Shown: positions 1 to 64,000 of the stretch, in pieces | How positions within the stretch are numbered: the first letter of the stretch is position 1 | How the letters are laid out: the number at the start of each line of letters is the position of its first letter | Origin: a virus | Lineage: Duplodnaviria > Caudoviricetes | Direction: 5' to 3' (one strand) | Virus record (IMG/VR): IMGVR_UViG_3300014205_000181 | Span: 80,549-144,548 of that record | Length of the DNA stretch: 64,000 nucleotides | Translations under genes and position numbers: made by a program | Notes under the pieces: model-generated | Database searches by the model: none | Told to the model about the DNA's origin: nothing | Seen by the model: only the letters and a program-made list of their open reading frames with translations

Positions 1-183
1 TTCCTCCTTCGGTCTATATCCATCCATGTAAGCTGTAATTAATTTTGCTATTGGTTTGGGAATGATAACCTCGTTTCTAATATAACCATGAATGGTCCTT
101 TCTCCGATTCCTAATCTATTTGCCAATTCCCTCTTATTCCATCCTATTTTCTTCCTAACGTTCTCAAATTCTTGGTAATCCAT
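1..183 (-). CDS. XRE/Cro-type HTH DNA-binding protein (runs off the window)
   Basis: Manual translation from the ATG at 183: MDYQEFENVRKKIGWNKRELANRLGIGERTIHGYIRNE...; AAGGAGG SD upstream. Confidence 0.75.
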   Translation of the reverse strand, partial: MDYQEFENVRKKIGWNKRELANRLGIGERTIHGYIRNEVIIPKPIAKLITAYMDGYRPKEE

Positions 184-202
184 ATTACCTCCTTAATATA
201 CC

Positions 203-230
203 TTATCGGCATAATGTATGCAATACTTTA
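203..230 (-). promoter_or_regulatory. sigma28/FliA(SigD)-type promoter
   Basis: TAAA-N16-GCCGATAA, directly upstream of the SD and ATG of the HTH gene. Confidence 0.75.
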
Positions 231-271
231 ACATTATTTTGCTTGTACTGCAATTTAATTTATTAAACGTA

Positions 272-874
272 TTAATTAATCACCTTTACTTGTCCATTTT
301 CAACCCTAAATAACCGATCCCCTTCAATATCAATTTGATCAGTCACAATTAAAAACTGAATACCCATTCTTGTACTAATCTCTTTTAATGTGTCGGAAAT
401 CCTTTGCTGATATTCTGAAGAATTTAATGCACTAAACGGCTCATCTAAAATCATCAGTTTTCGTGTTTTTCTTTCTAATACAAGGAATGCTAGGCGGCAA
501 CCGATACTTATGATATTCGCCAATCCTCCGCCGCTTGAACCAAATATACTAGCTTCATTCCCATCTTTCAGGATAAATGCCTCACATTCGGTGCCGCCTC
601 TTTTCTGAACGAAGCGAAGGCAAAATCTCCTGTCGTCTTGCCAAATATTTTGAATAAGCGGCGTAATTAAATTTTCAAAATAGCCAATCATATGTTGTTG
701 TGTTTTCTCGGCAACCGACTGAATTACAGCTCTTGCTTCGAGAGAATCGGTTGAAAAAATCTTAATCGCTTCTAATTCTTTTACCTTAGTATCTAATTGA
801 GAACTAAGTACTTTCTTTTCGGCTTTAATTGAATTAACTTTATCTCTAAAATTTAGGAGTTCTTGTTTATTCAC
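272..874 (-). CDS. sbcC: SbcC/Rad50 (gp46-like) C-terminal half
   Basis: Signature-like SSGGG and Walker B MILDEPF, no Walker A; likely GTG start at 874 (the ORF track extends to 937). Confidence 0.8.
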   Translation of the reverse strand: MNKQELLNFRDKVNSIKAEKKVLSSQLDTKVKELEAIKIFSTDSLEARAVIQSVAEKTQQHMIGYFENLITPLIQNIWQDDRRFCLRFVQKRGGTECEAFILKDGNEASIFGSSGGGLANIISIGCRLAFLVLERKTRKLMILDEPFSALNSSEYQQRISDTLKEISTRMGIQFLIVTDQIDIEGDRLFRVENGQVKVIN

Positions 875-1415
875 TCTTATCACCGTCAAAAGTAATAACG
901 GAGAAAACCATCGGGCTATGATATAGGTCAATATCATATTTGTAGGCTGTCTTGAATCCTAAGTAAAATCCGAACCCCAACCAAAAAGACAATCCAGCTA
1001 CAATTAATATAATCTTTGTTCCGCCCCATAATGAAAGGAAGAAAAATTTTGTAGATTCTTTAATTTTATTCATTATTTTGTCCCAATAATCTGGCTATTA
1101 ATTCTTTATCTCTCAATCTCATTAATAGTGCTATATGAAGAAGGTAAAAGATAGAAAGCACAAAATGTCCATAGTATGTAAAAGCACACAATACCACAAA
1201 ATCAAACGATTGATCTAATAACTGAGGTACTAACTTGGCGCCCCTTTTAAAATGCTCTATTAGTACTTTATCAATTGAGAATGCCCATGCAGTAATTGCA
1301 GTTGACCATCCCATAAACAATGCTATATTTTTAAACCCTTCAATCTCATTGACGAATCCAAGGAAGATACAAATGGCAAATATTCCATTTGACAACAGCC
1401 ATTTTAAATAATGCA

Positions 1416-1670
1416 TTAATCGTCTCCCCAAGAATACTCATTTTTCAATTTTGTGTACTTAGTTTCAATCTGTTCTTTATAATCTCGTAACATTTTCTCG
1501 TTATCTTGGATCATTTTCTTGGCGTCATTGGTATTCTTAACCCCAAGATTAACACCCTGCTTGGTTAACAAATCCATTTGAGCCTGTGCAGTGTTCAGTT
1601 CCTTTTCGGCCTGAATTATCTCGCTTTCTAATTCGTTTAAATCATCGTAGATTTCATTAACTGTTGGCAT
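1416..1670 (-). CDS. small coiled-coil protein
   Basis: Heptad-rich 84 aa ORF between sbcD and the sbcC C-half. Confidence 0.5.
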   Translation of the reverse strand: MPTVNEIYDDLNELESEIIQAEKELNTAQAQMDLLTKQGVNLGVKNTNDAKKMIQDNEKMLRDYKEQIETKYTKLKNEYSWGDD

Positions 1671-2013
1671 TCTCTTTCTCCTGTAATTTGTTTTTCTTTT
1701 TTAATATAATAGATTCTATTTCATCATACATATTATAATTACATACAGTTACATTCAGGTTTGTCCACATTTTAACTGCCGAGTTATAGTGCTCCACAGT
1801 TTCACAAGATTCTATAACCATAATTAATTTTACTAACGCTCTATACGGCTTATCCATTTGGCAACTCCTCATCGTCGATATGTCCAAAATTACCAAATTC
1901 GTCTATTGGCTCTAGGAGACACCCGCAACTAGCACAGTACGAATAAGGTTCTGCTAGGGTTTCTAAACCACAATTGTAATTAGTACAAGAACAGGAGCAA
2001 CAATTTAATTGAT

Positions 2014-2217
2014 TCATTTCTTATTGGCCTTTGGTTTATTCCCCATATAATCGTTGGCTTCTGAATAGCCGTGTATTACAAAATTCGCGAAAGTCGGAAT
2101 TCTAACGGCAGTCGATCCGCAATTAGTACATTCTATTTCTTTTATATCTTTAAACATTAATTTATCTAGTATCTCAAATTTACAATGTTTACACTTATAG
2201 GAGTATATTGGACTCAT
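2014..2217 (-). CDS. FmdB-like zinc-ribbon protein
   Basis: PIYSYKCKHC...CTNCGS pattern. Confidence 0.7.
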   Translation of the reverse strand: MSPIYSYKCKHCKFEILDKLMFKDIKEIECTNCGSTAVRIPTFANFVIHGYSEANDYMGNKPKANKK

Positions 2218-2408
2218 TCATACACCTTTATCAGTTTGTTTGTAATCGCCCCATCCATGAATGTTTCAAGAATTTCAATTGCATTCTCAACTTTATCAAT
2301 ATCTTTTTGTTCTAGTAACAAATCTTCTGGACCTATTGTACCATTAAACAGATCATAATACAAGTCATTTGTGACAATTATATTCGCTTCTTTATCAAAC
2401 TGCATTTA

Positions 2409-3326
2409 TTATTTTACCTCCAATGTAGATTTAATAATATCTTGAACAGATTGTCTTATTTCATTTTTAAGTATAAAATTATTAAGATTATCAACAAAGC
2501 TAAATTCCTTTGCTCCTGAATCAGCACTTAAAATATCTATGTACTCTTTAATTTGTTCTGAAGTTTCTTTTTTATCTTTATTTTTTAGGACTTCTTCGAG
2601 GTTGAACGAAATTGAAGAGTGTTCACAAGGTATTTCAAATAACTCATAGGTTTTAGTATCTGTATCAAATACAGCAATTTTAGGGATGTAATCTATTTGG
2701 GATATATTCAATCTAGTTAGAGACCCCATATTCAATAACGTTTTGCCATTATACTCGTGAACGAAGTATTTATGATTGTCCGCACTTAGAATTACGTCAA
2801 ACTTGTTCTTAGACAATAATACACGAGCTGTAATATGTCCAGTCTGTCCGCACCAAATTTTTTCGTCTTCGTCCCGAATAACCATTTTATGAATTACCAA
2901 GATATTAAATTTATTTTTATCTATAATCTCAGGGATTGTATCTCCCCAATGGCACCCATAAATATCCACATTTTCATAAGAAGAAGGGATTGCCTCTAAC
3001 AGTTTAATTACGTCTGCTGATTCTACCACCTTTATAGGTGTATTAACTAAACTCCTATCTAAATGTCTTTGATCATGGTTCCCACTTACAGCTAAAATAT
3101 TTAATTTTGATTTTTTGAATAAATTAATGGTGTCACTGATAAGCCAGTTGCTTGCCCTGACAGAATCAAACAAATCTCCTGCTTGTAACATTAAGTCACA
3201 TTTTTTTTCTACACCTAATTTTAAACACCATTCTAATTTCTTGAATTGGGTTTCTCTATAATTATCGATTCTAAATCTACTTCCAGAATCGCGCAGATGG
3301 ATATCAGAGATCATCAATATTTTCAT
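2409..3326 (-). CDS. sbcD: SbcD/Mre11 (gp47-like) metallophosphoesterase nuclease
   Basis: SDIH, GDLFD, GNHD and ADNH motifs. Confidence 0.9.
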   Translation of the reverse strand: MKILMISDIHLRDSGSRFRIDNYRETQFKKLEWCLKLGVEKKCDLMLQAGDLFDSVRASNWLISDTINLFKKSKLNILAVSGNHDQRHLDRSLVNTPIKVVESADVIKLLEAIPSSYENVDIYGCHWGDTIPEIIDKNKFNILVIHKMVIRDEDEKIWCGQTGHITARVLLSKNKFDVILSADNHKYFVHEYNGKTLLNMGSLTRLNISQIDYIPKIAVFDTDTKTYELFEIPCEHSSISFNLEEVLKNKDKKETSEQIKEYIDILSADSGAKEFSFVDNLNNFILKNEIRQSVQDIIKSTLEVK

Positions 3327-4465
3327 TTAATTATTTCCTTTATCGCATACCTTATAAGCCAACTTCCCAGAGCCACATATTCCGTTATGCCCGTCACTAA
3401 AAGACAGTCTCTGCAAAAGATAATGCCATTTTCAGGATCAAGGGCAAAGAATGGCTCAGTTTTCTTCGGGTCGATATGATGCGCGGCTAAATTCTCTATT
3501 GACTGACATTTAGTACAGAAATTGTACCCGTATTCTTGGAATTGACGGAAGAAAACTTCATCAGACCAGATACTTAATTCATGTTTAGAAGGGGTATTGT
3601 CATCTATTTCACCCCTTATTCGCGTTTTCCTTGCTCTATACAAAGGGCATAAAGTTTTACATTTATCAGAACAATAAAAATTATTTTCAATGGCAGCAAG
3701 ATCATCCTCAACCGCTTTTATTCTATTCCATAATTGGTCTGTAGTCGGTTTAAACCATTCGCTACAATACTTACACTGGACTAAAATCCCATACCCATTC
3801 GGATCGTCCATAATTTCTTCTATTCGGCAGAAAAATGGATACTTTTCTTCGTAATCTTTCTTGCGATAAGTATGGGATTCCTTAATCCTTTCTTTAGCGT
3901 AACACCCACAAGAATTAGTTATTCCTCTTTTTAGGCTGCTTAATCTATATCCCTTGATATTGCCATTGCAAGAACATCTTCCTAAAACAATTCTTCTCCG
4001 TCCATTAGTATCTAAATCAGAAACAACAGTTATTCTCCCATATATTTTGCCAACGGCATTCTCTCGCCTATTTTTTAACTTCTCTATTTGATAACACCCA
4101 CATGATGTTGTGTGCCCGCTTTTTAATTGGTATAAATTGTAGTCCTTGATATTGCCATTGCAAGAGCATTTACCAATAATTCTTCTACAGTCATTCTTCC
4201 CCTTTGGATATTCTGAAATAATGGTCACTCTACCATATACACGCCCAATAACATCTTCCATCCTACTCAATATTTCTATTTTTAAACAGCCACAAGATTT
4301 AGATGTCTCATTTTTTAACCCACTTAGAATAACGTCCCTCCTTGTTTTCTTTTCACACGAACATTCGCAAAGAAAGTATCGTCTCCATTTCTTTTTCTCG
4401 ACTTCTTTAATAACTGTCCATCTTCCGAATTTATTTCCCGGCTTGATTTCTAATTTTCTTCCCAT
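3323..4465 (-). CDS. HNH homing endonuclease with three Cys-rich CSC...SCGC modules
   Basis: Repeated G.yGr.TV...CSC...SCGC modules; C-terminal CTKC..AHHID..N..CRDC; last ~25 codons probably frameshifted. Confidence 0.8.
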   Translation of the reverse strand: MGRKLEIKPGNKFGRWTVIKEVEKKKWRRYFLCECSCEKKTRRDVILSGLKNETSKSCGCLKIEILSRMEDVIGRVYGRVTIISEYPKGKNDCRRIIGKCSCNGNIKDYNLYQLKSGHTTSCGCYQIEKLKNRRENAVGKIYGRITVVSDLDTNGRRRIVLGRCSCNGNIKGYRLSSLKRGITNSCGCYAKERIKESHTYRKKDYEEKYPFFCRIEEIMDDPNGYGILVQCKYCSEWFKPTTDQLWNRIKAVEDDLAAIENNFYCSDKCKTLCPLYRARKTRIRGEIDDNTPSKHELSIWSDEVFFRQFQEYGYNFCTKCQSIENLAAHHIDPKKTEPFFALDPENGIIFCRDCLLVTGITEYVALGSWLIRYAIKEIIK

Positions 4466-4467
4466 AA

Positions 4468-5691
4468 TTACTGTACCTTATTCCCGCATAACGGACACTC
4501 GCCCATATCAATCATAAATTGCTTTCTTTTCTCTTTAGCTTCTTGTACTTTAGTATTTAAGCATTTAATTAATTTATTGTTTTCTTCAACACCATCAATA
4601 TACTCATTTAGCTCTTTATTTTCGCACTCTTTTATCCCATGTGCCGTAATTAGCTCGTATAAGGACCGTACAGACGTTTTACATTCCAACCATACGGATG
4701 TATTACTTATCACTGAATCAACGTCTGTGAGTTCTATAACAAACTTTTTAAGGGTGTTGTGATTAGTTTCTAATTCATTATGTTTCTTAATAAGAGAAAT
4801 TATTTCGGTATATAGTTCTTTGCATTTCAAAAATTCGGTATTACTTTGTATTACTTCTTGAACATTATTGATATTCGCAACGTATTCATTTAGGGATTTC
4901 TGTTTTGTTTCTAATTCATTATGTTTTTTGATTAATTCTTGTAGTTCTTGCAATTCTTTCTTGTGTTTTAGGACTTTATTGTATTCAAGTATCTTGGATT
5001 CAATTTCCTGTATTTCTTGGATATAGGTATTTAGATTGTTGTTCATTAATTCTAGGAGTTCACAATTAATGAACAACTCTTCTATCTGAACAAGTAATTT
5101 ATCTGCTTCATCAATGAATTTAATTTTATCAATCTCAGAGGATAAAGATTTGATAGTATCTTCTACTTGTTTTTGTTTTGAATTATTCTCTCTAATTAAT
5201 GAATTGACATTGGATAGAGATTGGTCGATAATCCCGAGGCCCGAAATTTCGTTTAGCATCTGAGCACGATGGGCGGGTGACTCGCTGATGAAGAAGTGCC
5301 TCCCTTCTTCTTGGTCTTGGAAATTGTAATCAGCAAGGTTTAAAAAATCTTTGATTTCGTCGGGTACGGTGCGATTAAGTGATTTGAATTCTTTTACTTC
5401 ATCTCCGATGGTTAGAATATATTCATCTATTGTTTCAGACTTCCTACGCTCAACAGTGCCGTCAGAGAATTCCAATTTGCATTCAGTAACATCCTTCTTT
5501 TTTGCGGACCAGGGCTTAAATCCAAATCCCGTGGGACGATTGGACAAAACTAGATTAACAGCCCTGAGCAAGGATGATTTTCCGCTGTCGGAATTGCCGC
5601 TGATGATCGAAACCCCAGAATGCAATGGTAATTCTGAGTTACAATGCGTTTGAAAATTTTTGACTGTAACTTTATCTAGTGTGTTTTGCAT
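4468..5691 (-). CDS. sbcC: SbcC/Rad50 N-terminal half
   Basis: KNFQTH, Walker A GNSDSGKS, Q-loop-like FQDQ, coiled coil ending in the zinc-hook CPLCG. Confidence 0.85.
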   Translation of the reverse strand: MQNTLDKVTVKNFQTHCNSELPLHSGVSIISGNSDSGKSSLLRAVNLVLSNRPTGFGFKPWSAKKKDVTECKLEFSDGTVERRKSETIDEYILTIGDEVKEFKSLNRTVPDEIKDFLNLADYNFQDQEEGRHFFISESPAHRAQMLNEISGLGIIDQSLSNVNSLIRENNSKQKQVEDTIKSLSSEIDKIKFIDEADKLLVQIEELFINCELLELMNNNLNTYIQEIQEIESKILEYNKVLKHKKELQELQELIKKHNELETKQKSLNEYVANINNVQEVIQSNTEFLKCKELYTEIISLIKKHNELETNHNTLKKFVIELTDVDSVISNTSVWLECKTSVRSLYELITAHGIKECENKELNEYIDGVEENNKLIKCLNTKVQEAKEKRKQFMIDMGECPLCGNKVQ

Positions 5692-5698
5692 ATTATTT

Positions 5699-6217
5699 CT
5701 ATTTATAATATTTAACTTCTATTTTATACTTCCTAAACAACTCGCCAAATTTCTTCGTTAGCTTACCGCTTTTCGGGTAATCTGGGATTTTTTCTTTCCG
5801 GTTCTTTTTCTTTATTTCTTTAACTAAATTATTATATGAAACTTTTGTGAACTTAGGAACTTTTGGGCGTTCGGTAGGATGAATAAAATTAGTCCTAGCA
5901 TTTTCTAAATAATCAGCTAGGTTTCTTAATACATCCCAAATATCTACTCCAAATTTATGTAACCCATAACGAATAAAAGAATTAGTTACCTTCCCCTCCC
6001 AAGAGTTACTTTGGGCTGAAATGGCACCCCGGCAACAGGAACTTCCATTTTCTCCTATTTCTTTCCCCTTAGAACCGTGCATATGGTCAATTACGAAACT
6101 TTCTAGTGGGAACTTTACTTTAAGGATAGGGCAAATTCCATTCTGCTCTTCATACATCTTCTTTTTGAGAATAGGTAAATCAGAATGCTTGAGTTGTATT
6201 AATTCTTTATCGGACAT
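5699..6217 (-). CDS. recombination endonuclease VII (T4 gp49-like)
   Basis: EQNGICPIL...IDHMH...CRGAI...NSWEGKV. Confidence 0.8.
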   Translation of the reverse strand: MSDKELIQLKHSDLPILKKKMYEEQNGICPILKVKFPLESFVIDHMHGSKGKEIGENGSSCCRGAISAQSNSWEGKVTNSFIRYGLHKFGVDIWDVLRNLADYLENARTNFIHPTERPKVPKFTKVSYNNLVKEIKKKNRKEKIPDYPKSGKLTKKFGELFRKYKIEVKYYK

Positions 6218-6417
6218 TATAACTTCATCTCAATGAAAACATTTGACAATATCCTTTCTCTTCTCTCCCCCATTCCAAATACGCTAACAAAATTAAGATC
6301 TATATCGTCAACACTAATCCCTGTAGCACTTTTTAGATTGTTGATTTCCGAAGAGATAAACTTTAAAATATTAATTTCAGCCTGTTCTCTCAATTCAATA
6401 GCTTATTTGATATTCAT
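6217..6417 (-). pseudogene. degraded small ORF
   Basis: ATG AAT ATC AAA TAA, then a protein-like frame (QAEINILKFISSEINNLKSATGISVDDIDLNF) broken by indels. Confidence 0.4.
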
Positions 6418-6682
6418 TTCTCAACCTCACATTCATCAACGGGTTCGTCGTCTTCTAAATCCATGTCCATTTCGAACTCAAGGTCACTAGGTTTAGTATC
6501 TTCAATTTCTGATTCGTTGCAAAGATTTTCGTATTCAGCCTCTGTGGTTCTGTACCATTTCCCCTCTGGGATTAAGAACAACTGAAATTCTTTCTTTTTT
6601 AAGTTTCTTTTAAATAATATGTAATCGAATGATTTGATTGATATTTCATAGAACCCTTCATCGTCTTTACAGAAGATATTTA

Positions 6683-7570
6683 TCATTTATTATTTCCTTT
6701 CACGAAGACGGTTCCCCACGTAGAAATCCCCTCGCCATTTAACAATGACCGAAATTCCAATTCTTCACATAAACAAATAAACGAGCTTAATTTAAATTTT
6801 TCTGTGAAATCAATCTCAAATTCTTTAGTTCCTTCAAGTGGCAATTTTACTAAAGGTAGATTTCTTTCATAAATTTTCTTGCCTTCTTCAGAAACGATAG
6901 CTTGGTACTTTTTAGAGGTACTTTTCAATTGCCCGAGTAGATATTTACAGGCTGTCTTCTCCGCTACCCCAGCGACTCCTGGAACCTCGTCAGTTCGGCA
7001 ACCACTTATTGCTTTTGCATCTGCCCATTGTTCTGGGACAATGCCATATTCATTTAGCAAATCTTGTTTAGTATAAAATTCTTGAGTTTTGATATTATAC
7101 ATAGAACAATGATCGAGGAGTTGCAGAAAATCTTCGTCTTTACTAATTAAGATAAATTCACAATCATCACTATACGCCTGTACAATATCCGTAATAATAT
7201 CATCACTCTCGAATCCTGGATCAACGAAACAATTCTTAAACCCCAAAGCGGGGAGAATTTCATGTTGTAAGAGGTTGAATTGTCGGAATGCTTCCTTAAA
7301 TAATTCAATTTCTTCTACTGTTCGTTCCTGTTTTTTGCTATTCCTCTTCTTTTTATAATCAGGGAACATCTGCTTGCGTTTACTTTCTTTAGTATCAAAA
7401 CAAAAAACAAATTTATTTGTGTTGAATTTCTTAGCAAGTGCTAGGATATCTTTGACAAATCCAAAGAGGATATGCGTTTGTGCGTCTTCTGAGTTGAGTT
7501 CTGGCATACTGAAAACAAGCCTGTAGAACAAACTAGAGGTGTCAATTATCAGGATTTTGTGTTTGGTCAT
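6683..7570 (-). CDS. 5'-3' exonuclease / flap endonuclease (T4 RNase H / PolI N-terminal type)
   Basis: IID, FD..S.RK..PDYK, FESDD, SKDED.LQL, G..TD.VPGV.GV.EKTA motifs. Confidence 0.9.
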   Translation of the reverse strand: MTKHKILIIDTSSLFYRLVFSMPELNSEDAQTHILFGFVKDILALAKKFNTNKFVFCFDTKESKRKQMFPDYKKKRNSKKQERTVEEIELFKEAFRQFNLLQHEILPALGFKNCFVDPGFESDDIITDIVQAYSDDCEFILISKDEDFLQLLDHCSMYNIKTQEFYTKQDLLNEYGIVPEQWADAKAISGCRTDEVPGVAGVAEKTACKYLLGQLKSTSKKYQAIVSEEGKKIYERNLPLVKLPLEGTKEFEIDFTEKFKLSSFICLCEELEFRSLLNGEGISTWGTVFVKGNNK

Positions 7571-7776
7571 ATTAAATTCGTTTAGTAATTGTAGCCTTAA
7601 ACGCGGCGGATTCCCATTCGGAACGGTAATTTTGTTTTGATTTAGTCAAAATGCTAACATCACTTTCCTCAATATTTATGTTCGGCATAATATCAGATAG
7701 GTAATCTAGCACAAGTTCCTTTAGTTTCTTTTCGTCAATCTCTACGTTAATTTCTCCGCTCATTGCCTATCTCCTA

Positions 7777-8478
7777 TTATAATGTTCCGTTAATTGCCAG
7801 TTCTGGAAAGTTAAGTGGATGTTTTAATCTGTTTTGTACAATAAATTTATCCCTATAGATTGCAGCTTCTTTCGCAATCTTGAACCCAGATTTATTTAAA
7901 ATTAATTTTCCTTTATATCTAACTGTTGCACAATATGCAGTTCCCTCCTCTCTCCAATAAATACCTCTAAATCCTGTTTTGTTCCTGACGGTCAAAGTTC
8001 TTTGGTTTAGATTATTTACTTCACTAGTGACAAAACGACAATTACTAGGTTCGTAATTACCATCATTATCTTTTCTATCGATCTCCAATCCATCTTCCCA
8101 TCCGTTATTCATACACCAATCCATAAATAACCTTGGATTATGTAACCACTCATCGCACATAATAATGCCACGACCACCCCAATCCTTATATCTTTTATAA
8201 TTTTTGTTATAACATCTATTTTTTATATATCCCCATAGTGAATACAGCGGATACTTTGCTAATCCATGTGTCCCGTTTCGTTCAATAAGAAGTTCTAGAT
8301 TATAGCATCCGCATGAACTTGACCTACCCGCCTTTAAACTCCCCAGATGAATTTCTTTAATAGTCTTCTTTTTACAAGAACAACGGCACAAAACGTACCT
8401 TGCCCCATTTCGAGAATCAGAATTGCCTATTACCTCCCATCTGCCATATATATTCCCAATTACTTCTTCCTTTGCCAT
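7777..8478 (-). CDS. HNH/AP2-type homing endonuclease
   Basis: CSC..SCGC, RC.N...YKDWGGRGI, EIDRKDNDGNYEPSNCR, AP2-like tail NKTGFRGI. Confidence 0.85.
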   Translation of the reverse strand: MAKEEVIGNIYGRWEVIGNSDSRNGARYVLCRCSCKKKTIKEIHLGSLKAGRSSSCGCYNLELLIERNGTHGLAKYPLYSLWGYIKNRCYNKNYKRYKDWGGRGIIMCDEWLHNPRLFMDWCMNNGWEDGLEIDRKDNDGNYEPSNCRFVTSEVNNLNQRTLTVRNKTGFRGIYWREEGTAYCATVRYKGKLILNKSGFKIAKEAAIYRDKFIVQNRLKHPLNFPELAINGTL

Positions 8479-8479
8479 T

Positions 8480-9532
8480 TCACCTCCGCTTCATAACCCT
8501 TTCTTCCGTGACAAATGATGCTTGAATTTCTTCCCAACGATCAATCACCTTCTCTTTAATTTCGTTTTGAGAATCATTCTGCTCTGCATATATAATAGCC
8601 TTTTCAACAGAAGAGAATTCTTGGTCCCCCACAACGTACTTAGATTCTCCGTTAACTTCTTTTAAGTATTGTAGGTTCTCGCGCATGTCATCGAGTCCAT
8701 AACCGAATACAATACTATAAGGACACTCTCCATGGGGGTCTCCAATACTGCTCTTTTTAATCTGCGCTTTAGACCTGATACCCTTCTTCTTCTCGATAGT
8801 TTGAGAGCCTACTTTCTTGGTGGACTTAATGTACTTATTAGACATTTGTGGGGAGACGCGAATTCTAAGAGAAGCATAGTATGGGATTGCTTTCCCACCA
8901 GGAGTAGTAACACCAGTTGGACTTTCTCTTTCTTGGTTAGTCAATACAACAATGGTGTTACTACCTGCAATCTTCCTGCAAGTCTTCCTCATCCATTCCG
9001 AAAATTCCTTTGCCCTTCGCATCCCCATCTTGTCGCCAGTATCATCTTCTAATTCCATAGAGGTAGAAAGAGCGGCAAGGGAATCACCAGCGAACACTGA
9101 GATTGCGCCTTGCTTTTCTGGTTTCGGTTCCCAGTCCCATACTGCACTAAACATCTCTGGAACCGTATCTGGGCGGAAATAACGGGTCTTATCAATCTTA
9201 AGACCATAAATTTTAGCGTACTCGGCATCTAGTCTCGCTTCTGGATCTGCGATTTTAAAATCACCACCCTTTGCTTTAGCATTAGCACAAATCTCCGCAA
9301 GGATACTCGTTTTCCCAGCACCAGACGGTCCAAATATTTCCACAATTACCCCGCTTGGAATTCCTCCGCCCCTAATACGAGAGCCTGAAATTTCAAGATC
9401 AAGTAATGTAGACCCAGTAGAAATTGTTCCGTTATCAAAAATACTTTCTACATCCACCTCCACAGGAGCATCAATATTATCCTTAATCTCACCCGCCAAA
9501 GCACTTAACTTATCTTTCTTTTTAGGAGGCAT
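8480..9532 (-). CDS. recA: RecA/UvsX recombinase
   Basis: STGS..LD, GGIP.G..VEIFGPSGAGKT, DSLAAL, NQ.R, TPGGKA..YYASLR. Confidence 0.95.
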   Translation of the reverse strand: MPPKKKDKLSALAGEIKDNIDAPVEVDVESIFDNGTISTGSTLLDLEISGSRIRGGGIPSGVIVEIFGPSGAGKTSILAEICANAKAKGGDFKIADPEARLDAEYAKIYGLKIDKTRYFRPDTVPEMFSAVWDWEPKPEKQGAISVFAGDSLAALSTSMELEDDTGDKMGMRRAKEFSEWMRKTCRKIAGSNTIVVLTNQERESPTGVTTPGGKAIPYYASLRIRVSPQMSNKYIKSTKKVGSQTIEKKKGIRSKAQIKKSSIGDPHGECPYSIVFGYGLDDMRENLQYLKEVNGESKYVVGDQEFSSVEKAIIYAEQNDSQNEIKEKVIDRWEEIQASFVTEERVMKRR

Positions 9533-10023
9533 ATTAAAATACCTTATTTAGAAATTCACGAACCATTGGACTACACAACCACCCTAGAGCAAAACATGCC
9601 GCATATAAAACACCCCATATCCCCCCTTTCATATTATTGATTAACCCTCCGTGTTCCCTTCGCTAATTTGGCAAAAGCCTTTGTCTTATCTATATAAGTT
9701 CCTTTAGTCGAAGAAGTCCAAACTACTTTCCCCTTCAAATAATTACTGAGTTTAAATTCATCCATCGCAAGGTTCATTTGGTATTCTTCATACGTTTCAT
9801 TTTCGTTTCTTGGTCTATTCATTGTTACTCCTTATCCATCATGGAATCAATCCAACATTCATAACAAAATTGGATTGTTTGACTATATGCGTATTTGCCA
9901 AATTGTTCTGCAAGAAATTCGTTGAATAAGGCATCTTCGGTCCAGACATTCTGAATTGAAACTCCGACAACTGATTTGGCTCCATTGTACGTCATGCTTT
10001 TCCCACAATTACTGCAATGCAAA

Positions 10024-10311
10024 TCACTCATTCCCACCACCCAAGTCAGGGCTAACAACACCCAGTGCTTGTTCAAGGATCATACTTGTTAGTTCATTCT
10101 CTTCATTCAAATCCCCAATTTTATTAGCAACGATACTTTTAGCAATTTTGGTAAACACCTTTTTATCAATGTCGTGTGCTTTTACCATTTGACTCTTTTC
10201 TAGCATAGTGTCATAAGCAGCATCTACACGAATTTTCATGTCTTCTTTAGCGTTTTCAAATTCAGTAAACGCATCTACCATTTCTTTAAGACCAGTTTTA
10301 ATAAATTCCAT
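10024..10311 (-). CDS. possible DsbA/GapR-like dsDNA-binding protein
   Basis: Size and helical pattern (HDIDKKVFTKIAK...E.NE) resemble T4 DsbA. Confidence 0.4.
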   Translation of the reverse strand: MEFIKTGLKEMVDAFTEFENAKEDMKIRVDAAYDTMLEKSQMVKAHDIDKKVFTKIAKSIVANKIGDLNEENELTSMILEQALGVVSPDLGGGNE

Positions 10312-10500
10312 TATTTCCCCTTATTTATTTTTAAGATCGTCTTCAATATCCTCAATACCTTCCATCGTATTCTCCAGAAGGCCATCTTCTCCGTTCATAA
10401 TCTTTGCTGGCATCTTTACTACATCAACCGCTAACCTAATAGGCATAGATGTAGCATCCATAAGTGCATCTAAAAGTTTCATCTTTTACTCCCTTTAATT

Positions 10501-10623
10501 GAAATTGGGCAGGATTCAAACCTGCATTAGCTTTATTCACTTTAAGTGGTCTTCTATGGCCACACTATTCTACCAAGCCTCGCATAAACTATGTAGAGCG
10601 TCTACCTTTTCCGCCACCAATTT
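10501..10623 (-). ncRNA. tRNA-like element with expanded anticodon/variable region
   Basis: Acceptor AAATTGG/CCAATTT, D-arm TGGCGGAAAAGGTAGACGC, T-arm GCAGG-TTTGAAT-CCTGC; ~70 nt between the arms. Confidence 0.6.
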
Positions 10624-10633
10624 CAAATTTAAA

Positions 10634-11728
10634 TTAACTCTTCAAAGTACGCTTACGCCGAACAGGAGTTGGTTCAGGTTCTGGTTCCTGTACAGGAGGC
10701 TCGTTAGCAATCTTACACTCCATATTGATTGCGCACTTATCGCATTCCTCATAATTGTCAAAATCAATTCCAAATTCTGCTTCAATAGGGCACTTCATTT
10801 CTCCGGTTTCTGTATTTACGCCGTTATCAGCATAGAGTGGAATATCATCACCCATTGAAGATTCCTGCTTCGCTTCTTGGACAGGAGGTTTAAGTTCTCT
10901 GCGATTAACAACAGGCTTATCGTCATCGGCACTACCACCAGTATTTTCCGTCTTACCCTTGGCAATGCTCATGATCTGTACGATCTTATCATAATCATGA
11001 AGAACGAGAAGATTGTCAAGAGCGTGAGCTGCTTCAATTTCTTCATCAGTAATAATGTACTTCCGATCCTCAAAAACAGGAGGGGTTACTTCCCAATTGT
11101 CCCCAACCTTCTTTAGATTCATCCATACAGTCTTACCTTCATCTGGATCAGGGTACGGAATAAGACCACCACCACGGGGGCGCTTTGCTACTTCCTGCAT
11201 CTTCTTCTCAAAGAAGAAGTGAGAATTTTCAAGAATCTGAATACCCTTCTTTTCTTCCTTTTCATCATTGCGGATGATTACATTATAAAGAACCCGGCGA
11301 GAAGGCCAAAGTTCAGCGTGATCTTTCTTGAAATCTTGGAATTCCTTCTTCTCCATTTGCCCTTGCTTGTACATCAGTTCAACACGCTTCTCACAAATCG
11401 GACAAGGGAGGTCATAGTTCTTCAACGGGCACACTACGGGCTTGTTAGAAGCACCTACATTACGGTGAATCCAAACATCAAGAATATAAGTCAAGTCTCC
11501 TTCATTGATATTATAATCCTTAGTAGGGTAATTTGAGCCAGCCATAAATGGGATAATATCAAACCCTAATTCTAGCCCTGCTTCAGTTGGCTTAACCATA
11601 TATGAGAAAACCCCTTCAGGTACGTTGAAATAAGATTCATAATCGTTTACGCCACGATCCTTCGCCTTGTTCTGTTCCTCAATTCGCTTCTTGAGTTGTC
11701 CTTGCATCTGTTTCCGATCAATTGCCAT
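10634..11728 (-). CDS. single-stranded DNA-binding protein (gp32-like)
   Basis: WIH...VCP..Y..PCPICE, R.LYNVI, DPDEG, acidic C-terminal region; located in the replication cluster. Confidence 0.75.
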   Translation of the reverse strand: MAIDRKQMQGQLKKRIEEQNKAKDRGVNDYESYFNVPEGVFSYMVKPTEAGLELGFDIIPFMAGSNYPTKDYNINEGDLTYILDVWIHRNVGASNKPVVCPLKNYDLPCPICEKRVELMYKQGQMEKKEFQDFKKDHAELWPSRRVLYNVIIRNDEKEEKKGIQILENSHFFFEKKMQEVAKRPRGGGLIPYPDPDEGKTVWMNLKKVGDNWEVTPPVFEDRKYIITDEEIEAAHALDNLLVLHDYDKIVQIMSIAKGKTENTGGSADDDKPVVNRRELKPPVQEAKQESSMGDDIPLYADNGVNTETGEMKCPIEAEFGIDFDNYEECDKCAINMECKIANEPPVQEPEPEPTPVRRKRTLKS

Positions 11729-12052
11729 TGTTCTTAATTCTCCCTTTTAATTATGATAAAAAATTTTATGTAATTTCCACTTCATTCAGATTACCGGATG
11801 TTTTCAAAAACAAACATTTGTCGCGCACATTATTTGTTTTCCTCTCCAATCGTCATATACCCTGTAATTGCACCAATCATAGGGACTAGACTAACCGTTC
11901 TAATTACCTCTGTTTTATACGGTGACTCAAAATCACAATCAATGAGTTTAGAGATATTTTGGCACCATCCAATAAAACCAATAACGATAATTGCGATAAT
12001 GAGAATAATCCCACCAATACTGAATTTCTCTTCGAATGATAGTCCCATGATT

Positions 12053-12235
12053 TTAATCCTTCTTTACAGATTCAGCACGCCAATCCTTCATTAGCTTCGC
12101 AATTGCTGAACTTGCCTTCCGGCTACGCATACCAGCAGCAGCGTTTCCTTTCTCTACACGCTTCTGCGCTTGCTCGTTAAACTCCTGCATCATTTCGTTG
12201 ATCTGTTCCAGTAGTGCCTTAAGATTACTTTCCAT
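12053..12235 (-). CDS. histone H1-like Hc1-family protein
   Basis: EKGNAAAGMRSRKAS..IAKLMKDWRAESV. Confidence 0.75.
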   Translation of the reverse strand: MESNLKALLEQINEMMQEFNEQAQKRVEKGNAAAGMRSRKASSAIAKLMKDWRAESVKKD

Positions 12236-12480
12236 TTTGTTGCTCCTTTTCTTTTGTTGTTTTTAAGTTCTTTATTGAACTTTCTTTAAAATCTTGTAAT
12301 GCTAAATAATAACTTAGTTTTTGCTGATAATAATTAAAATATTTAACATTATAGAATGTTCCAATTACCTCCTTATAGATTTTTGGTATAATATGAAGAA
12401 TAACGATCCCCAAAATTATACCCGCCAATACCCATATCCAAGGGTTTGAAATTAGGAATTTATTGATTAGTTCTTGCATA

Positions 12481-12732
12481 TTAAAAAGGACAAGTATTAT
12501 AAATTTCGTCTAGTTTTGAATCTGCCCAATGGAACAAATCTTCTGTAATATCTTTACTGCTGTCCCACTTCTTGGTATCTACTCCATCATGACTTTCCGC
12601 AGCATCTTCCATAGCTACCCAAGAACACCCTACGGCACCATAAAACATTTCTAATTCTTGTACTGTTTCAAATACGATGCTTAATTCAATTGGCTTAAAT
12701 CCTTCTTGCGCTTCTTTAGAATTAATTTTCAC
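12481..12732 (-). CDS. hypothetical protein, paralog of 13244..13483
   Basis: Shared F.PI.L.I.FET..ELE.FYG and F.WA..KL. Confidence 0.6.
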   Translation of the reverse strand: MKINSKEAQEGFKPIELSIVFETVQELEMFYGAVGCSWVAMEDAAESHDGVDTKKWDSSKDITEDLFHWADSKLDEIYNTCPF

Positions 12733-13244
12733 TTTTCTCTCCTTTTAAGTGTTCTGTTTGGTTGTTTTGTTGGACTTGTTGTTTCTTGTTTAATCGGTTG
12801 CTCGTTTGAACCTCCAGCACGGTCAGTGGAAAAATATTGTGCGCTCCACATTTTGAACAATAAGTCGATCTGTTTTGACTTGTCCAAAAGAGAATAGTGA
12901 AAATTTTGGAACAAGTCAGCATTCGTTTTAGCATCTGCATATTCTAATCGTTTATGGACTAATTGTTCAAACATTTCAATATATTCTGGATTATTGTAAG
13001 CTGTTGCATCAGCAGCTTTGTCAGTAACCTTTTCTTGCTCTTGTTTTGCTTTCACAAACAACTGGAGTCGTAAAACTTTGAGGGAGTCTTCGATATTCTT
13101 TATCTGTGCTTCTAGCTTATTGGATGCCTTATTATATTCATGCCACTCATGATCATATAGTGTAATTGTATGGGAAATATTCTGTGATTCAATGTGAAGA
13201 TTATAAAGGTCGATTTTTGAATCCACTTCCGGTTTTAGTTCCAT
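12729..13244 (-). CDS. possible UvsY-like recombination mediator
   Basis: Helical protein with KVTD.A......PEY; lies between ligase and SSB. Confidence 0.4.
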   Translation of the reverse strand: MELKPEVDSKIDLYNLHIESQNISHTITLYDHEWHEYNKASNKLEAQIKNIEDSLKVLRLQLFVKAKQEQEKVTDKAADATAYNNPEYIEMFEQLVHKRLEYADAKTNADLFQNFHYSLLDKSKQIDLLFKMWSAQYFSTDRAGGSNEQPIKQETTSPTKQPNRTLKRREK

Positions 13245-13483
13245 TATTTTAGCCCTTCCAACTTATTATTCGCCCACCAAAACATCTGCATTTGGAACAC
13301 TTCTAGCCGATTATCATCCCACTTATTAACTTGACATTTACATATTGACCATTCTTTAATGGTAGCAATTGATGCGTTTGTCATTCCATAAAAATATTCC
13401 AATTCTTCTCTTGTTTCAAACGTAATGTTAAGTGTAATTGGCTCAAACTGTTTAGTATCTACTTTCGTTTCTGAAATTTTCAT
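13244..13483 (-). CDS. hypothetical protein, paralog of 12481..12732
   Basis: Same shared motifs as its paralog. Confidence 0.6.
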   Translation of the reverse strand: MKISETKVDTKQFEPITLNITFETREELEYFYGMTNASIATIKEWSICKCQVNKWDDNRLEVFQMQMFWWANNKLEGLK

Positions 13484-14790
13484 ACCAACTCCTCCAATGA
13501 GTTTGCGGTTGATTTATCAAGTCTAACTGTTTTATAAATAGGCAAAAACAAACTTTTAATATTACTATTCTCTTTCTCAATTATTTCATTATACTTCACC
13601 TCAACCACTTTGTCAATGAAGTATTCTTTAGGCTTTAACCTATCCTTATCTGTCAACCCTGATCCACAACCACATTCCAATTTACCACACGATGTTTGTA
13701 GAATTAAACTTCCTATCATATCCGGGTTTTTGGAATGTGGCTCAACCCCTACACACAGCAGGTCAGCAGATTTCTCAGCTTTGAGTTTAATGTGATTCTT
13801 TAATCGCTTGTTATCCCAAATAGAACTCTTTTCTTTAACAATACAACCTTCTAGTCCCTCTGATAAATATTCTTGAAAAATTACTTCTGCTTCATTCCAA
13901 GAATTAATTACTTGGGTATTAATCAATTCTATTTTGCAGAATTTTAATGGATGATCCCAAATAGAATTAATCAATCCTATCCTATCTTCCAGCTCAGATA
14001 GTCTATAGTTGTATGGAGCGGTACATTTCTCATTCCAAAAATCATCTAGTGGAATCATATCCCACAATACAATGTGGATAAGTTCAGCTTCCTCTAAAGC
14101 AATCGTCCCTTTTATCGATTTGTTAATAAGGCCATTACTCTCTTTCCTCGGTAAAAGCTCTCCATCTCTATAACAAATAGCTTCTCCATCAAACATGAAA
14201 TTACCAACACCCGCCATGCTAATAAATTCTTTTTCTAGACACCCTTTTAAGTCAATTAATTTCCCGTTCCTTGATCTAAAAGAAACATTCCCATTTTCTA
14301 CAATGACACAAACTCTTAACCCATCCATTTTGGTTTGGATAAATGCCGGAAATGAGATATTTTTTCTAGTCTTTTCATTATTCCTTTCGCACAATGCGAC
14401 TGGGAATACTTTAATTAAGTTCGGCCAGATTTTATTAACTGTCTTGTAATCAACCCCACAATCTGGATCTTTTCGGATGATTCGCTCGATAAGATTAGCG
14501 TTTTCTGGAATTATGCAAGATAAAATTCGGCATAGATAATTAATACCCATATCTCCAGTATATTCCCTACTAGACAAACTATAAAGAGAATTCATTCCCC
14601 ATGACAAAGATAAATTATCTTCATTAAAATACTTAGGGATTTTCTTAATATAAAATATTTCCTCTGGCGAAAGAGCTAAGTAAAAGAATACACGTAGTTC
14701 TTCATTATCTTTATGTTCTCTAAGTATTTCTAATTTAGCATTAGTAGAAGATGTCTGTTCTAGTAATTTAATAATATCGTATACTTGCAT
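13480..14790 (-). CDS. ATP-dependent DNA ligase (T4 gp30-like)
   Basis: KMDGLR, FDGE, EGCIVK, K.K, GSG, SLFLP motifs. Confidence 0.95.
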   Translation of the reverse strand: MQVYDIIKLLEQTSSTNAKLEILREHKDNEELRVFFYLALSPEEIFYIKKIPKYFNEDNLSLSWGMNSLYSLSSREYTGDMGINYLCRILSCIIPENANLIERIIRKDPDCGVDYKTVNKIWPNLIKVFPVALCERNNEKTRKNISFPAFIQTKMDGLRVCVIVENGNVSFRSRNGKLIDLKGCLEKEFISMAGVGNFMFDGEAICYRDGELLPRKESNGLINKSIKGTIALEEAELIHIVLWDMIPLDDFWNEKCTAPYNYRLSELEDRIGLINSIWDHPLKFCKIELINTQVINSWNEAEVIFQEYLSEGLEGCIVKEKSSIWDNKRLKNHIKLKAEKSADLLCVGVEPHSKNPDMIGSLILQTSCGKLECGCGSGLTDKDRLKPKEYFIDKVVEVKYNEIIEKENSNIKSLFLPIYKTVRLDKSTANSLEELV

Positions 14791-16801
14791 TTTGCCGATC
14801 CTGTTGCCGATGTTTATTGAGTGATTCTATATACTTATTTTGTAAAGTAATGATATTTTTGCCGATTAATCAACAATCTCAATTCCGGGACAATATTTAC
14901 CCTTAAATGATTTGAACTTAGTTTTAAAGAATCCGTCTTTATTTTCTTTGGGGTTATTCTTGTCAAATACCTTTCTCTTTAAAGAAATGGCAGCATGGCA
15001 CAAACCCATAATAGCGAGTACAAAAATAAAAACAGATAAGTGAAGATAAAAATCAACGAAGAGGTTTATGATGAAATTTACGATGAAACCGGTTCCAATA
15101 ATTGGGAGGGCGATTTCCCAGAAATAATCACAAAAGTTTCTGGGAACTTTGTAGTTAAAGAAATTATAAATCTTCCAATGCCAACTACGCTTACTAACTT
15201 TAAAACAATCCATTTGCTTCTCCTTAAAATTGATCTTTAAATTCAACGAACTCATTTAACGTATTCAATTCAAATCTAGTATTTATTTCATCTAATATAA
15301 AGTAAACATATTTTGACTTACTATCCCCTGTCTTTATAAGATTCCTTATAATAGAAATTATATCCTCTTTCTTAATTGACGTTTGTGGCTTCTTCCTTGT
15401 TCTTTGTTTCTTTTTAGGATGATTACTGCATAAATTCCTGTACCATTCAGGATTGCGGTTTTGGGCAACTCTTATCATTCCACCATCCATTGCGGTATTA
15501 TGATCCTTACTTGGGATTAAAACAACATCTAAATAATTCTCACTGAATTCATCTATCATTTCTTGTAGGATATGTGGAATAATCATTTACTTACTTATCA
15601 TAATAATCAGATGGTTTCTCTGGCCTGCCTATGCAAAAATTACAATCTGGATCGCCACATTCAATCTCAACCCATATATCACAAATTCGACAATATTTTG
15701 CATCATGTTCTTTACTATAGGATAATTCATGTTCACAATAATGGCAATAGCCGTAATCAGTTTCCATTTAATCTTCACAATGGTCATATTGTTGTTTGTA
15801 ATCAAATCTTTCTTCTATATCTAAAGGTCTTTCGGTATATTTCCTTTCTCGATATCTATCTGTGCTTCCACAAACTGGGCATTCTATAATGTATGTCATG
15901 TACCAATATTTATTAATCATTTGCATACCTCATAATATCCTCTTTCTTCTGGGAATAATCCGTTCTCGTCTAAGTCTCTTGAACAATCAGCACAGGCATA
16001 TTTACCACATCCTAAATACCTAGCTGGTAGTGGTGCTTGTATTTTAGTATCGAAAATGGTACGGCATATTTGTCTTGCACAACATGAACAATATACTTTC
16101 ATTTTAATCCACGCAATGGTCATCTTTTCGTATCTGGTCGCAATATAGGCAAGGGTGTTCGTCATCTCTATTACTATTATTTTTACACATATTACACGGT
16201 GAACAAAAGTCAGATTCTTCAATAAATCCTTGCTCAAAATAGACTTTTGTTTCAGCGTCTTCAAATCTCATCATAATTCCCTCCTATACCACACAAGTAC
16301 TCATAAACCCCATTAAACTTAAATACCCTATGAACCTATCTCTGTGGTATTCGTTTGAGTAAGTTAATATCATATCGGAATAACCAATATCGTCTGCCAT
16401 ATGGTGAAGACAAAGTGCTTTATTAAACTCTTCCCTATCTTTAAAGGATATGGGATATGTTTTAAAAAGGTCTGGTGGGTTTTGCATGGTTATTTCCAGT
16501 ATTTAAAATATTTGCAATTATTACCCTTTCTCGGCAGTTCAAGACATTTACACATAAGAGACTTGATTTTAAACTCCCTACAGTTTGGACATTCTTGTTT
16601 TAAAACTATCCATTTCCCGTCCTTAAAATCTAATCCACCATTATAAATTGCCTCAAGAACAAATTCATCTAGTTTATATCCGCAACATTCAGAAGACAAA
16701 GAGCCTTCGACCCCTCCGCAAACATCACATACTCCAAGACCTCCACCACAATATACACACGGTCCTTCTCCACAATCACATTTATGCCATGTATGTTCCA
16801 T

Positions 16802-19800
16802 TTAAATGAATCCTCCCGTTCTTTCTAAAACATCCACGAATTTTTTAATCCCATCCTTGAATGGTTTCTTAAAGTCTTCCGATTTCCACGATACCCAGCC
16901 AGGAGGGATCACGTATACAACCCAACAACTATTTTCTTCATTCCATTCACAAGTACCATTTTTACGGATTATACCCTTGTTCTCCTCACCAAAATATCCT
17001 AGCCCTGTGTTCCCAATACTAAGCACGAATCTGATATTTTCAAGTTCTTTCTTAAGATATCTTGAACCACATTCTTTGATCACTTTTATATCAGGCTTCT
17101 TACATGGACACTTAACAAATGACGTTCTGTGAAAGAATTCTTTTTCAAAACCGTACTTATTTAGCTCATTCCATAGGATATCGCCATCTCTGGATTCTAA
17201 GTATTTATTACTTTTAACTTCATCATAATTAGGAGCCTCGGTTATGATTGCTACGTTATACTGTCCCGCGCTCTGTTGTATTGGATGCTCATTGCTTTTA
17301 CACTTTACTCTTTGTGAGCAAGAAATGCAAGCTATTAATTCTGGATGGTTAATTATTTTTTCGTCTTCTTTTAATTCTCTTCCGTAGTGATGTCCAATGA
17401 GATCAGCAGATAAGTAATTGTTTATATCTATTACTTCTTTATCACCTATTAGCGCATACAGGTTCTTGTATTTGTATTTATAGTTTAGAGTTATTCCCAA
17501 ATCAAGGAAATAACTGTCTATTGTTTCTGGCAATTCGTCTTGTTCTGAACCAAAAGCTCCAATTTCCTGGAGAATTTTCAAAAGTTTATCTTTTAAGACG
17601 GGTTTTTCTTTCTTAAAAAATCCAGGTACTTGAGAATCTTGGTATTGTTTAATTGTTTCTAAGATTTTCGGGCCGAGTCCTTTACATTCTGAGAAAGGTA
17701 TTTCCAACCTTCCCTTTCTAGCTACCCAGTTATAAACATGACTGGTCTCTAGTTTTGGGGTCTGGATTTTTAAACCAAGGCGTTGTGCTTCGGTAATTAA
17801 ATCATGTTTTTCAGCGTCACCACCATATGTCAATGATGCACAAATAAAACAATCACTATAGTATAACTTTAGCCAAATAGTCCAATAAGCAATAATGCTG
17901 TAACAGATAGAATGTGATAGGTTAAACGAATAGTCCGCATGGTGTCCTAAATCATCCCAGAATCTTTCCGCCTCTTCTTCGCTAAATGTTTTTTGTTCTA
18001 AACATCCAGAAATAAATTTATCCTTAAATTTCTCTAGTAGTGTTACATCTTTCTTCTTGGCTACAATCCTTCTTACTTCATCTGCTTCCGCTAGAGAAAA
18101 GCCAGCTATTTTATGAATCGTTTGAATTACTTGTTCTTGATAAAATATAACCCCGAATGTCTTTTGACATATTTCTTCATAAATTGGATGTTTTGGCTCC
18201 CACTTTTCCCCATTCTTTCTAGCGATATATGTATCTGTTGCCCCTGAATCTTGCGCTCCCGGCCTTACTCCGGCCACGACATCAGATAATTGAAAGATAT
18301 CTTTTGGTTTCATCCTCTTCAAAAGCTGCTTAAGAGAGAATGTGTTAATCTGAAATCCACCTACCGTATTGGCATTAGAAATTTCTTCATATACTTTTTT
18401 ATCATCAAGCGGAATTTTCTCAAGGATGATATCTTTGCCATGATTTTGCTTAATTAAATCGATTGTCATAGCAAGAATACTCATTGCGTTAAGCCCCAAA
18501 ATATCTAGCTTGACAAGCCCTTGTGCCTCACAATCGTTACCATCAAGACATGCTACTAACTGTCCATTACGTTCTGCTAGAGCCGTCCTAGTACCAAGAC
18601 GTAGGTCTACGGGGCTAATTAGAGAAGCTGCTGCGTGACGGCCATAACTTTTGCATAAACCGGCCAACCTAGCAATGTGAATAGATGCCTCTGGGTACTT
18701 AGCTTTAAACTCTACCCCTTCTGCTGATTGAAAAGCAATTTCAATATTATCGGTTACAGATTTAGAAAATACATCTGCTTCTTTTAATGGAATTTCAAAT
18801 GTCCTGCAAACATCTCTAATCGCACCTTTCGCCTCTATCTTCAAGTATGTAGAAATTCCACAAACATGGCCTTCCCCGTAAACATTTTTTAAATAATTTA
18901 CTACTTGATCTCTTTTGTGGTGTTCGAAATCCAGATCGCAATCGGGCATGGCTCCTCGTCTTCCGGGGTTTAAAAACCGTTCGAACAAAAGTCCGAATAC
19001 GATTGGGTCTACTTTAGTTATCCCCAACAGATAACTTATCAAGCAACCCGCTGCACTGCCACGGCCTGGGCCAGTTAAGATACCGGAATCATTACAAAAA
19101 TTGACCAAATCATAAATTATTAAAAAGTATTTTATTACTCCAAAATCTTTAATAACAGATAATTCATACTCAAATCTTTCTCTATACTCTTCAGTTACTA
19201 CGTCTAGTTTATTTTTAAACCCTTCTTCGCATAGATCTCTTAATACCGTTTCTTCATCCATTCCCTTAAATTGTGGAGGTGTTGGAAGAATAATTTCTTT
19301 CTTATCTATCCTAAAACTTCCACATTTTTCTGCAATTTCTAATGTGTTATTAAATGCTTGTTTAATTTCTTCTGGATACAAAACCCCCTGATTGACAAAT
19401 TGTTCATATAACTCTTCTGGAGTAGATAAAAAGAAATCAGAACCAGAAAATTTCCAGCGTGTTAAATCGCTCTTTAACTTTTTCGTCTGCATAGCCAGAA
19501 GAGTATCGTGAATGTCAGAATCTTCTTTATTTATGTAATGAGCATCGCTAGATACGATAGTTTTAATTCCATATTTTTCTGAAAGATCCAAACATAAATT
19601 ATTTGTAAGTATCTGTTTCTCATCTGAAAATGGCATCAACTCTAAGTATAAATCGTCACCTATTTTTTTATATAATTTTTCTAAAAATGGAATGGAATCT
19701 TGTTGGTGTAGCCAAGACGCTGAACATGCCGTGCTAATACAAAGGCCCGCACAATTATCCAGCAACATATCAAAACCTATCCTACCCATATAATAGAAAT

Positions 19801-20137
19801 AATCCAGATTTGAAGAAGTTAATAACCTTAAACAATTCTCAAATCCTTCCTGCGATTTTACCCATACAGTACAGTGTGAGCGGAATTCTCCTTTTTCTTT
19901 TATTTCTGGATTGGGAACGATATAGAATTCTACCCCTTGAATGGGGATGATTCCAAATTTATCGCAAGCGGCTTGATGTTTGATAGCCCCATCCATGTTA
20001 TGATGGTTGGTCAAAGCTAGGTGAGTGAAGCCAATTTCCTTTGATCTCTCGGCCCACTGCTCAGATGAAAACATGCCATCGAGCGGTGATAATTCGTTGT
20101 GAATATGGAGGGGGGTATATTTTAAATTGTTAATCAT
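16802..20137 (-). CDS. dnaE: DNA polymerase III alpha (DnaE) with C-terminal UDG family-4-like domain
   Basis: PHP HIH..S.LDG, GPGRGSAAG, FERFLNP.R..MPDCDLD, KLDILGL, YSFN.SH; C-terminal CISC...EAP...VKC...C. Confidence 0.95.
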   Translation of the reverse strand: MINNLKYTPLHIHNELSPLDGMFSSEQWAERSKEIGFTHLALTNHHNMDGAIKHQAACDKFGIIPIQGVEFYIVPNPEIKEKGEFRSHCTVWVKSQEGFENCLRLLTSSNLDYFYYMGRIGFDMLLDNCAGLCISTACSASWLHQQDSIPFLEKLYKKIGDDLYLELMPFSDEKQILTNNLCLDLSEKYGIKTIVSSDAHYINKEDSDIHDTLLAMQTKKLKSDLTRWKFSGSDFFLSTPEELYEQFVNQGVLYPEEIKQAFNNTLEIAEKCGSFRIDKKEIILPTPPQFKGMDEETVLRDLCEEGFKNKLDVVTEEYRERFEYELSVIKDFGVIKYFLIIYDLVNFCNDSGILTGPGRGSAAGCLISYLLGITKVDPIVFGLLFERFLNPGRRGAMPDCDLDFEHHKRDQVVNYLKNVYGEGHVCGISTYLKIEAKGAIRDVCRTFEIPLKEADVFSKSVTDNIEIAFQSAEGVEFKAKYPEASIHIARLAGLCKSYGRHAAASLISPVDLRLGTRTALAERNGQLVACLDGNDCEAQGLVKLDILGLNAMSILAMTIDLIKQNHGKDIILEKIPLDDKKVYEEISNANTVGGFQINTFSLKQLLKRMKPKDIFQLSDVVAGVRPGAQDSGATDTYIARKNGEKWEPKHPIYEEICQKTFGVIFYQEQVIQTIHKIAGFSLAEADEVRRIVAKKKDVTLLEKFKDKFISGCLEQKTFSEEEAERFWDDLGHHADYSFNLSHSICYSIIAYWTIWLKLYYSDCFICASLTYGGDAEKHDLITEAQRLGLKIQTPKLETSHVYNWVARKGRLEIPFSECKGLGPKILETIKQYQDSQVPGFFKKEKPVLKDKLLKILQEIGAFGSEQDELPETIDSYFLDLGITLNYKYKYKNLYALIGDKEVIDINNYLSADLIGHHYGRELKEDEKIINHPELIACISCSQRVKCKSNEHPIQQSAGQYNVAIITEAPNYDEVKSNKYLESRDGDILWNELNKYGFEKEFFHRTSFVKCPCKKPDIKVIKECGSRYLKKELENIRFVLSIGNTGLGYFGEENKGIIRKNGTCEWNEENSCWVVYVIPPGWVSWKSEDFKKPFKDGIKKFVDVLERTGGFI

Positions 20138-21144
20138 TAGTAACCTTTTAATTTAAACAATACAGTACGACCATACAGCCGTTTTCACTCTCTACCATTG
20201 TACCATACGCTATTACAAGTAATCGCGTAATCTAGTGCTTATACAACATCAAATACGGGGTGTCTCGCATAATGGTTGAAGATGTTAATTATTCAATACT
20301 TCATCCCAATTCTCAATCATACTCCATACTTCTTCATACATAGGCCAACTGTCTTCCACTACCACACATTTCAAATCATTCTTGCCGTCTTGGAATCTTT
20401 TGACTTCAATCTTTTTACACAACGAATCAAGAACACCTAATTCTTGATTCGTTAAATACTTACTAATATCCTTATTGCCAAGCACAGTATATCTAGTTTC
20501 TCTATTAAAATTTGCCATCTTCAACCCTCATTAGAGTAATTGCACTAAAATTATTTAATCTCTCAATACTCAAAATCAACCACAAATTCATGCCCACATT
20601 TAGGGCACCAAACTCCTACATCCCTTGTCTCGCCAGTACATGATTCTTGAGCAGCAAAATCTCTGCCGCTCAAGAAATCGTCACCATCAAGCAAATCAAC
20701 ACACTCTCCGCAAGATTGGCAATCGCAATCAAGAGAAATGCTCCATATGGCTTCTATTTTATCTGACATGATTAACTCTCAACAAATATTGAAATGATTT
20801 TCTTTAAATACTTCAATAACCTTTAATCCATTAAATTATTGAACTCTTCCGTATACCCACATTCAACACACCGATAAACATAGGTACTAGGGTTGCATTA
20901 ATTGGAACCTTAATATGACGAGAATGATTTTGCTTCTTCTTTGGAAAAGTTGACTTACTCATTGCTTTCTCCTAAATAAATTAGCTTAAGTTGATAAGAT
21001 AATTCTAAATGATTTAAAAATTCCTTTTCTAATTCTTCATCATCCCACTTGTTATCAATAGTATTACAATCCCTTAGTGAGATAGCATATTCATGAATTA
21101 GGTTTGATGCGGCGTCGATTATTTCTTTATCTATCTTTGTCATT

Positions 21145-22611
21145 TTATTCTCTAATACGTTTCCGAATATCAGCAAGTGAATCATCAACTAAAAGAACTC
21201 CATTCTCAAACACTGATAGCATTTCACATTTTATCTCATGATCAAAAGAAAGACCATCAATACACTTAAATTCGCCGTCTTCCTTAATCACAGCAACACA
21301 ACCAGTATTAGATTTTTTAGTTCCATCATCGGTAGCTGGATTTTTATAAATCTGTTTTTCTTCTCCATTAATCTGGCACATAGTTGATTTCAGAGCAAAA
21401 CCGAAAGAGTCCTTAGTATTGTATTGGTATGTATAACTACCCACACCAAATACAATATTCGTTGAAGAAAAGCCTTTCTCCTTCAACCCATGACAAATAC
21501 GAGTACAGCGGTCAAGAGTAATAGAATCACCATAAATTGCCCCAATATGAGGATCTAGTACTTTATAACCCTTTTCATTTACTACGCCACCAAAAATATC
21601 CCAGAGACATTCAATCAGCCCTTTCTGAATCATCGGATTGCTAGAAAATTTATCACCGCAAATGATCTTAACTGGGTCGCCGGAATCAGGTCTAATCACG
21701 GCCTTTCCATCCCGCGCCATAATTTCACTTTTAAGTGGCTTGATAATATTTTCAACACAAGACCACAGGTTCCAAGTATCAGAAACAATACTCACGATAC
21801 CACTTGGATAAACCTCAGTTAATAGGCGTTTATAAGTATTAAATTCATTTTCGCCATCACCACCAGCACACATCACAGAATGCTCAGTGGCATTTACACT
21901 ACAGCCGACAAGTTCTTTTTCAATATCCGCATTATAGTATTCTTCGAGATGAAAAATTGCTGGAATCGTATCAGTACCAACGAACGAAAGTAAATGTCCT
22001 GCGCCACTAGAAGCGGCGGACTCAAGACAGCTCATTCCCCTCATAGAAAAATCATGAGCTTGGAATTGTACGAATTCAGGGTCTCCAGTTTCTTCAGCAT
22101 AAGAATCCAAAATGGTTCGATATTCAGAAGCGGTAGTCGCTGAAGTACTAGCCATCCATAACTCAGTAGAAAGAATAGTTTCTACAAAATTAGTCAGCCA
22201 AAAGAATCTAGGATTAGTATTTTCAATAGTTAACATTGGAACCCGAATTGAAACCTTTGTTCCCTCCGGCAATGACTTAATCAAAAGAGGCAAATAGCCA
22301 AGGTCGTGTAGGTCTTCAATATGCTGAGTATGTGGTTCCTTAATCCCAAGAGCAAATTTTAGAACGCGGGTGTATTCATTAAGAACTTCCTCCTTGCTCC
22401 GAGAAAAGAAATGTGTATTAAAGTAATTAATAAGATACTTCTTAACAAATGCCTGAATGCCAAAAACTACAACTTTATCTGTGGTGGGATGATACTTGTT
22501 GCTTCTGGGAGTCCAAGTAGAATAAACCTTTTCTGTCCCAATCGGATACTGCTCTCGGTGAGAAACCTTATAAAAATCACATAGAAGAGTTGCTGGATAA
22601 ATTGTTTTCAT
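21145..22611 (-). CDS. Nampt-like enzyme (NARP1 Namat candidate)
   Basis: DFYKVSH..QYP, HDFSMRG, ATEHSVM, SIVSDT, IRPDSGDP, IYGDSIT. Confidence 0.9.
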   Translation of the reverse strand: MKTIYPATLLCDFYKVSHREQYPIGTEKVYSTWTPRSNKYHPTTDKVVVFGIQAFVKKYLINYFNTHFFSRSKEEVLNEYTRVLKFALGIKEPHTQHIEDLHDLGYLPLLIKSLPEGTKVSIRVPMLTIENTNPRFFWLTNFVETILSTELWMASTSATTASEYRTILDSYAEETGDPEFVQFQAHDFSMRGMSCLESAASSGAGHLLSFVGTDTIPAIFHLEEYYNADIEKELVGCSVNATEHSVMCAGGDGENEFNTYKRLLTEVYPSGIVSIVSDTWNLWSCVENIIKPLKSEIMARDGKAVIRPDSGDPVKIICGDKFSSNPMIQKGLIECLWDIFGGVVNEKGYKVLDPHIGAIYGDSITLDRCTRICHGLKEKGFSSTNIVFGVGSYTYQYNTKDSFGFALKSTMCQINGEEKQIYKNPATDDGTKKSNTGCVAVIKEDGEFKCIDGLSFDHEIKCEMLSVFENGVLLVDDSLADIRKRIRE

Positions 22612-22635
22612 TTCCTTTCCTTTAATTAAATAAAA

Positions 22636-22866
22636 TCATAAGTTTTTTTCAAAAATTTCACGGTCGCAAATGTAAAGTTCATCATCTACACCACACATAA
22701 GATAATCGCCAGATTTTCCAAGTTTATAATCCCCTTCGAGCGTTTTTACCCTAAATTCTTTATTGACCTGTGCCGCTTTTACGGGAATTGGTCTTTTCAT
22801 ACATAGTCTAAAATCACCCGAAACTAATACATCTAAATCTTTAAGCCTTTCTGGGAACACGATCAT
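22636..22866 (-). CDS. small PGDYG-like protein
   Basis: TLEG...GKSGDYL..G...ELYICD.EIFEK; the end is probably frameshifted. Confidence 0.55.
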   Translation of the reverse strand: MIVFPERLKDLDVLVSGDFRLCMKRPIPVKAAQVNKEFRVKTLEGDYKLGKSGDYLMCGVDDELYICDREIFEKNL

Positions 22867-22878
22867 TTTGTTTTCCTT

Positions 22879-23646
22879 TTAATTAGTTTGTTCAATCCTA
22901 GGATGTTTAATTTCTAATTCAAAATCTTTATTGGTATAAACAATATCTACAAAATCAAAAATTTCTCCTTGGAAGATTGTATTTTCAACGTAAGAAACGA
23001 GCAGTCCAATTCTATTAACTCCTTTTTCTTTTAATAATTTTGCAATCCTAACAAATGTGCCTCCTTTGCTACAAATATCGTCAATTATTAAAACATTCTT
23101 TCCGCATTCACCTAGTAATTTTAATCCTTTTATATCCCCTGTTAGAAAATCTCTATCTTTTTTACCATACGAAATTTTCTCTTCACCGTTCCAATTGTAT
23201 CTTTCTTTTGCTCCATAATCCGGGAAGCAAATAGAATCAAAACCACCTCTAATAAAAATAGATTTAGCTCTTCCAATGCACCACTCTTCTACTTCAATAT
23301 TATTGATTAAATTTGTAGTAGCGGACGAATGTGGTTCTCTTACGATAACTTTATAGAAATTTAAAGAATTTATGATAGAGCAAATGGCTTTTAGGCTTAC
23401 CGCATAAGAACCGTTCGGCCTGTCCATCCTTGAATGAGGCATATATGGTAAATGTAATTCCGCTGGTGCATTCATTTCATCAAGAAAATTTTTAAGAATA
23501 GCTAATTTAATAAAATCATCGTCGTTTTGGTAAATTAACTCTACTACATTCGCCCGGTCATAAAATTCTAATTGGTCAATTGGTAGGTAATTTTCGCTAT
23601 TCGGAAATTTCCCGAACTCAACTTTATAACTATTCAGTTTTAACAT
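22879..23646 (-). CDS. PRPP synthetase-like enzyme (NARP1 Adps candidate)
   Basis: FPNSE, PYMPHSRMDR, EPHS, PDYGA, LIIDDICSKGGTF. Confidence 0.85.
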   Translation of the reverse strand: MLKLNSYKVEFGKFPNSENYLPIDQLEFYDRANVVELIYQNDDDFIKLAILKNFLDEMNAPAELHLPYMPHSRMDRPNGSYAVSLKAICSIINSLNFYKVIVREPHSSATTNLINNIEVEEWCIGRAKSIFIRGGFDSICFPDYGAKERYNWNGEEKISYGKKDRDFLTGDIKGLKLLGECGKNVLIIDDICSKGGTFVRIAKLLKEKGVNRIGLLVSYVENTIFQGEIFDFVDIVYTNKDFELEIKHPRIEQTN

Positions 23647-24771
23647 TTTATTCCTTTTAATTTATGTCCAAAGTGAACGGAAATATTTTCCAAAAAGTCT
23701 TAGCCCATTTTGGATTTTAGTTTGATGTTCAAGGTATCCTTCACGGTTAAAAACATGAGTGTCATCTGGGCCAGAAATCATTTCACTCAAATTAGGATTA
23801 TCTTTACATTCTTTCCATTGAATATCTATATTCCCCGTATGAAATTGATCTTCATCATCTGCATCACAAATCCTTTCAAAACTCCAGATCATTTGTTCAA
23901 GTACATAATCCCATCGCTTAAACCAATTTTCATCGGTGTCCCAAATGTTCTCTTTCTGAGTAACATAAGTGCTTTTTAATTCATCCGGCACATCTGCATC
24001 ATCAACATATGGTGCTCCATGTTTATCTTCACGGATTTTAATCAAGCAGGGCAGAATAATTAACGAAAGAGTACTGTCTAGCGACCACACATCGTATTCA
24101 TCTATGTGAATTTTTACTTTACGTTTTCGTTTAGAATATACCCATTCACAGAAGTTGTTCAGTTTTGTATTAGAAAGGTATTTCCCAATCTTATAGCAAG
24201 CGTCTTCAGAAAATCCCAAGTGCTGGAGAAGGTCTGATAGCTGGAAAACTCCCCAGTAAGTATAATATTTGCCAATTTTAACAAGCATTGTCAAGTCCTA
24301 GTTCTTTCTGTAATTTTAAATACTGAGCACGCTTCTTTTCCAACGCAGCCTCTTTCTTTTTATTTTCCTTGTTTATCCTTGATTGATATTCAATGTCTGT
24401 CTCTTCTCTATTATGGAGAATTACATAATTAACATTTTCATAAGAATCGTTTTCCATTATTGCTTTTTCTCCATATTTTTCAATAAGAGATTCAATAATG
24501 TTTTTAAATGACAAAAGAGTTAAAGTATCAAAATCATAGTCTCGGAAAAGAAATATTTTTTCTTCAATAATGTTCTTCATTTTATTTCTCACTAAAATAC
24601 TTATTTTCAATTTTCTCAATTAGCTCTTCTACGTCTTGATTAATTTGTACCCACTTCTGTTCTTGCTCTGGATTGTAATCTAACCGCAAAGATACCGAAT
24701 AAGTAAAATTACTCAATGAACTTAGTCCGTCTAGTAACTGTTTCTTGTAATTGAAGCTCATTTTGTTTCTC

Positions 24772-25638
24772 CTAATCAACCATCAATAAAGATTCTAATT
24801 CGTCTACTTGCGTTTGGGTTAATCCTTTCCCGGCATTCGCTTTACTTAAATAATCTACCAATTTATCCCTATACCCTTGGTCTCTTTGTTCCCAATTCAG
24901 GAAAAGAGGAATAACATGCATGGGCGGAATCCAATATCCTTTCTTAGCGTACTTCATACAGCGCAATGTGCTAGAAATGGGGCAATGAATATTCTTAATT
25001 CTGAGAAGTTTTTTCTTTTCATCGTTATCAAAATCTGCATCGACCATTGCTGTTGGAGGATCGTAAGAAATAACTCCACAACGAATCACCGTGAAATCAA
25101 AATTAGAAAGAATCTCCTCCATACTGCCAGTCGCTACAATGGCCCCTTTCTTAACTGGCTTAATTAACTGGATAATTGGACATGCGAATAGTGGATGGTC
25201 AGACGATTCGACTTTAGCAAATGTCATAGAAACATCGTTTTCATGTTTTACCGTCAGTTTATGCGTTTCTTTGAGAACTTTAACGAAAGTATTAAACGAA
25301 TCCTCTGTCTGTGAATAAATGTCACAATCTCCAGCAGGAGTGGGATTATGGTGCTTTGAACACATCCATCTAACATATCCGCCCATAATAAAATAATCTA
25401 AATTATTATCTTTGATTGTGTTTATTAACGGAAGAATTTCAAACCAACCCCGAATAATAGGCGCGTTAACAAACCCGCCTTGAGATAAATAAATATCTTT
25501 ATCCTCTGGAATTTCTTCTTCGTTTTTATTTGAATCAATCTCAAATTCGCTTAAAATATTATTTAGCGTAGATTGTTTATTTTGTTCTGCTTCTTTTACT
25601 AATTTTTCTTCCTCTTCAAACCAATCAGCCATTATCAT
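24772..25638 (-). CDS. nucleotidyltransferase (CCA/poly(A) polymerase head-like)
   Basis: GGYVR, GDCDIY, FDFT motifs. Confidence 0.7.
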   Translation of the reverse strand: MIMADWFEEEEKLVKEAEQNKQSTLNNILSEFEIDSNKNEEEIPEDKDIYLSQGGFVNAPIIRGWFEILPLINTIKDNNLDYFIMGGYVRWMCSKHHNPTPAGDCDIYSQTEDSFNTFVKVLKETHKLTVKHENDVSMTFAKVESSDHPLFACPIIQLIKPVKKGAIVATGSMEEILSNFDFTVIRCGVISYDPPTAMVDADFDNDEKKKLLRIKNIHCPISSTLRCMKYAKKGYWIPPMHVIPLFLNWEQRDQGYRDKLVDYLSKANAGKGLTQTQVDELESLLMVD

Positions 25639-26259
25639 AATTTCCTTTATTTAATCTAGAATTTATTCAGTAATGATAATTCATTACTCCACTCAAATCT
25701 TTTCCAGTACACCTTACACTCTGGGCAATGATAAAATGTTGCGCCGTCATATCCGCCACCTATAGTCTCAATAGCGATTTCTTTCCTAAAACATTTTTTA
25801 TTTTTCCATGAATACCCGTAACATGCTGACGCGATTTCAAATGCTTCTTGCTCCGATTTTCCTTTCTTTAGAAAGCATTCGTAAATATCTTCACCCCGGA
25901 AATCAAATCCACATTCGGGGCATTTATCAGTTTTGCCTATGTGTTTATTTATTTTCATATTTACCTTTAAAATTATATTTATGGAAGTAGCACATTGCTC
26001 AAGTCAGAAAAATCTATCACTCTGCAAATGCGAATATCTCTAATACCATAGACCATAGCATCAATCTCCCTACCACATTCAGGACATATTCCATTAACTT
26101 GTTCTGTTTCTATACACTGGTGGCCCCAATTACAGACATAATACTTTTATTGTTATCTTTTGCAGTAAAAGATCGCCCACGGCATTTTTCGTTCATATTA
26201 TCCCCTTTGACCGATGTTATTATTTCTAACACCTTAACACTTATCAGTACTTATGTCAA

Positions 26260-27195
26260 TCAGAAAATCATTCGCCTGATCAATTTCACATCTTCATCGC
26301 ACAAATCGGCAATATCCGAATTTTCTTTTCCATACTCAATGTAATTTATTTCATCAGCAAAAACAAGTTGAGATTCAAGGCGTTTAGAGGCTCTTCTTCC
26401 CGGATCATCATTATCAAAGCCTAAATAAAATTTCTTAAATCCCTTATCTCGGAGCTTAATTATTTGCGATTTTGAGAAGTTTACAGAAAGTAACGCCGCT
26501 GTTCCGTCTCCTAACCGACAAGAATTCATCAATCCTTCTACTAAAATAACCTTATCGGAATTACAATTATCTAAGTTAAATATTAAGTCTCTTCGCCTAG
26601 TAACCGCTTCATCATCGAGGCAAAACTGATAAGGAATTATATTTTTGCCATTAATAATAGAATTCCCTATGTAATTTACGAGTTTATTATTTTCATAGAC
26701 AGGCCAGATTATTCTGAATTTATTTCTGCCTGTCGTTCCGCTCCACATAACATCATACTTCTTTTGAATTTCCAAAAACGAAAATCTTCTTTTCTCTAAA
26801 TAATCCTTTGCCTCTTTAGGTAAGATAGATGTGAATGTACTTGGAAATTTTAAAACCGTATTTTGTTTTTCTTCTTGATTTTCTTGCTCTTCAATATTAT
26901 TTAAAATTTCTTGCGGTTCAAGCTCGTACTGTTTAAGGACTTTGTTTAATTTACGATAATCGCATTTTAAAGTTAATTTGATAAATTCATTTAAATTAAA
27001 CCCCCCGCAGCCCCAACAGTTCAATTTGCCGGTTTTTTCATTAGCAGCAGCGTGATAGTTATCCTTTCCGCATCTAGGACAAGTTTCAATTCCAATCCAA
27101 CCATTTCCACCTATGTTCTTGCCAGAAGTCTTATATTTAATATCATTTTCGTCAAAAAACTTTATAAAATTAAAGTTATTCATTCTTGCTGGCAT
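26260..27195 (-). CDS. DNA primase (Zn finger + Toprim)
   Basis: CPRCG..H..NCWGCG, ILVEG, GFDNDDPG, DIAD. Confidence 0.85.
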   Translation of the reverse strand: MPARMNNFNFIKFFDENDIKYKTSGKNIGGNGWIGIETCPRCGKDNYHAAANEKTGKLNCWGCGGFNLNEFIKLTLKCDYRKLNKVLKQYELEPQEILNNIEEQENQEEKQNTVLKFPSTFTSILPKEAKDYLEKRRFSFLEIQKKYDVMWSGTTGRNKFRIIWPVYENNKLVNYIGNSIINGKNIIPYQFCLDDEAVTRRRDLIFNLDNCNSDKVILVEGLMNSCRLGDGTAALLSVNFSKSQIIKLRDKGFKKFYLGFDNDDPGRRASKRLESQLVFADEINYIEYGKENSDIADLCDEDVKLIRRMIF

Positions 27196-29065
27196 TTATT
27201 TTATTTAAATTCAGCAATAGGTTCCTACAAAATTCATAAGCATCTCGCGTTGCTTTTGCCCGAATCGTCCTTTCTGATGGATCATCTTCAATCACCATGC
27301 ATCTTGTGTGTAAACTAGCTATTAATTCATCAAGAATAATAAGCGCTTCTTTTAAATCACCAAAATTTTCGTACATTACCTTTCCTCAATCTCAATTAAC
27401 TCTAAATCCCAACCATCCACAATCCCTGATTCCCAATCGGTTGTGATATTTGTATATCCAACCGTATATAATTTACCGTCTTTTACATCTTCAAGCCCAA
27501 TAATCCCTTCATCACACATAGATTCAGAAATCTCATCTTCAAGACACTGGCATTTATCACAACTACATGATTTTCTTTTCAACTCATTTAATCTAATAGA
27601 CATTCCGAAACCTTTAGTGGTCGGAAATTTCTGAACACTAGCTTTATATACTTTTCCTGTACATTGCGATTCGTGACCAGCATCAATTTTAAGATTTATC
27701 ATTCTTTAACCTACATTAAAATCTAAACACATGTACCCTTGTGCCATTAATTGCCATTCTTTAAAACGATATTTATCTTCATATCCATTTCCGTATAACG
27801 CCTTGACGTACCTTAGAGAATAAACAGCGGGGATTTGATACATTTAGATTCCTAATTTAAATTAATAAGATTAGCTACGGAAGAAATTTCTTTGATTTTA
27901 CGTTTAAGATATACTTCCAGTGGTTCATAAATATCTTCTTGGATTTCTTTCCTTTCATCATCGTCTTCTGACCAGATACAGAACCCAAGATATTCAATAA
28001 TTGCAGAATATCCATTTGTTTTAACGCTTAACTCAAATAAGTAATAATCAGGATATGTTTCTCCAATCGCATCATAAATTTCATTATTAATATCAAAAAC
28101 AATATCAGTTATTTCTTTAATGTTCATTTTATTTCTCTATCCTAAAAATCTTCCGTATAACTATCACCAACTAGCTTATATGAACTCACCTTTACCCCGT
28201 CTTCATCAAACGAATCAATATAATCATTATCTTCTTGAAACACTTCATCTTTATTAAAGTAAATTGATTCAGGAGCATCGCCATTAGAAGTTACGAAATA
28301 CTTTTCCTTAATCTCTTCCATTCCTTTTCTCCTGTTTTATCCGAGTTCAATATCTGCATGTTGAGAAATCTTATATTCATTTCCACATTCATCACATTTT
28401 TCTGTATCTCCTCTAGGATCTCCGCGCCACCCATCTTGCTTTGCATTACAATTCGGACAATTTATATAATCGGCCTTGGAATAAATAATTGTTACTTCTT
28501 CCATTACTTTTCTCCCTTATCCTATATGATATAATTCATCTGCATGTTTTAAAACCATAATAACTGCTTGGTTTTTAGTTTCAAATGTTCCTAATTCATA
28601 TGCTTGTGTTTCGTCCCATGCTGTATAGCCGTCTTCTTCATTGCCGGTTACGAAATTATTTACCCATTCTAATTTCAGATCCATTACTTTCCTCCCATAA
28701 TATCTTGCAATTCATAAATCTTATTTGCTATCTCAGCACAAATATCAATTATTTCTCCGCGTTTATGTTCAAGGCGTTCTGATAATTGCAACCCGTTGCC
28801 GTTACCGTTGCCTGTCGTATACATATTCCTAATATTGCCATAACATATTTCAAAATTATCAATATTTACCATGTCTTTCTGGGTCGTGATTTTCATTCTC
28901 ATTCTATTGCCTTAATTAGAACTAATTCTTTTACGGATATCTTGTTTACGTTCTTCATCGGCTCTTTCGTATGATACAATAAAATGAAATAATTCTCCTT
29001 GATCAAATTCACACAATTTCGCCAATACTGTTTTCACGATTTTATCTACTATTTCTGGGTGCATG

Positions 29066-29455
29066 TTAGTTATTCCTTTTTTCTAATGTATAACTATTAA
29101 ATTCATTACTGAACACAACGTTCTTTATTCCTGAAAAACTAATTGCAGCGGAGCAAATAGGGCACGGTTTCGCATTGGCTATCTTACCGTTCCTCAATAA
29201 CCTGACAACAATAAGAGAATGTATTTTACCTCTAGATTTCAAAATCGCAGAGAGTTCGGCATGAAGCTTAATTTGGTCTTTATGCCCATGTTTGTTAGCC
29301 AATTTGGACATAGCTGTATGCGTCTTAGAACTGTTCTGGCCGGTAGATAATACAGTACCGTGCTTATCAATTGCGATAGCGCCTAGTCTGAATTTTTGAT
29401 TATTCTTGGACGCTATTTCAATAGCCATATCTATGTAACGTTTGAATTTTTTCAT
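29066..29455 (-). CDS. cytidine/dCMP deaminase-like zinc protein
   Basis: HAE...PCPIC motif. Confidence 0.85.
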   Translation of the reverse strand: MKKFKRYIDMAIEIASKNNQKFRLGAIAIDKHGTVLSTGQNSSKTHTAMSKLANKHGHKDQIKLHAELSAILKSRGKIHSLIVVRLLRNGKIANAKPCPICSAAISFSGIKNVVFSNEFNSYTLEKRNN

Positions 29456-29461
29456 TGTGTT

Positions 29462-29490
29462 ATTGTACTAAATCGTGCTTATTTTGTCAA
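29462..29490 (-). promoter_or_regulatory. sigma70-type promoter
   Basis: TTGACA-N17-TACAAT just upstream of the deaminase ATG. Confidence 0.75.
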
Positions 29491-29815
29491 CGATTATTTA
29501 TCTTACTCACTTATCTTACCTTTTACATACATTTTCTTTGGAGAGAAGTAAAAATATTTTCCGCTCCAATTTGAACTGTCTTCCATCAAAGCAAGGTCAA
29601 GCCCGTTTTTAAAAAATACATACCAAATTAGTTTTAATATTTTCTGTTCTTTTAAATTATGAAATTTGTTCACTCTCAACATCAATGAGAAGAAACGAGT
29701 GGTTTGCAAAACATAACTGTATAAAAGATAAACACAAATAATTAATACAAACGAAATTAATGAGCAAATAATAGACCTTCCAACCCATAATGACAAAATA
29801 TCAAACGTATCCATT

Positions 29816-30127
29816 TTACTCCTTGTACTTATCAATAATATTTTGCAGATCAGAAAGGATTAATTGAGTAGAATTATTTTCGTCGGTTATTAATGTTCTT
29901 GCATCTTCATACCACATTTCTAAACAAGTCAAAAGAATTTCTTTGATTTTCGGCATATTTTGCTCCGGCGAATATGGCAAATCACATTTCAGATAAACTT
30001 CTTCAAGGTGTTTTTCCTTATCTGATACGTATTTAATGACTTCATCATATGTCCACTCCCCATTACGAATAGCCCGAAGTTGTTGCCTTCTTCCGTCTTG
30101 GTTAAGAACAAGTGTCCCTTCCGTCAT
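29816..30127 (-). pseudogene. C-terminal fragment of a phage Pol-beta-type nucleotidyltransferase
   Basis: L.AIRNGEW...EV...LP.SP resembles that family's C-terminus; no catalytic GS/DxD region. Confidence 0.45.
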
Positions 30128-31095
30128 TATTTGCTCATAGCGGCAATTTTATTAAATGCCACGCAAACGTCTAAACACATTTTAGAACAAATTTTATCTT
30201 TATGTGGCGGATTATTATACATCCATTCTTCTCTTTCTTTTCTCATATTCTTACCCACGACACCAATTGGATCTCCACCTTCGCGCATATAAATAATACA
30301 TGGGAAGTGATAACCACCCGCTACAGCCATATCATCAAGAACCAACCGACAAAGATTTTTACTGCCTCCTAATCCTCTAACATGTTCTCCATTTTGTACT
30401 TTGTTGGCTCTGTACTTCAAAATAGGATATTTATTAATTAAATTAGGAGAAACTTCTGTCAGCATTTTTAGTGCTTTATCATATTGGGCAGCAGGAATAA
30501 CTCTAATGTCTGATACTCCTAACGAATCAGCTAATCTTACAGTATTATGAGCATCATAAACATTGTCATCTGTAAAAACAACGCCTACAGTAACATAGGT
30601 AATTTTCGATAATTCTCGGATATTGTCAACTACTTTATTCCAAGCACCTGTTATCCCGCCTGTCATTTTATCCCCGATAGAGCAACAGCCGCTATCTAGA
30701 GAAATAGAAAAATCATTTACCCCACACTTGATTAAGTATTTATAATAATCAATATCTGCTGATCCATTTGTGGAAATAGCTATATTCTCTACGTTATTTT
30801 CTTTACAAAATTTTATTAACAAATCCAATCCTGGATATAGAGTAGGTTCCCCACCAGAAAAACGAACATTCTTCAATCCATCTTTTACCCAATATTTCAG
30901 TGTCTCCATAGCGGAATCAAACGGCAATTCTCCCGCTATATCAGAACGCAAACCACGACAATAAGGACATTTAAAATTGCATTCATCCGTGAGAATTAGT
31001 TCGCATCTCCACAAAGGAGAAGTAGCACTTGAATTCATGGCCCTGTCATCTGAAAGAGTGTAAAATCCGATTTCTTCTAATTTCACTTTATTCAC
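30127..31095 (-). CDS. radical SAM protein
   Basis: CNFKCPYC, FSGGEPT, ISTNG, SISLD; C-terminal Cys cluster. Confidence 0.9.
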   Translation of the reverse strand: MNKVKLEEIGFYTLSDDRAMNSSATSPLWRCELILTDECNFKCPYCRGLRSDIAGELPFDSAMETLKYWVKDGLKNVRFSGGEPTLYPGLDLLIKFCKENNVENIAISTNGSADIDYYKYLIKCGVNDFSISLDSGCCSIGDKMTGGITGAWNKVVDNIRELSKITYVTVGVVFTDDNVYDAHNTVRLADSLGVSDIRVIPAAQYDKALKMLTEVSPNLINKYPILKYRANKVQNGEHVRGLGGSKNLCRLVLDDMAVAGGYHFPCIIYMREGGDPIGVVGKNMRKEREEWMYNNPPHKDKICSKMCLDVCVAFNKIAAMSK

Positions 31096-32314
31096 CTAAA
31101 AGAAAAACTCATATCGTTGTCTTCCTCTTCAATTATTTTTGCTTCATATAATGTTTCAAAGTATCCGCACCAAAATGCAGAAATTGATTCTACTTTATCT
31201 TTAGAATTTCCAACGATTACTACCGAATAATCATCTTTATAATAGTTTGGCTTATCGACTTTTTCTCTATATCTACTATTTTTTGCTTGATAGTACGAAT
31301 AGTGCTCTTTGATTCTTTTTAAACTTTCTTTCGCATCATCCAGCGAGTCCCAAGAATATCCTACAATGTCGGTTTCTTCATGAGAGCCGAAATAATCACC
31401 TGTTTGATATGTAATTTCTATTGTATACATTATTCCTCCTTCAACTTCTGAATATTTTCTATATGGATAGCTTTCTCTGCTTGGCCTTGTGCGTGATCGT
31501 CAAATACTTTAGAGTTACATTCTGGACAAATACAGTAATTGTTATTAACTGTCCAGCCGTAGTGTTCTTGGTTTTCCCCTAAGAGGTAAGTGTTATCCTC
31601 TTCTTTACACAAGTCACATTTGAGGTGAATTGATACGCCCATTTTGTGGCCTCCGTGAATTTATTTTAATTTAGAAACCCTTACTTGGTTATTCCTATAA
31701 AATTTTTCTACGGTTATTCTTTTATTTATATCTGTACCGTCTGGATACAAACCCAATATTAATTCATTAATTGCAATCATATTATCATAATCTTGAATAA
31801 TATAATCAGAAACATACGCTGCCATTTGAAGTTTTATTAATTTCATTTTAATCTTTAATGAATTTTCGCCAGTTATTCCCAATTAAACCACCTATCCCAA
31901 ATCCAAAAAGAAACATCGAAAACAAGTCCATTTAGTACTATAACTAACATTTACGTTTCTAGTACAAGAATAATCTTTCTCACAAGAAGAACATGTTATT
32001 GTCGCGTCTCCGTCTGCTCCGTCTCCGAAATCAATTTCCCAGGAATCCCGTTCAGTTTTACCACAATGCGGGCAAACTGGTTCAAATGTATATTCTGTGT
32101 CGTATTGGTGCATATTAGTGTCTCAAAAATAAGAATTAATAACGTTTTCGGAAAATTCTTTCATTTCTTCAACATCAAGTATCATTGCATAATGCTGAAT
32201 AATTTGTTCAAAGTCGTGCTTAAAATGATCTTCATTAGAAACAGCTTCTGTGCTTACTTCAAACATCTTCATAACTTTACCGTTTATTAATTTAGTTTCC
32301 ATACTTAATCCTTA

Positions 32315-32368
32315 TTATTCCTCATCGTTATTGTTACCTAGCCATTCGCTGTCTAGGAAGGCTAGGTT
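32315..32368 (-). pseudogene. relic helicase extreme C-terminus (divergent allele)
   Basis: Translates NLAFLDSEWLGNNNDEE*, against the intact helicase end QPFLDSEFMGHSYEED*. Confidence 0.75.
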
Positions 32369-32380
32369 TACAAATAATAT

Positions 32381-32408
32381 TAAAGTTTTTATACTATTAT
32401 TCCGATAA
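32381..32408 (+). promoter_or_regulatory. sigma28-type promoter for tnpB
   Basis: TAAA-N16-TCCGATAA followed by GGTA, as in the three other copies. Confidence 0.65.
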
Positions 32409-32449
32409 GGTATTTATAGAAACGATTCATTCTCTGCAAAAGGATTAAC

Positions 32450-33538
32450 ATGATCAAGTCATTCAAATATAGAATATATCCCAACAAAAGTCAAGAGGAA
32501 ATGTTTAATAAGCATTTTGGTTGCGCTAGATTTATTTATAATTGGGGCCTCAATCGCAAAGTTAAAGAATATGAAGTATCAAAAAAGACCTTGTCTTTCT
32601 TTGATTTAACAAAAGAAACAACCTCTTTAAAATCTGAAAATATATGGTTAAAAGAAGTCAATTCCCAATCGCTTCAAATGTCTCTAAGAAATCTTGATAA
32701 CGCATTTACTCGCTTCTTTAGAGAAAAGAAAGGGTTCCCTAAATTTAAATCTAAAAGAAACAACCAATCTTTCCAATGTCCACAGGCATGTTCAATTAAT
32801 TTTGAAACAAATAAATTAAATATCCCCAAAATTAAAAACATTAAAATAAAAATTGACAGATCGTTTGAAGGTAAAATTAAAACCGTCACAATTAGTAAAG
32901 TTCCTTCTGGTAAATACTATGCCTCAGTTTTAGTTGATGATAGAAAAGAATTACCATCAAAGATTAAAGCAGTTAAAGAGTTCTCTATTGGCGTTGACTT
33001 AGGGATCAAAACTTTCGCAACCTTATCAAATGGAGAAAAGATTGATAATCCACGACATTTTAAGAAATTAGAAAAACAATTAAAGCGAGCACAAAGGAAA
33101 CTATCACGCAAAAAGAAAGGTTCTTCTAATCGAGACAAAACAAGAATTAAAGTTACCATTTTACATGAAAGAGTTACTAATTCACGAAAAGATTTCTTGC
33201 ATAAATTATCTAAAAGACTGATTGACGAAAACCAAGCAGTTTGTCTTGAAAATTTAAATGTCAATGGACTTCTCAAGAATCGCAGGTTAGCAAAACACAT
33301 CCAAGATGCAGGATGGAGAACATTTAAAACATTCTGTGAATACAAGGCAGAATGGTCCGGTAAAGAAGTTAAGACTATTGGACGGTTCGAACCGAGTTCT
33401 AAACTTTGCAATGTATGTGGAGTATTAAACAATTCACTCACCTTAAAAGATCGAGAATGGACCTGTTCTTGTGGAACCATTCATGATCGTGACATTTTAG
33501 CCGCCAACAATATTCTAAATTTCGCATTTCTACCCTAG
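32450..33538 (+). CDS. tnpB: RNA-guided endonuclease TnpB
   Basis: N-terminal KYRIYP..HFGCARFIYN; RuvC GVDLG, CLENL, DRDI.AA.NI; zinc finger C..CG..C.C. Confidence 0.95.
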   Translation: MIKSFKYRIYPNKSQEEMFNKHFGCARFIYNWGLNRKVKEYEVSKKTLSFFDLTKETTSLKSENIWLKEVNSQSLQMSLRNLDNAFTRFFREKKGFPKFKSKRNNQSFQCPQACSINFETNKLNIPKIKNIKIKIDRSFEGKIKTVTISKVPSGKYYASVLVDDRKELPSKIKAVKEFSIGVDLGIKTFATLSNGEKIDNPRHFKKLEKQLKRAQRKLSRKKKGSSNRDKTRIKVTILHERVTNSRKDFLHKLSKRLIDENQAVCLENLNVNGLLKNRRLAKHIQDAGWRTFKTFCEYKAEWSGKEVKTIGRFEPSSKLCNVCGVLNNSLTLKDREWTCSCGTIHDRDILAANNILNFAFLP

Positions 33539-33649
33539 GGTCTAGGGGGAGTTAAGCCTGTGGAGATTGTGTAAGACCTTTAGGCAACGATCTTGGAAGC
33601 AGGAAGTCTTATTGTTTAAGATAGATCATGAAGGCTTGTCCTAGGTTAA
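33539..33649 (+). ncRNA. predicted omega/reRNA 3' portion plus guide (33630-33649)
   Basis: IS605-like right-end motifs ending at TCAT (33626-33629); guide inferred from the established TnpB architecture. Confidence 0.6.
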
Positions 33650-33674
33650 TCGTATTAGTCAAAATTAAACATCC
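33630..33674 (-). pseudogene. relic helicase penultimate segment (divergent allele)
   Basis: Translates GCLILTNTINLGQAF, against the intact NQILITQNLALAQPF. Confidence 0.6.
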
Positions 33675-33676
33675 AA

Positions 33677-33724
33677 TCAAGTTTGCCCAATATACTCACT
33701 TAAATCTCTTGGTTTTCTCGGCAT
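33677..33724 (-). pseudogene. stub of a homing endonuclease N-terminus
   Basis: MPRKPRDLSEYIGQT* resembles the start of IG..FGRLT-type HNH ORFs. Confidence 0.4.
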
Positions 33725-33727
33725 AAA

Positions 33728-35263
33728 TTAATCCTCCTCATATGAATGTCCCATAAACTCACTATCGAGGAACGGTTGCGCCAGTGCAAGATTTTGAGTA
33801 ATTAAAATTTGATTATTCGGGTCACAGTCTCCCTCTCTATTGTATGCGACAGAAGCTCTTAATAATCCGTTCTTTTTCTCAGTAGGAGTGCTCTGCAAAA
33901 CGATCAAAGAATCGAGGTGGGCTAGTTTGGTGAAGGCTTCGGCTATTTGCAGACCGCTAATATTTTTCATACCTGCTCCCGTTCGGTTCGTCTGTGACGC
34001 AGTTAAAACTAAAATATTCCTTTCTGTGGCGATTCTGGAAAGGCTCTTCCAAATCTCATCAAGCTGAAATCTCACGTCATTTCCAGTATTTACAGAACGC
34101 AACACATCCGCGTAATCTACGATCAAAACGTCAGGATAAAAACCACTACTATATGCTAAATTATCTAAATCTGCCTCAATTTCAGCAACACCGACCCCGA
34201 ACTTTGGATAACATTTTAATCGATACCTGTCATTTCCGTACATTAGCCCAAAACCTCGGCTCATATTAATTGCTTTATCGACGGTCAATTCTTCTTTAAA
34301 TTGCGAAAAAAACCAATTGGCCGTTTGGTAATCTGAAGTTCCACGACAAGCAGTACAAACAACATAATCCTTCGGGGCATTTGAAAATTCTGGAATCTCT
34401 CCAACAGAATTAACGAGTGGAATTTTACTGGCTCTAATACTTTTAGAACATATCCCTAACTGATTTTTTTTACAATCAAAGCAACTAATTTCATATTCTT
34501 TTGATTCATCGCCTTGTCCAGTAATCATTTTAAGATCACGGTAATTAATCTTAGTGGCGGACATTTCTAGGTTCGTCTCAAAAACGCGTAGCCTGTTCAT
34601 TCGAGCAACCAAGCCCAAAAAGTGCAGCATCCAGGTCTTGCCGCACTTTGGTGGTGCCATGATCGCAATCAACCTCCCTTTTTCCGGCTTAATTAAAGTA
34701 CCTAATGGACCAGGAATGGTAAATAATATATCTTCTACTTTTGCCTTAAACGTCTCCTTGATAAAATCAGCATCATGAGGATTTACGCAACCAGAAGTCA
34801 ATTCCGTTACTTTTCTATGATTCCTAATTTGTTTTTCTACTTCTTCTATTTGGTCAAGTTTAGCATAACTTGAGATATTATCAGCTAATTTGATATACGA
34901 TTGTTTCTTAAGATATGGTATAGCTTGTTCAATGAAATATTTACTATTCCTTTTTTCTCCTTCTTCAATGAACTTATTCGATAGATTTTCAAGTAGGTCT
35001 TGTATAATCTCTGCATCTTCTGCTTGCAATTTACCTTTTTTAGTATTAAAAATATCCTGAATATATTTACCAGGGCTTGACTTATAATTATTATAATACT
35101 CTTGAATCCAAAGGAATATTTTGCGGATATGAGGGGTATCAAAATATTCTGGTTTGGCAATGGGTAGAATTGCTTTACAAAAATCATCATCGATTATGAG
35201 ATTGATTGCTATATTTTTTTCTGATTCTTGGTCGATCTTACGTCCACTAATTGAAATTGCCAT
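33728..35263 (-). CDS. DnaB-like replicative helicase
   Basis: Walker A APPKCGKT, LEM, VDYAD, TASQTNR; Cys-rich insertion. Confidence 0.9.
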   Translation of the reverse strand: MAISISGRKIDQESEKNIAINLIIDDDFCKAILPIAKPEYFDTPHIRKIFLWIQEYYNNYKSSPGKYIQDIFNTKKGKLQAEDAEIIQDLLENLSNKFIEEGEKRNSKYFIEQAIPYLKKQSYIKLADNISSYAKLDQIEEVEKQIRNHRKVTELTSGCVNPHDADFIKETFKAKVEDILFTIPGPLGTLIKPEKGRLIAIMAPPKCGKTWMLHFLGLVARMNRLRVFETNLEMSATKINYRDLKMITGQGDESKEYEISCFDCKKNQLGICSKSIRASKIPLVNSVGEIPEFSNAPKDYVVCTACRGTSDYQTANWFFSQFKEELTVDKAINMSRGFGLMYGNDRYRLKCYPKFGVGVAEIEADLDNLAYSSGFYPDVLIVDYADVLRSVNTGNDVRFQLDEIWKSLSRIATERNILVLTASQTNRTGAGMKNISGLQIAEAFTKLAHLDSLIVLQSTPTEKKNGLLRASVAYNREGDCDPNNQILITQNLALAQPFLDSEFMGHSYEED

Positions 35264-35336
35264 ATATTATAAACTTTCCTCGTTCTGTTTATACATTTTA
35301 ACCGCCTTTCTCTCCCAAGAATTATTATTAACCAAC

Positions 35337-35561
35337 CTAATCACAAATCACAATACTCCTAGTTTTCCTATAATAATTTAGCGTTACATACCCATTATTC
35401 TCTAATGAACTAATTGCTTTGCTTACCGTTACTGGATTTTTATCAATTATTTTCCCTATCTCAACATTATTTTTACTGGATTTTTTGCCAGATAGAATTA
35501 AGTTGTAAAGGATTCTCTTCGCCGTTGGGCTTAAATTGTTATCATTCATGTAATCTTTCAA
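35337..35561 (-). CDS. winged-HTH protein
   Basis: LSPTAKRIL...EIG.II......VSKAISSLE..GY. Confidence 0.75.
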   Translation of the reverse strand: MKDYMNDNNLSPTAKRILYNLILSGKKSSKNNVEIGKIIDKNPVTVSKAISSLENNGYVTLNYYRKTRSIVICD

Positions 35562-35581
35562 ATAATTAACCTCCTAGTACC

Positions 35582-35608
35582 TTATCGGCATTCTTTGCAT
35601 AAACTTTA
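35582..35608 (-). promoter_or_regulatory. sigma28-type promoter
   Basis: TAAA-N15-GCCGATAA, then AGGAGG SD. Confidence 0.75.
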
Positions 35609-38600
35609 ATTATTTTATCTATCTTTAGTTAAAAATATTAAAAGTCTTTATTTCCTATTCTTATTATGTGGGCAAATGACGCAGTATCTTGTATCACATC
35701 CCTTATTCCGAAATTCTAAAACACATTCTACCTTGATTTTCATTTATAACCTCCTGTTTTAATTTCCATAATCCACAGCGACTATTTTACCTTTGTACTT
35801 ACCAAACGAATCCAATTTAGGTTCTGCCGGAATTGTGTAATCTTCTCGTAGTAACCAATTCTCGGCATCCATTTCAAAGAATTCTTCTCTTGTTAAAGGT
35901 TCGCATCTAGGCATTACCACTAGAAATCCAAATGGAATATAAAATAAAACTGGGCAAAGTTCTGGTTGGTTAATTTTACTGAATTGAACTTCTTGCATAT
36001 TAGCTAAAAGCCCCAATAAGAACAAGCGGAATTCATACATAATACTTGGGATTTTAAACGCATATTTTCCTATTAGAAATACTACCCTTGTTGTTCCATA
36101 GGCTATTCTACAATTTTTATGAATTATTGACATATTCATTTGTCCATAATCTTAGGGCACCAATTGGGCTTGACTAGAGTATCAGAAACACTCCCAATTG
36201 AATACGCATTATCATCCGACATGCAATAATTCTTATGGTCATTTTCTGTATCTTGGGATAAACGCTCACAGCCACCGCAATCTTTCTCCAACCCCTTTGC
36301 CAATTTAACAATATTAGATACTAGGTAATTAATTCTAGCATGAAAATTGACATTATGTAGATAATACTCTTTTGCTTTATGAGGGATAATATTTATAGAT
36401 TCAGCAGTGCAAGTATTGACATTGATCGGATTCTCTTTTTCGTATTCAGTAAAAATCAATAGTTCTAGAAGTTTTTCTTCAAATTTATGGTAATTCATTT
36501 TATTTCTTTAGCCCCAAATCAATATAGTTCTCGACTTCTTGATTAACCAATTGATTTTTACAATAATTAATACAGCCGCTAGGTGGAACTAGTTCCCCGC
36601 CATCGACCCAACATTCGTCGGTGATTAAATCAAAAATCATGGAATTGACAAGCGGCAATTGCCCATAGGCATCTATCAAACCAGAGTTATGACAATTAAA
36701 AGAAATATTTAAATGATTTCCAGCTAGCATTGATAGTGGTCGTTGATCATCCAATTGAATATATTTACATATTAAGCATTTGTGGTAATTCATATTATTT
36801 TTACCTCTCCGCGAATGGTACTAAATATTTATTAAAATATTGTTCTGTTATTTGAGTGCATATTTTACCAGTATTGTATGATTCCATAAACCACAAATCC
36901 CCAGTATACTTACCGCAATATCCCATTGACACAGTATAAAGTTTACCATCCTTGATATTTCTATAAATTGTCATTTCTTTACCTTCTTATTCTCCTACTA
37001 TTTCCTCAATAATTACACCAAAACCCTTACAATGAGGGCATTCTTTTAGCGGTTCATTAATCATTGTAATCAATTCAGAAAGATATTTGTCTATATTATT
37101 CTTTAAATCTTGATGGTCTTTACCTTCAAACCCTGGAAGAACAGTATACTTTCCGTATCTATCCTTATCGCTAGTCATATCAAATACTTCTATTTCTCTG
37201 TCCTTAATGAACTTCTCCTTATATTTCCTATTTTTATAAGAAGTCCCGTTATCTTTCTTAATCTCTATTTTATTATGTATGATATCATTAAGAGGAACGA
37301 CCTTCTTTACAGTAAAACAAAAATCATAATCAGAAGTGACCCTTGCATATTTACCATTAATGTTTTGTTTGACATATTCTCTTACGATTTCATAGCTTTC
37401 TTTGCTTGATAAATTACAGGGTTGATTAGGAAGAGCAATAGACGGGAATACAATTTTGTCTAGTAATTGGTGCTGAATGTTTTCAATTCTAAAATTATTG
37501 TAATTTTCTAAGTTTTTAATATCTGGAATCTCTAAAATAGTTTTATAAGTAAATTCGATTTGTTCTTCTGCATCGGGTTGTTCATCTGACAATTCTTCAT
37601 AGAATCCTTGAAGGTGTTTAAATTCAGATTTCCATTCACAGTAATCGTTATTCTGCTCCATTACCTCACTCTTTGGGAGGATTTTAGGGAGACTAGAAAT
37701 ATCTATGAATTCTAAATCACTTTTGAGTTCATACCTGTGATTTATTCTTGGTTGTTTAACCAGTTTATATAATGTAATTGGCTCTTCTTTTACGAATACC
37801 CAATTTTTATGGAACGTCGTTTCTGGACGTTCCCCATTAATGAAATAAGAATTTAATGCATTATTGTAATACGTTGAATCCCCATTAGGGTCACTTGAAA
37901 TATAATAACCATTATTTGTTTTAACGCCAGTAATAATTAACATTTGTTCCCCTTATTGCACCATTTATTCACAAACGCTGCGTCATCAGTACTCAACATA
38001 ACATAATTTTCACAATCAATCTCACACGCCTTAATAAGATTTCTAGCATCTTGAATCGATGTTTCATACCAGTATTTCCACGGTTTAGTCAACCAGAAAT
38101 CAGGCTCGGTTCCATAGATCTTGGCATAAATAGCAGCTTCTTTAAAAGTCATTTTCTGCTTCTTTAAAAATACTCTTGAAAAGAATCCCGGTTGTTTTAG
38201 CATATAATATTTAACTGTTTTCTTAAATTCATCTCCTCTCTTCTTCATAAAAGCATGAATATAACTTGAACAAGCACTGTATATTAGGTCTTTTCTTACT
38301 TTCAATTGCGTCATCACTCCTCTCCCGTCTCAACGCTCATTGTTTCTTTATTACATGCAGGGCAAAGATAAACATCTCCGTTCGCAACTGACCTGCTATA
38401 TGCCACGAAAACATCAAAATCTTCATATCCACAATGCTGACAATAAATCCATTCTACTTTCATTTATTTGCCTTCAATGTCAAACAATCCATTTATAATA
38501 CTCTCCCCATATCCAGCACCAAGCAATAATGGGCTAATAATTTCTTCCCATAATTCTTGGATATTCAAATTGCCCTTTGGAATCTCAATACTAACAATGC

Positions 38601-38667
38601 CGTATTGTGTTTGAAGCGTTGCTTTTGTTCCTTTGAAATCATTTGTGCTTAACATAATTCTCCTTAA

Positions 38668-38986
38668 TTAAAATTTAAAAACACATACCAACATAGACCC
38701 AACACAATAACCAATTAAATCTTCTGCGTCAAAATTCTTATCCGTTAATTCTTTAAGTACTCCTACAGATAAAGAAGTCAATACGGAAATTAATGCTGTT
38801 TGATACCAAGGCAGATCAGAATATTCAAAAATCCAAAATGTGATACCTGCCCCCTATTAAGGCATGTATTGGTTGGCCTAAATTCTTTTTCTCTACTTTC
38901 GTATTAATGTCACGGTATTCATTATCTGCTAAACATATATTTGTTGTAAAAAGAATTATTAAAATTGTTGTTATTAAAACTTTCAT
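38668..38986 (-). pseudogene. frameshifted membrane protein (VanZ/YfiM-like)
   Basis: Removing one G from the G5 run at 38850-38854 gives a continuous ~105 aa ORF with G.LKELTD....EDL. Confidence 0.5.
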
Positions 38987-40178
38987 ATTTATCCTATAAA
39001 TTATTTATTCCCAAAATCCTTGTTTAACAAATTTACCATCTGGTGTGAACTCAATACTCGAATAGAAATTAAAATACCCGACAAATTTACTAGAATGATT
39101 TACACCATTATCGTCGTAATCATCTGCGCCGATTCTATAAATTATGGTATTGTCGGGAGAATCTTGATATTGTTTTAAATTGATACCAATCTGAAAATAA
39201 AACTGTTTGAATAATTCTAAATCTGTCATGGTCTGCTCTCAGATAACAGAACTTTCCGAGCTAATTCAAACGCGTTTACATATGCCCTTGCTTGAGCTTC
39301 GCATGAATCAAAATCCCCACTCAGACAAGATGATGTGCCAACTACTAATTGTTTCTTTAACGTCCCATCTTCTTGAATTCGGTCCGACAGGGAAATTCTG
39401 AGCATCGGACCCCATCCCAATTCATTCACTGTAACTTCGGTATCTATATGTTTTATTTCTAGTTCCATTGGGTTACCCAGTTTAATCAGATATATTTATT
39501 AATCATTTCAAGTAAGCAATGTTGGCAAATATCTAACCGTATTGTATTCCCATCACCGAATACACTACCATATCCACCTACAAAATTTACAAAGTGGAAT
39601 TCTTGCAACTCAATCCAATTATCATAGTCATATTCTTTCTTACAAATATCACAAGTAATTAATTCTGGCCTTTTTACTTCTTCTGTATATGTTTTGTATC
39701 TAATCATTACACTCCCCTAATTTTCTGATTTGTCTCTTCATCCAACTTGCATTGCAATTCGTAACGCTCTCTAATGTATCTTCAAAGCAACAGGGAGCAT
39801 CACATACAAACGCTTCGTGCTGTATATAACAATCTCTGCAATGGCAGAATTTATTTCCACATGATTTACAGACTTCTTCAATTTCTTTCGATTCTATATT
39901 CATTTTGGCTATGCCTTATGAAGATTTAAATATCTGGTAACAATTATTTATTGACGCGTATAAGAAAATAACAACCAGCGCCCACAAAATTATCGATACA
40001 TTATTCCCTGTATACATATTGAATACAATAAAATATAACCCAACTAATCTAGAAAGAACCAAAGCTGACATTGTACCTATAAAATCCTAGCTGTATTGTC
40101 TTCAAACATGATCCAATCCCTTATAAATCAACAAACTTCGTTTCCACAACCGCCATAACGAGTGTCGTGTGTTTCATA

Positions 40179-40211
40179 AAACGTAACGTGCCACCAGAGC
40201 ACGTTACGTTT
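40179..40211. repeat. 13-bp perfect inverted repeat
   Basis: AAACGTAACGTGC-N7-GCACGTTACGTTT. Confidence 0.85.
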
Positions 40212-40987
40212 GACAAGTTCCACACCAGTATTGATTTTCGTCTTGTGTGTCATTTCCGTTAGAAAATTTTTCTTTCTCAATACTTTTCTGTTTTGCGAAT
40301 TTACCTACTACTGAATAGCTCATAATTTATCCTTTATCCCGTTTCCTTAAACAATGCTTACAAGTAACAAATCTCCATTCTCTGTGGGTATAGAAAGATT
40401 TCCCATCGTATAAAGCTTTTGCCCCCACACATAGGGGAGCATTTATTCTTGCATATTTCCCAAAGCCTAGATATTTTTCGGCGGTTTGCGGACCTTTCTT
40501 GTGGATTATTGGGATTTTATTCATAATCGTCCTCGTTGTAAACTTCACGTGCGGCTTGTTCACGTGCTTTACGGTACTCTTCCTTGTCACATGCCTTCAA
40601 TATCCCGTAGTTTTTACCAAATTTATCACAGAGTATTTCAGTCATCCTATCCTCAATGGCCTCTTGCTGGGCCTCTCCGTGAGCAAAAGCAAAGTGCTCT
40701 TCCCGTATCCGAGGGTCAAGTTTAAAAAATTCTTCTCTAACGTACTCGGTGGCGTGAGACGCGGCTAAGATCAATCCTATATTTTCACAGTCTTTCGCGT
40801 TCATAATTTATCCTTAATATCTTAATCAATCAGAGATTCATAACAGTACGGGCATAACGGCCCATAATCCATGTGGAAATCTGTACATTGGTTGTGTAAT
40901 TCCATAGTACAGTTATCGCAAAAGGCTGTTTCATCAATTTCATCGCCACAAAATTCGCACTTCTCTCCGATTCCAGCCATCACACCC

Positions 40988-41536
40988 TCACCCCTTATAA
41001 AAAATATGTTTCCCAATTTTGACTACAGGGTCACAAGACTTCGCCCACTTCGGGCTAACATAATCAGCATGATACGAAGTACAAGTATCTAATTCTTTTA
41101 TTCTTAATCCCTTGTTAAAGTCTCTAGCGGCACGTTTACTCTCTTCCCATAAAACACCTTCTGGGTTTTCTCGTTCTTTAAGGGTCCAGGAGAATTGACT
41201 AGGAGAGTATACCACTTCTTTTACGGTATCGCCATATTTATTTGAATTTACTCTATTCAATGTCACTTGAGCAACAGCAATTTTGCCAGAATAATCTTCA
41301 ACCCCGGATTCAAAATAAATATTTAAAGCAAGGATGTGTTCTTCTTCATCGGATAATTTTTTAGTATTTTCTGGGCTAATCCAATAAAAATCCAGGTTAA
41401 ACTTTTCGTCTAATTCGTTTGTTAGGGTATTGACTTGCTCTTGGAGTGAATCGGCTTTTTTTTCGGATTGCATGAAGGCGAAAGCAAATAAAATGTAAAA
41501 ACCTAGTCCGAATAATATTAGTGATTTGTTTTGCAT
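40988..41536 (-). CDS. SleB/Hydrolase_2 cell wall hydrolase
   Basis: LALNIYFES, AVAQVTLNRV, QFSW, YHADYVSPKW, IGKHIFY; N-terminal TM segment. Confidence 0.9.
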   Translation of the reverse strand: MQNKSLILFGLGFYILFAFAFMQSEKKADSLQEQVNTLTNELDEKFNLDFYWISPENTKKLSDEEEHILALNIYFESGVEDYSGKIAVAQVTLNRVNSNKYGDTVKEVVYSPSQFSWTLKERENPEGVLWEESKRAARDFNKGLRIKELDTCTSYHADYVSPKWAKSCDPVVKIGKHIFYKG

Positions 41537-43516
41537 AATTTACCTCAATTATTGATCGCTTCCCATGCACTAATTAATTTCTGAATTTGAACTTCCAGCA
41601 CATCAAAAATACTCTCGTCTTTAATTCCATATACTTTAAAAGTAACCCATTCTCCATCTTTCGGCTCTGCACATAATTCTATTTCAAATTCTTTGTGTTC
41701 CTCACTGCTGTATTTAATATCCCACCCATAAACGAGGATCTGAATTCCTGGTTTATCATCGTTACATTTACATCTTGTCTCTGTATTATATTTCTTCCAC
41801 CAATAAATATCTGCGTTAGAAAAGCCAGGTTTTACTCCACCATACCACCCCATTTCTTTAAATTTGTCGTTATAATTTTGCATTTAAGTACTCATTTCTT
41901 AGAAAGATAATAATTAATATCCCATTTACAGAATCCATGGCCATCTAGCATTTCTTCACATGTTGGAAGATCGCTAAATGGATGAAATTCCCCATTTTCA
42001 AATGTACTACTATTAATAATTTTTCTTCTCTGATTGAACACCCACTGATTCCTAATTAAAGCATAAGCACAAATAATTAATTCCACTACACAAGTAATCA
42101 AAAAAATAATTGCCCACATAAACGACTCCTTAATCAATCTTTTTGCATTTCTCGGTAATCTTCCAATAGCCCACTCATATTCTCTTCTATATTGATGCAA
42201 AATCCAAGTGCTTCCAGATTTAAGTAAATTTCTCCACATTTTTCACACATAAACCACGGAGATATTTTAACCTCTGTGTATCCGAACTTATCTTCTTCAA
42301 ATTCCGTAGGCCCGCGCCACCTATTAAACCGCAAAGATAGATCATTTACTTTAATTTTCGCTCCGCATGAACAACACTTTCTTGATTTTTTAGTATTTAA
42401 AGGAAAGAAGTATTCCATTTCTGGCGGAACATTACCATATCCTTCGGTAAGCACTTTCTCGGCTAGGATGTAAAACCACCCATCTCCTTCCCACTCTGCG
42501 CAATAACATGACAAGCTCATATTTTATTCTCCAATTCGTCAGCTTGTTTTCTAAGATACGTTGCCTTTGCTGAATTAAATTCTTTTTCTGTTTCATAGGT
42601 GTTTAAGGTTTTATCACAATTCTTACATGATAAACACCAGATATACTTAGGTGTCCAATCCGAATAATGCGAAAAGCAAGAGGAGAACTCAACTTCTCCG
42701 TGCTGACATTTCATTTGCTTTAGTTCTTTTTCAATATAAAGAACACGATCAACTAAAGATGTTATTACTGCCGCTTCTTTCTTAGATAAGTACATAAACA
42801 TTTAATCACCTACTCCCTCAATTTAACCTACATTTGTCGCCGTGCTTTTTATCGTTTAAATTAAGCGCCTATGCGCATCAAATTTTAAGCATCTGTATGG
42901 TTTATTGAACCCATTTATCAAATACAGATTCTATCTCTTTAAAAGAGTAATTACTTTCTACCATATTACAACCGCTATGTCTACTAAAATAATTCAGACA
43001 AAAGTCGATAATGTCAATTTCAGAATATTTTTCTGGAGGATATTCGTTCATTTATTTAATATACCCGCCAACTCCCTTTGTACTTAAATCAAACGTAACC
43101 CATCCACCAGTAGCCAATCGCCCAACTTGTACTTTTTCTTTATCATGGGTTTTCGTAAACATATAGTTCTGAATTTCGTCCACCTTGAAAAATTTAAAAA
43201 CACGCTCATTAAATTCCAGCAATTCGCTACGCATTGAAGGAGGGAAATTAGGAACAATCGTCATAGACCAATCCTTCCAATGTGTATTCCACTCTTCGTG
43301 CATGGTGAAGAGGAAGCTAGTCTTTGACCGACTAAGAGCTAGCTTCTTGGCTTCTTCCTTGCTAAATGACTTTTCTTCAAGCTTAGAATACTTTGACCAC
43401 CCGATACGGACTCCGTCATCTTGGCTCTTAATGGCGATAAAACACCCTACTGGATTCCCGTTTTTACGAATGTACTTAATTAGTTGTGTTTTCATTTTGC
43501 TTCCTTTAGTTTTGCT

Positions 43517-43981
43517 TTAGTTGATTTGTTTGCGGTTAATAAAATTTGAATAAGTACCGAAATTATTTTTTAAATCATTAAGCATCGTTTCGTCATTCAG
43601 CCCTTTTTCTTTAAAAACGTACTCAACATATTCGTGGTCGTATAATTTCTTTCTACGTTTATTTACTTCTTTAATTTTTTCGAACACAATATCTCTATCA
43701 ATACCATAAGTTTCTAGAAGATATTTTGCTATTCCCGGATAAGAAATTTCTTTAAATTGGCAAATCGGGCATGAAGATTCAGAGTAGCAAGAATCTCCCC
43801 ACCCGTTTTCCGATTGGTCTTCATTCAATAAATGCTCATCGCAAATCACATGGCCGTTGACACATTCAGCGAATCCTAAATCCTCTGGACTTGCATCCCA
43901 ACCTGATTCAGTTGCACTACAAATTTCACAGACAAAAGAACTTGAACTTGAGTTGCTTACAAAATAGTTCCTGGATTTCAT
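43517..43981 (-). CDS. SNSSSSS-motif protein 3 (Cys-rich)
   Basis: MKSRNYFVSNSSSSSF, then CEIC, CVNGH..C, CPIC. Confidence 0.8.
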   Translation of the reverse strand: MKSRNYFVSNSSSSSFVCEICSATESGWDASPEDLGFAECVNGHVICDEHLLNEDQSENGWGDSCYSESSCPICQFKEISYPGIAKYLLETYGIDRDIVFEKIKEVNKRRKKLYDHEYVEYVFKEKGLNDETMLNDLKNNFGTYSNFINRKQIN

Positions 43982-43983
43982 AA

Positions 43984-44349
43984 TTAATAACCTCCCTCAC
44001 TTTCGATAACAACCATATCACTTGAACCGATATTGTTTAATCCATTCTTGCATAGAAAGCTTTCTACCCCACCTTCTTTACTGCTGAACGAACCCATTAG
44101 AATTACCTTTCCTCCTTGAATAGCAGCCTTGGCCTGATTATATCTATCATCTTCTAACATCTCTTCGGCACTATAACAATATCCTTCCACAAAATAACGT
44201 GCTAATTCTTCAACCGTTTTAATTGTATCCCTTGAATATGTCCGCAAATCAACCTCAATTTCCAATTTAACCTTTGGATTGTCTCCGTTTACTGCTACGA
44301 TAAATGAAGAACTTGAACTGTTACTGACGAAAAAGTTTCTCGATTTCAT
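43984..44349 (-). CDS. SNSSSSS-motif protein 2
   Basis: MKSRNFFVSNSSSSSF N-terminus. Confidence 0.8.
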   Translation of the reverse strand: MKSRNFFVSNSSSSSFIVAVNGDNPKVKLEIEVDLRTYSRDTIKTVEELARYFVEGYCYSAEEMLEDDRYNQAKAAIQGGKVILMGSFSSKEGGVESFLCKNGLNNIGSSDMVVIESEGGY

Positions 44350-44364
44350 ATTAATATCCTTTAA

Positions 44365-44970
44365 TTAATGGTGACTGAATTGTCTATAAGTAAAATATTT
44401 TTCCCAATTGAAATCATGTTCAATTTCACGCCCTAATTCTGTATCGTCTCCGAACTCACCTACCATGAAAAGTTTATATTCTTTAAATTCAGAAATAAAT
44501 TCATCTACTATTTTAACGAACCTAACTCTTACTTCTGGAAGGTCGAACCATTCTTTTTCTACCTTATATTTCGCACTATAATCGTCTTGTTTAATTTTTC
44601 TTTTCGTTATTTCATTATCGGCCCACTGTTTCATAGGAGTTGGCCTTGAAGAGTAAAAGAAACCATTCCCAGAACCATATTCTTCTGAATAATAAAAATT
44701 ACTAGCCAATTCTGATAAAACATTATCTTCATCGTATCCGCTGATTTCTTCCCATGGTTTATTTTCTGCTGATTCTTTTAATTTTTCTAAATCTAATGGG
44801 AATTCTTTTAGTCCCTCAAATATTCCACGCAAAACCGAAATACTTACAGAATCTTGTTTATCGCCAAACCAAACATCTGCCGCTTCTTCTGGAGTTTCAG
44901 GAATTTTGTTTACTCCGATGATAAAGCTTGAAGAACTTGAATTACTTACGAAAAAGTTTCTTGACTTCAT
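44365..44970 (-). CDS. SNSSSSS-motif protein 1
   Basis: MKSRNFFVSNSSSSSF N-terminus. Confidence 0.8.
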   Translation of the reverse strand: MKSRNFFVSNSSSSSFIIGVNKIPETPEEAADVWFGDKQDSVSISVLRGIFEGLKEFPLDLEKLKESAENKPWEEISGYDEDNVLSELASNFYYSEEYGSGNGFFYSSRPTPMKQWADNEITKRKIKQDDYSAKYKVEKEWFDLPEVRVRFVKIVDEFISEFKEYKLFMVGEFGDDTELGREIEHDFNWEKYFTYRQFSHH

Positions 44971-44985
44971 TTAAATCTCCTTTAA

Positions 44986-46014
44986 TTACACATCAAAATA
45001 TGGGCAAGACCTATTATTGCCTTGAATTTTATTTCGCTCAATACAAGTTGATTTCTTAAACCATAAATCCTCCAAGAAATTATTTACACCTGCCATGTCA
45101 ATCCCATCCGTTTCTTTATTTGAAAAAGAACAAGGATGAAATACACCATTTACATCGATATAAGAGCTAAAAGATGCACTTTCGCAAGGCTCAATAGACT
45201 GTTCAAAATGTTTCAAAATACCCCAATCTCTAAACATATCCATCAATTTATTTGCACCACAAGAATCACAGCCATATCTTATGTCATTGAATAAACAGTA
45301 CTTGACAATATGGCTAAATTTTTCAGTACTCAGTTTGTGGTAATTAGTCCCACGACCTTTCTGTTTTAGAGAAAGAAAAACAATCGCATTTAATTTCTCA
45401 AGTCTTGGATCACTCTTTATATCTCTGAGTGTTTCTAGCGTTTGTCTATAAGTTTCTTCGCTGATGAGCATATGCACATTTATTTGGGTCATACCTTTAT
45501 CAGTCAATCGTTTAACGGCATTGTAACAAATATTTTTATCCGCATAGCGAGAAACCGCAACTGCTCCACACAGAGAAGAAAGTTTATCTACAATATCGTC
45601 CGTCAATCTATCGCCGTTTATTGTGACATTAGGGATAATTGTATTTTCTCTACAGTATTCCATCATCTTCCATAATTCGTCTGAGACATCTACATCGCCA
45701 ATTCCAAATGCCGTTTGCGTAAGTAGGTGAATGTTGTTATATTTAGGAAATTTATCAATAATACTCTTGAAAGTATCAAATAACATGTGTTTTCCGTTAG
45801 ATGTATTGGACTTATAACAGTGCTGGCAGCCAAAACTACAAATGCTAGATGCCTCTAAATCGAGAATAAAAGGCCCATACGGAGAATATTCGGGATCGAT
45901 GCTTTTTTTCTCTCCCCATACTTTTGTATTTCCATTTTCCATATTAAAATCATAATTAACATCCGAACTTCTAAAAAACTTTTTATTTTTTTCTATAATA
46001 ATAGTCGGCTTCAT
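44986..46014 (-). CDS. radical SAM protein with SPASM/twitch-like C-terminus
   Basis: CSFGCQHC; CES...YIDVNG..HPCSF...CP. Confidence 0.9.
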   Translation of the reverse strand: MKPTIIIEKNKKFFRSSDVNYDFNMENGNTKVWGEKKSIDPEYSPYGPFILDLEASSICSFGCQHCYKSNTSNGKHMLFDTFKSIIDKFPKYNNIHLLTQTAFGIGDVDVSDELWKMMEYCRENTIIPNVTINGDRLTDDIVDKLSSLCGAVAVSRYADKNICYNAVKRLTDKGMTQINVHMLISEETYRQTLETLRDIKSDPRLEKLNAIVFLSLKQKGRGTNYHKLSTEKFSHIVKYCLFNDIRYGCDSCGANKLMDMFRDWGILKHFEQSIEPCESASFSSYIDVNGVFHPCSFSNKETDGIDMAGVNNFLEDLWFKKSTCIERNKIQGNNRSCPYFDV

Positions 46015-46792
46015 ATAAGCACCATCCCTTTGTATTTAAGGTTTTATTTTTATATCTTTCATGAATAATTTTAGGGTCAAACACTTTATTTACATATCTT
46101 TTTAGAGAGGTATAAGATAAACCATTTTCTTTACAAAACCTTTTCACTTCTCCCTTAACCTTTATTATATCTCCGCTTGGCGAAACAAATACCCATTCTT
46201 TCGCATTTGGGTTTTTGAAACCTTGGGTATTATTCCTACAAATCTCTTTTAGCCTTTTAGATTTCTCCTGTCCGTGCAATTCATCAAATTTTCTATGATC
46301 GCCATAACGAGGATTCCCACTACCCTTCAACCTATCCTTGCGCCTTTTCTTACCTTCTTCCGAATTATACCCAGAAGTAGGATCTTTACACCTCAATTTA
46401 TTTGCTTCTCCTATTTTTTTGATATATTGATTTGTTTCTATCGGAATCATCGTATATCCGGTTGGGACCATTCTTCTGTAAATTTGTTAATGGTCCTTTT
46501 TTATCTTTTAGCGTCCCAATTTCATTAATTAGTTTAGCCTCTATCTCATATGCTCTATATTCACTTAAATTTGTTTTTAACTTAACTATCTTGGGAGTAA
46601 GGCCGTCATTAAGGATAGATCTGATTTTATTGTCTTTTATAAAATTTTTATTTTGTTTTAAATTTGATTCATGAAGATGTTTTTATACCTGTAACCCTTA
46701 CCTTTCCCAACATAAAAAATTTCTGGAGGATCTTTTCTAGGATCTAAATAAGCGTAAACATAAGACTCTCCCATATCGCTAGGAATAATCAT
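45983..46792 (-). pseudogene. GIY-YIG homing endonuclease with two compensating homopolymer frameshifts
   Basis: YVYAYLDPR..FYVGKG, then (shifted frame) HL...AYEIEAKLI..IG....GPLTN, then G.GNP.YG and NUMOD-like tail. Confidence 0.75.
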
Positions 46793-46814
46793 CGTATTGT
46801 TACCATAATAAAAT

Positions 46815-46931
46815 CTAAAAATCATTTTTATCTTTTCCCCATCTATCAAATTTTCCCGTAACCATATTAAAATCGTAATTGTAATCTTCTGACCTGAATT
46901 GTTTTACATTTCTATTAATTTCAAGTTTCAT
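46815..46931 (-). pseudogene. orphan N-terminus of a radical SAM allele
   Basis: MKLEINRNVKQFRSEDYNYDFNMVTGKFDRWGKDKNDF* aligns with the rSAM start (KKFFRSSDVNYDFNMENGNTKVWG). Confidence 0.8.
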
Positions 46932-47020
46932 TTTGTTCTCCATAGTAAATTGTATAATTAATTTAACCCCCGTATTCAACACCCACAACTTACTAAACTA
47001 CACCCAATAAGTCAAGATAA

Positions 47021-48145
47021 TTATCCCTCAAATAATCCCTGATCGTTACACCATTTCGCAAAATTATCCAAGCTATAATCACTGCACAAATTTCCTGGGC
47101 AAATTTTCGAAACTTCTTCATTTTTACTCTTAAAGATAAATTCAAGGAAATATTGTGCTCTTTTCCCCTTTGACGCCATTGTACCGCTATACAACTCACC
47201 AGCGCACCACGAAGAAAATTTCTTTTTATTTTCTTTATAAAAAGCGTTTAACTTCTTCGTAGCAATCCTGAATTTATTCTCTTCAACAGTATCGAATTTA
47301 ATTTTTTGAATATCCTCAATACCGTTTATCTTTTCTTTTTTGGTTATGCGCAAATATTCTTTCTTCAACTGAATGGTAACTTCTGGATCTTCATCATCCA
47401 TCAAATACCCAGACACTTTAGCTAAATCTGGCTTCTTATCCAAATACTCTAAAAAGTATGATCGTTCTTCTGAACCATAAGAGTTATGTAGAAAACTAGG
47501 CAATCCCGTTTTTTGCAGCGCCTTCTTATACCCATTGAGTGGCATATAATTATAATTAAGAGCAGCTAAAGCGAAATTGTCAATACTTGTTTTTATTTCT
47601 TCTACAGTAAAAACTCTATCTGCATATTCACCAAATTTTCCATTTTTATCAAAGAAAGAAGCACTCAATAATTTCTTCAACATTTTTACTGCTTCTTTGT
47701 AGGTATTCGTATTTGGAAATTTATGGTGAACAATTTTTTTTGAATTCCAGTATTCAATCAATTCCAGTATATGGGCTGGTACTTTTGGCAATGGTTTAGG
47801 TGCTGGAGGTTTTTGTTTTAATGTTCTTTGAATTTGTTTTGGAATTGTAGGGATTGATTCAACTGGTTTGTGTTTTGGAGTTCCTTTAGGTGTGCGTTGT
47901 GGAATTCCTTTGGGAGTTCGTGTTGGCTTAATTTTAACTTGTTCTTCTAAATATTTGTTATACGAATTATCGTTAACAATAGAAAGACATTTTAAATCAT
48001 AATTGTCCCCGTCAATCCTATAACCTAAAGACAAACACCAGTTGGGGGTATTTGGTAGCTTAGATTTCAGAATTTTTACACTTCCAATTGGCAGTTCGCC
48101 TTGATCAAAATTGATTAGAATTGGAACTTCAATAAATTCGCTCAT
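47021..48145 (-). CDS. hypothetical protein with Pro/Lys-rich linker
   Basis: 374 aa ORF; RTPKG repeats. Confidence 0.6.
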   Translation of the reverse strand: MSEFIEVPILINFDQGELPIGSVKILKSKLPNTPNWCLSLGYRIDGDNYDLKCLSIVNDNSYNKYLEEQVKIKPTRTPKGIPQRTPKGTPKHKPVESIPTIPKQIQRTLKQKPPAPKPLPKVPAHILELIEYWNSKKIVHHKFPNTNTYKEAVKMLKKLLSASFFDKNGKFGEYADRVFTVEEIKTSIDNFALAALNYNYMPLNGYKKALQKTGLPSFLHNSYGSEERSYFLEYLDKKPDLAKVSGYLMDDEDPEVTIQLKKEYLRITKKEKINGIEDIQKIKFDTVEENKFRIATKKLNAFYKENKKKFSSWCAGELYSGTMASKGKRAQYFLEFIFKSKNEEVSKICPGNLCSDYSLDNFAKWCNDQGLFEG

Positions 48146-48906
48146 TCAGATTCCCCAATCCCATGATGTTTCTTGTGACATTTAGTACATAAACAAATCA
48201 GTTCTTTTAGGTTATCTAACTCGTACCCTAAAATTTTATAATTACTATGGTGAGCGTTTAAGTCAAAACCTTTATGGTTACATAATTGGCACTTAAAATC
48301 AGCCCTTTTCTTAACTTCTGTACTGATAATCTGCCAATATGGAGTTTTTACATAATATTTATAAGCAAGATCTTTAGCTTCGTCAACAACCCATTCCCAA
48401 TCAATTTTTCTCTTCATCTCTCGCAACAAAGAAAGTCTTTCGAAGTGTTTTACGCCGTTGTCTAATTTTATTCTTGGATTTAAATAATTAAAAATAAACT
48501 CATAAGTCTCTTCTTTTATCCTCTCTTTATCTTCTTCTATCCTCTCTTTCTCCGCTTTTTCTTTTTCCTCTTTATTTTTTTCAATAATATCCCAGCACGA
48601 TTGACATATACCTGAACCAATCGTTTGTTTAAACGCCTCTTGAGGTTTCTTATTTCCCCTAATTGCGTTTATAAATTTAAGAATACTTATATTATCTTTA
48701 AATATATGGACTTCTTTATTGCATCTGAAACACCTATGGGCTACTTGAAAAAGGGAAGATTTTCTATTATCGAAAAGTAATTTGACCTTATCTTTGTGAA
48801 ATTTTGCCATACTTACTAAGTCATTTAAATCAATTTGTTCATTATTATTAATTATCGGCGATTGATTTAAAAAGGCAAACACTAAATTTTTTGTTTCTTC
48901 TTCCAC
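48142..48906 (-). CDS. HNH-domain protein
   Basis: YW......KKRADFKCQLC...AHH..Y.......LICLC.KCH. Confidence 0.75.
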   Translation of the reverse strand: MEEETKNLVFAFLNQSPIINNNEQIDLNDLVSMAKFHKDKVKLLFDNRKSSLFQVAHRCFRCNKEVHIFKDNISILKFINAIRGNKKPQEAFKQTIGSGICQSCWDIIEKNKEEKEKAEKERIEEDKERIKEETYEFIFNYLNPRIKLDNGVKHFERLSLLREMKRKIDWEWVVDEAKDLAYKYYVKTPYWQIISTEVKKRADFKCQLCNHKGFDLNAHHSNYKILGYELDNLKELICLCTKCHKKHHGIGESE

Positions 48907-50641
48907 CTATTCGCCCCTTTCATACCTAAACTTTATATTATTTTGCCCAAGGGTAATAATCAATTCAGCCACTGACATTTCTTTCAATCTCTCCCAACTA
49001 AAGTACTGGACTGCTCCTCCAGCTATTTGTATTTCCGATAAAAGATTAGAAAGACAAGTTAGTGTTCTCTCTGGATCAATAATTTGTAATTGTTTCATTT
49101 ATTCACCTTTTGAACCACATAATCCCGAAACCTTGACAGATCCGACATTCTTTGACTCCATTTACAGTATGACATTTTGAGCATCTTCCTATCCACAACC
49201 AAAATTCAGCCATCAAATTACGATATTTAAATCTCCAATAACCCAAGTCCAGCCTCCTCCACTATTGGTTGTGGCTTTTCTTTAGCTAAGTTCAATTTAT
49301 TTTCTCTCATTTTAATTAAATTATTTATTTATACTCGCCTTTGCTTCCCGCTCCACAATCCTTAATTCATTTCTTTTAAATTCCAATTCCTTCTCTTCAC
49401 AATCGGCAAGATACTTTTCAAGGTTAATTTTTGCTTCATCCCATTCACCAACTCTCAAATCCAACCCAAGCAAATCATATTTTACTTGATACCATGTATG
49501 AGAATATTTGCAGAATAAATCTAACGGAGCTTGTTGACATTCTCTCTTCATCTTATAAGGGATTAGATATAATTGCCATTGAGTCTGGTAGAATGTAACT
49601 GGTTTGAGATTATTCATTATTGTCCCCTTATTCACCAATTATAATTTCCATCATTTTACCCCCACAAATCCAAATTTATCTTTACCAATTTCCTTCCACA
49701 TAATCATTTCTTGATCTCTAATCTTAATTTTCCAGAAACATACGGTTTGTTCCCTGACTTTCTTACCAATAAATGATTCGTCAATCCTAATTGTTTGACA
49801 ATCAATCAACTTAGGCACATTAAAATAATATTCATCTGGTTCGGTATATTCTTGAGCTTCACATTTAGAAGCAAGGTACAGAAAAAAGAATAAGGAACTA
49901 AACCATAGCACAGCGCACAATGTCAAGTATTTTGTTCTCTGTTTCATAATTACTCCCTTATTTCCCTTGCAGCCCTGAACGCCATTTCTATTTTATCATA
50001 GCCAAAATTATATCCCATTTTACCAAACCAATCGCTTGGCTCGTATTTATATTTTATTTTCTTATTCAAAATAAAATCAAGATTATCTCTAACCGTATTG
50101 GAATCATGACACGCCTTGAACATAAGACATGCCGCATACGGATGATATTCTGTTGGAGTAGTTAGCATTCCACATTCTTTACATGGCGTTAAATCTTTAA
50201 TTCTTCTTTGTTTCATTTTAATGATTCCAGAATAATTTAAGCATTTTTCTTTCTTTGTCAAAAGATGACCTGATTCTATTCATTTCTTCACCCATCCAGC
50301 ATACACAAGCCATCAATTGCTCTTTATTTAATTCTTCGATACTGATACCGTACATGGTTGTGGTATTGAATTTATTTTTATATTCAATAATCAGTTCTTT
50401 AAATACTTCTTCTGTGTGGTTATCCATAAATTCTTGCCCTTGCCAATAGTTTTGCTATTTCTAGTTTAAAACAAAAACTATATTTACCAAACGTTACGGT
50501 TTCTATAACCCCATCTAAAATTCCAGCAGGACCACAAACAAAACGCAATAAATAACATTTTATGTTTGGTTCTTTAGTTTTCATTACTTGTAATTTCATA
50601 TCGCCCTCTAAAATCAATTTTAAGACGTTTCCATTCCTTAC

Positions 50642-50688
50642 CATGGCACCCTACACGGGACTATTTAAAAACAGTGTAGGGTGCCATG
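50642..50688. repeat. 15-bp perfect inverted repeat
   Basis: CATGGCACCCTACAC-N17-GTGTAGGGTGCCATG. Confidence 0.85.
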
Positions 50689-51283
50689 CAATCGCAAATT
50701 TGGCTATTCCTCGATATCACTCTTGCTTCTGACTCCCTCAACAACCCCTAAACAAAAGAAAACTAAAAACCATCCCCACATCAACGGGCCACCAATTACA
50801 AACGCTATAATTTTTTCATCTTTATGTCTAGCACTTGGAATTAATAAACAAGCAACAAAGAAACAAACCAATGAAACACCAACCCATTCAAGCTCCATTC
50901 CCCTCTCCCCTACATAGCATTTATTAGGCTCTATAAAACAGGAATTGTCTCTCCGTCTTGTTGGCCAAAGAAAACAACCATTGCTGGAGTTTCTTCACCA
51001 TCCCAGACAAAATCTTTACGAACACATAATCTTGAACCAATCTGACTTTCAGCAATGCGCTCACATTCTGAAATAGCCTCGTTTCGGTGATCAAAGCCTA
51101 TTGTGTGATGGCCTACTGATTTTGAACGAACTAGTTTATCTCCTGGTGAATAACTCGGTTGGGGAGCTTCCCGAAACAATATGGGATGAAATCTGTCCGT
51201 TTTTAAGTTATGTAGGTTTGCAACTACTGGGTTTATAAGCATTTATACTCCTCAAAAAATAAAATCACCACTTGAATAAATAA

Positions 51284-51328
51284 AAAGCCGTTACTATCTT
51301 TTAATCAATATTAGATAGTAACGGCTTT
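51284..51328 (-). terminator. Rho-independent terminator
   Basis: 16-bp stem AAAGCCGTTACTATCT/AGATAGTAACGGCTTT followed by a T-tract on the minus strand. Confidence 0.8.
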
Positions 51329-51799
51329 AGGAGCTAGTTTATTTCGTTATGCAGCCTTCGCATGTGTCTTTCCTAACTTCTTGGCTTTCATGGGCTTAAT
51401 CTTACTGATACTGTTAGAAATATCAGCGAAGAACCCATTCTTACTTACCTGAGATACTACCCTTTTCTCAATAGCTGCCTTGATCGGGGTTTCAAAGACC
51501 AATTCCTTCATGGAATCAAATGAAACGTGCTGGCCCTTGTTGTTTTCCAGATCATAAGCCCTTTTGCCCTTACCGACTAAACGACTTGATGCTGTATACG
51601 GGATTTTGAGAAATTCAAAAACCTGATTCAGCCTTCCGGTAGTCAACCGGAAATTCTTGGAAACCCTCTCTTCTTGAATCTGATGAATGGTTTTTTCAAC
51701 TACGGTTAGATTTGCCATGATTTTCCTCCTACCTGTTTCGGTTTAATTTTAACTACTCGTTTTAATTGCTAGCTCCTGTTTTAAACTTCTCTTGACTAA

Positions 51800-51828
51800 A
51801 GGATACTAAATGTTAGTTCTTTTGTCAA
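51800..51828 (-). promoter_or_regulatory. sigma70-type promoter
   Basis: TTGACA-N17-TATCCT. Confidence 0.55.
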
Positions 51829-52938
51829 GGATTATTTTGTTTCTCTAATTTTCCGAGCTTTTCGTACTCTGTTCTAAGATTACATAATTCCTCTTCAAGG
51901 TAATCTATAATCTCCTCCATTAGACTCATTTTACAGATGATACAAAGACATGGCTTCGATGACAGAGGTGTCCCTCTGTCATCCTTATAAAGTATTTTAA
52001 CTTCATTATTTCCGCACTCTAGGCATTCCATTATTTCACCTATTTCTTAATCGTAGAGTCAATCAGAAAATAGCGTATACTGCTACTCTCTATTATTCCA
52101 GTTTCTAGGCTTTTATATTTAATGTATCCATTTTTAATATCAAGAACTTCATTTTCAACTGGACATGGATTCTTAAATGGGTCATCTACACACGAATCAT
52201 AAATCCACACTTGCCCTGCCGTAATTTTTTGTGTAGTAGATGACACTGCTATATAAACAACTACGATACTCGTGATGATAATTCCTGAAAACAAAAATAT
52301 GCCCAGAAATACTTCAGAATACCGATTAATCTTTGCCATAATCATTCCTATTCCTATTAAAATGAGCAAGGCATCAGGTAAGTGTGATCCTGACCGCCTT
52401 GGATTATCTGGGTTCCCCTGTACTTGTCGGCCAACCTTTTCAGATAATTGGATGCACGGCATTTCTGCGCCCGTGCTCAAAACCAAGCTACCCTTTCTTA
52501 GAGAAAGACAACCGAATAGAATAAGGCTTTGCCTTCAATGGACGAAGAGTCTTAACTAATTCAGCACCTAAAATTTCCGCTGCATCTTTTACGGACACTT
52601 TTACAGTATCAAAAAAACGATCCGCTTTACCGATTTTATCCATTTCCTTAAATACTTTTTCTGGATCAGCGTCTTCTCTGGATTCACAGCTTACAAATTT
52701 AAGATAAGAATTAAGGCCCGGAATGGTTTCGGTTGCCCCGGCTTGCAATTCTGTTACGGAATGTCCGGTTTCAATGTATTTATTAATCTGCTCCTTTAAG
52801 GGCTTAAGTTTCTTTTCCGCTTCCTTGATAGTTGAATCAAGAACTTCGGCTTCGTCAATTAAAGATTGAATATTTATGGCGTCTGCTTTCTTTCGTGTGA
52901 TTTTCATTTTGGTCTCCTTTTAAATTCCTCTTAAATAT

Positions 52939-52967
52939 ATCTTACGAACTTAATCCCAAATTGTCAA
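52939..52967 (-). promoter_or_regulatory. sigma70-type promoter
   Basis: TTGACA-N17-TAAGAT. Confidence 0.6.
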
Positions 52968-53180
52968 GGTAATTTATTCCTTACAACATTCTTTAACTTG
53001 AACAGGGGTTGTGCATCCCTTACAACAGACTCGATACCCATTATATTCCCCAAGAGGCTTCTTGTGCAAAGTACAATAAGAGAACCCGGCGTATTGGCAT
53101 AAGTTTTTGTAGTTCTCTTCATCCCAAACGTGATTCTTATCTCCTGTGAATTCACAAAATCTGATTTTCTTTTTCATTTG

Positions 53181-54770
53181 TTACTCCAACAAAAAATTCA
53201 TTTTATTTTCAGGTAGAAGAGGAGCACCAACATACTTACTATAAATTTCCTCCCCTTCAAATGAATCAACAATACCTTTTTCTTCTTTATTCAAATCTTT
53301 ATAATTCTTCTGCCCATATGATCCCGGCAACCAGTTTTTACCAGCGCAAGCGGCCCTATTAAAACGAGCCAATAAATCCAAATCTTTAAAAGTCAAATGC
53401 AGAGTCCCTTTCTTATGGGCTGTGATTTTGAAATATTTATTTTCAGCCTTATTTTCTCCTAAATGGAGTGACTTTTCAAGAGTTTCCGCAATTCCTTCGC
53501 TAATGTCCATCCCATTGAAGTAAGACATTACAACATCAATATCCCTCAATGCTTCTCTTGCTTTATAGTCTAGCTTCCATTTGCCCCAATCTTGGAATGG
53601 GCCACCATACGAGCCATAAACCGGAAAGACAATCCTATGATTTACACGGAAGCAATCGTTCGTTTTCCATCCATTAAAGTAATGTACATTTTTAATATGT
53701 TCCGATTCGCTCCAATGGTGCTTCCTTGTAAAGGTATCGAAAACTTCAAGAATGGCTTGTGTTATAATATCGTTATGATTGCCGATTAAATTCAAAACAA
53801 ATTGCCTTATATTGTCTTCTGTAAAATCCATTACCGTTCTTGTTTCAATTTCTTTTTCAAATTCAGACCTGCTCTTACCAGTCATTCTTTGTTTTACTTC
53901 TTTTAGTTCAAATGTCCTTCTCCAGAAATTTTTTCTAATTTTAGCAGTTACTTCATTAATTCTATCTTTAACCATTTCAGTTAAATTCTTAGAGGCGTTG
54001 TATCTAAGTCTAGTATCTTCATCGTTACATGACAAAAATACGTAATTTCCTACTTTGTTATAATTCCTGAAATAATTTATAATAGTATTAATACACAAAT
54101 CAATGACTTGATTGTATTCATCTACAAGTTCCTGTACGCAAAGCCCCTTTGAAACTTCATAATTTGTTTCTGGATCGAACTCAATTTCTTTTACTGTATC
54201 AACACAACCACCGAATAAATCACTTTCAATGTCTCTCTTAATAGTAAGAGAAATTAAGGCGACTTCTACATTAGTCTTTCTCTCAGCATCAATAAATGCA
54301 TCTTTAATGTACTCAATTTCCGCATTTAATTCTTCTAATTTTTGAACCAGCAATTTTCTTGTGCTAGAGAAAGGATTTTTGATACTTTCTGCATTGATTA
54401 AACAAATAATACTCCCAGAATAAAGTATCTCAATCGCTTTTAACAAATGCCTATCTCCTTCGCCAAAGGGGAAATTAGCGAAGATCAGATCAAATTTATC
54501 CGGCCCTGAGAAAGAGAGGAAATCAGAATCTATTACTTTAATTCCTTTCCCTCTAAGAATGTGTTGTAGATTTTCATCTTTCTCAATCGCGGAAATATCA
54601 ATTCTCCGATTTTTGAATCTATCATTTAGTCTTTCTACAAGATCCCCCTTCCCGGCAGAAGGCTCAAGAATACTTTTAATATTTTTAGCTATATCTGGAG
54701 TGATTTTTGAGAGCATCTTAGAAATAAGATGCGGAGGGGTAGGGTAAAAATCTGGATTACTTGTGAACAT
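53181..54770 (-). CDS. DNA methyltransferase with DUF4942-like C-terminus
   Basis: DFYPTP, LEPSAGKG, DFL, ANFPF; FD.FT...WKTN...K.GT.H..F. Confidence 0.8.
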   Translation of the reverse strand: MFTSNPDFYPTPPHLISKMLSKITPDIAKNIKSILEPSAGKGDLVERLNDRFKNRRIDISAIEKDENLQHILRGKGIKVIDSDFLSFSGPDKFDLIFANFPFGEGDRHLLKAIEILYSGSIICLINAESIKNPFSSTRKLLVQKLEELNAEIEYIKDAFIDAERKTNVEVALISLTIKRDIESDLFGGCVDTVKEIEFDPETNYEVSKGLCVQELVDEYNQVIDLCINTIINYFRNYNKVGNYVFLSCNDEDTRLRYNASKNLTEMVKDRINEVTAKIRKNFWRRTFELKEVKQRMTGKSRSEFEKEIETRTVMDFTEDNIRQFVLNLIGNHNDIITQAILEVFDTFTRKHHWSESEHIKNVHYFNGWKTNDCFRVNHRIVFPVYGSYGGPFQDWGKWKLDYKAREALRDIDVVMSYFNGMDISEGIAETLEKSLHLGENKAENKYFKITAHKKGTLHLTFKDLDLLARFNRAACAGKNWLPGSYGQKNYKDLNKEEKGIVDSFEGEEIYSKYVGAPLLPENKMNFLLE

Positions 54771-55116
54771 TTTTCAATTCCTTTATTCTCATATCCGTCC
54801 AATAGCAAACATTTTCTCCAAAACACCCTTGCCAATACGCTTTATGTTTCGCCCATGCTAATCGCAAAGACCAACAGGAAGTATCTCTACTTGAACTAAA
54901 TCGTTTCCGGTAATCGTATTTCATTTGGACTCCTTTGTATGTCCACAAAATGAACATTCCCACCAATTGGTATAATACCCGTCAACGGAATCGGATTGTT
55001 CAAAATCCATCTTTCTAAAATGACATATAGGAGAACTTTCATGGATTTTATTAGCCATTTCTATATTTACTTGATTCATTCCGTCCATAATTTTGAACAT
55101 TTCATTGTCGTTCATT

Positions 55117-55596
55117 TTATTTCTCCCAACTAACTGTATCTTGCCATCCTTGGGTATCTTCTTTAGATAAATTGGAGATATATGTGTTTATTCCAGCTTT
55201 AATAAGATTATTTTCTAATTCTTTATTAGATAGTTTTGAGAAATGATTATCAATTCGTTCTATAAGTAATAATTCTTCTATTAATTCCCGGCAATCTGGA
55301 CAACGCCTACATAATTCTTTTATACTCTCAAACCCATTTACTGTCGCAAATCTATGGTCTAAAGGTAGATAACTCAAATCAGGCAATTCGTAAGGACTGT
55401 TATGGTTCTTGAGTGTAGTGGCTAATTCATCATGCCTTGTTTCCATAGATTCAGGCTCAATTTGAACAACAGGGCTTATTCTACCCGCGATTGAATGGTG
55501 TTTTAAGAAGTTGTGCCTATGCTTGTGAATTTCGCCGTGTTCCCCAACCCTGTGTTTCTGGCACATAAATTCCGGTGGTATCATCCACATTCTCAT
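55117..55596 (-). CDS. pyrimidine-dimer DNA glycosylase (DenV)-like protein
   Basis: MRMW..PP..MC.KH..GEH.EIH, RHDEL. Confidence 0.65.
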   Translation of the reverse strand: MRMWMIPPEFMCQKHRVGEHGEIHKHRHNFLKHHSIAGRISPVVQIEPESMETRHDELATTLKNHNSPYELPDLSYLPLDHRFATVNGFESIKELCRRCPDCRELIEELLLIERIDNHFSKLSNKELENNLIKAGINTYISNLSKEDTQGWQDTVSWEK

Positions 55597-56154
55597 AAAT
55601 TACTCCTCATTTCTATCAATGACTTTCCAATAATAGCAGGTTTCTTTAGAGCCTATACCAATATCTCTATAAGCGCAACAACCGTTTGTTTCTAATAGAC
55701 ATGTTTCGTAAATTGTATGATCTCTTCCGTAAAAGTAGAAACACCCATATTCTGCTTTGTTTGAGATAGGTTTCATGGTTAACTCACCGTATATGGCGAT
55801 TTTGTAGGAGTTACATCTTCGATACTACAAGAACTCAACAGCATACATATTTCTTCTGGTGTAGGATTCTCATCATCCAATTCCGCCATCCGTCTAAGAA
55901 CATCTTTAAATTTAAACAAAGCATCCCATGAATCATCAAATGCACAAAGTTTAGGTACTTCTCTTCCAGCAAGTTTAATCCACTTAATTGAAAATTCCCC
56001 GGTAGTCCCTCCATCTTTATGATAAAACCCCATAGTAATTTCATCAATAATATCACTATGAAGTAAATTTGAGGGGCCGTAATATGCACGGGAAAGATGG
56101 ATAAATTGTCTTTTGCAATCAGAATGGTCTTTCATAATAATCTCCTTAATTTGA

Positions 56155-56222
56155 GAAGCTCGATGGGAATTGAACCCACATTAACCAATATAACTTGCCT
56201 AGGTCTCAAGCTCACGAGCTTC
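56155..56222 (-). ncRNA. minimal tRNA-like element
   Basis: GAAGCTCG/CGAGCTTC stem plus T-arm GTGGG-TTCAATT-CCCAT; no canonical D or anticodon arm. Confidence 0.5.
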
Positions 56223-56235
56223 ATTTGTTAGAGAT

Positions 56236-56264
56236 AGATTACAAAGTATTGAGGGATTAGTCAA
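56236..56264 (-). promoter_or_regulatory. sigma70-type promoter upstream of the tRNA-like element
   Basis: TTGACT-N17-TAATCT; spacer similar to the 59161-59189 promoter. Confidence 0.55.
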
Positions 56265-56294
56265 GGAGAAATACGATAAGGGAATAAATGGAAT

Positions 56295-57659
56295 TTATAG
56301 CCAGCCCATATTTTTATAAATAGAAATCCTGGAGATTGCATGTGCCGAAAGGTGCTTGTATGGGTCAAGAAAATCAACAAAAATAACTTCACTTTTCTCT
56401 TCAGTTTTCCCTAATCCGCGCCCCATTTTCTGTAAAAGTCGCTCTTCGCTCTTTTGGCCTGAAGAATTGATAACACAAGCCAAATCGGGAAGTGTAACTC
56501 CCTCTGTCCACACTGTGCTGGAGATTACACACTTGATTTCCCCACTCTTTAATTTTTCTTTTGTGTCTTGCCTATCTTCTCCACTTACCTTCCCTTCTAC
56601 TGTTTCATGGATAACACCAATTTTATTTAAGCATTGAGAAATTAAAGAAATGTGTTCTAAATTATTACAGAAAATTAAAACAGTTTGATTTAAATCAACA
56701 ATACTCTTTGTGTATTTTGCGATTATATTATTTCTAACAGTATTTTTAATAATTCCTGCTTCATAAATCTCCCTGTACGTCTTAAGGTCAGCAATTACTT
56801 TTGAAATAGGAACAACAAGCAAATCTACTTTTGGTTTAGAAAGCACTCCATGTTTTTCAATCCCATCTTTTACTGAAAGTTCCATAATTGTATCGCCTAG
56901 AAGTCCTTGAAGCATTAGTTGTTTATCTATCTTTTTAGGGAGAGTTGCACTGAACCCGATTCTGACATTTGCCATACAGGTAGAAAGGATTTTTTCGAGC
57001 GATCCCCCCTCTGCACTCATTAGATGAATTTCATCTGCGAAGAGGACATTATAATTCCAAGCTAGATCAATTAAATTTAATTTGGAATAAGTTTGAACCG
57101 TGCTGATAACAATTTTTTCTGTGATTTTTTTGTTCCCATCGCCCAATTTACATGCTTTAAAACCACATTCAACAAATTTAGCATGTATTTCGTTTACGAT
57201 ATCAATGGAAGGGGCTAGGTATAAAATGGAAGGGTTCTCAAAACAACTTGCGGCACCAATGGCGATTATTGATTTTCCAGAACGTGTGGCGGCATGTATA
57301 ATTCCTCGCTGTTTCTCAACGATTGACTTAATTGCATCCAGTTGGTAATCCCTTATCTCTATCCCAATCAAAACCGGCTCTCTTATTATTACAAGCCTTT
57401 CCATTTCACCAATTAAAGAAAATGAAATACTCCGTTTCTCACAAAATATTTTAATTTTATCAACAAAACCAGCATAACACCAGAATCCAGTTTTCTTATC
57501 CCCGAAGACAAAACTCTTGTTATATGTCTGTTTTGTTTTTCCTCTTGGCCCACTGCGCCAGAATTCACACGGATAACTCAGACATTCTTTGACTATCTCA
57601 TGTCCTGAGTTTATATTCACACATGTCGAGTCAACTATTTCTAATCTTACATTATCCAT
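56295..57659 (-). CDS. SF2 DNA helicase (UvsW-like)
   Basis: RDYQ, ATRSGKS, DEIH, SAT, EG..LP, Q.MGRGL. Confidence 0.9.
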   Translation of the reverse strand: MDNVRLEIVDSTCVNINSGHEIVKECLSYPCEFWRSGPRGKTKQTYNKSFVFGDKKTGFWCYAGFVDKIKIFCEKRSISFSLIGEMERLVIIREPVLIGIEIRDYQLDAIKSIVEKQRGIIHAATRSGKSIIAIGAASCFENPSILYLAPSIDIVNEIHAKFVECGFKACKLGDGNKKITEKIVISTVQTYSKLNLIDLAWNYNVLFADEIHLMSAEGGSLEKILSTCMANVRIGFSATLPKKIDKQLMLQGLLGDTIMELSVKDGIEKHGVLSKPKVDLLVVPISKVIADLKTYREIYEAGIIKNTVRNNIIAKYTKSIVDLNQTVLIFCNNLEHISLISQCLNKIGVIHETVEGKVSGEDRQDTKEKLKSGEIKCVISSTVWTEGVTLPDLACVINSSGQKSEERLLQKMGRGLGKTEEKSEVIFVDFLDPYKHLSAHAISRISIYKNMGWL

Positions 57660-59160
57660 TTACGCCCTAACCCGTTCGGCTGTACCAACATATTCCATTT
57701 CTTCCCACTTCGCCCTGTAGTAAGCTTGAGCACCCCATTCTTTGGGGTCAGTAATAACCATGATACAAGCGGCAAACATTTTATTAGCAACTAATTCAGG
57801 ATTGAGTTGGACAAGATCCCCGATTTCTAAATTTCTCTTTTCCATTTTATTCCTCTTAAAATATTAATTTAGCTGAAATTAACAATGCCCAGCCTAAAGC
57901 GAACATAAATGATTGGGCACTTGAGATATTTTTCTTAAAAATAAAACCACCAATTACTGGCACAGAATACATAATCCCTATAAGTAATCCCATGCTTGCG
58001 ATAATATTATTCAACATTACTTCCCCTTACTCCTAATAAATTCTTTCCCTTCTTTAAGAGCGTCAATAAATGACTGAATATGCTCTTCTCCGCCAAAATA
58101 AATACACCCTTCTGTTTCAAGAGTATTATTAAACAAAATCTTGTAAATAGCAACGAATTTATTCTTCCAAGTTTCAAGAAAATTAAACCGATGCGGGTAA
58201 AATCCTACTGTTTTGTAGAAAGTGAGAGTCGGTAAAAAATCAGAAATTTCAAAATCAGCCCATATATCACACTCAGGGCTTTGGCAATCACAAGCAATTC
58301 TAAATGTAATTGACGGATCTTTACCATTATGTTCAGATGTTTTCATTACACGGTAAGATGTTTTCATTATTATTCACTCTATCTCTTGGATAGTAATTTT
58401 ATATTTTTTACCGACTTTCAATCTATAAGCGCAAAACATCCCATCATCGCTGAAAATGCCAATTCCATCGGTCCATGCCCCTATTTCTGGAGAATCTTTC
58501 TTGACCTTCTTTGCTTCTGAAATAAAAACAAATTCTTCTTTCATTTTATTCGTCCTCTAAATGGCAGTCTTTATCAATGGCCAAAGCCTCTACCGACCTA
58601 TCTAAATGATTGCAATAAAATTTATATGTTTCACAGTCGAAAAGACTACCATCAATCTTCTCGGAAAACGGACACTCTCTACAGCAATCCACATGTATAA
58701 TCGCTATTTTCATATTTTCCCCTTAAAAATATCGCCAAAGATATCTCCTAAATCGTTCTTAGGTATTTTTGTTTTATTCATCATGTCAGAAGCCAAGCGT
58801 TTTCGGTTGCAATTTTCACATAGGCATACAATTCCAATTTTTAATTTGCTACCAGTTGCAATTTCCCCTAGATATAATCCACAGACACAGTATATTTTCT
58901 TAGACATGATTTGTATCCTCACCCTTTGGCGACTTCCTTACAAGCCGACTAAATTGCACAAAGAAAACAGCCTTACAATGGGAACATCTTGGAACTTTTA
59001 ATACAAAATTTCAAATTATTCGATCCGCAAAATGGGCAAAATTCTACTAAGGGTTCTTTTAATTGTGACATTTTACTCTTCCTCGATAGACTCTTCTGAT
59101 TCAATAGATTCTTCTGACTCAATACTCTCAAGTTGCTTATATAATTTTTGTTTAGTGAGC

Positions 59161-59189
59161 ACATTACAAAGTATTGTGATATTTGTCAA
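59161..59189 (-). promoter_or_regulatory. sigma70-type promoter
   Basis: TTGACA-N17-TAATGT. Confidence 0.55.
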
Positions 59190-59199
59190 GGGTAAATGT

Positions 59200-60339
59200 T
59201 TATAATATTAATTCTATTTGTTTATCTTGGTAAGTACACACAGTATAGGCTAACGCACCAGTCGAACAACCACCTTTATGCAACGCATCATATAGACCCG
59301 AAGAAACTATAATGCAGTTCTCTGGATCTAAAGCCAGACCCGGCTCTAGTTTCTTCGGGTCTATATGATGCGCTATGAGGTCATCATTAGGATGCGTTGA
59401 ATCGATAGTACAGAAGTTATAACCATATTCCTCTCGTTGACGTTTTAAGTTCTCTTCTCTCCATATTGAAAGTTCGTGTGGTGTTGGTTGATTTAGATTT
59501 TGCCTTGTGTTTGGGTCAGATCGTAATTTATATAAAATACACGAATGCTTACAATCATCTGAACAATATAAATTGTGTTCTGTTCCCAAAGAATACCTCC
59601 AAGGGTTTTCTATTGTACTAATCCTACTCCACAATTGGTAACTAGTTGGAGGGAACCACTTCTCACACTTCTTGCACCTTACATCAATTCCAAGTTCTCC
59701 ATTTATCCTGTCTCGAATCTCTTCTATTTGACAAAATAAGGGGTATTTGTCTTGATAATCTTTGACTTGCAGAGTAAATCTTTCTTTTGCTTTTTCGGAA
59801 GAGTAACATCCGCAAGAAGTCGTCGCCCCAGTTCTTAAACTACCTAATTCGTATCTTCCAATATTCCCATCACAAGAGCACTGAGCTATTACTTGTCGCG
59901 AATTATTAGCCCCTCTCTCAACTTCACCTAATACGGTCAGTCTCCCATATATTTCCCCTATTACATCCTCTCTTTCTCTTTCCACTTCTTTTTTAAAACA
60001 ACCACAGGATTTAGATTTTCCACTATTTAGATCATACAACCTAACATTCTTTACCGTTTTCTCAATGCAGTCGCATTGACATAATATTGTTCTATCTTTT
60101 CCCCTTGCTACCTCTAGCTCTCTGATCACCACCCATCTACCAAACTTGTCTCCTGGATTTATCTCGATTTTCCTAATTTTGATATTATTCTTATTGAGAA
60201 TATTCCTTATCGTTAAGGGGTGTATTCCAAACATTTTCCCTAATACAGGAGATTTGATATTTTCTTCTGTATATAATCTACATACTTCAATAATCTGTTC
60301 ATCGGTTAGTTTTCTTTTACCCATTAATACCTCCTTCAA
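59200..60339 (-). CDS. HNH homing endonuclease, paralog of 3323..4465, with N-terminal HTH
   Basis: Two SCGC modules; shared FC.IEEI.D...WF.PT..QLW.RI..YCSD.CK..C.LY; AHHIDPKK. Confidence 0.8.
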   Translation of the reverse strand: MKEVLMGKRKLTDEQIIEVCRLYTEENIKSPVLGKMFGIHPLTIRNILNKNNIKIRKIEINPGDKFGRWVVIRELEVARGKDRTILCQCDCIEKTVKNVRLYDLNSGKSKSCGCFKKEVEREREDVIGEIYGRLTVLGEVERGANNSRQVIAQCSCDGNIGRYELGSLRTGATTSCGCYSSEKAKERFTLQVKDYQDKYPLFCQIEEIRDRINGELGIDVRCKKCEKWFPPTSYQLWSRISTIENPWRYSLGTEHNLYCSDDCKHSCILYKLRSDPNTRQNLNQPTPHELSIWREENLKRQREEYGYNFCTIDSTHPNDDLIAHHIDPKKLEPGLALDPENCIIVSSGLYDALHKGGCSTGALAYTVCTYQDKQIELIL

Positions 60340-60542
60340 AGGAGAGTGATAGTCCTCTTAGTACTTCCTCCATTTTCAATTACAATTACACCCTGTTGCC
60401 TCAATAATCCAATACACCTCGAAACAGAAACCTCATGGACACCAAGCTCTTGAGCAATTTTATAATTACTAATTTTAATCTGATTGTTTGAATCTAAATT
60501 CTCTTTGATGAAACGTAAAACCATTTTTGTGATTGGTGTCAT
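60336..60542 (-). CDS. winged-HTH protein
   Basis: ISNYKIAQELGVHEVSVSRCIGLL.QQG.I. Confidence 0.8.
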   Translation of the reverse strand: MTPITKMVLRFIKENLDSNNQIKISNYKIAQELGVHEVSVSRCIGLLRQQGVIVIENGGSTKRTITLL

Positions 60543-60561
60543 ATTTCCTCCTTAATATACC

Positions 60562-60589
60562 TTATCGGCATAACGAGTGTAAAACTTTA
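60562..60589 (-). promoter_or_regulatory. sigma28-type promoter
   Basis: TAAA-N16-GCCGATAA, then AAGGAGG SD. Confidence 0.75.
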
Positions 60590-60636
60590 ACAATTTATTT
60601 AGGTTTAGAAAATATTTTGTTCAATACCATTCTCAA

Positions 60637-61746
60637 TTATTCATCGTTCTTTAAAAGAAATTCAGGGTTGATAGATTTGAAAGAAATTTTATCTTCAGTA
60701 ATATGTCTGAAAACCAATCCTTCAGCAATGGCTTCCTCATTCAATGCGCTTTTCATCTTAGATAAATTTACGAAATGGCGAACATCATGAGCATCACCAT
60801 CCATCATCAACAAAGAATGATGCGGAACTTCTTTCAGCCCAAGATGAATGAATACTTCTGCTTTCTCACGTTTACTCAAATACCTCTTTTCATCAATATC
60901 ATAAACAGAGAAAGCAAAGAACTCGATACCCTCCAATTTATACTTGTTCTTCTGAATTCCTTCACCTACAATTTCACCTTGAATCGCTATATTCAAGTTA
61001 AGGTTTTTTAATTTCTTCTTGAATTCATAACGCTTGGCAATCGTCCACCAAGTGGAATTGTTTTCATTCTTGATCCATAGATTTCTTGAACAAACACCAA
61101 AAGCATTTCTAATCCATGGCCTCCACCATTTATTCAATTTCTTGTTATAGAAAATAGTAAGAGACTGACCATCAAGCTTTTCTGTTGCATAGAACGCATG
61201 ACCATGATACTTCCTCGAAATCCATGGCATGTTCTGAATTCTTTCTTCGTCGGTCTTAGGTATCCATTCAGGGAAATTACCTTTGAGCTTTGGGAACAGA
61301 AACATATACCCTTTACGAAACAACCAGAACTGCATCCCGAATTTCACGAACTTATTATTGTACTTAGGTTCGTTTGATTCTTTTTCAATCTTCATTTCAG
61401 GATCGTATTTTGTAACGCCAATAATTTCTGAAATATCAGTGCCTTCAACAAAATGTTCTTTGTATCCAAATTCCTGAAGAATTGAAACTGGCAGAGCTAA
61501 ACCCTGTGAAATTTGCTTACGCAATTTTATTGTACGAACTCTATATTTTCTGGGCTGCATGAACTCAAATATAAGATGCCTAGGAAGTTGAGAGTCGATT
61601 TCAAAATAACAACAAAAATCTCCAACATTGAACTCGCCCTTCTTAACCACTAATTCCCAACCAAGAATTGTGGCCTTCTCAATCTTATCAGCCCCTTCTA
61701 TAGGTTCAATATTAGCAATTCTCTGTATGGTTGCCAAATGTCTCAT
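60637..61746 (-). CDS. RNA ligase (DRB0094/Rnl2-like)
   Basis: LATI..I..I.PIEGAD.IE, TEKLDG, QGE..G.GIQ, EGLV, FK.I. Confidence 0.9.
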   Translation of the reverse strand: MRHLATIQRIANIEPIEGADKIEKATILGWELVVKKGEFNVGDFCCYFEIDSQLPRHLIFEFMQPRKYRVRTIKLRKQISQGLALPVSILQEFGYKEHFVEGTDISEIIGVTKYDPEMKIEKESNEPKYNNKFVKFGMQFWLFRKGYMFLFPKLKGNFPEWIPKTDEERIQNMPWISRKYHGHAFYATEKLDGQSLTIFYNKKLNKWWRPWIRNAFGVCSRNLWIKNENNSTWWTIAKRYEFKKKLKNLNLNIAIQGEIVGEGIQKNKYKLEGIEFFAFSVYDIDEKRYLSKREKAEVFIHLGLKEVPHHSLLMMDGDAHDVRHFVNLSKMKSALNEEAIAEGLVFRHITEDKISFKSINPEFLLKNDE

Positions 61747-62377
61747 TTATTTCAACTCCTCTCAATACCTACAGTTTCATTTATATCATTATCACGCAAC
61801 CAAGCCCAATGATAATCATCCGTTTCAATAACGCAATTATATTCTCTCAAAACAGCGTTGATTTTATCTTTACATTCTTCAAGATCGGTTCTTTTATTCT
61901 GCTTTGAATTTTTCATTTCAGCCCTGCATTTCATAATTTTTCGTAAATTTCTTGCTTTCAGAAGATAAACAAATTCTATATTTATTTTCATCGTACTTGA
62001 TTTTACCACGCATTGTAATAGCAGGTAAGGTATCATCAACCATAACCATATCGGTTAATTTGTGATAATCTTTAATCACTTTATCCGATTTTATTCTATC
62101 TGAAATCTTGAGAGTCACCCTACCAGTTGCTGGATTAATGGTAATCTTAGAAGACGCAGAATCAACGTATAGAATTTCAAGAAACCTTTCGCTAACTAGT
62201 AATACTATTCTATTTTGGACTTCAATATATTTTGCTTGGGATTCAATCTTTTCGTCCCTGAGCCTAACTTGCTTTTCAACGTACTCAAGAGTACCAGGAG
62301 AGATACCCATTACTCTTAGGTGTTTCTTGATCTCCCCTAACGTTCTTAATCTGGTCATGGTAAATCTCCTTGGTTAA

Positions 62378-62465
62378 TGGTCCAAACGGAGGGAGTCGAA
62401 CCCTCAATCCCATATGGGCGGGAGATTTTAAGTCTCCAGTGTATCGCCAATTCCACCACGCTTGG
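62378..62465 (-). tRNA. tRNA-Leu (anticodon UAA)
   Basis: CCAAGCG/CGTTTGG acceptor, GGAGA-CTTAAAA-TCTCC anticodon arm, long variable arm, GAGGG-TTCGACT-CCCTC, encoded CCA. Confidence 0.95.
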
Positions 62466-62473
62466 ATATTAGG

Positions 62474-62640
62474 TCACTTCACCTTAGACCTTTCCCAAAG
62501 TTCTTTTACTTTATTCAAATGTTCCTGACTTTGTGGCTTGCCTTGAGTATTAAGTCTCAAGAAATAACGATATTTTTGTTCATTTGTCAAGTTCTTAGTT
62601 TCTCCCCATGATACAGGAGAATTTTTAAATTTATTTTTAA
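62474..62640 (-). pseudogene. C-terminal fragment of a DUF262-like protein
   Basis: Start-less frame ...NEQKYRYFLRLNTQGKPQSQEHLNKVKEL*. Confidence 0.5.
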
Positions 62641-63089
62641 GATAAAGAATTGTTAATTAAAATTTTAACTTTTACCTTGACTAAATACTCAAGAGCTTTT
62701 TGGTATTTCATACATCTTTTAATATCTTCACTCGTAGCCTTACCATCTAGCCTTGATAAATCCAAATTATCTTTTAAATCTTCAATCTTCACTGCTCTCG
62801 CAATTTCATTTTCGGAAACTCGTTTAATAAAATCCATATAAGATTCATTTTCTTTTCTTGTAATTGCTAAAATTGCATTGAGAATATAATTACTAAAGTT
62901 ATAAGATACATCATTAATCTCTCCCCCATCTTCTAATATATCATGAAGGATTGCCACAATTCGATATTTTTCATCTTTAAATTTACTTGCAACCCTTAAC
63001 GGATGGAAGATGTACGGTTGTCCACCTTTATCAAGTTGGCCTGAATGGACTCTATTTGCTAAATCGATAGCTATATTTATTTGTTTCAT
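62637..63089 (-). CDS. HD-domain hydrolase (SpoT/Mesh1-like)
   Basis: H.GQ.DKGG.PYI.HP.RV, AILHDILED, VKIEDL.DN. Confidence 0.9.
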   Translation of the reverse strand: MKQINIAIDLANRVHSGQLDKGGQPYIFHPLRVASKFKDEKYRIVAILHDILEDGGEINDVSYNFSNYILNAILAITRKENESYMDFIKRVSENEIARAVKIEDLKDNLDLSRLDGKATSEDIKRCMKYQKALEYLVKVKVKILINNSLS

Positions 63090-64000
63090 TTTTTACTTCC
63101 TTAGTAGCAAAGAATATCTTATTGCGCACCACCAATCATGTTTCCCAATTTCATAACCAAGTGATGTCGCATAATCTGCGGCAATTTGCCATTCTTGACT
63201 GCTCACATTTGTATATTTCATAACTATTCCCTTCTATGTAAATTCGATTACAAAGTGGATATTGCTTAACTAATTACCCGTGGATATCATAGCCAGCAAA
63301 TCTATTTACCAATGTTGCGTGTCCTTTAATCTCAGGATGCTTTCTCAAGTGGCTCCTGAAAGCTCGGAGTGTTCTGCATGGAGCGCCTGAACTATAGAAT
63401 TGTGCTCGGTCCATTTCCTCGGACTTCACCCATTTTCTGTCTTTATATGACCACCAAAGGTCCAGATCAATGTATATCCACATAAAACGGCTATGCAAGC
63501 GTTGGCCTTTCGGCTTATCAAATTTCATATATCGCCTACTTTTCTTTAGCGGCACAATCTACACGGGCGATTGAACCATCCAAGGAATATTTATATATCA
63601 AAGCTTTCATACCAGCATCTTCACATTCTTTAACGGCCTGGATAGTTTCCACTCTTGTCATAGGTTTACCACACCCAGAAATAAATAGAACTACAAGCAA
63701 AATAAGAATAATGTTTATAGTTTTCATAGTTTGTACTCCTTAATGTCATTTAAGCAATTTTAACAGTATATCTCTGTTGCCATTAAGCCAATCCAACATA
63801 TCAACACCGTCAACTCTACAACAGATATGATCGTCGTACCATTTTAAAAACTTAATTTTCTCTTCATGGGCCTCTGCGTCGCCCCTTACTTGAAATATTT
63901 GGCCGTCTTCTGTTTTATAACTTTTTATCTATTTCATAGATTACCCTAAAAAGTTCGGCTAAGTCTTGAAGCTCAGAAAGCACTTCACTAAAACCAGAAG

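Follow-up and report, generated by a model that had tools for sequence, protein, structure and literature searches.

What reads the repeated two-box motif that stands before small HTH genes and tnpB in this siphophage, and which genes does it serve? The window makes up the final 64 kb of C1, a 144.5-kb contig of an uncultured siphophage. A pattern scan of the window gives exactly four matches to TAAAGT-N13-15-CCGATAAGGTA. All four are exact TTAAAGT-N13-15-CCGATAAGGTA, and 0 are expected by chance (100 dinucleotide-preserving shuffles of the window: mean 0.00, maximum 0). They are the four sites of a preliminary description, here extended by the trailing GGTA. As was stated there, all are intergenic in the window ORF map and each is oriented toward the next gene.

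199-230, minus strand: putative sigma-28-type promoter, copy 1; TTAAAGTAT, 12-nt spacer, GCCGATAAGGTA; PWM score 36.3.
32381-32412, plus strand: putative sigma-28-type promoter, copy 2; TTAAAGTTT, 12-nt spacer, TCCGATAAGGTA; PWM score 35.8.
35578-35608, minus strand: putative sigma-28-type promoter, copy 3; TTAAAGTTT, 11-nt spacer, GCCGATAAGGTA; PWM score 36.1.
60558-60589, minus strand: putative sigma-28-type promoter, copy 4; TTAAAGTTT, 12-nt spacer, GCCGATAAGGTA; PWM score 38.7, the highest.

A paralogous counterpart of copy 1 is found at C1:3404-3431. The genes and elements associated with the four copies are as follows.

1-183, minus strand: 61-aa HTH_3 (XRE-type) gene behind copy 1 (HTH_3, E = 1.4e-5); its stop codon lies just beyond the window edge.
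C1:79699-80367, outside the window: 222-aa HNH-family protein downstream of the 61-aa HTH gene (weak PHROG 374 match, E = 4.4e-6).
32337-32366, plus strand: putative left-end hairpin of the TnpB element, CCTAGCC...GGCTAGG, read from the sequence.
32450-33538, plus strand: tnpB, intact, 362 aa (OrfB_IS605, 3.8e-29; Cas12f1-like_TNB, 1.6e-19; HTH_OrfB_IS605, 5.8e-19).
33728-35263, minus strand: DnaB-like replicative helicase, 511 aa (DnaB_C, 3.1e-7; DnaB, 1.3e-4).
35337-35561, minus strand: 74-aa winged-helix-like gene with a TTG start, behind copy 3 (weak matches below curated cut-offs: Fe_dep_repress, 5.4e-4; HTH_Crp_2, 8e-3).
59200-60339, minus strand: 379-aa predicted homing-endonuclease-family protein (PHROG 374 'HNH endonuclease', E = 6.9e-25, the match being to the repeat/DNA-binding part).
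60336-60542, minus strand: 68-aa winged-helix HTH gene, behind copy 4 (HTH_Crp_2, 1.7e-6).

The minus-strand copies directly precede the ribosome-binding sites of the small HTH genes, as first described. They end 19-20 nt before the start codons, and the AGGAGG-type site between begins 8-12 nt past the box. The earlier statement that two of these genes are followed by a helicase and an HNH gene is also borne out. The 74-aa gene and the DnaB-like helicase form one unit with copy 3, and G001 has this promoter-HTH-helicase unit in an identical arrangement. The 68-aa gene forms one unit with the PHROG 374 protein; its G001 homolog (51% identity) also lies behind a motif copy. A cassette paralogous to that of the 61-aa gene and its HNH-family neighbour, at C1:2519-3384, matches Pfam HNH at 1.1e-13. 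The plus-strand copy precedes TnpB, as reported. This copy appears to lie inside the TnpB element, between the left-end hairpin and tnpB. The latter is the only clear plus-strand gene in its part of the window, and no homolog of it was found in the relatives G001 and G002.

The whole-genome scan proposed with the preliminary description extends the set well beyond the window. On C1 (144.5 kb) the strict pattern is matched 13 times, against a single match in the remaining 3.57 Mb of the bin; relaxing the pattern yields a 14th C1 site. PWM scores of the 14 C1 sites are 26.8-38.7, and that of the best non-phage site is 23.7. Thirteen of the 14 point at a gene. They include:

C1:25284: site heading the small-terminase/terminase unit.
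C1:35071: site heading the major capsid gene.
C1:48043 and C1:55834: sites heading the tail-side glycan island.
C1:76206: site heading the dUTPase gene (the site from the relaxed scan).

Small HTH genes lie directly behind 5 of the 14. A dispersed set of regulators and nucleases had been proposed as the targets; such genes are indeed headed by the motif, and so are terminase, capsid, glycan island and dUTPase. The site set would therefore be a main middle/late promoter class of the phage, not a private regulator/nuclease switch.

The consensus of 26 sites (C1, G001, G002) is TTAAAGTTT-N11/12-GCCGATAAG. TTAAAG is found in 26/26, and the next TTT in 24-25/26. CCGATAAG is found in 26/26, as is CCGATAA, with a leading G in 18/26. 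The spacer between the octamers is 11 nt in eight sites and 12 nt in 18; the latter is one longer than in the E. coli consensus, a point against a sigma-28 reader. A 12-nt spacer may be tolerated by sigma-28. CCGATAA is followed by an invariant G, often GTA, which is outside the known sigma-28 consensus and could mark a second factor. The published sigma-28/FliA consensus is TAAAGTTT-n11-GCCGATAA (PMC2859248), and the E. coli FliA examples have the same 11-nt spacer (PMC4183435). The -35 octamers of these sites match TAAAGTTT (TAAAG in 26 of the 26 sites) and the -10 octamers match GCCGATAA; copy 3 is the exact published consensus, n11 spacing included (PMC2859248). The likeness to an oriented, bipartite sigma-28 element, noticed earlier, thus holds for both octamers.

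The sites are conserved. Relatives at about 30-80% protein identity keep 2-7 sites each (reversed-pattern control: zero matches), and their positions are syntenic with those in C1 (TerS, capsid, tail/glycan, HTH-helicase). Two sites are intragenic, and there the only stop-free frame reads L-K-F-x4-A-D-K. In orthologous copies of these intragenic sites the box codons are unchanged, and spacer residues and flanking synonymous positions vary. This pattern suggests that selection acts on the DNA of the sites itself.

A second promoter class is present in the window. Its other promoters had been called sigma-70-like, and three TTGACA-N17-TAnAAT examples, all intergenic, agree with this.

29462-29490, minus strand: sigma-70-like promoter (TTGACA, 17 nt, TACAAT) before a dCMP-deaminase gene (dCMP_cyt_deam_1, 2.4e-12).
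51800-51828, minus strand: sigma-70-like promoter before a 123-aa gene without assigned function.
52939-52967, minus strand: sigma-70-like promoter before a 139-aa gene without assigned function.

The ATG of the dCMP-deaminase gene is only 6 nt after its promoter, so the mRNA would be leaderless.

The motif is probably read by the sigma-28 of the host, as a middle/late promoter class of the phage. RNA polymerase with a sigma of the sigma-28 family (FliA/SigD/WhiG-type) would use TTAAAGTTT as its -35 element and GCCGATAAG as its -10 element, with 11-12 nt between them, and would initiate about 6-7 nt past the -10 octamer. This class would drive the helicase unit, dUTPase, small terminase and terminase, capsid and the tail-side glycan island, and also three HTH-plus-HNH nuclease cassettes and the resident TnpB element. 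Separate TTGACA-N17-TAnAAT promoters would drive blocks of small early-type genes. Virion production would then be tied to cells in which the flagellar programme is on. That the phage reads the motility state of its host, as first suggested, remains the best reading of these sites. What is observed is the motif, with its number, orientation, conservation and geometry, and the failure to find a recognisable phage sigma; that the sites are transcribed, when they would be, and that host FliA reads them is inferred.

C1 has no match to Pfam Sigma70_r2/r4, NCBIfam FliA_WhiG or sigma70-ECF (thresholds from E<=0.01 to 1). PHROGs and Pfam scans of about 70 C1 proteins, the PHROGs scan covering part of its small proteins, gave no sigma. 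An hhalign comparison of the host-sigma profile with every C1 protein of at least 80 aa gave nothing (best: 18% probability, over a 28-residue HTH stretch), and phmmer searches of C1 with divergent phage sigma-like ORFs were negative. Five relatives searched for a sigma were negative. Neither sigma factor, FlgM nor RNA polymerase was detected in C1 or the relatives; every C1 protein above 600 aa is accounted for, so C1 contains no RNA polymerase. In G002, the genes that terminate C1 on either side adjoin each other, so only a small part of the genome can be lacking. As a nearly complete genome and its relatives are without detectable sigma or RNA polymerase, the reader is most likely the host flagellar sigma. 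The alternative raised at the outset, a FliA-like sigma of the phage's own, is left without support, and the search for a sigma or anti-sigma suggested with it is negative for sigma factors and for FlgM.

A phage factor of another kind, either a divergent sigma or an adaptor that retargets RNA polymerase, would make late transcription independent of motility. Late sigmas such as T4 gp55 and SPO1 gp34 are hard to detect; divergent sigmas of this kind, or sigma-appropriating adaptors, can escape HMMs. Many conserved early C1 proteins have no assigned function (in the window, e.g. 47021-48145, 51347-51718 and 52488-52907), four unrelated motif-bearing contigs have weak sigma-like ORFs (24-39 bits), and the G/GTA extension exceeds the known consensus. 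However, the exact two-box specificity of FliA would most simply imply a FliA homolog, and none is found at E<=1 in C1 and five relatives; the hhalign and phmmer results point the same way. A clear sigma is also lacking from two complete genomes of unrelated phages, which have 4 and 7 sites. A phage factor is accordingly rated as rather unlikely.

The position of the gene starts bears on another reading: the real promoters would be interleaved sigma-70 hexamers, TTAAAG and GCCGATAAG being bound by a phage activator or repressor. In several copies, TTGCAT/TTTACA-N17/18-TATATT or TTTATA-N17-TACAAT can be made out, and a perfect TTGACA-N17-TATAAT is interleaved with a perfect sigma-28 motif in the other phages L146, L170, L172, L190 and L197. 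In C1, however, the hexamers are weak and not fixed in position, and CCGATAAG is invariant. For the HTH genes, a start 7 nt past TATATT would fall in or after the conserved AAGGAGG and remove the ribosome-binding site. Behind C1:48043, the ATG of the glycosyltransferase gene lies 7 nt past CCGATAA (7 nt in G003, 9 nt in G001), too close for a sigma-70 -10 box to fit in between. The same geometry seems compatible with a sigma-28 start point: at the E. coli aer promoter the mapped sigma-28 start is 6 bp past the octamer (PMC2859248). Only a small probability is given to interleaved hexamers.

The motif could instead be the operator of the small HTH proteins behind it, serving autoregulation, an alternative that the preliminary description had itself named. 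Five of the 14 copies do directly precede a small HTH gene, but the other nine have none behind them. An operator of an HTH repressor fits poorly: the motif shows neither dyad nor direct-repeat symmetry, its boxes being unrelated to each other in either orientation, and it does not regularly co-occur with an HTH gene. Furthermore, two unrelated HTH types (XRE-like, winged helix) lie behind one motif, its orientation is strictly tied to the downstream gene, and the same consensus recurs in phages without homologous proteins. Autoregulation is thus unlikely, to an even greater degree than interleaved hexamers. Nearly negligible is the view that the copies are shared ends of duplicated mobile cassettes (homing-endonuclease units, IS element) without a regulatory role: three of the HTH genes share promoter-plus-RBS regions at 76-87% identity over 60-250 nt and the TnpB copy lies inside its element, after the left-end hairpin, but the other ten copies share the two boxes alone, with different spacers, and capsid, terminase and glycan sites are kept in relatives with different cassettes.

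If host sigma-28 is the reader, the host should be flagellated. A check of this had been proposed, and the bin that contains C1 agrees: it is a flagellated Ignavibacteriales MAG with fliA, and carries flhB-flhA-flhF-flhG-fliA, flgG, flgK and flagellin. Its FliA/WhiG-type sigma (210 aa, C20:8591-9223) scores 148.7 bits, below the 189.6-bit cut-off, in a typical gene context. Its own TAAA-N15/16-(A/C)CGATA(A/T) sites precede flagellin, a small gene beside flgK and a sensor kinase; two congeneric genomes also keep the sensor-kinase site. It is only binning, however, that links C1 to this MAG. Neither a CRISPR spacer nor, apart from a tRNA-like stretch, any shared sequence turned up between them, and the closest protein common to both has 44% identity. 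Housekeeping promoters of the bin look like TTGACA-N17-19-TAnnTTTG versus a TAnAAT ending in the sigma-70-like promoters of the phage; on account of this -10 mismatch, the true host may be another bacterium.

On this reading, a phage without sigma or polymerase of its own would switch from early to late genes by way of a host sigma that reports motility. Phage yield would be coupled to host behaviour, and the sequence alone would give a clue to the host: flagellated and fliA-positive. The shared promoter on homing-endonuclease cassettes and the TnpB element would be explained as well, these mobile elements being timed to the phage programme. More tentatively, with a chance a little short of even, host sigma-28 may run middle/late and virion genes in this large-siphophage lineage and apparently in several unrelated groups, progeny being made only in cells running the motile programme; this would be of advantage to a phage that uses a working flagellum as its entry route. 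The promoters are short and near consensus, and thereby open to assays with sigma-28 of E. coli or B. subtilis that need no culture of the host. Against a host sigma-28 reader, a sigma factor that is normally checked by FlgM would be a risky dependence for a lytic phage.

Among known systems, the phage octamers match class 3 flagellar promoters (E. coli/Salmonella FliA, B. subtilis SigD, Streptomyces WhiG, Chlamydia sigma-28). These head flagellar and chemotaxis genes, whereas the phage sites head virion, replication and nuclease genes. Intragenic sites are common to both: in E. coli, 30/52 FliA sites are intragenic, some driving the downstream gene (PMC4183435). Unlike class 3 promoters, the phage copies mostly have a 12-nt spacer and bear the extra invariant G (often GTA) after the octamer. 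They are also nearer to consensus than the flagellar promoters of the bin, which are mostly ACGATAA/T.

FliA-dependent genes of E. coli prophages are also known: flxA and ykfB, isolated accessory genes of the defective Qin and CP4-6 prophages. Their sigma-28 promoters, that of ykfB lying inside yafY, were confirmed by ChIP-seq and RNA-seq (PMC4183435). C1 differs in having 14 promoters over core lytic modules, conserved across a phage lineage. In phages of SPO1 or phiEco32 type, early genes use promoters of the host primary sigma and later genes a second consensus class. C1 would resemble the SPO1 gp28 and gp33/34, T4 gp55 and phiEco32 gp36 systems in this second class for later genes; SPO1- and phiEco32-type systems are described in PMC13401047 and PMC8948821. 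Those phages carry a sigma gene and their promoters are not known to resemble any host alternative-sigma consensus, whereas searches of C1 revealed no sigma gene and its sites follow a host-sigma consensus.

Unrelated IMG/VR contigs (28-55% G+C, no protein homology to C1) have 3-10 copies of the motif: 10 sites in 5 kb in L192, 10 in G321, and clusters also in the complete genomes G312 and G320. Like C1, they have TAAAGTTT-N11/12-GCCGATAA boxes in several oriented copies before genes. Unlike in C1, most of their sites stand before runs of small early-type genes; in some of these phages the motif is interleaved with perfect sigma-70 boxes, and the weak sigma-like ORFs occur in four. A consensus that converges in unrelated phages is expected with a conserved cellular sigma and not with a lineage-specific DNA-binding protein. 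Since the same consensus is clustered in these phages, sigma-28 wiring of phage programmes may be general.

The motif has the form of a sigma-28/FliA-type bipartite promoter, with a -35 box, a spacer of 11 or 12 nt and a -10 box ending in CCGATAA. The pattern TAAAGT-N13-15-CCGATAAGGTA has exactly four matches in the window and none in 100 dinucleotide-preserving shuffles of it. These are the sites of the preliminary description, with the same sequences, and its account of their surroundings was confirmed: all four are intergenic and face the next gene, the three minus-strand sites each precede a small HTH gene, a helicase gene or an HNH-family gene comes next in two cases, and the plus-strand site precedes tnpB.

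Motif sites of the window and products encoded downstream
199-230, minus strand: intergenic; 61-aa HTH_3 protein
32381-32412, plus strand: intergenic; intact TnpB
35578-35608, minus strand: intergenic; 74-aa winged-helix-like protein, then DnaB-like helicase
60558-60589, minus strand: intergenic; 68-aa HTH_Crp_2/MarR-like protein, then 379-aa member of an HNH homing-endonuclease PHROG

The tnpB gene belongs to a solo TnpB element (window 32337-33727, plus strand), in which no tnpA was found. Its left end carries the hairpin CCTAGCC...GGCTAGG followed by TTTAC, and the sigma-28-type promoter is internal to the element, located between this hairpin and tnpB. No tnpB homolog was found in G001 and G002 (related IMG/VR contigs) or in the host bin. 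The mobile element seems to have adopted the promoter class of the phage.

C1, the uncultured contig whose last 64 kb form the window, is 144,548 bp long (35% G+C) and is the longest contig of a bin of 3.7 Mb and 301 contigs. It is a phage, with terminase, portal, capsid and tail genes together with replication arms. From ~25 to 70 kb, the plus-strand genes are those for both terminase subunits (small and large), the portal, the major capsid protein, the tape measure, a lambda-J-like tail tip and a protein in which a prohead protease is fused to an AAA ATPase. The minus-strand arms contain genes for a DnaE-type polymerase, a primase, a DnaB-like helicase, ribonucleotide reductase and dUTPase, numerous endonuclease genes (HNH and GIY-YIG) and four tRNA genes; beyond these tRNAs, Rfam gave nothing across C1. 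The terminal genes of both ends adjoin in G002, in matching order, so C1 is a nearly complete genome that was opened arbitrarily. No close GenBank phage relative was found by megablast, and its DnaE-type polymerase reaches only 34% identity to those of Streptomyces phages. The capsid protein has zero matches in genome_contigs and, among 301 genomes of the host's order, one distant match (33% identity), from a member of the host's family whose genome contains no motif cluster. A 318-aa protein (window 36987-37943, minus strand) matches Pfam Gad1 (Gabija anti-defence) over its full length (E 1.3e-75); a counter-defence function is likely.

In the whole bin, the strict pattern is found 13 times on C1 and once in the other 3.57 Mb; a slightly relaxed scan adds one C1 site. 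The 14 C1 sites score 26.8-38.7 with a position weight matrix, versus 23.7 for the best site elsewhere, and 13 of them face a gene.

Genes and units associated with the motif on C1
Five small HTH genes; three are XRE-type, with HNH-family nucleases next
tnpB
dUTPase gene
Gene encoding an 81-aa protein
Gene where the two arms diverge
Unit comprising a 68-aa gene, the small-terminase gene and the terminase gene
Capsid gene, with the site 0.9 kb upstream
Tail-side run of glycosyltransferase and sugar-epimerase-like genes, with two sites within the run

The proposal that the motif switches on dispersed regulators and nucleases is therefore only partly supported, being too narrow for a set that also heads terminase, capsid, glycan and dUTPase genes. 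The most fitting description of the set is a sigma-28-class promoter regulon over core middle and late modules and resident mobile nucleases of the phage. Three cassettes combine the promoter, an XRE-type HTH gene and an HNH-family nuclease gene; two of them share 76% identity over 250 nt, and they look like duplicated or homing units.

Promoter-HTH-nuclease cassettes
C1:2519-3445: nuclease (2519-3199) with a clear Pfam HNH domain
C1:18184-19235: nuclease (18417-19235) with a strong match to PHROG 374 (2.9e-54)
C1:79699-80792, extending into window 1-244: nuclease (79699-80367) with only a weak PHROG match

No ORF lies in the ~650 nt downstream of the plus-strand site C1:12335 (L009:12335-12770 = C1:12335-12770), a stretch that points antisense at an AAA-ATPase gene. 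It may give rise to an antisense RNA or other non-coding RNA, or be the remnant of a gene. Nothing points to a structured RNA: the folding energy is no better than that of shuffled sequences (z = -0.15), the stretch is not conserved in relatives and Rfam gave nothing.

Three lines of sequence evidence (conservation in relatives, frozen intragenic copies and distance to gene starts) indicate that the motif is a promoter. G001 and G002 have 87 of the 255 C1 proteins in common with C1, at ~30-80% identity. Each of them, like three other contigs found in that IMG/VR search, has 2-7 motif copies, and the reversed control pattern has none. The copies of G001 are syntenic with those of C1: they precede the small terminase gene, the capsid gene and an HTH-helicase unit, and also lie at the junction of tail and glycan genes and within the same glycosyltransferase gene.

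The promoter serving the capsid gene sits within the ATPase part of an 882-aa ORF (C1:32904-35552, plus strand; L010:12904-15552), whose N-terminal part is prohead-protease/scaffold-like. G001 matches this ORF over just its N-terminal ~260 residues and still has a motif copy ~0.35 kb upstream of its capsid gene. The intragenic copies C1:35071 and C1:55834 translate as L-K-F-x4-A-D-K(V), the sole stop-free frame with a 12-nt spacer. In the orthologous copies examined, codons TTA AAG TTT and GCC GAT AAG are invariant, and the four spacer residues and the flanking synonymous positions vary. Selection here acts on the DNA itself rather than on the encoded protein. The glycan run (C1:48077-57600, plus strand; L011:8077-17600) comprises ~10 glycosyltransferase and sugar-epimerase-like genes between head-tail and tail genes, and has its own leaderless promoter copy as well as a second copy inside one glycosyltransferase gene. 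In C1 and the related contig G003, whose encoded N-termini align, the first glycosyltransferase gene begins with an ATG 7 nt past CCGATAA; in G001 the distance is 9 nt. Starting 6-7 nt past the box, the distance mapped for an E. coli sigma-28 promoter (PMC2859248), the mRNA would be leaderless or nearly so.

As proposed initially, sigma-70-like promoters occur elsewhere: TTGACA-N17-TAnAAT promoters, often with a TG extension, precede groups of short genes of unknown function in the minus-strand arms. Since this type exists beside the motif, C1 has two promoter classes, and the motif is expected to belong to modules of the middle and late stages. A dCMP-deaminase gene (29066-29455, minus strand) has its ATG 6 nt past a consensus-like sigma-70 promoter (window 29462-29490, minus strand); leaderless mRNAs seem to occur with both classes.

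The motif is probably read by host FliA. The bin is an Ignavibacteriales/Melioribacteraceae MAG, with an FlhA 72-74% identical to those of such MAGs. It carries flhB-flhA-flhF-flhG-fliA, flgG, flgK and flagellin genes, and sigma-28-like sites before the flagellin gene, a fliK-like gene, a small gene adjoining flgK and a gene for a sensor kinase; the kinase site, TAAAGTTT-N11-ACCGATAA, is also conserved in two congeneric genomes. If the bin is the host, a FliA reading the motif consensus is thus available. The idea of a flagellated host holds for the bin itself; its link to the phage is one of binning only. Against the rest of the bin, C1 gave only a tRNA-like 96-nt match by blastn and no protein above 44% identity by tblastn, and the bin lacks tnpB. 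Housekeeping promoters of the bin (e.g. C93:7844, C76:594 and C113:15, on contigs of the bin, upstream of tRNA genes) are TTGACA-N17-19-TAnnTTTG, with a Bacteroidota-like -7 box and a canonical -35. In the phage, the TTGACA class ends in TAnAAT instead; this makes the link by binning doubtful, and the true host may be another flagellated bacterium. The mechanism would be the same, because sigma-28 recognition is conserved across phyla.

The other reader suggested initially, a FliA-like sigma of the phage itself, was not detected on C1. Six-frame searches with HMMs Sigma70_r2, Sigma70_r4, FliA_WhiG and sigma70-ECF gave nothing except an HTH stretch (E 0.17), whereas each has 17-31 matches in the bin. 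With hhalign, a profile of 16 host sigmas reached at best 18% probability against C1 proteins of at least 80 aa, over a 28-residue HTH stretch. PHROGs and Pfam scans found no sigma among ~70 C1 proteins, none was found in five relatives, and phmmer with five sigma-like ORFs of other motif-bearing phages gave no C1 match. C1 has no RNA polymerase, as all proteins >600 aa have other assignments, and no FlgM-like protein. An ESM Atlas look-up of a conserved 374-aa unknown protein gave no usable lead. Two candidates far below cut-offs were taken as noise: a 162-aa protein resembling the coactivator family of T4 gp33 (E 0.18) and a FliS-like match (E 0.0025) of the 68-aa protein encoded ahead of the small terminase. 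A very divergent sigma or adaptor of the phage, unrecognised by these searches, is a less likely reader.

Interleaved sigma-70 promoters combined with an activator or repressor site are very improbable: no -10 hexamer fits between the box and the glycosyltransferase ATG, and at the HTH genes the start would fall inside or after the conserved AAGGAGG. Perfect TTGACA-N17-TATAAT promoters are interleaved with perfect TAAAGTTT...GCCGATAA at loci L146, L170, L172, L190 and L197 of other phages, where they may provide dual-sigma control. Small, weak sigma-like ORFs (171-216 aa) occur in the records of L146, L170 and L197, and such ORFs in 4 of the 17 records tested, the others having none or marginal HTH-like matches.

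The 16-base consensus TAAAGTTT-N11/12-GCCGATAA is present in more than 118 IMG/VR stretches, a lower bound. Among the matches listed, many are on contigs without protein homology to C1, with 28-55% G+C and 3-10 oriented copies before genes (exact-consensus copies at L192, L139, L182, L165, L206, L135, L161 and L200). L192 has 10 copies in 5 kb, and in several of these contigs the motif-headed genes are short and in tight runs. Five unrelated records have 3-10 sites each (10 in G321) and none in reversed controls; among them are the complete genomes G312 and G320, with 4 and 7. Because unrelated phages converge on a cross-phylum sigma-28 consensus, a conserved cellular reader is favoured over a lineage-specific operator protein, and it is scarcely plausible that the motif is an operator of the HTH proteins. 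That it represents shared ends of mobile cassettes, without regulatory role, can practically be dismissed. Sigma-28-type wiring may be widespread in uncultured phages; no description of a lytic-phage or phage-wide sigma-28 promoter class was found in the full-text literature, mostly outside subscription journals.

Over 26 sites, the consensus consists of an A-rich tract, TTAAAGTTT, a spacer (11 nt in 8 sites, 12 nt in 18) and GCCGATAAG; the published sigma-28 consensus is TAAAGTTT-n11-GCCGATAA (PMC2859248). In E. coli, it is normal for working FliA promoters to lie within genes, and there are single genes, flxA among them, that depend on FliA (PMC4183435). The natural E. coli sites listed there are mostly less perfect than the phage copies, which differ from the sigma-28 canon in that the 12-nt spacer is commoner and an invariant G, often followed by GTA, is found past the octamer.

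Follow-up and report, generated by a model that had tools for sequence, protein, structure and literature searches.

The stretch of viral DNA analysed here (the window) comprises the final 64 kb of a 144.5-kb contig (C1, 35% GC), which is binned in a MAG of 3.7 Mb in 301 contigs that is 90.9% complete. The genes are those of a large phage, among them genes for a DnaB-type helicase, a dCMP deaminase and radical-SAM enzymes. With a length threshold of 110 aa, the window has 53 open reading frames on the minus strand but just two on the plus strand, tnpB being one of them; the original prediction had described it as the lone convincing plus-strand gene, and this holds. A blastn search of INPHARED returned weak matches to tnpB only, and no relatives of the window phage.

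Directly downstream of the replicative helicase gene (allele A) and of the stub of an HNH gene lies a phage-adapted TnpB/omegaRNA cassette that has no transposase. It consists of a putative phage promoter, tnpB and the omegaRNA, and is located within the relic of a second helicase allele (allele B). Reading along the plus strand, the features of the locus are as follows.

32315–32356, minus strand: left part of the allele-B relic, comprising the last 13 codons (LDSEW plus eight) and the stop
32357–32371, plus strand: junction piece of 15 nt, with target positions 1–7 plus 14–18, ending in TTTAC (32367–32371)
32372–32449, plus strand: left end, with a putative phage-type promoter (TTAAAGT at 32380–32386, CCGATAAGGTAT at 32402–32413) and 5′ leader
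32450–33538, plus strand: tnpB, encoding an IS200/IS605-type nuclease of 362 aa with an intact RuvC triad and zinc ribbon
33500–33629, plus strand: omegaRNA scaffold and right end, overlapping the 3′ end of tnpB (the 5′ limit is approximate)
33630–33649, plus strand: predicted template of the omegaRNA guide, the 16–20 nt directly 3′ of the right end
33630–33685, minus strand: right part of the allele-B relic, with 15 convincing codons (33630–33674), possibly 19, ending ...LGQAF
33677–33724, minus strand: stub of a free-standing HNH gene, comprising 13 homologous codons (33686–33724), two junk codons and a stop
33728–35263, minus strand: intact DnaB-type replicative helicase, allele A, 511 aa (Pfam DnaB_C and DnaB)

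The TnpB nuclease and its predicted guide

TnpB contains the Pfam domains HTH_OrfB_IS605, OrfB_IS605 (RuvC) and Cas12f1-like_TNB (E = 6e-19, 4e-29 and 2e-19 respectively). It scores 427.6 bits with the NCBIfam model IS200_TnpB, for which the cut-off is 425, and falls under the cut-off of the IS607_TnpB model. The RuvC residues D183, E267 and D348 are invariant across ten homologues (alignment A1), as are the zinc ligands C320, C323, C339 and C341. Neither the loss of RuvC residues nor the C-terminal truncation of a TldR-like nuclease-dead state is seen in TnpB. From its sequence, TnpB with its omegaRNA is predicted to cleave DNA as an RNA-guided, TAM-dependent nuclease.

The structure of ISDra2 TnpB is represented by entries 8bf8, 8exa and 8h1j. 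Comparison of this protein with the window TnpB by phmmer gives E = 1e-78 over residues 3–359, with the catalytic motifs aligned. The two belong to the same protein family, and have in common the RuvC triad, an omegaRNA formed from the 3′ end of tnpB together with the right end, and a guide taken from the flank. They differ in four respects. The second zinc knuckle of the window protein is CxC (kept in the phage subclade) rather than CxxC; the candidate TAM in the window is not TTGAT; the window cassette has neither TnpA nor a left-end hairpin, and carries a putative phage promoter instead; and the element resides in a virus, where it is flanked by a partial duplication of its target.

The copy of tnpB that is 80% identical to that of the window is found in L012, a 3.7-kb groundwater contig from a related phage. 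Comparison of these two genes gives dN/dS of 0.11 at dS of 1.36, and tnpB is under purifying selection. The gene is single-copy within the MAG, and 40 genomes related to the MAG yielded no TnpB. Among cellular organisms the nearest copies belong to methanogens and CPR bacteria, with identities of 57% at most. The five closest copies inspected (80% and 63–67% identical) all lie amid phage-like genes, and TnpA is found beside none of these close phage copies.

A search for Y1 TnpA (PF01797) found none in the 3.7 Mb of the MAG, while control genomes were positive. The TnpA-type left-end hairpin is likewise absent from the window and L012 cassettes, where the fold z-scores of the left-end DNA are +0.99 and −0.85 respectively, compared with −6.4 and −6.5 in the canonical elements L105 and L109. 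With host copies, TnpA and a left-end hairpin all missing, the cassette is not a recent TnpA-mobilised insertion. The original prediction had named such an insertion, with copies in the host, as the outcome that would count against it; its statements that tnpA is absent and that the RuvC D/E/D residues are intact both stand.

The left end carries a two-box promoter motif that is common to the window and L012 cassettes. Eight copies of the motif are present on contig C1, seven of them directly before the RBS and ATG of phage genes, and in the rest of the MAG it occurs at chance level. Since the same class of motif also fronts seven phage genes, the cassette is probably wired into phage transcription. 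The minus strand of the promoter region has some likeness to helicase residues; this is a coincidence, as the same promoter sequence is found at seven unrelated loci.

The omegaRNA scaffold includes conserved stems and a terminal hairpin (33606–33622), and its sequence closes with ...AGATCAT at 33629. RNAalifold applied to an alignment of 15 elements (A2) returned 19 pairs, with compensatory changes in 16 of them. All 15 related elements finish with the GAAGCAGGAA box, a covarying hairpin and a short end motif, and in pairs of archaeal copies the homology breaks off exactly after the end motif. The right end is therefore placed at 33629 and the start of the guide at 33630, which is where the guide had originally been put (directly after TCAT). 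Homology with L012 detected by blastn stops at 33610, but a right end at that position is overruled by the covarying terminal hairpin and the conserved end motif. An Rfam scan of 31500–34500 matched no family.

In IS200/IS605 elements TnpB uses as its guide the sequence just 3′ of the right end of the element. The guide thus defined in the window opens with GAAGGCT and is antisense to codons of the relic. It has no match elsewhere on contig C1, and the MAG contains no other site with up to three mismatches beside a TAM-like pentamer. Any IS605-type TnpB takes its flank as guide by construction, so that the match between guide and relic is on its own no proof of function.

The helicase relic and the junctions

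The cassette splits a relic of 28 codons. Homologues of the helicase that are 52–62% identical to allele A have a common C-terminal motif, and when the two parts of the relic are joined they form this motif, which is kept in at least 13 homologues, including all the close ones; the insertion junction falls in the middle of it. The relic is free of stops and frameshifts and fits the family motif, and on contig C1 the joined relic, apart from itself, best matches the C-terminus of the intact helicase (E = 3e-4). The proposal that the joined flanks rebuild a second helicase C-terminus is borne out by this match and by the fit to the family motif. The relic differs from the intact allele A, and the guide does correspond, as was claimed, to a non-self allele. 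At the homologous site in allele A 12 of the 20 guide positions match, with mismatches that include positions 4, 6, 10, 11 and 13, and the adjoining pentamer is TCGAG. Because of this low number of matching positions the resident helicase is not considered a target, in agreement with the earlier suggestion that mismatches keep the phage's own allele from being cut.

The original prediction also expected that relatives would carry the relic sequence within an intact helicase gene, an expectation that was not borne out in any collection searched. The relic sequence is absent from intact helicases among 81 homologues drawn from a set of 5.8 billion proteins. The exact 16-mer of the guide has three matches in IMG/VR, all due to chance and none extending further. 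In JGI metagenomes neither the degenerate codon pattern of the joined relic nor that of its right part gave a match, and a shorter codon pattern gave none in IMG/VR or in GTDB genomes. In the landfill metagenome, which is the sole public run containing the phage and probably its source, the contigs equal the window and show the occupied site only, with no empty-site joint; no RNA run containing the phage is listed. The failure to find the target weighs little, because sampling of this group of phages is sparse (identity to the closest helicase is 62%).

An exact direct repeat of 7 nt, GAAGGCT, is present at both junctions of the cassette (32357–32363 and 33630–33636). At the left junction it forms part of the partial target copy, from which 6 nt are missing between two CT dinucleotides. 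Transposition of IS200/IS605 elements makes no target-site duplication. A clear target duplication was not found at the L012 cassette, and a degenerate target repeat at its left junction was rejected as too weak for use.

In an uninterrupted allele B the target would be preceded by TCTAG (32352–32356). Canonical members of the clade carry TTTAT or TTTAC right before the left end, and for this reason the TTTAC at 32367–32371 is a candidate TAM in the window. It is also part of a −35-like hexamer, and its equivalent in L012 is TCTAT. The candidate TAM is ambiguous between TCTAG and TTTAC, and if its last position were strict then allele B would not be cut.

Nucleases at neighbouring and related loci

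Over 33686–33724 the stub is identical at 33 of 39 nt to the start of a gene in the relative L015 (L015:4182–5060), which like L012 comes from groundwater. The product of that gene is a protein of 292 aa that matches the HNH endonuclease family PHROG_374 (E = 2e-73); Pfam did not find an HNH domain in it, whereas PHROGs did. The HNH gene is located directly after the helicase in L015. It is missing in the relative L014, where the helicase is followed immediately by the next conserved small gene, and neither L014 nor L015 has tnpB after the helicase. Given that the HNH gene is present in L015, absent in L014 and reduced to a stub here, a pattern typical of free-standing homing endonucleases, the spot after the helicase is taken to be a landing site for selfish nucleases. 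The HNH gene of the window has been deleted except for its start, and the 15-codon HNH-like stub that was noticed at the outset is thus what remains of a lost homing-endonuclease gene. The data allow a history in which TnpB replaced the HNH enzyme.

Elsewhere in the window a GIY-YIG endonuclease gene (45983–46849) lies between a relic N-terminus (46815–46988) and an intact radical-SAM gene (44986–46014). The order of relic, nuclease and intact copy is the same architecture, in this case built by a classical homing endonuclease.

The sister cassette of L012 is antisense to the phage genes and adjoins the dCMP deaminase. The minus strand of its right flank contains an open frame of 20 codons with a Met start, and the best matches of this frame on C1, L014 and L015 are each time to the N-terminus of the deaminase. 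Across the cassette from this flank there is an intact, divergent deaminase gene, in which only 10 of 20 positions agree with the L012 guide. Since the flank matches the deaminase N-terminus, the guide in both of these close cassettes is drawn from the relic of a core gene that lies beside an intact, mismatched copy. Other solo tnpB genes with guides in neighbouring core genes had been proposed as a check, and L012 with its deaminase relic provides one. Each sister cassette has a different guide, which corresponds to its own flank. An automated relic search on the flanks of L096, L098 and L099 gave no usable result, since self-hits dominated it.

Origin and function of the cassette

The locus is a plausible natural RNA-guided homing cassette. 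The observations fit best with intronless homing by an RNA-guided nuclease whose gene is linked to an immune allele, a reading to which we give only a little less than an even chance. TnpB would be produced from the phage promoter, and the 3′ end of the tnpB transcript would become the omegaRNA, with the relic sequence from 33630 on as its guide. In a co-infecting phage having the target with a usable TAM, either at the 3′ end of its helicase gene or in the same relic, the nuclease would cut ~15–21 nt into the target. Repair from the TnpB-bearing genome would then copy the cassette in, and would co-convert the linked, mismatched helicase. TnpB would then do what free-standing homing endonucleases do, in the form of non-restorative RNA-guided homing or of marker exclusion.

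A footprint of such an event may be visible in the incomplete copy of the target at the left junction. A target located beside TCTAG would have been cut ~18–20 nt in, and its right end mended through homology with the guide-side flank of the donor. The left end, keeping target positions 1–18, would have been joined by TT microhomology to the TTTAC and left end of the donor, and the later loss of 6 nt would have disabled the resulting self-target. This series of steps is our preferred reading of the junction, inferred from its sequence. A cleavage zone for ISDra2 TnpB was reportedly described by Karvelis in 2021, and the duplicated target ends at position 18, inside the zone reported for that enzyme.

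These steps could form part of a more general strategy, which we put forward tentatively and regard as possible rather than probable. In such a 'home-and-rescue' drive a TnpA-less TnpB would cut one allele of an essential or core gene (the replicative helicase in the window phage, the dCMP deaminase in the phage of L012) and spread together with a tightly linked replacement copy mismatched to the guide, taking over landing sites of the HNH type and leaving a scarred target footprint.

The main rival to homing is that the locus is a passive recombination scar, which we consider rather doubtful. Recombination between diverged phages, either illegitimate or through short homology, would have brought in the cassette with its short flanks, perhaps following a break made by the HNH enzyme, and the HNH stub does mark a deletion or rearrangement at exactly the same spot. 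Nuclease genes are known from the boundaries of exchanged segments (Barth 2023, as cited in PMC13565253), and no phage bearing the target was found in the collections searched. On this account the guide is whatever flank came along, and TnpB may be active yet would have no role against other phages and do no more than show where genetic exchange stopped. This account fits poorly with the maintenance of an intact tnpB and omegaRNA under purifying selection over a dS of 1.36 without TnpA, with a dedicated putative phage promoter before tnpB, and with the presence of the same layout at another gene in L012. Nor would a scar lead one to expect a relic that lacks stops and frameshifts and still fits the family motif.

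An ordinary IS200/IS605 insertion is unlikely. TnpA supplied in trans would have pasted the element 3′ of TTTAC into a dispensable relic with a small prior tandem duplication, and TnpB would serve restorative homing only. The TTTAC does lie exactly where homology with the L012 element begins, with TTTAT or TTTAC at the same place in canonical members of the clade, and NCBIfam puts the protein in IS200_TnpB. Yet Y1 TnpA is present neither in the MAG nor beside the close phage copies, the left end does not have the hairpin required for TnpA binding, and the element is single-copy. The insertion would moreover require a prior in-frame duplication of 15 nt in the most conserved motif of the helicase, and none of ~20 homologues has one.

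It is very improbable that TnpB was recruited for some other phage function (RNA-guided attack on a host element, satellite or plasmid, or gene regulation), the relic match being incidental: the putative phage promoter and long-term conservation would suit such a role, and domestication of TnpB is known from TldR (PMC10705468), but unlike TldR the RuvC triad is intact, the guide has no further match in the MAG within the limits given above, and the guides of the sister cassettes each match a different flank, their own.

RNA-guided homing, the reading we prefer, places the cassette beside the free-standing homing endonucleases. In phage T4 these are encoded by the SegF, SegB and Mob genes, and are responsible for intronless homing and marker exclusion. 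In both cases the nuclease lies between conserved genes, the presumed target is the neighbouring gene in rivals, the phage's own allele is resistant and the flanks would be co-converted. The resemblance extends to the locus itself, where an HNH gene was once present at the same spot, and to the GIY-YIG gene with the same relic layout. The window cassette differs in that recognition would be by an RNA guide, and self would also be distinguished from non-self through a TAM that is split from the target.

Phage PhiPA3 employs an intron endonuclease in its competition with co-infecting phages (Birkholz 2024, PMC11620839). This nuclease too is selfish, and its target is an essential gene in a related phage infecting the same cell, but it is a protein-guided, intron-encoded HNH enzyme with experimental proof, whereas the system in the window is predicted to be RNA-guided and is known from sequence alone.

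Homing driven by TnpB is established for transposon retention and for plasmids (Meers 2023, PMC10055086). There, as proposed here, the guide is aimed at the empty site and the break is mended from the occupied copy. The present case differs in that it concerns a phage of lytic type, with the end of an essential gene as presumed target and a linked, mismatched replacement gene. Non-restorative homing between plasmids or phages was proposed in a 2026 review, in which transfer from phage to phage is a theoretical possibility only (PMC13565253); the TnpA-independent spread on plasmids discussed in the same review follows the same logic as the window cassette. A search of the literature on phage TnpB cassettes with guides that match relic alleles found no such paper.

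The locus provides a concrete and testable case, with an intact nuclease, no transposase, a phage-style promoter, a defined guide and an essential-gene target that can be reconstructed. Further assets are the linked immune allele, the displaced HNH gene and the sister cassette at another gene. If the homing reading is true, RNA-guided nucleases would drive gene exchange and competition among phages, and this would explain why TnpB is common in phage genomes. The cassette would then be a natural counterpart to engineered cleave-and-rescue drives.

A promoter-like motif and the sequence 5′ of tnpB

The phage contig (C1) carries eight copies of a two-box motif, comprising TTAAAGT and, after ~17 nt, CCGATAAGGTAT. 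Most of the copies have an RBS and ATG directly downstream, and in the remaining contigs of the MAG (the bin that includes C1) the motif occurs at chance level. This is probably a phage-specific promoter class.

Copies of the two-box motif
198-240, minus strand, window
32372-32413, plus strand, window
35588, minus strand, window
60568, minus strand, window
C1:3410, outside the window
C1:10568, outside the window
C1:18204, outside the window
C1:55855, outside the window

Upstream of tnpB, a sigma-70-like match (32367-32395, plus strand; TTTACA, 17 nt, TATACT; 10/12 positions) overlaps both the TTTAC pentamer and the putative phage promoter. Any constraint on the pentamer could therefore reflect a role as a −35 box instead of as a TAM (the short sequence required next to a TnpB target).

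TnpB and its relatives

The second zinc knuckle of the TnpB (residues 339-341) is CxC in the protein alignment A1, whereas that of ISDra2 TnpB is CxxC. Members of the phage subclade (P0001-P0016) keep the CxC form, which more distant homologues do not share. A sister TnpB with 80% amino acid identity is found in the related-phage contig L012. The guide of its cassette is the relic N-terminus of a dCMP-deaminase gene (L012:2262-2321, minus strand), and an intact, divergent deaminase (L012:547-933, minus strand) lies on the opposite side of the cassette. Separately, the phage-like contig L098 has two tnpB genes in tandem (L098:4001-6437); a metallophosphoesterase-like ORF begins within the right-end flank of the first and is then broken up by the second.

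Other nuclease genes

Directly 3′ of the helicase of one relative is a PHROG_374 HNH endonuclease gene (L015:4182-5060; 292 aa), in which Pfam did not detect the HNH domain; the gene is absent from the corresponding spot in another (L014:7530-7534). Within the window, a GIY-YIG endonuclease gene is located between the relic N-terminus of a radical-SAM gene and an intact copy (44986-46988, minus strand).

Features of the GIY-YIG locus
46815-46988, minus strand, relic N-terminus of radical-SAM gene
46658-46849 and 45983-46471, minus strand, GIY-YIG endonuclease gene, apparently two ORFs
44986-46014, minus strand, intact radical-SAM gene

The tnpB locus has the same arrangement, with a nuclease gene, a relic and an intact copy side by side.

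Follow-up and report, generated by a model that had tools for sequence, protein, structure and literature searches.

Gene organisation of the locus

The window, i.e. the whole stretch of 64,000 nucleotides that was analysed, carries on its minus strand a gene for a radical-SAM enzyme (44986-46014; 342 aa according to the ORF list). It is followed by three co-directional genes for small proteins of 201, 121 and 154 aa, the spacings in this order being 15, 15 and 2 nt. Tagged protein 1 (44365-44970, minus strand; 201 aa) has a body, meaning the part beyond the shared N-terminus described below, with a net charge of -16 and no Cys. Tagged protein 2 (43984-44349, minus strand; 121 aa) has a body net charge of -7, and tagged protein 3 (43517-43981, minus strand; 154 aa) one of -11 with 6 Cys in the body. 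A Shine-Dalgarno-like AGGA/GGAGG sequence is found upstream of each gene. Scanning the locus for promoters and terminators gave no signal exceeding the shuffled expectation. Compared by megablast with GenBank phages, the region gave no matches, and an Rfam search revealed no group I intron within the enzyme gene.

All three proteins begin with practically the same peptide, in the following called the tag, which comprises codons 1-16 of each gene. It reads MKSRNFFVSNSSSSSF in protein 1 (44923-44970, minus strand), likewise MKSRNFFVSNSSSSSF in protein 2 (44302-44349, minus strand) and MKSRNYFVSNSSSSSF in protein 3 (43934-43981, minus strand). Across the three proteins 15 of the 16 N-terminal residues are identical, with the consensus MKSRN[F/Y]FVSNSSSSSF, while past residue 18 the alignment between them fails. 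In a larger sample of tagged proteins the three bodies fall into separate BLAST clusters without profile-profile similarity. At the level of the DNA, synonymous differences affect 12 of the 16 tag codons in one or more copies, and some of these changes cross from one serine codon family (AGY, TCN) to the other. The synonymous differences indicate that the shared peptide is kept by selection at the protein level and reflects neither a recent DNA duplication nor an RNA element. The codon diversity of the tag also rules out an RNA- or translation-control cause of the conserved 5' ends. Beyond these three, neither the window nor the rest of the 3.7-Mb bin contains a copy of the tag; the bin has a single member of the enzyme family, which all three tags adjoin.

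The source contig belongs to a tailed phage and is at least 144 kb long. It encodes a terminase, a portal protein, a prohead protease, a major head protein and a tape measure protein, and a replication module is present in the window. The tagged genes are part of this replication/early module, approximately 80 kb away from the head genes, which lie on the opposite strand. The first-pass annotation had described three consecutive genes with 15-16 shared N-terminal residues, unrelated afterwards and located directly downstream of a radical-SAM gene. It had taken the tag to be selected as protein rather than recently duplicated as DNA, and the system to be phage-encoded. The 15 of 16 identical residues with unalignable bodies, the short gaps of 15, 15 and 2 nt, the 12 synonymously differing codons, and the head and packaging genes on the contig together with the replication module agree with that description throughout.

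Domain structure of the radical-SAM enzyme

Three parts make up the enzyme: a small beta domain at the N-terminus (residues 1-45), a core that forms a partial TIM barrel, and a C-terminal domain of twitch-like type. Its assignment to the radical SAM superfamily is based on a CX3CX2C motif, on a match to PF04055 (E 1.4e-6; 29.0 bits, slightly under the cut-off of 29.5) and on an AF2 model (pLDDT 92.5) that matches many solved enzymes at Z>13. The CX3CX2C cysteines, which in this superfamily ligate the SAM-binding [4Fe-4S] cluster, are C59, C63 and C66 and are invariant in an alignment of 30 homologues; altogether 1572 homologues of the enzyme were found. The enzyme furthermore matches PHROG 7293 with E 3e-75.

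Structural comparison of the model gave SuiB as top Foldseek match (E 3e-11). With VIA-align, Z scores of 22.9 for SuiB, 22.8 for SkfB and 18.8 for anSME were obtained, such that SuiB and SkfB score about 4 Z units higher than anSME, CteB, TigE and viperin, and about 4-5 units higher than the viperins. The alignments to SuiB and SkfB take in the N-terminal 45 residues of the enzyme, including the four-stranded beta unit that the AF2 model places at residues 4-45. Neither Pfam nor NCBIfam detected a PqqD/RRE leader-binding domain in the enzyme. In a profile search the enzyme matched the core of BtrN together with its twitch hairpin ('idvdGkfyPC', E 9e-4), and SkfB was matched as well.

The class of the C-terminal domain follows from its cysteines. 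A SPASM domain (PF13186/TIGR04085) contains 7 or 8 C-terminal Cys, in the pattern CX9-15GX4C ... CX2CX5CX3C ... C, that hold two auxiliary clusters. A twitch domain, as in BtrN, SkfB and MoaA, is a shortened version of it in which a beta-hairpin provides the Cys ligands of one cluster. Within the alignment of 30 sequences, C252, C277, C295 and C337 are the only invariant Cys of the C-terminal domain (C163 of the core is also invariant). The SPASM model PF13186 gave no match to the enzyme at E<=1, although some homologues have a precomputed PF13186 match. With no more than four invariant Cys in it and no match to the Pfam SPASM model, the C-terminal domain is classified from its sequence as twitch-like, with a predicted single cluster, rather than as a full SPASM domain. 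The BtrN hairpin match and the Z score of 22.8 for SkfB point to a twitch domain as well. Of the initial label "SPASM/twitch-type" the general class is thus retained, given the CX3CX2C motif and the twitch-like domain, while its SPASM part was too generous.

Tag, bodies and enzyme across genomes

Over the whole family the tag has the consensus M-K-[IVT]-R-x-G-F-V-S-N-S-S-S-[ST]-S-F; residues 1-16 contain no Glu, and the tag described here has neither Cys nor Trp. It occupies the very N-terminus, from the start codon on, in 423 of 427 cases (99%), and every one of its Ser positions uses all six Ser codons. Of 510 tags, 507-509 have the invariant residues N10, S11 and S12, the rare exceptions resembling decayed ORFs. 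R4 is invariant too, and F7, V8 and F16 form near-invariant hydrophobic positions; most members also have hydrophobic residues at 17-18. Other positions vary by lineage: Gly6 occurs in 94-96% of the tags overall, the three tags of the window have F, F and Y at this position (F/Y6 in all 3), and those of the nearest relative C, G and Y. All 8 tags of locus L160 carry A9, and all 4 tags of locus L118 carry W7/G9. By this pattern of substitutions Gly6 and, in other lineages, Ser9 are dispensable, while R4, F/W7, V8, N10, S11, S12, S15 and F16 are not. As for the enzyme, the substitution A153S/D was considered as compensating for tag variants; A153S also accompanies ordinary S9 tags.

Positions 3-6 of the tag track the genome, positions 17-18 the body family. 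For tags on different body families within one genome, the likeness at positions 3, 5 and 6 amounted to 0.612 compared to 0.502 for shuffled genome labels (sd 0.010), and 0 of 2000 shuffles reached the observed value. The tag thus co-evolves within the genome.

The bodies are highly diverse. They form 125 BLAST clusters with more than 100 unrelated families, 97% of them are acidic, and the proteins have lengths of 60-270 aa. Among the 12 largest body families hhalign gave probabilities of at most 25%. The body family of protein 1 is rare and has the C-terminus ...RQFSHH; the enzyme is followed by an orthologue that ends in the same way both in the nearest relative (L159) and in L160. Protein 2 belongs to the commonest family (35 members at 32 loci), which is characterised by a conserved C-terminus ...EGGY. 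Its AF2 model reaches a pLDDT of 88, with a pLDDT of 52 for residues 1-10 and no secondary structure before residue 35. Searching the PDB for its fold returned nothing significant (ClpS rows at E ~2 were disregarded), and tblastn with protein 2 gave one weak match, the low-complexity filter masking the tag. The body of protein 3, from a family of 29 members at 24 loci, is Cys-rich and zinc-finger-like (CxxC...C..GH..C..H...CPxC); it matches zf-RING_5 with E 5e-4, which is below the cut-off. In the ESM Atlas protein 3 matched only viral clusters annotated as "hypothetical", the largest having 1184 members. Pfam, NCBIfam and PHROG searches with the tagged proteins revealed no real family, the match to phrog_7397 being confined to the tag.

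The linkage between tag and enzyme was counted from both sides. Starting from the enzyme, tag genes on the same strand were found at 77 of 80 viral loci with 1-15 tags per locus; the count within 10 kb and on the same strand was 76 of 80 with up to 13 tags, to which L007 with four variant tags was added. Tags were also present at 16 of 21 enzyme loci in MAGs. Starting from the tags, the enzyme was located within 10 kb at 17 of 25 loci and elsewhere on the contig at 2 more, i.e. on the same contig at 19 of 25. In a second tag-seeded set it was within 10 kb at 14 of 22 loci, the loci with the enzyme elsewhere on the contig totalling four over both sets. The enzymes at 81 loci are only 40-68% identical, and apart from enzyme and tags no family is conserved there: the next commonest neighbour family occurs at 11 of the 81 loci, such that there is no third conserved gene, and no linked protease or exporter was seen among the neighbour families of these loci. 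The co-occurrence that the first-pass annotation had proposed to quantify is therefore found, with tags not usually occurring without the enzyme.

Among complete genomes of cultured phages, Vibrio phage D479 carries the enzyme with 5 tags and Klebsiella phage KP27 the enzyme with 2 tags, which in the latter are 19-23 kb apart from it. Adjacency is thus not obligatory. More broadly, the pair of enzyme and tag recurs in hundreds of phages. Among these are T4-like phages in culture that infect Klebsiella, Enterobacter and Escherichia, the enterobacterial T4-like phages accounting for 172 GenBank records. At 50% identity about 26,000 protein clusters carry the tag; the contigs of randomly drawn tagged representatives were pieces of 1-6 kb, too short for assessing linkage.

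Possible function of the tag and comparison with known systems

Genomic association and fold class together suggest, with about an even chance, a two-component phage protein-modification module made up of a twitch-type radical-SAM enzyme and an N-terminal tag on unrelated acidic early proteins. The enzyme would recognise the 16-residue N-terminal peptide of these otherwise unrelated small proteins. The free peptide may enter the enzyme, possibly guided by the small N-terminal beta domain, where the 5'-deoxyadenosyl radical would take a hydrogen from the invariant N10-S11-S12 and bring about a covalent change. Candidate chemistries are the oxidation of Ser to formylglycine (as by anSME and BtrN), an epimerisation, or a cross-link to F7 or F16, and natural tag variants, including F/Y6 of the window, narrow this choice. 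Once modified, the tag could provide the diverse target-binding bodies with one common property, such as a reactive group, protection or stability. The first-pass annotation had spoken of a "maturase-plus-clients" system. The linkage, the unrelated bodies and the peptide and protein maturases as nearest structures uphold this idea in part, while the enzyme is twitch-like and not SPASM. Some observations sit less comfortably with a modification: tags without a detectable enzyme occur on two contigs with completeness ratings of 79% and 88%, the tags of KP27 are distant from the enzyme, Pfam detects no leader-binding domain of the RRE/PqqD type, and in protein 3 the zinc-finger body starts right after the tag with no linker, which is awkward for threading the peptide into the barrel after folding.

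The acidic early-gene bodies are, as a conjecture, likely host-takeover or anti-defence factors. More tentatively, and with somewhat less than an even chance, one enzyme installs one covalent mark (a formylglycine aldehyde, a D-residue or an aryl cross-link) on the universal tag and thereby makes dozens of unrelated acidic binders per genome into modified effectors directed at host targets or defences. If true, post-translational modification of this kind would be very widespread and a protein-scale analogue of RiPP leader logic over the ~26,000 protein clusters, in which radical-SAM chemistry is applied to whole diverse proteins and not to dedicated short precursors. The tag would define a large, formerly unrecognisable cohort of phage early proteins, probably serving host takeover or anti-defence, and tag and enzyme would be a potential tool for site-specific protein modification. 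No published description of the enzyme-tag system was found in the literature, and NSSSSSF and FVSNSS were absent from the corpus of 8.4 million texts searched.

It is possible, albeit unlikely, that the tag is a non-covalent docking handle on the enzyme that is itself not modified, for example by beta-strand addition to the N-terminal domain. The bodies would then be swappable specificity adaptors that bring host targets in an F-box-like manner, or regulators of the enzyme. A shared binding partner explains the linkage and the within-genome co-evolution equally well, and the multitude of body families (>100) suits target recognition. The near-invariant hydrophobic positions F7, V8 and F16 could act as anchors, and the conserved N-terminal beta domain of the enzyme can be aligned to its counterparts in SuiB and SkfB. 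A pure docking strand should, however, allow replacements of Ser by Thr or Ala, yet N10, S11 and S12 are retained in 507-509 of 510 tags. Moreover, the nearest solved relatives of the enzyme all modify the peptides they bind.

Quite improbable is a sorting or turnover signal, such as a T4-like capsid-targeting peptide or a degron, that is read by other machinery, with the enzyme being a mere neighbour in a hyperplastic early region and acting on another, perhaps small-molecule, substrate. A precedent is provided by the internal proteins of T4, several unrelated small phage proteins with one common short N-terminal capsid-targeting peptide. The tags located 19-23 kb from the enzyme (KP27) or on contigs without it would also fit, as would viperin-like nucleotide-modifying enzymes among the structural matches (Z ~18), which SuiB and SkfB nevertheless outscore by ~4-5 Z units. 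Unlike the T4 proteins, the tagged proteins have acidic bodies and show linkage specifically to a radical-SAM enzyme, not to the head genes, which are ~80 kb off on the other strand from the replication/early module. The (L/I)xE site for the prohead protease, with which T4-type peptides end, is absent too from the tag, whose residues 1-16 contain no Glu, and the concentration of one enzyme family next to the tags at 81 loci far exceeds what shared regulation would yield. Finally, a single divergent family of fast-evolving paralogues, in which the motif is a core strand or ligand-binding loop and the enzyme is linked by synteny only, is very improbable: with mixed bodies aligned by MAFFT, a recurring "strand plus acidic-Gly" element is hinted at near the C-terminus, and residues 17-18 are mostly hydrophobic, but the 125 clusters with hhalign probabilities of at most 25%, the occurrence of zinc-finger-like next to alpha/beta bodies, the pLDDT of 52 for residues 1-10 and the tracking of body family by positions 17-18 and of genome by positions 3-6 show neither a common fold nor a tag that forms a core strand, the outcome against which the first reading had asked to be checked.

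Returning to the modification of the tag by the enzyme, several known systems can be compared. A glycyl radical, an idea based on the R-x-G-F part of the tag, is ruled out since position 6 is F/Y in the tags of the window, Gly6 thus not being invariant like the Gly in the R-V-x-G-[YF]-like motif of a glycyl-radical enzyme paired with an activase; PFL activase is a distant structural match to the enzyme (Z 13). In the FxSxx-COOH/FxsB systems, variable partners carry a short conserved terminal F-x-S peptide next to a radical-SAM/SPASM enzyme in bacterial conflict systems (Kaur et al. 2020, PMC7159879). The tag resembles them in containing F7-V8-S9. The FxSxx peptide is, however, C-terminal, resides on short peptides and belongs to ternary vWA-MoxR/AP-ATPase systems, whereas the tag is strictly N-terminal, and such neighbours are not conserved. 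S9 of the tag is moreover replaceable lineage-wide by A or G. These A9 and G9 variants weaken an F7-x-S9 cyclophane on Ser9 and other Ser9-specific chemistry. None of the NCBIfam models for FxsB or anSME matched the enzyme at E<=1.

Also comparable are anSME/AtsB, which oxidises Ser or Cys of whole proteins to formylglycine (structural match Z 18.8), and BtrN, which ranks first among the sequence-profile matches and is matched in its twitch hairpin too. Their alcohol-to-carbonyl chemistry suits a serine-rich tag. anSME has two auxiliary clusters, unlike the twitch-like enzyme described here, and the tag contains no (C/S)xPxR and the bodies no sulfatase domain.

The best structural matches, extending over nearly the whole enzyme model, are SuiB/StrB, which forms the Lys-Trp cross-link of streptide, and SkfB, which forms the thioether of the sporulation killing factor, despite a sequence identity of only 12-15%. 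Like the enzyme, both combine a CX3CX2C core with a C-terminal auxiliary-cluster domain, which in SkfB is of the twitch type, while SuiB has a full two-cluster SPASM domain compared to the four conserved C-terminal Cys found here. Like the enzyme, they are encoded beside substrates that have a common recognition sequence. The substrates of SuiB and SkfB are short dedicated precursors with a cleaved leader, whereas here they would be full-size proteins from more than 100 families.

Gene order and phage setting

Four close-set genes occupy the minus strand of 43517-46014. According to the ORF listing, a radical-SAM enzyme of 342 aa (44986-46014) is followed by genes for proteins of 201 aa (44365-44970), 121 aa (43984-44349) and, Cys-rich, 154 aa (43517-43981), with intergenic spacings of 15, 15 and 2 nt and a Shine-Dalgarno-like sequence 5' of each ORF. 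As the first-pass annotation had proposed, the three genes thus directly follow the radical-SAM gene and share their N-terminus: all three ORF starts carry a 16-residue Ser-rich peptide, termed tag here, within the N-termini (in gene order) MKSRNFFVSNSSSSSF, MKSRNFFVSNSSSSSF and MKSRNYFVSNSSSSSF. Synonymous differences in at least one tag copy were found at 12 of the 16 codons, AGY/TCN serine switches included. The identity of the tags is therefore kept at the protein level, in agreement with the selection that had been claimed for the motif. These are the only three tag copies in the window and the whole 3.7-Mb sequence bin containing the contig; the enzyme family is represented in the bin by this one gene and a short relic piece.

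The source contig stems from a tailed phage whose genome measures 144.5 kb or more, with terminase, portal, prohead protease, major head protein and tape measure genes upstream on the contig and DNA polymerase, NAMPT, DNA ligase, DnaB-like helicase and RNA ligase genes in the window. The full-length nicotinamide phosphoribosyltransferase of the replication module (21145-22611, minus strand; PHROG 448, E 5e-201) is an NAD-salvage gene, a kind reported in large phages. One tRNA gene is located at 62381-62465 (minus strand; Rfam RF00005, 46.9 bits). HNH-type endonuclease genes were seen at 48142-48906 (minus strand), with a C-terminal CxxC...HH..CxxC motif, and at 59200-60339 (minus strand), with a PHROG 374 match; selfish nucleases are numerous in this phage.

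Immediately 5' of the intact enzyme gene lies a 57-aa ORF (46815-46988, minus strand), whose residues 19-55 match enzyme residues 2-38 at 49% identity (E 1e-8; profile match E 2e-8). This resemblance to the enzyme start identifies it as what is left of the 5' end of a second allele. Next comes a homing-endonuclease gene of the GIY-YIG type, broken, with intervening stops, into an N-terminal 63-aa piece (46658-46849, minus strand) and a C-terminal 162-aa piece (45983-46471, minus strand). Relic ORF and broken gene look like the scar of a homing event that struck the enzyme gene or a place next to it; no group I intron was revealed by Rfam at this site. For the Cronobacter phage vB_CsaM_leB (NC_048645.1 / KX431559.1) a homologous radical-SAM gene (92106-93334) is annotated as two CDSs and gave a homology match in two pieces, suggesting a further interruption, here in a cultured phage.

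The enzyme and the tag

The enzyme matched PHROG 7293 ('unknown function'; E 3e-75), scored slightly below the Pfam Radical_SAM cut-off and belongs to a family of 1572 proteins (E<=1e-5). In a 30-sequence alignment C59/C63/C66 (CX3CX2C), C163, C252, C277, C295 and C337 were invariant. Four C-terminal Cys ligands are sufficient for one auxiliary cluster, and this pattern is twitch-like rather than SPASM, which has seven or eight Cys. The earlier label 'SPASM/twitch-type' holds for the class, but its SPASM part goes too far for this protein. In the AF2 model (pLDDT 92.5) a four-stranded N-terminal beta unit (residues 4-33) precedes the barrel. A Foldseek search with this model returned SuiB on top (E 3e-11), then CteB, SkfB, anSMEcpe, TigE and EpeE. 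With VIA-align, SuiB (Z 22.9) and SkfB (Z 22.8), whose alignments begin at model residues 4-10, ranked about 4 Z units over anSME (18.8), CteB, TigE, viperins, ChlB and PqqE, while by sequence profile only BtrN (core and twitch hairpin) and SkfB were matched in the PDB. Fold matches, VIA-align ranking, profile matches and Cys pattern therefore place the enzyme in the peptide- or protein-modifying SPASM/twitch class, outside every named family.

The tag consensus, obtained from samples of 339 to 510 unique tagged proteins, is M1 K2 [IVT]3 R4 x5 G6 F7 V8 S9 N10 S11 S12 S13 [ST]14 S15 F16. The tag starts with the initiation codon in 423 of 427 cases, and each Ser position uses all six Ser codons. 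Positions 17-18 track the family of the body, i.e. the remainder of the protein, such that the tag ends at F16. At positions 3, 5 and 6 the within-genome likeness across body families was 0.612, compared to 0.502 ± 0.010 (mean and sd) after shuffling of genome labels, with 0 of 2000 shuffles reaching 0.612. Among enzyme loci of other genomes, L160 (logan SRR33443033 contig) carries A9 in 8/8 tags (FVANSSS), L007 S6/A9 in 4/4 (SFVANSSS) and L118 W7/G9 in 4/4 (WVGNSSS); the window has S3/N5/[FY]6 in 3/3. Genome-wide coordinated variants are a prediction of one shared reader per genome. Ser9 is dispensable, being A9 or G9 across whole genomes, whereas R4, N10, S11 and S12 are essentially invariant. 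A glycyl radical is ruled out, since Gly6 is dispensable as well (F/Y in the window). Where others have a conserved CGAVAVSxY strand, a unique CGVVDVSNY is present in the enzyme of L118; this single case may be a compensating change.

In the best-supported reading, to which we give an even chance, the free N-terminal tag peptide is bound by the enzyme and undergoes a radical reaction at or close to N10-S12, so that numerous early proteins would bear the tag as a portable handle for modification. Candidate reactions are Ser-to-formylglycine oxidation, by analogy to anSME and BtrN, an aryl cross-link, or epimerisation, for which the invariant non-cluster C163 could be the hydrogen atom donor, as the equivalent Cys is in EpeE. 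We consider it rather unlikely that the tag is a non-covalent docking handle with the bodies as adaptors.

Enzyme-tag linkage and the tagged bodies

An alignment-based IMG/VR scan provided 80 enzyme loci with 10-kb flanks, of which 76 contained 1-13 same-strand genes starting with the tag; a looser search added the four variant tags of L007 (77/80). On MAG contigs 16 of 21 enzyme loci were tagged, the remainder being mostly short contigs. Starting from the tags, the enzyme was found within 10 kb in 14/22 loci for seeds of the 121-aa family and in 17/25 for tag-only-profile seeds, with two more elsewhere on the contig in either set. The co-occurrence count suggested earlier thus supports the linkage (19 of 25 tag-only-profile loci). 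The other six contigs lack the enzyme, two of them being rated 79% and 88% complete. Across 81 loci only the enzyme and tagged genes were conserved families; the next neighbour family occurred in 11 loci, and neither a protease nor an exporter nor a further modifying enzyme was linked. The complete genomes of two cultured phages agree with the linkage: Vibrio phage D479 has the enzyme and five tags inside 11 kb, and Klebsiella phage KP27 two tags 19-23 kb off the enzyme. In the nearest relative, L159 (enzyme 68% identical), the same three body families follow the enzyme in changed order. Taking these loci together, a targeting signal unrelated to the enzyme appears quite improbable.

A tag-only HMM retrieved 25,951 clusters at 50% identity (E<=1e-3), matching nearly always from residue 1. 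The bodies are 61-269 aa long (median 130) and in 97% of cases net acidic (median net charge -11). They fell into 125 BLAST clusters, 88 of them singletons, and profile-profile comparison of the 12 largest gave probabilities of at most 25%. Beyond the motif the bodies are hence unrelated, as first described, which leaves very little chance that the tagged proteins form a single divergent family. The bodies of the 121-aa and 154-aa proteins are of the two families with the widest distribution; that of the 201-aa protein is of a rare family. In the AF2 model of the 121-aa protein (pLDDT 88 overall, 52 over residues 1-10) secondary structure occurs only from residue 35 on, so that the tag is predicted not to be a buried core strand; no PDB fold match to this model was found.

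The commonest body family, that of the 121-aa protein, has a conserved ...E/D-G-G-Y C-terminal end (alignment A4). MftC-type radical-SAM enzymes have targets with a C-terminal Tyr, and by this resemblance the enzyme may perhaps act there also. About ten database proteins (P0121-P0130) carry the complete tag twice, with the second copy in the interior of the chain behind a Met, and appear to derive from adjoining tagged genes by in-frame fusion or read-through. P0130 carries a sister form, MK.R.DFVTNSS, on the Cys-rich body family of the 154-aa protein.

Comparison with known systems

A literature text search found no paper containing the motif letters. By analogy, the enzyme would treat the tagged proteins as a radical-SAM maturase treats its substrates. 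In the FxSxx/FxsB system the shared peptide is C-terminal and the gene context is another one (PMC7159879), whereas the tag is strictly N-terminal. The module differs from every named system in this position of the tag, in that entire proteins with many different folds would be the substrates, and in being phage-borne and free of accessory genes.
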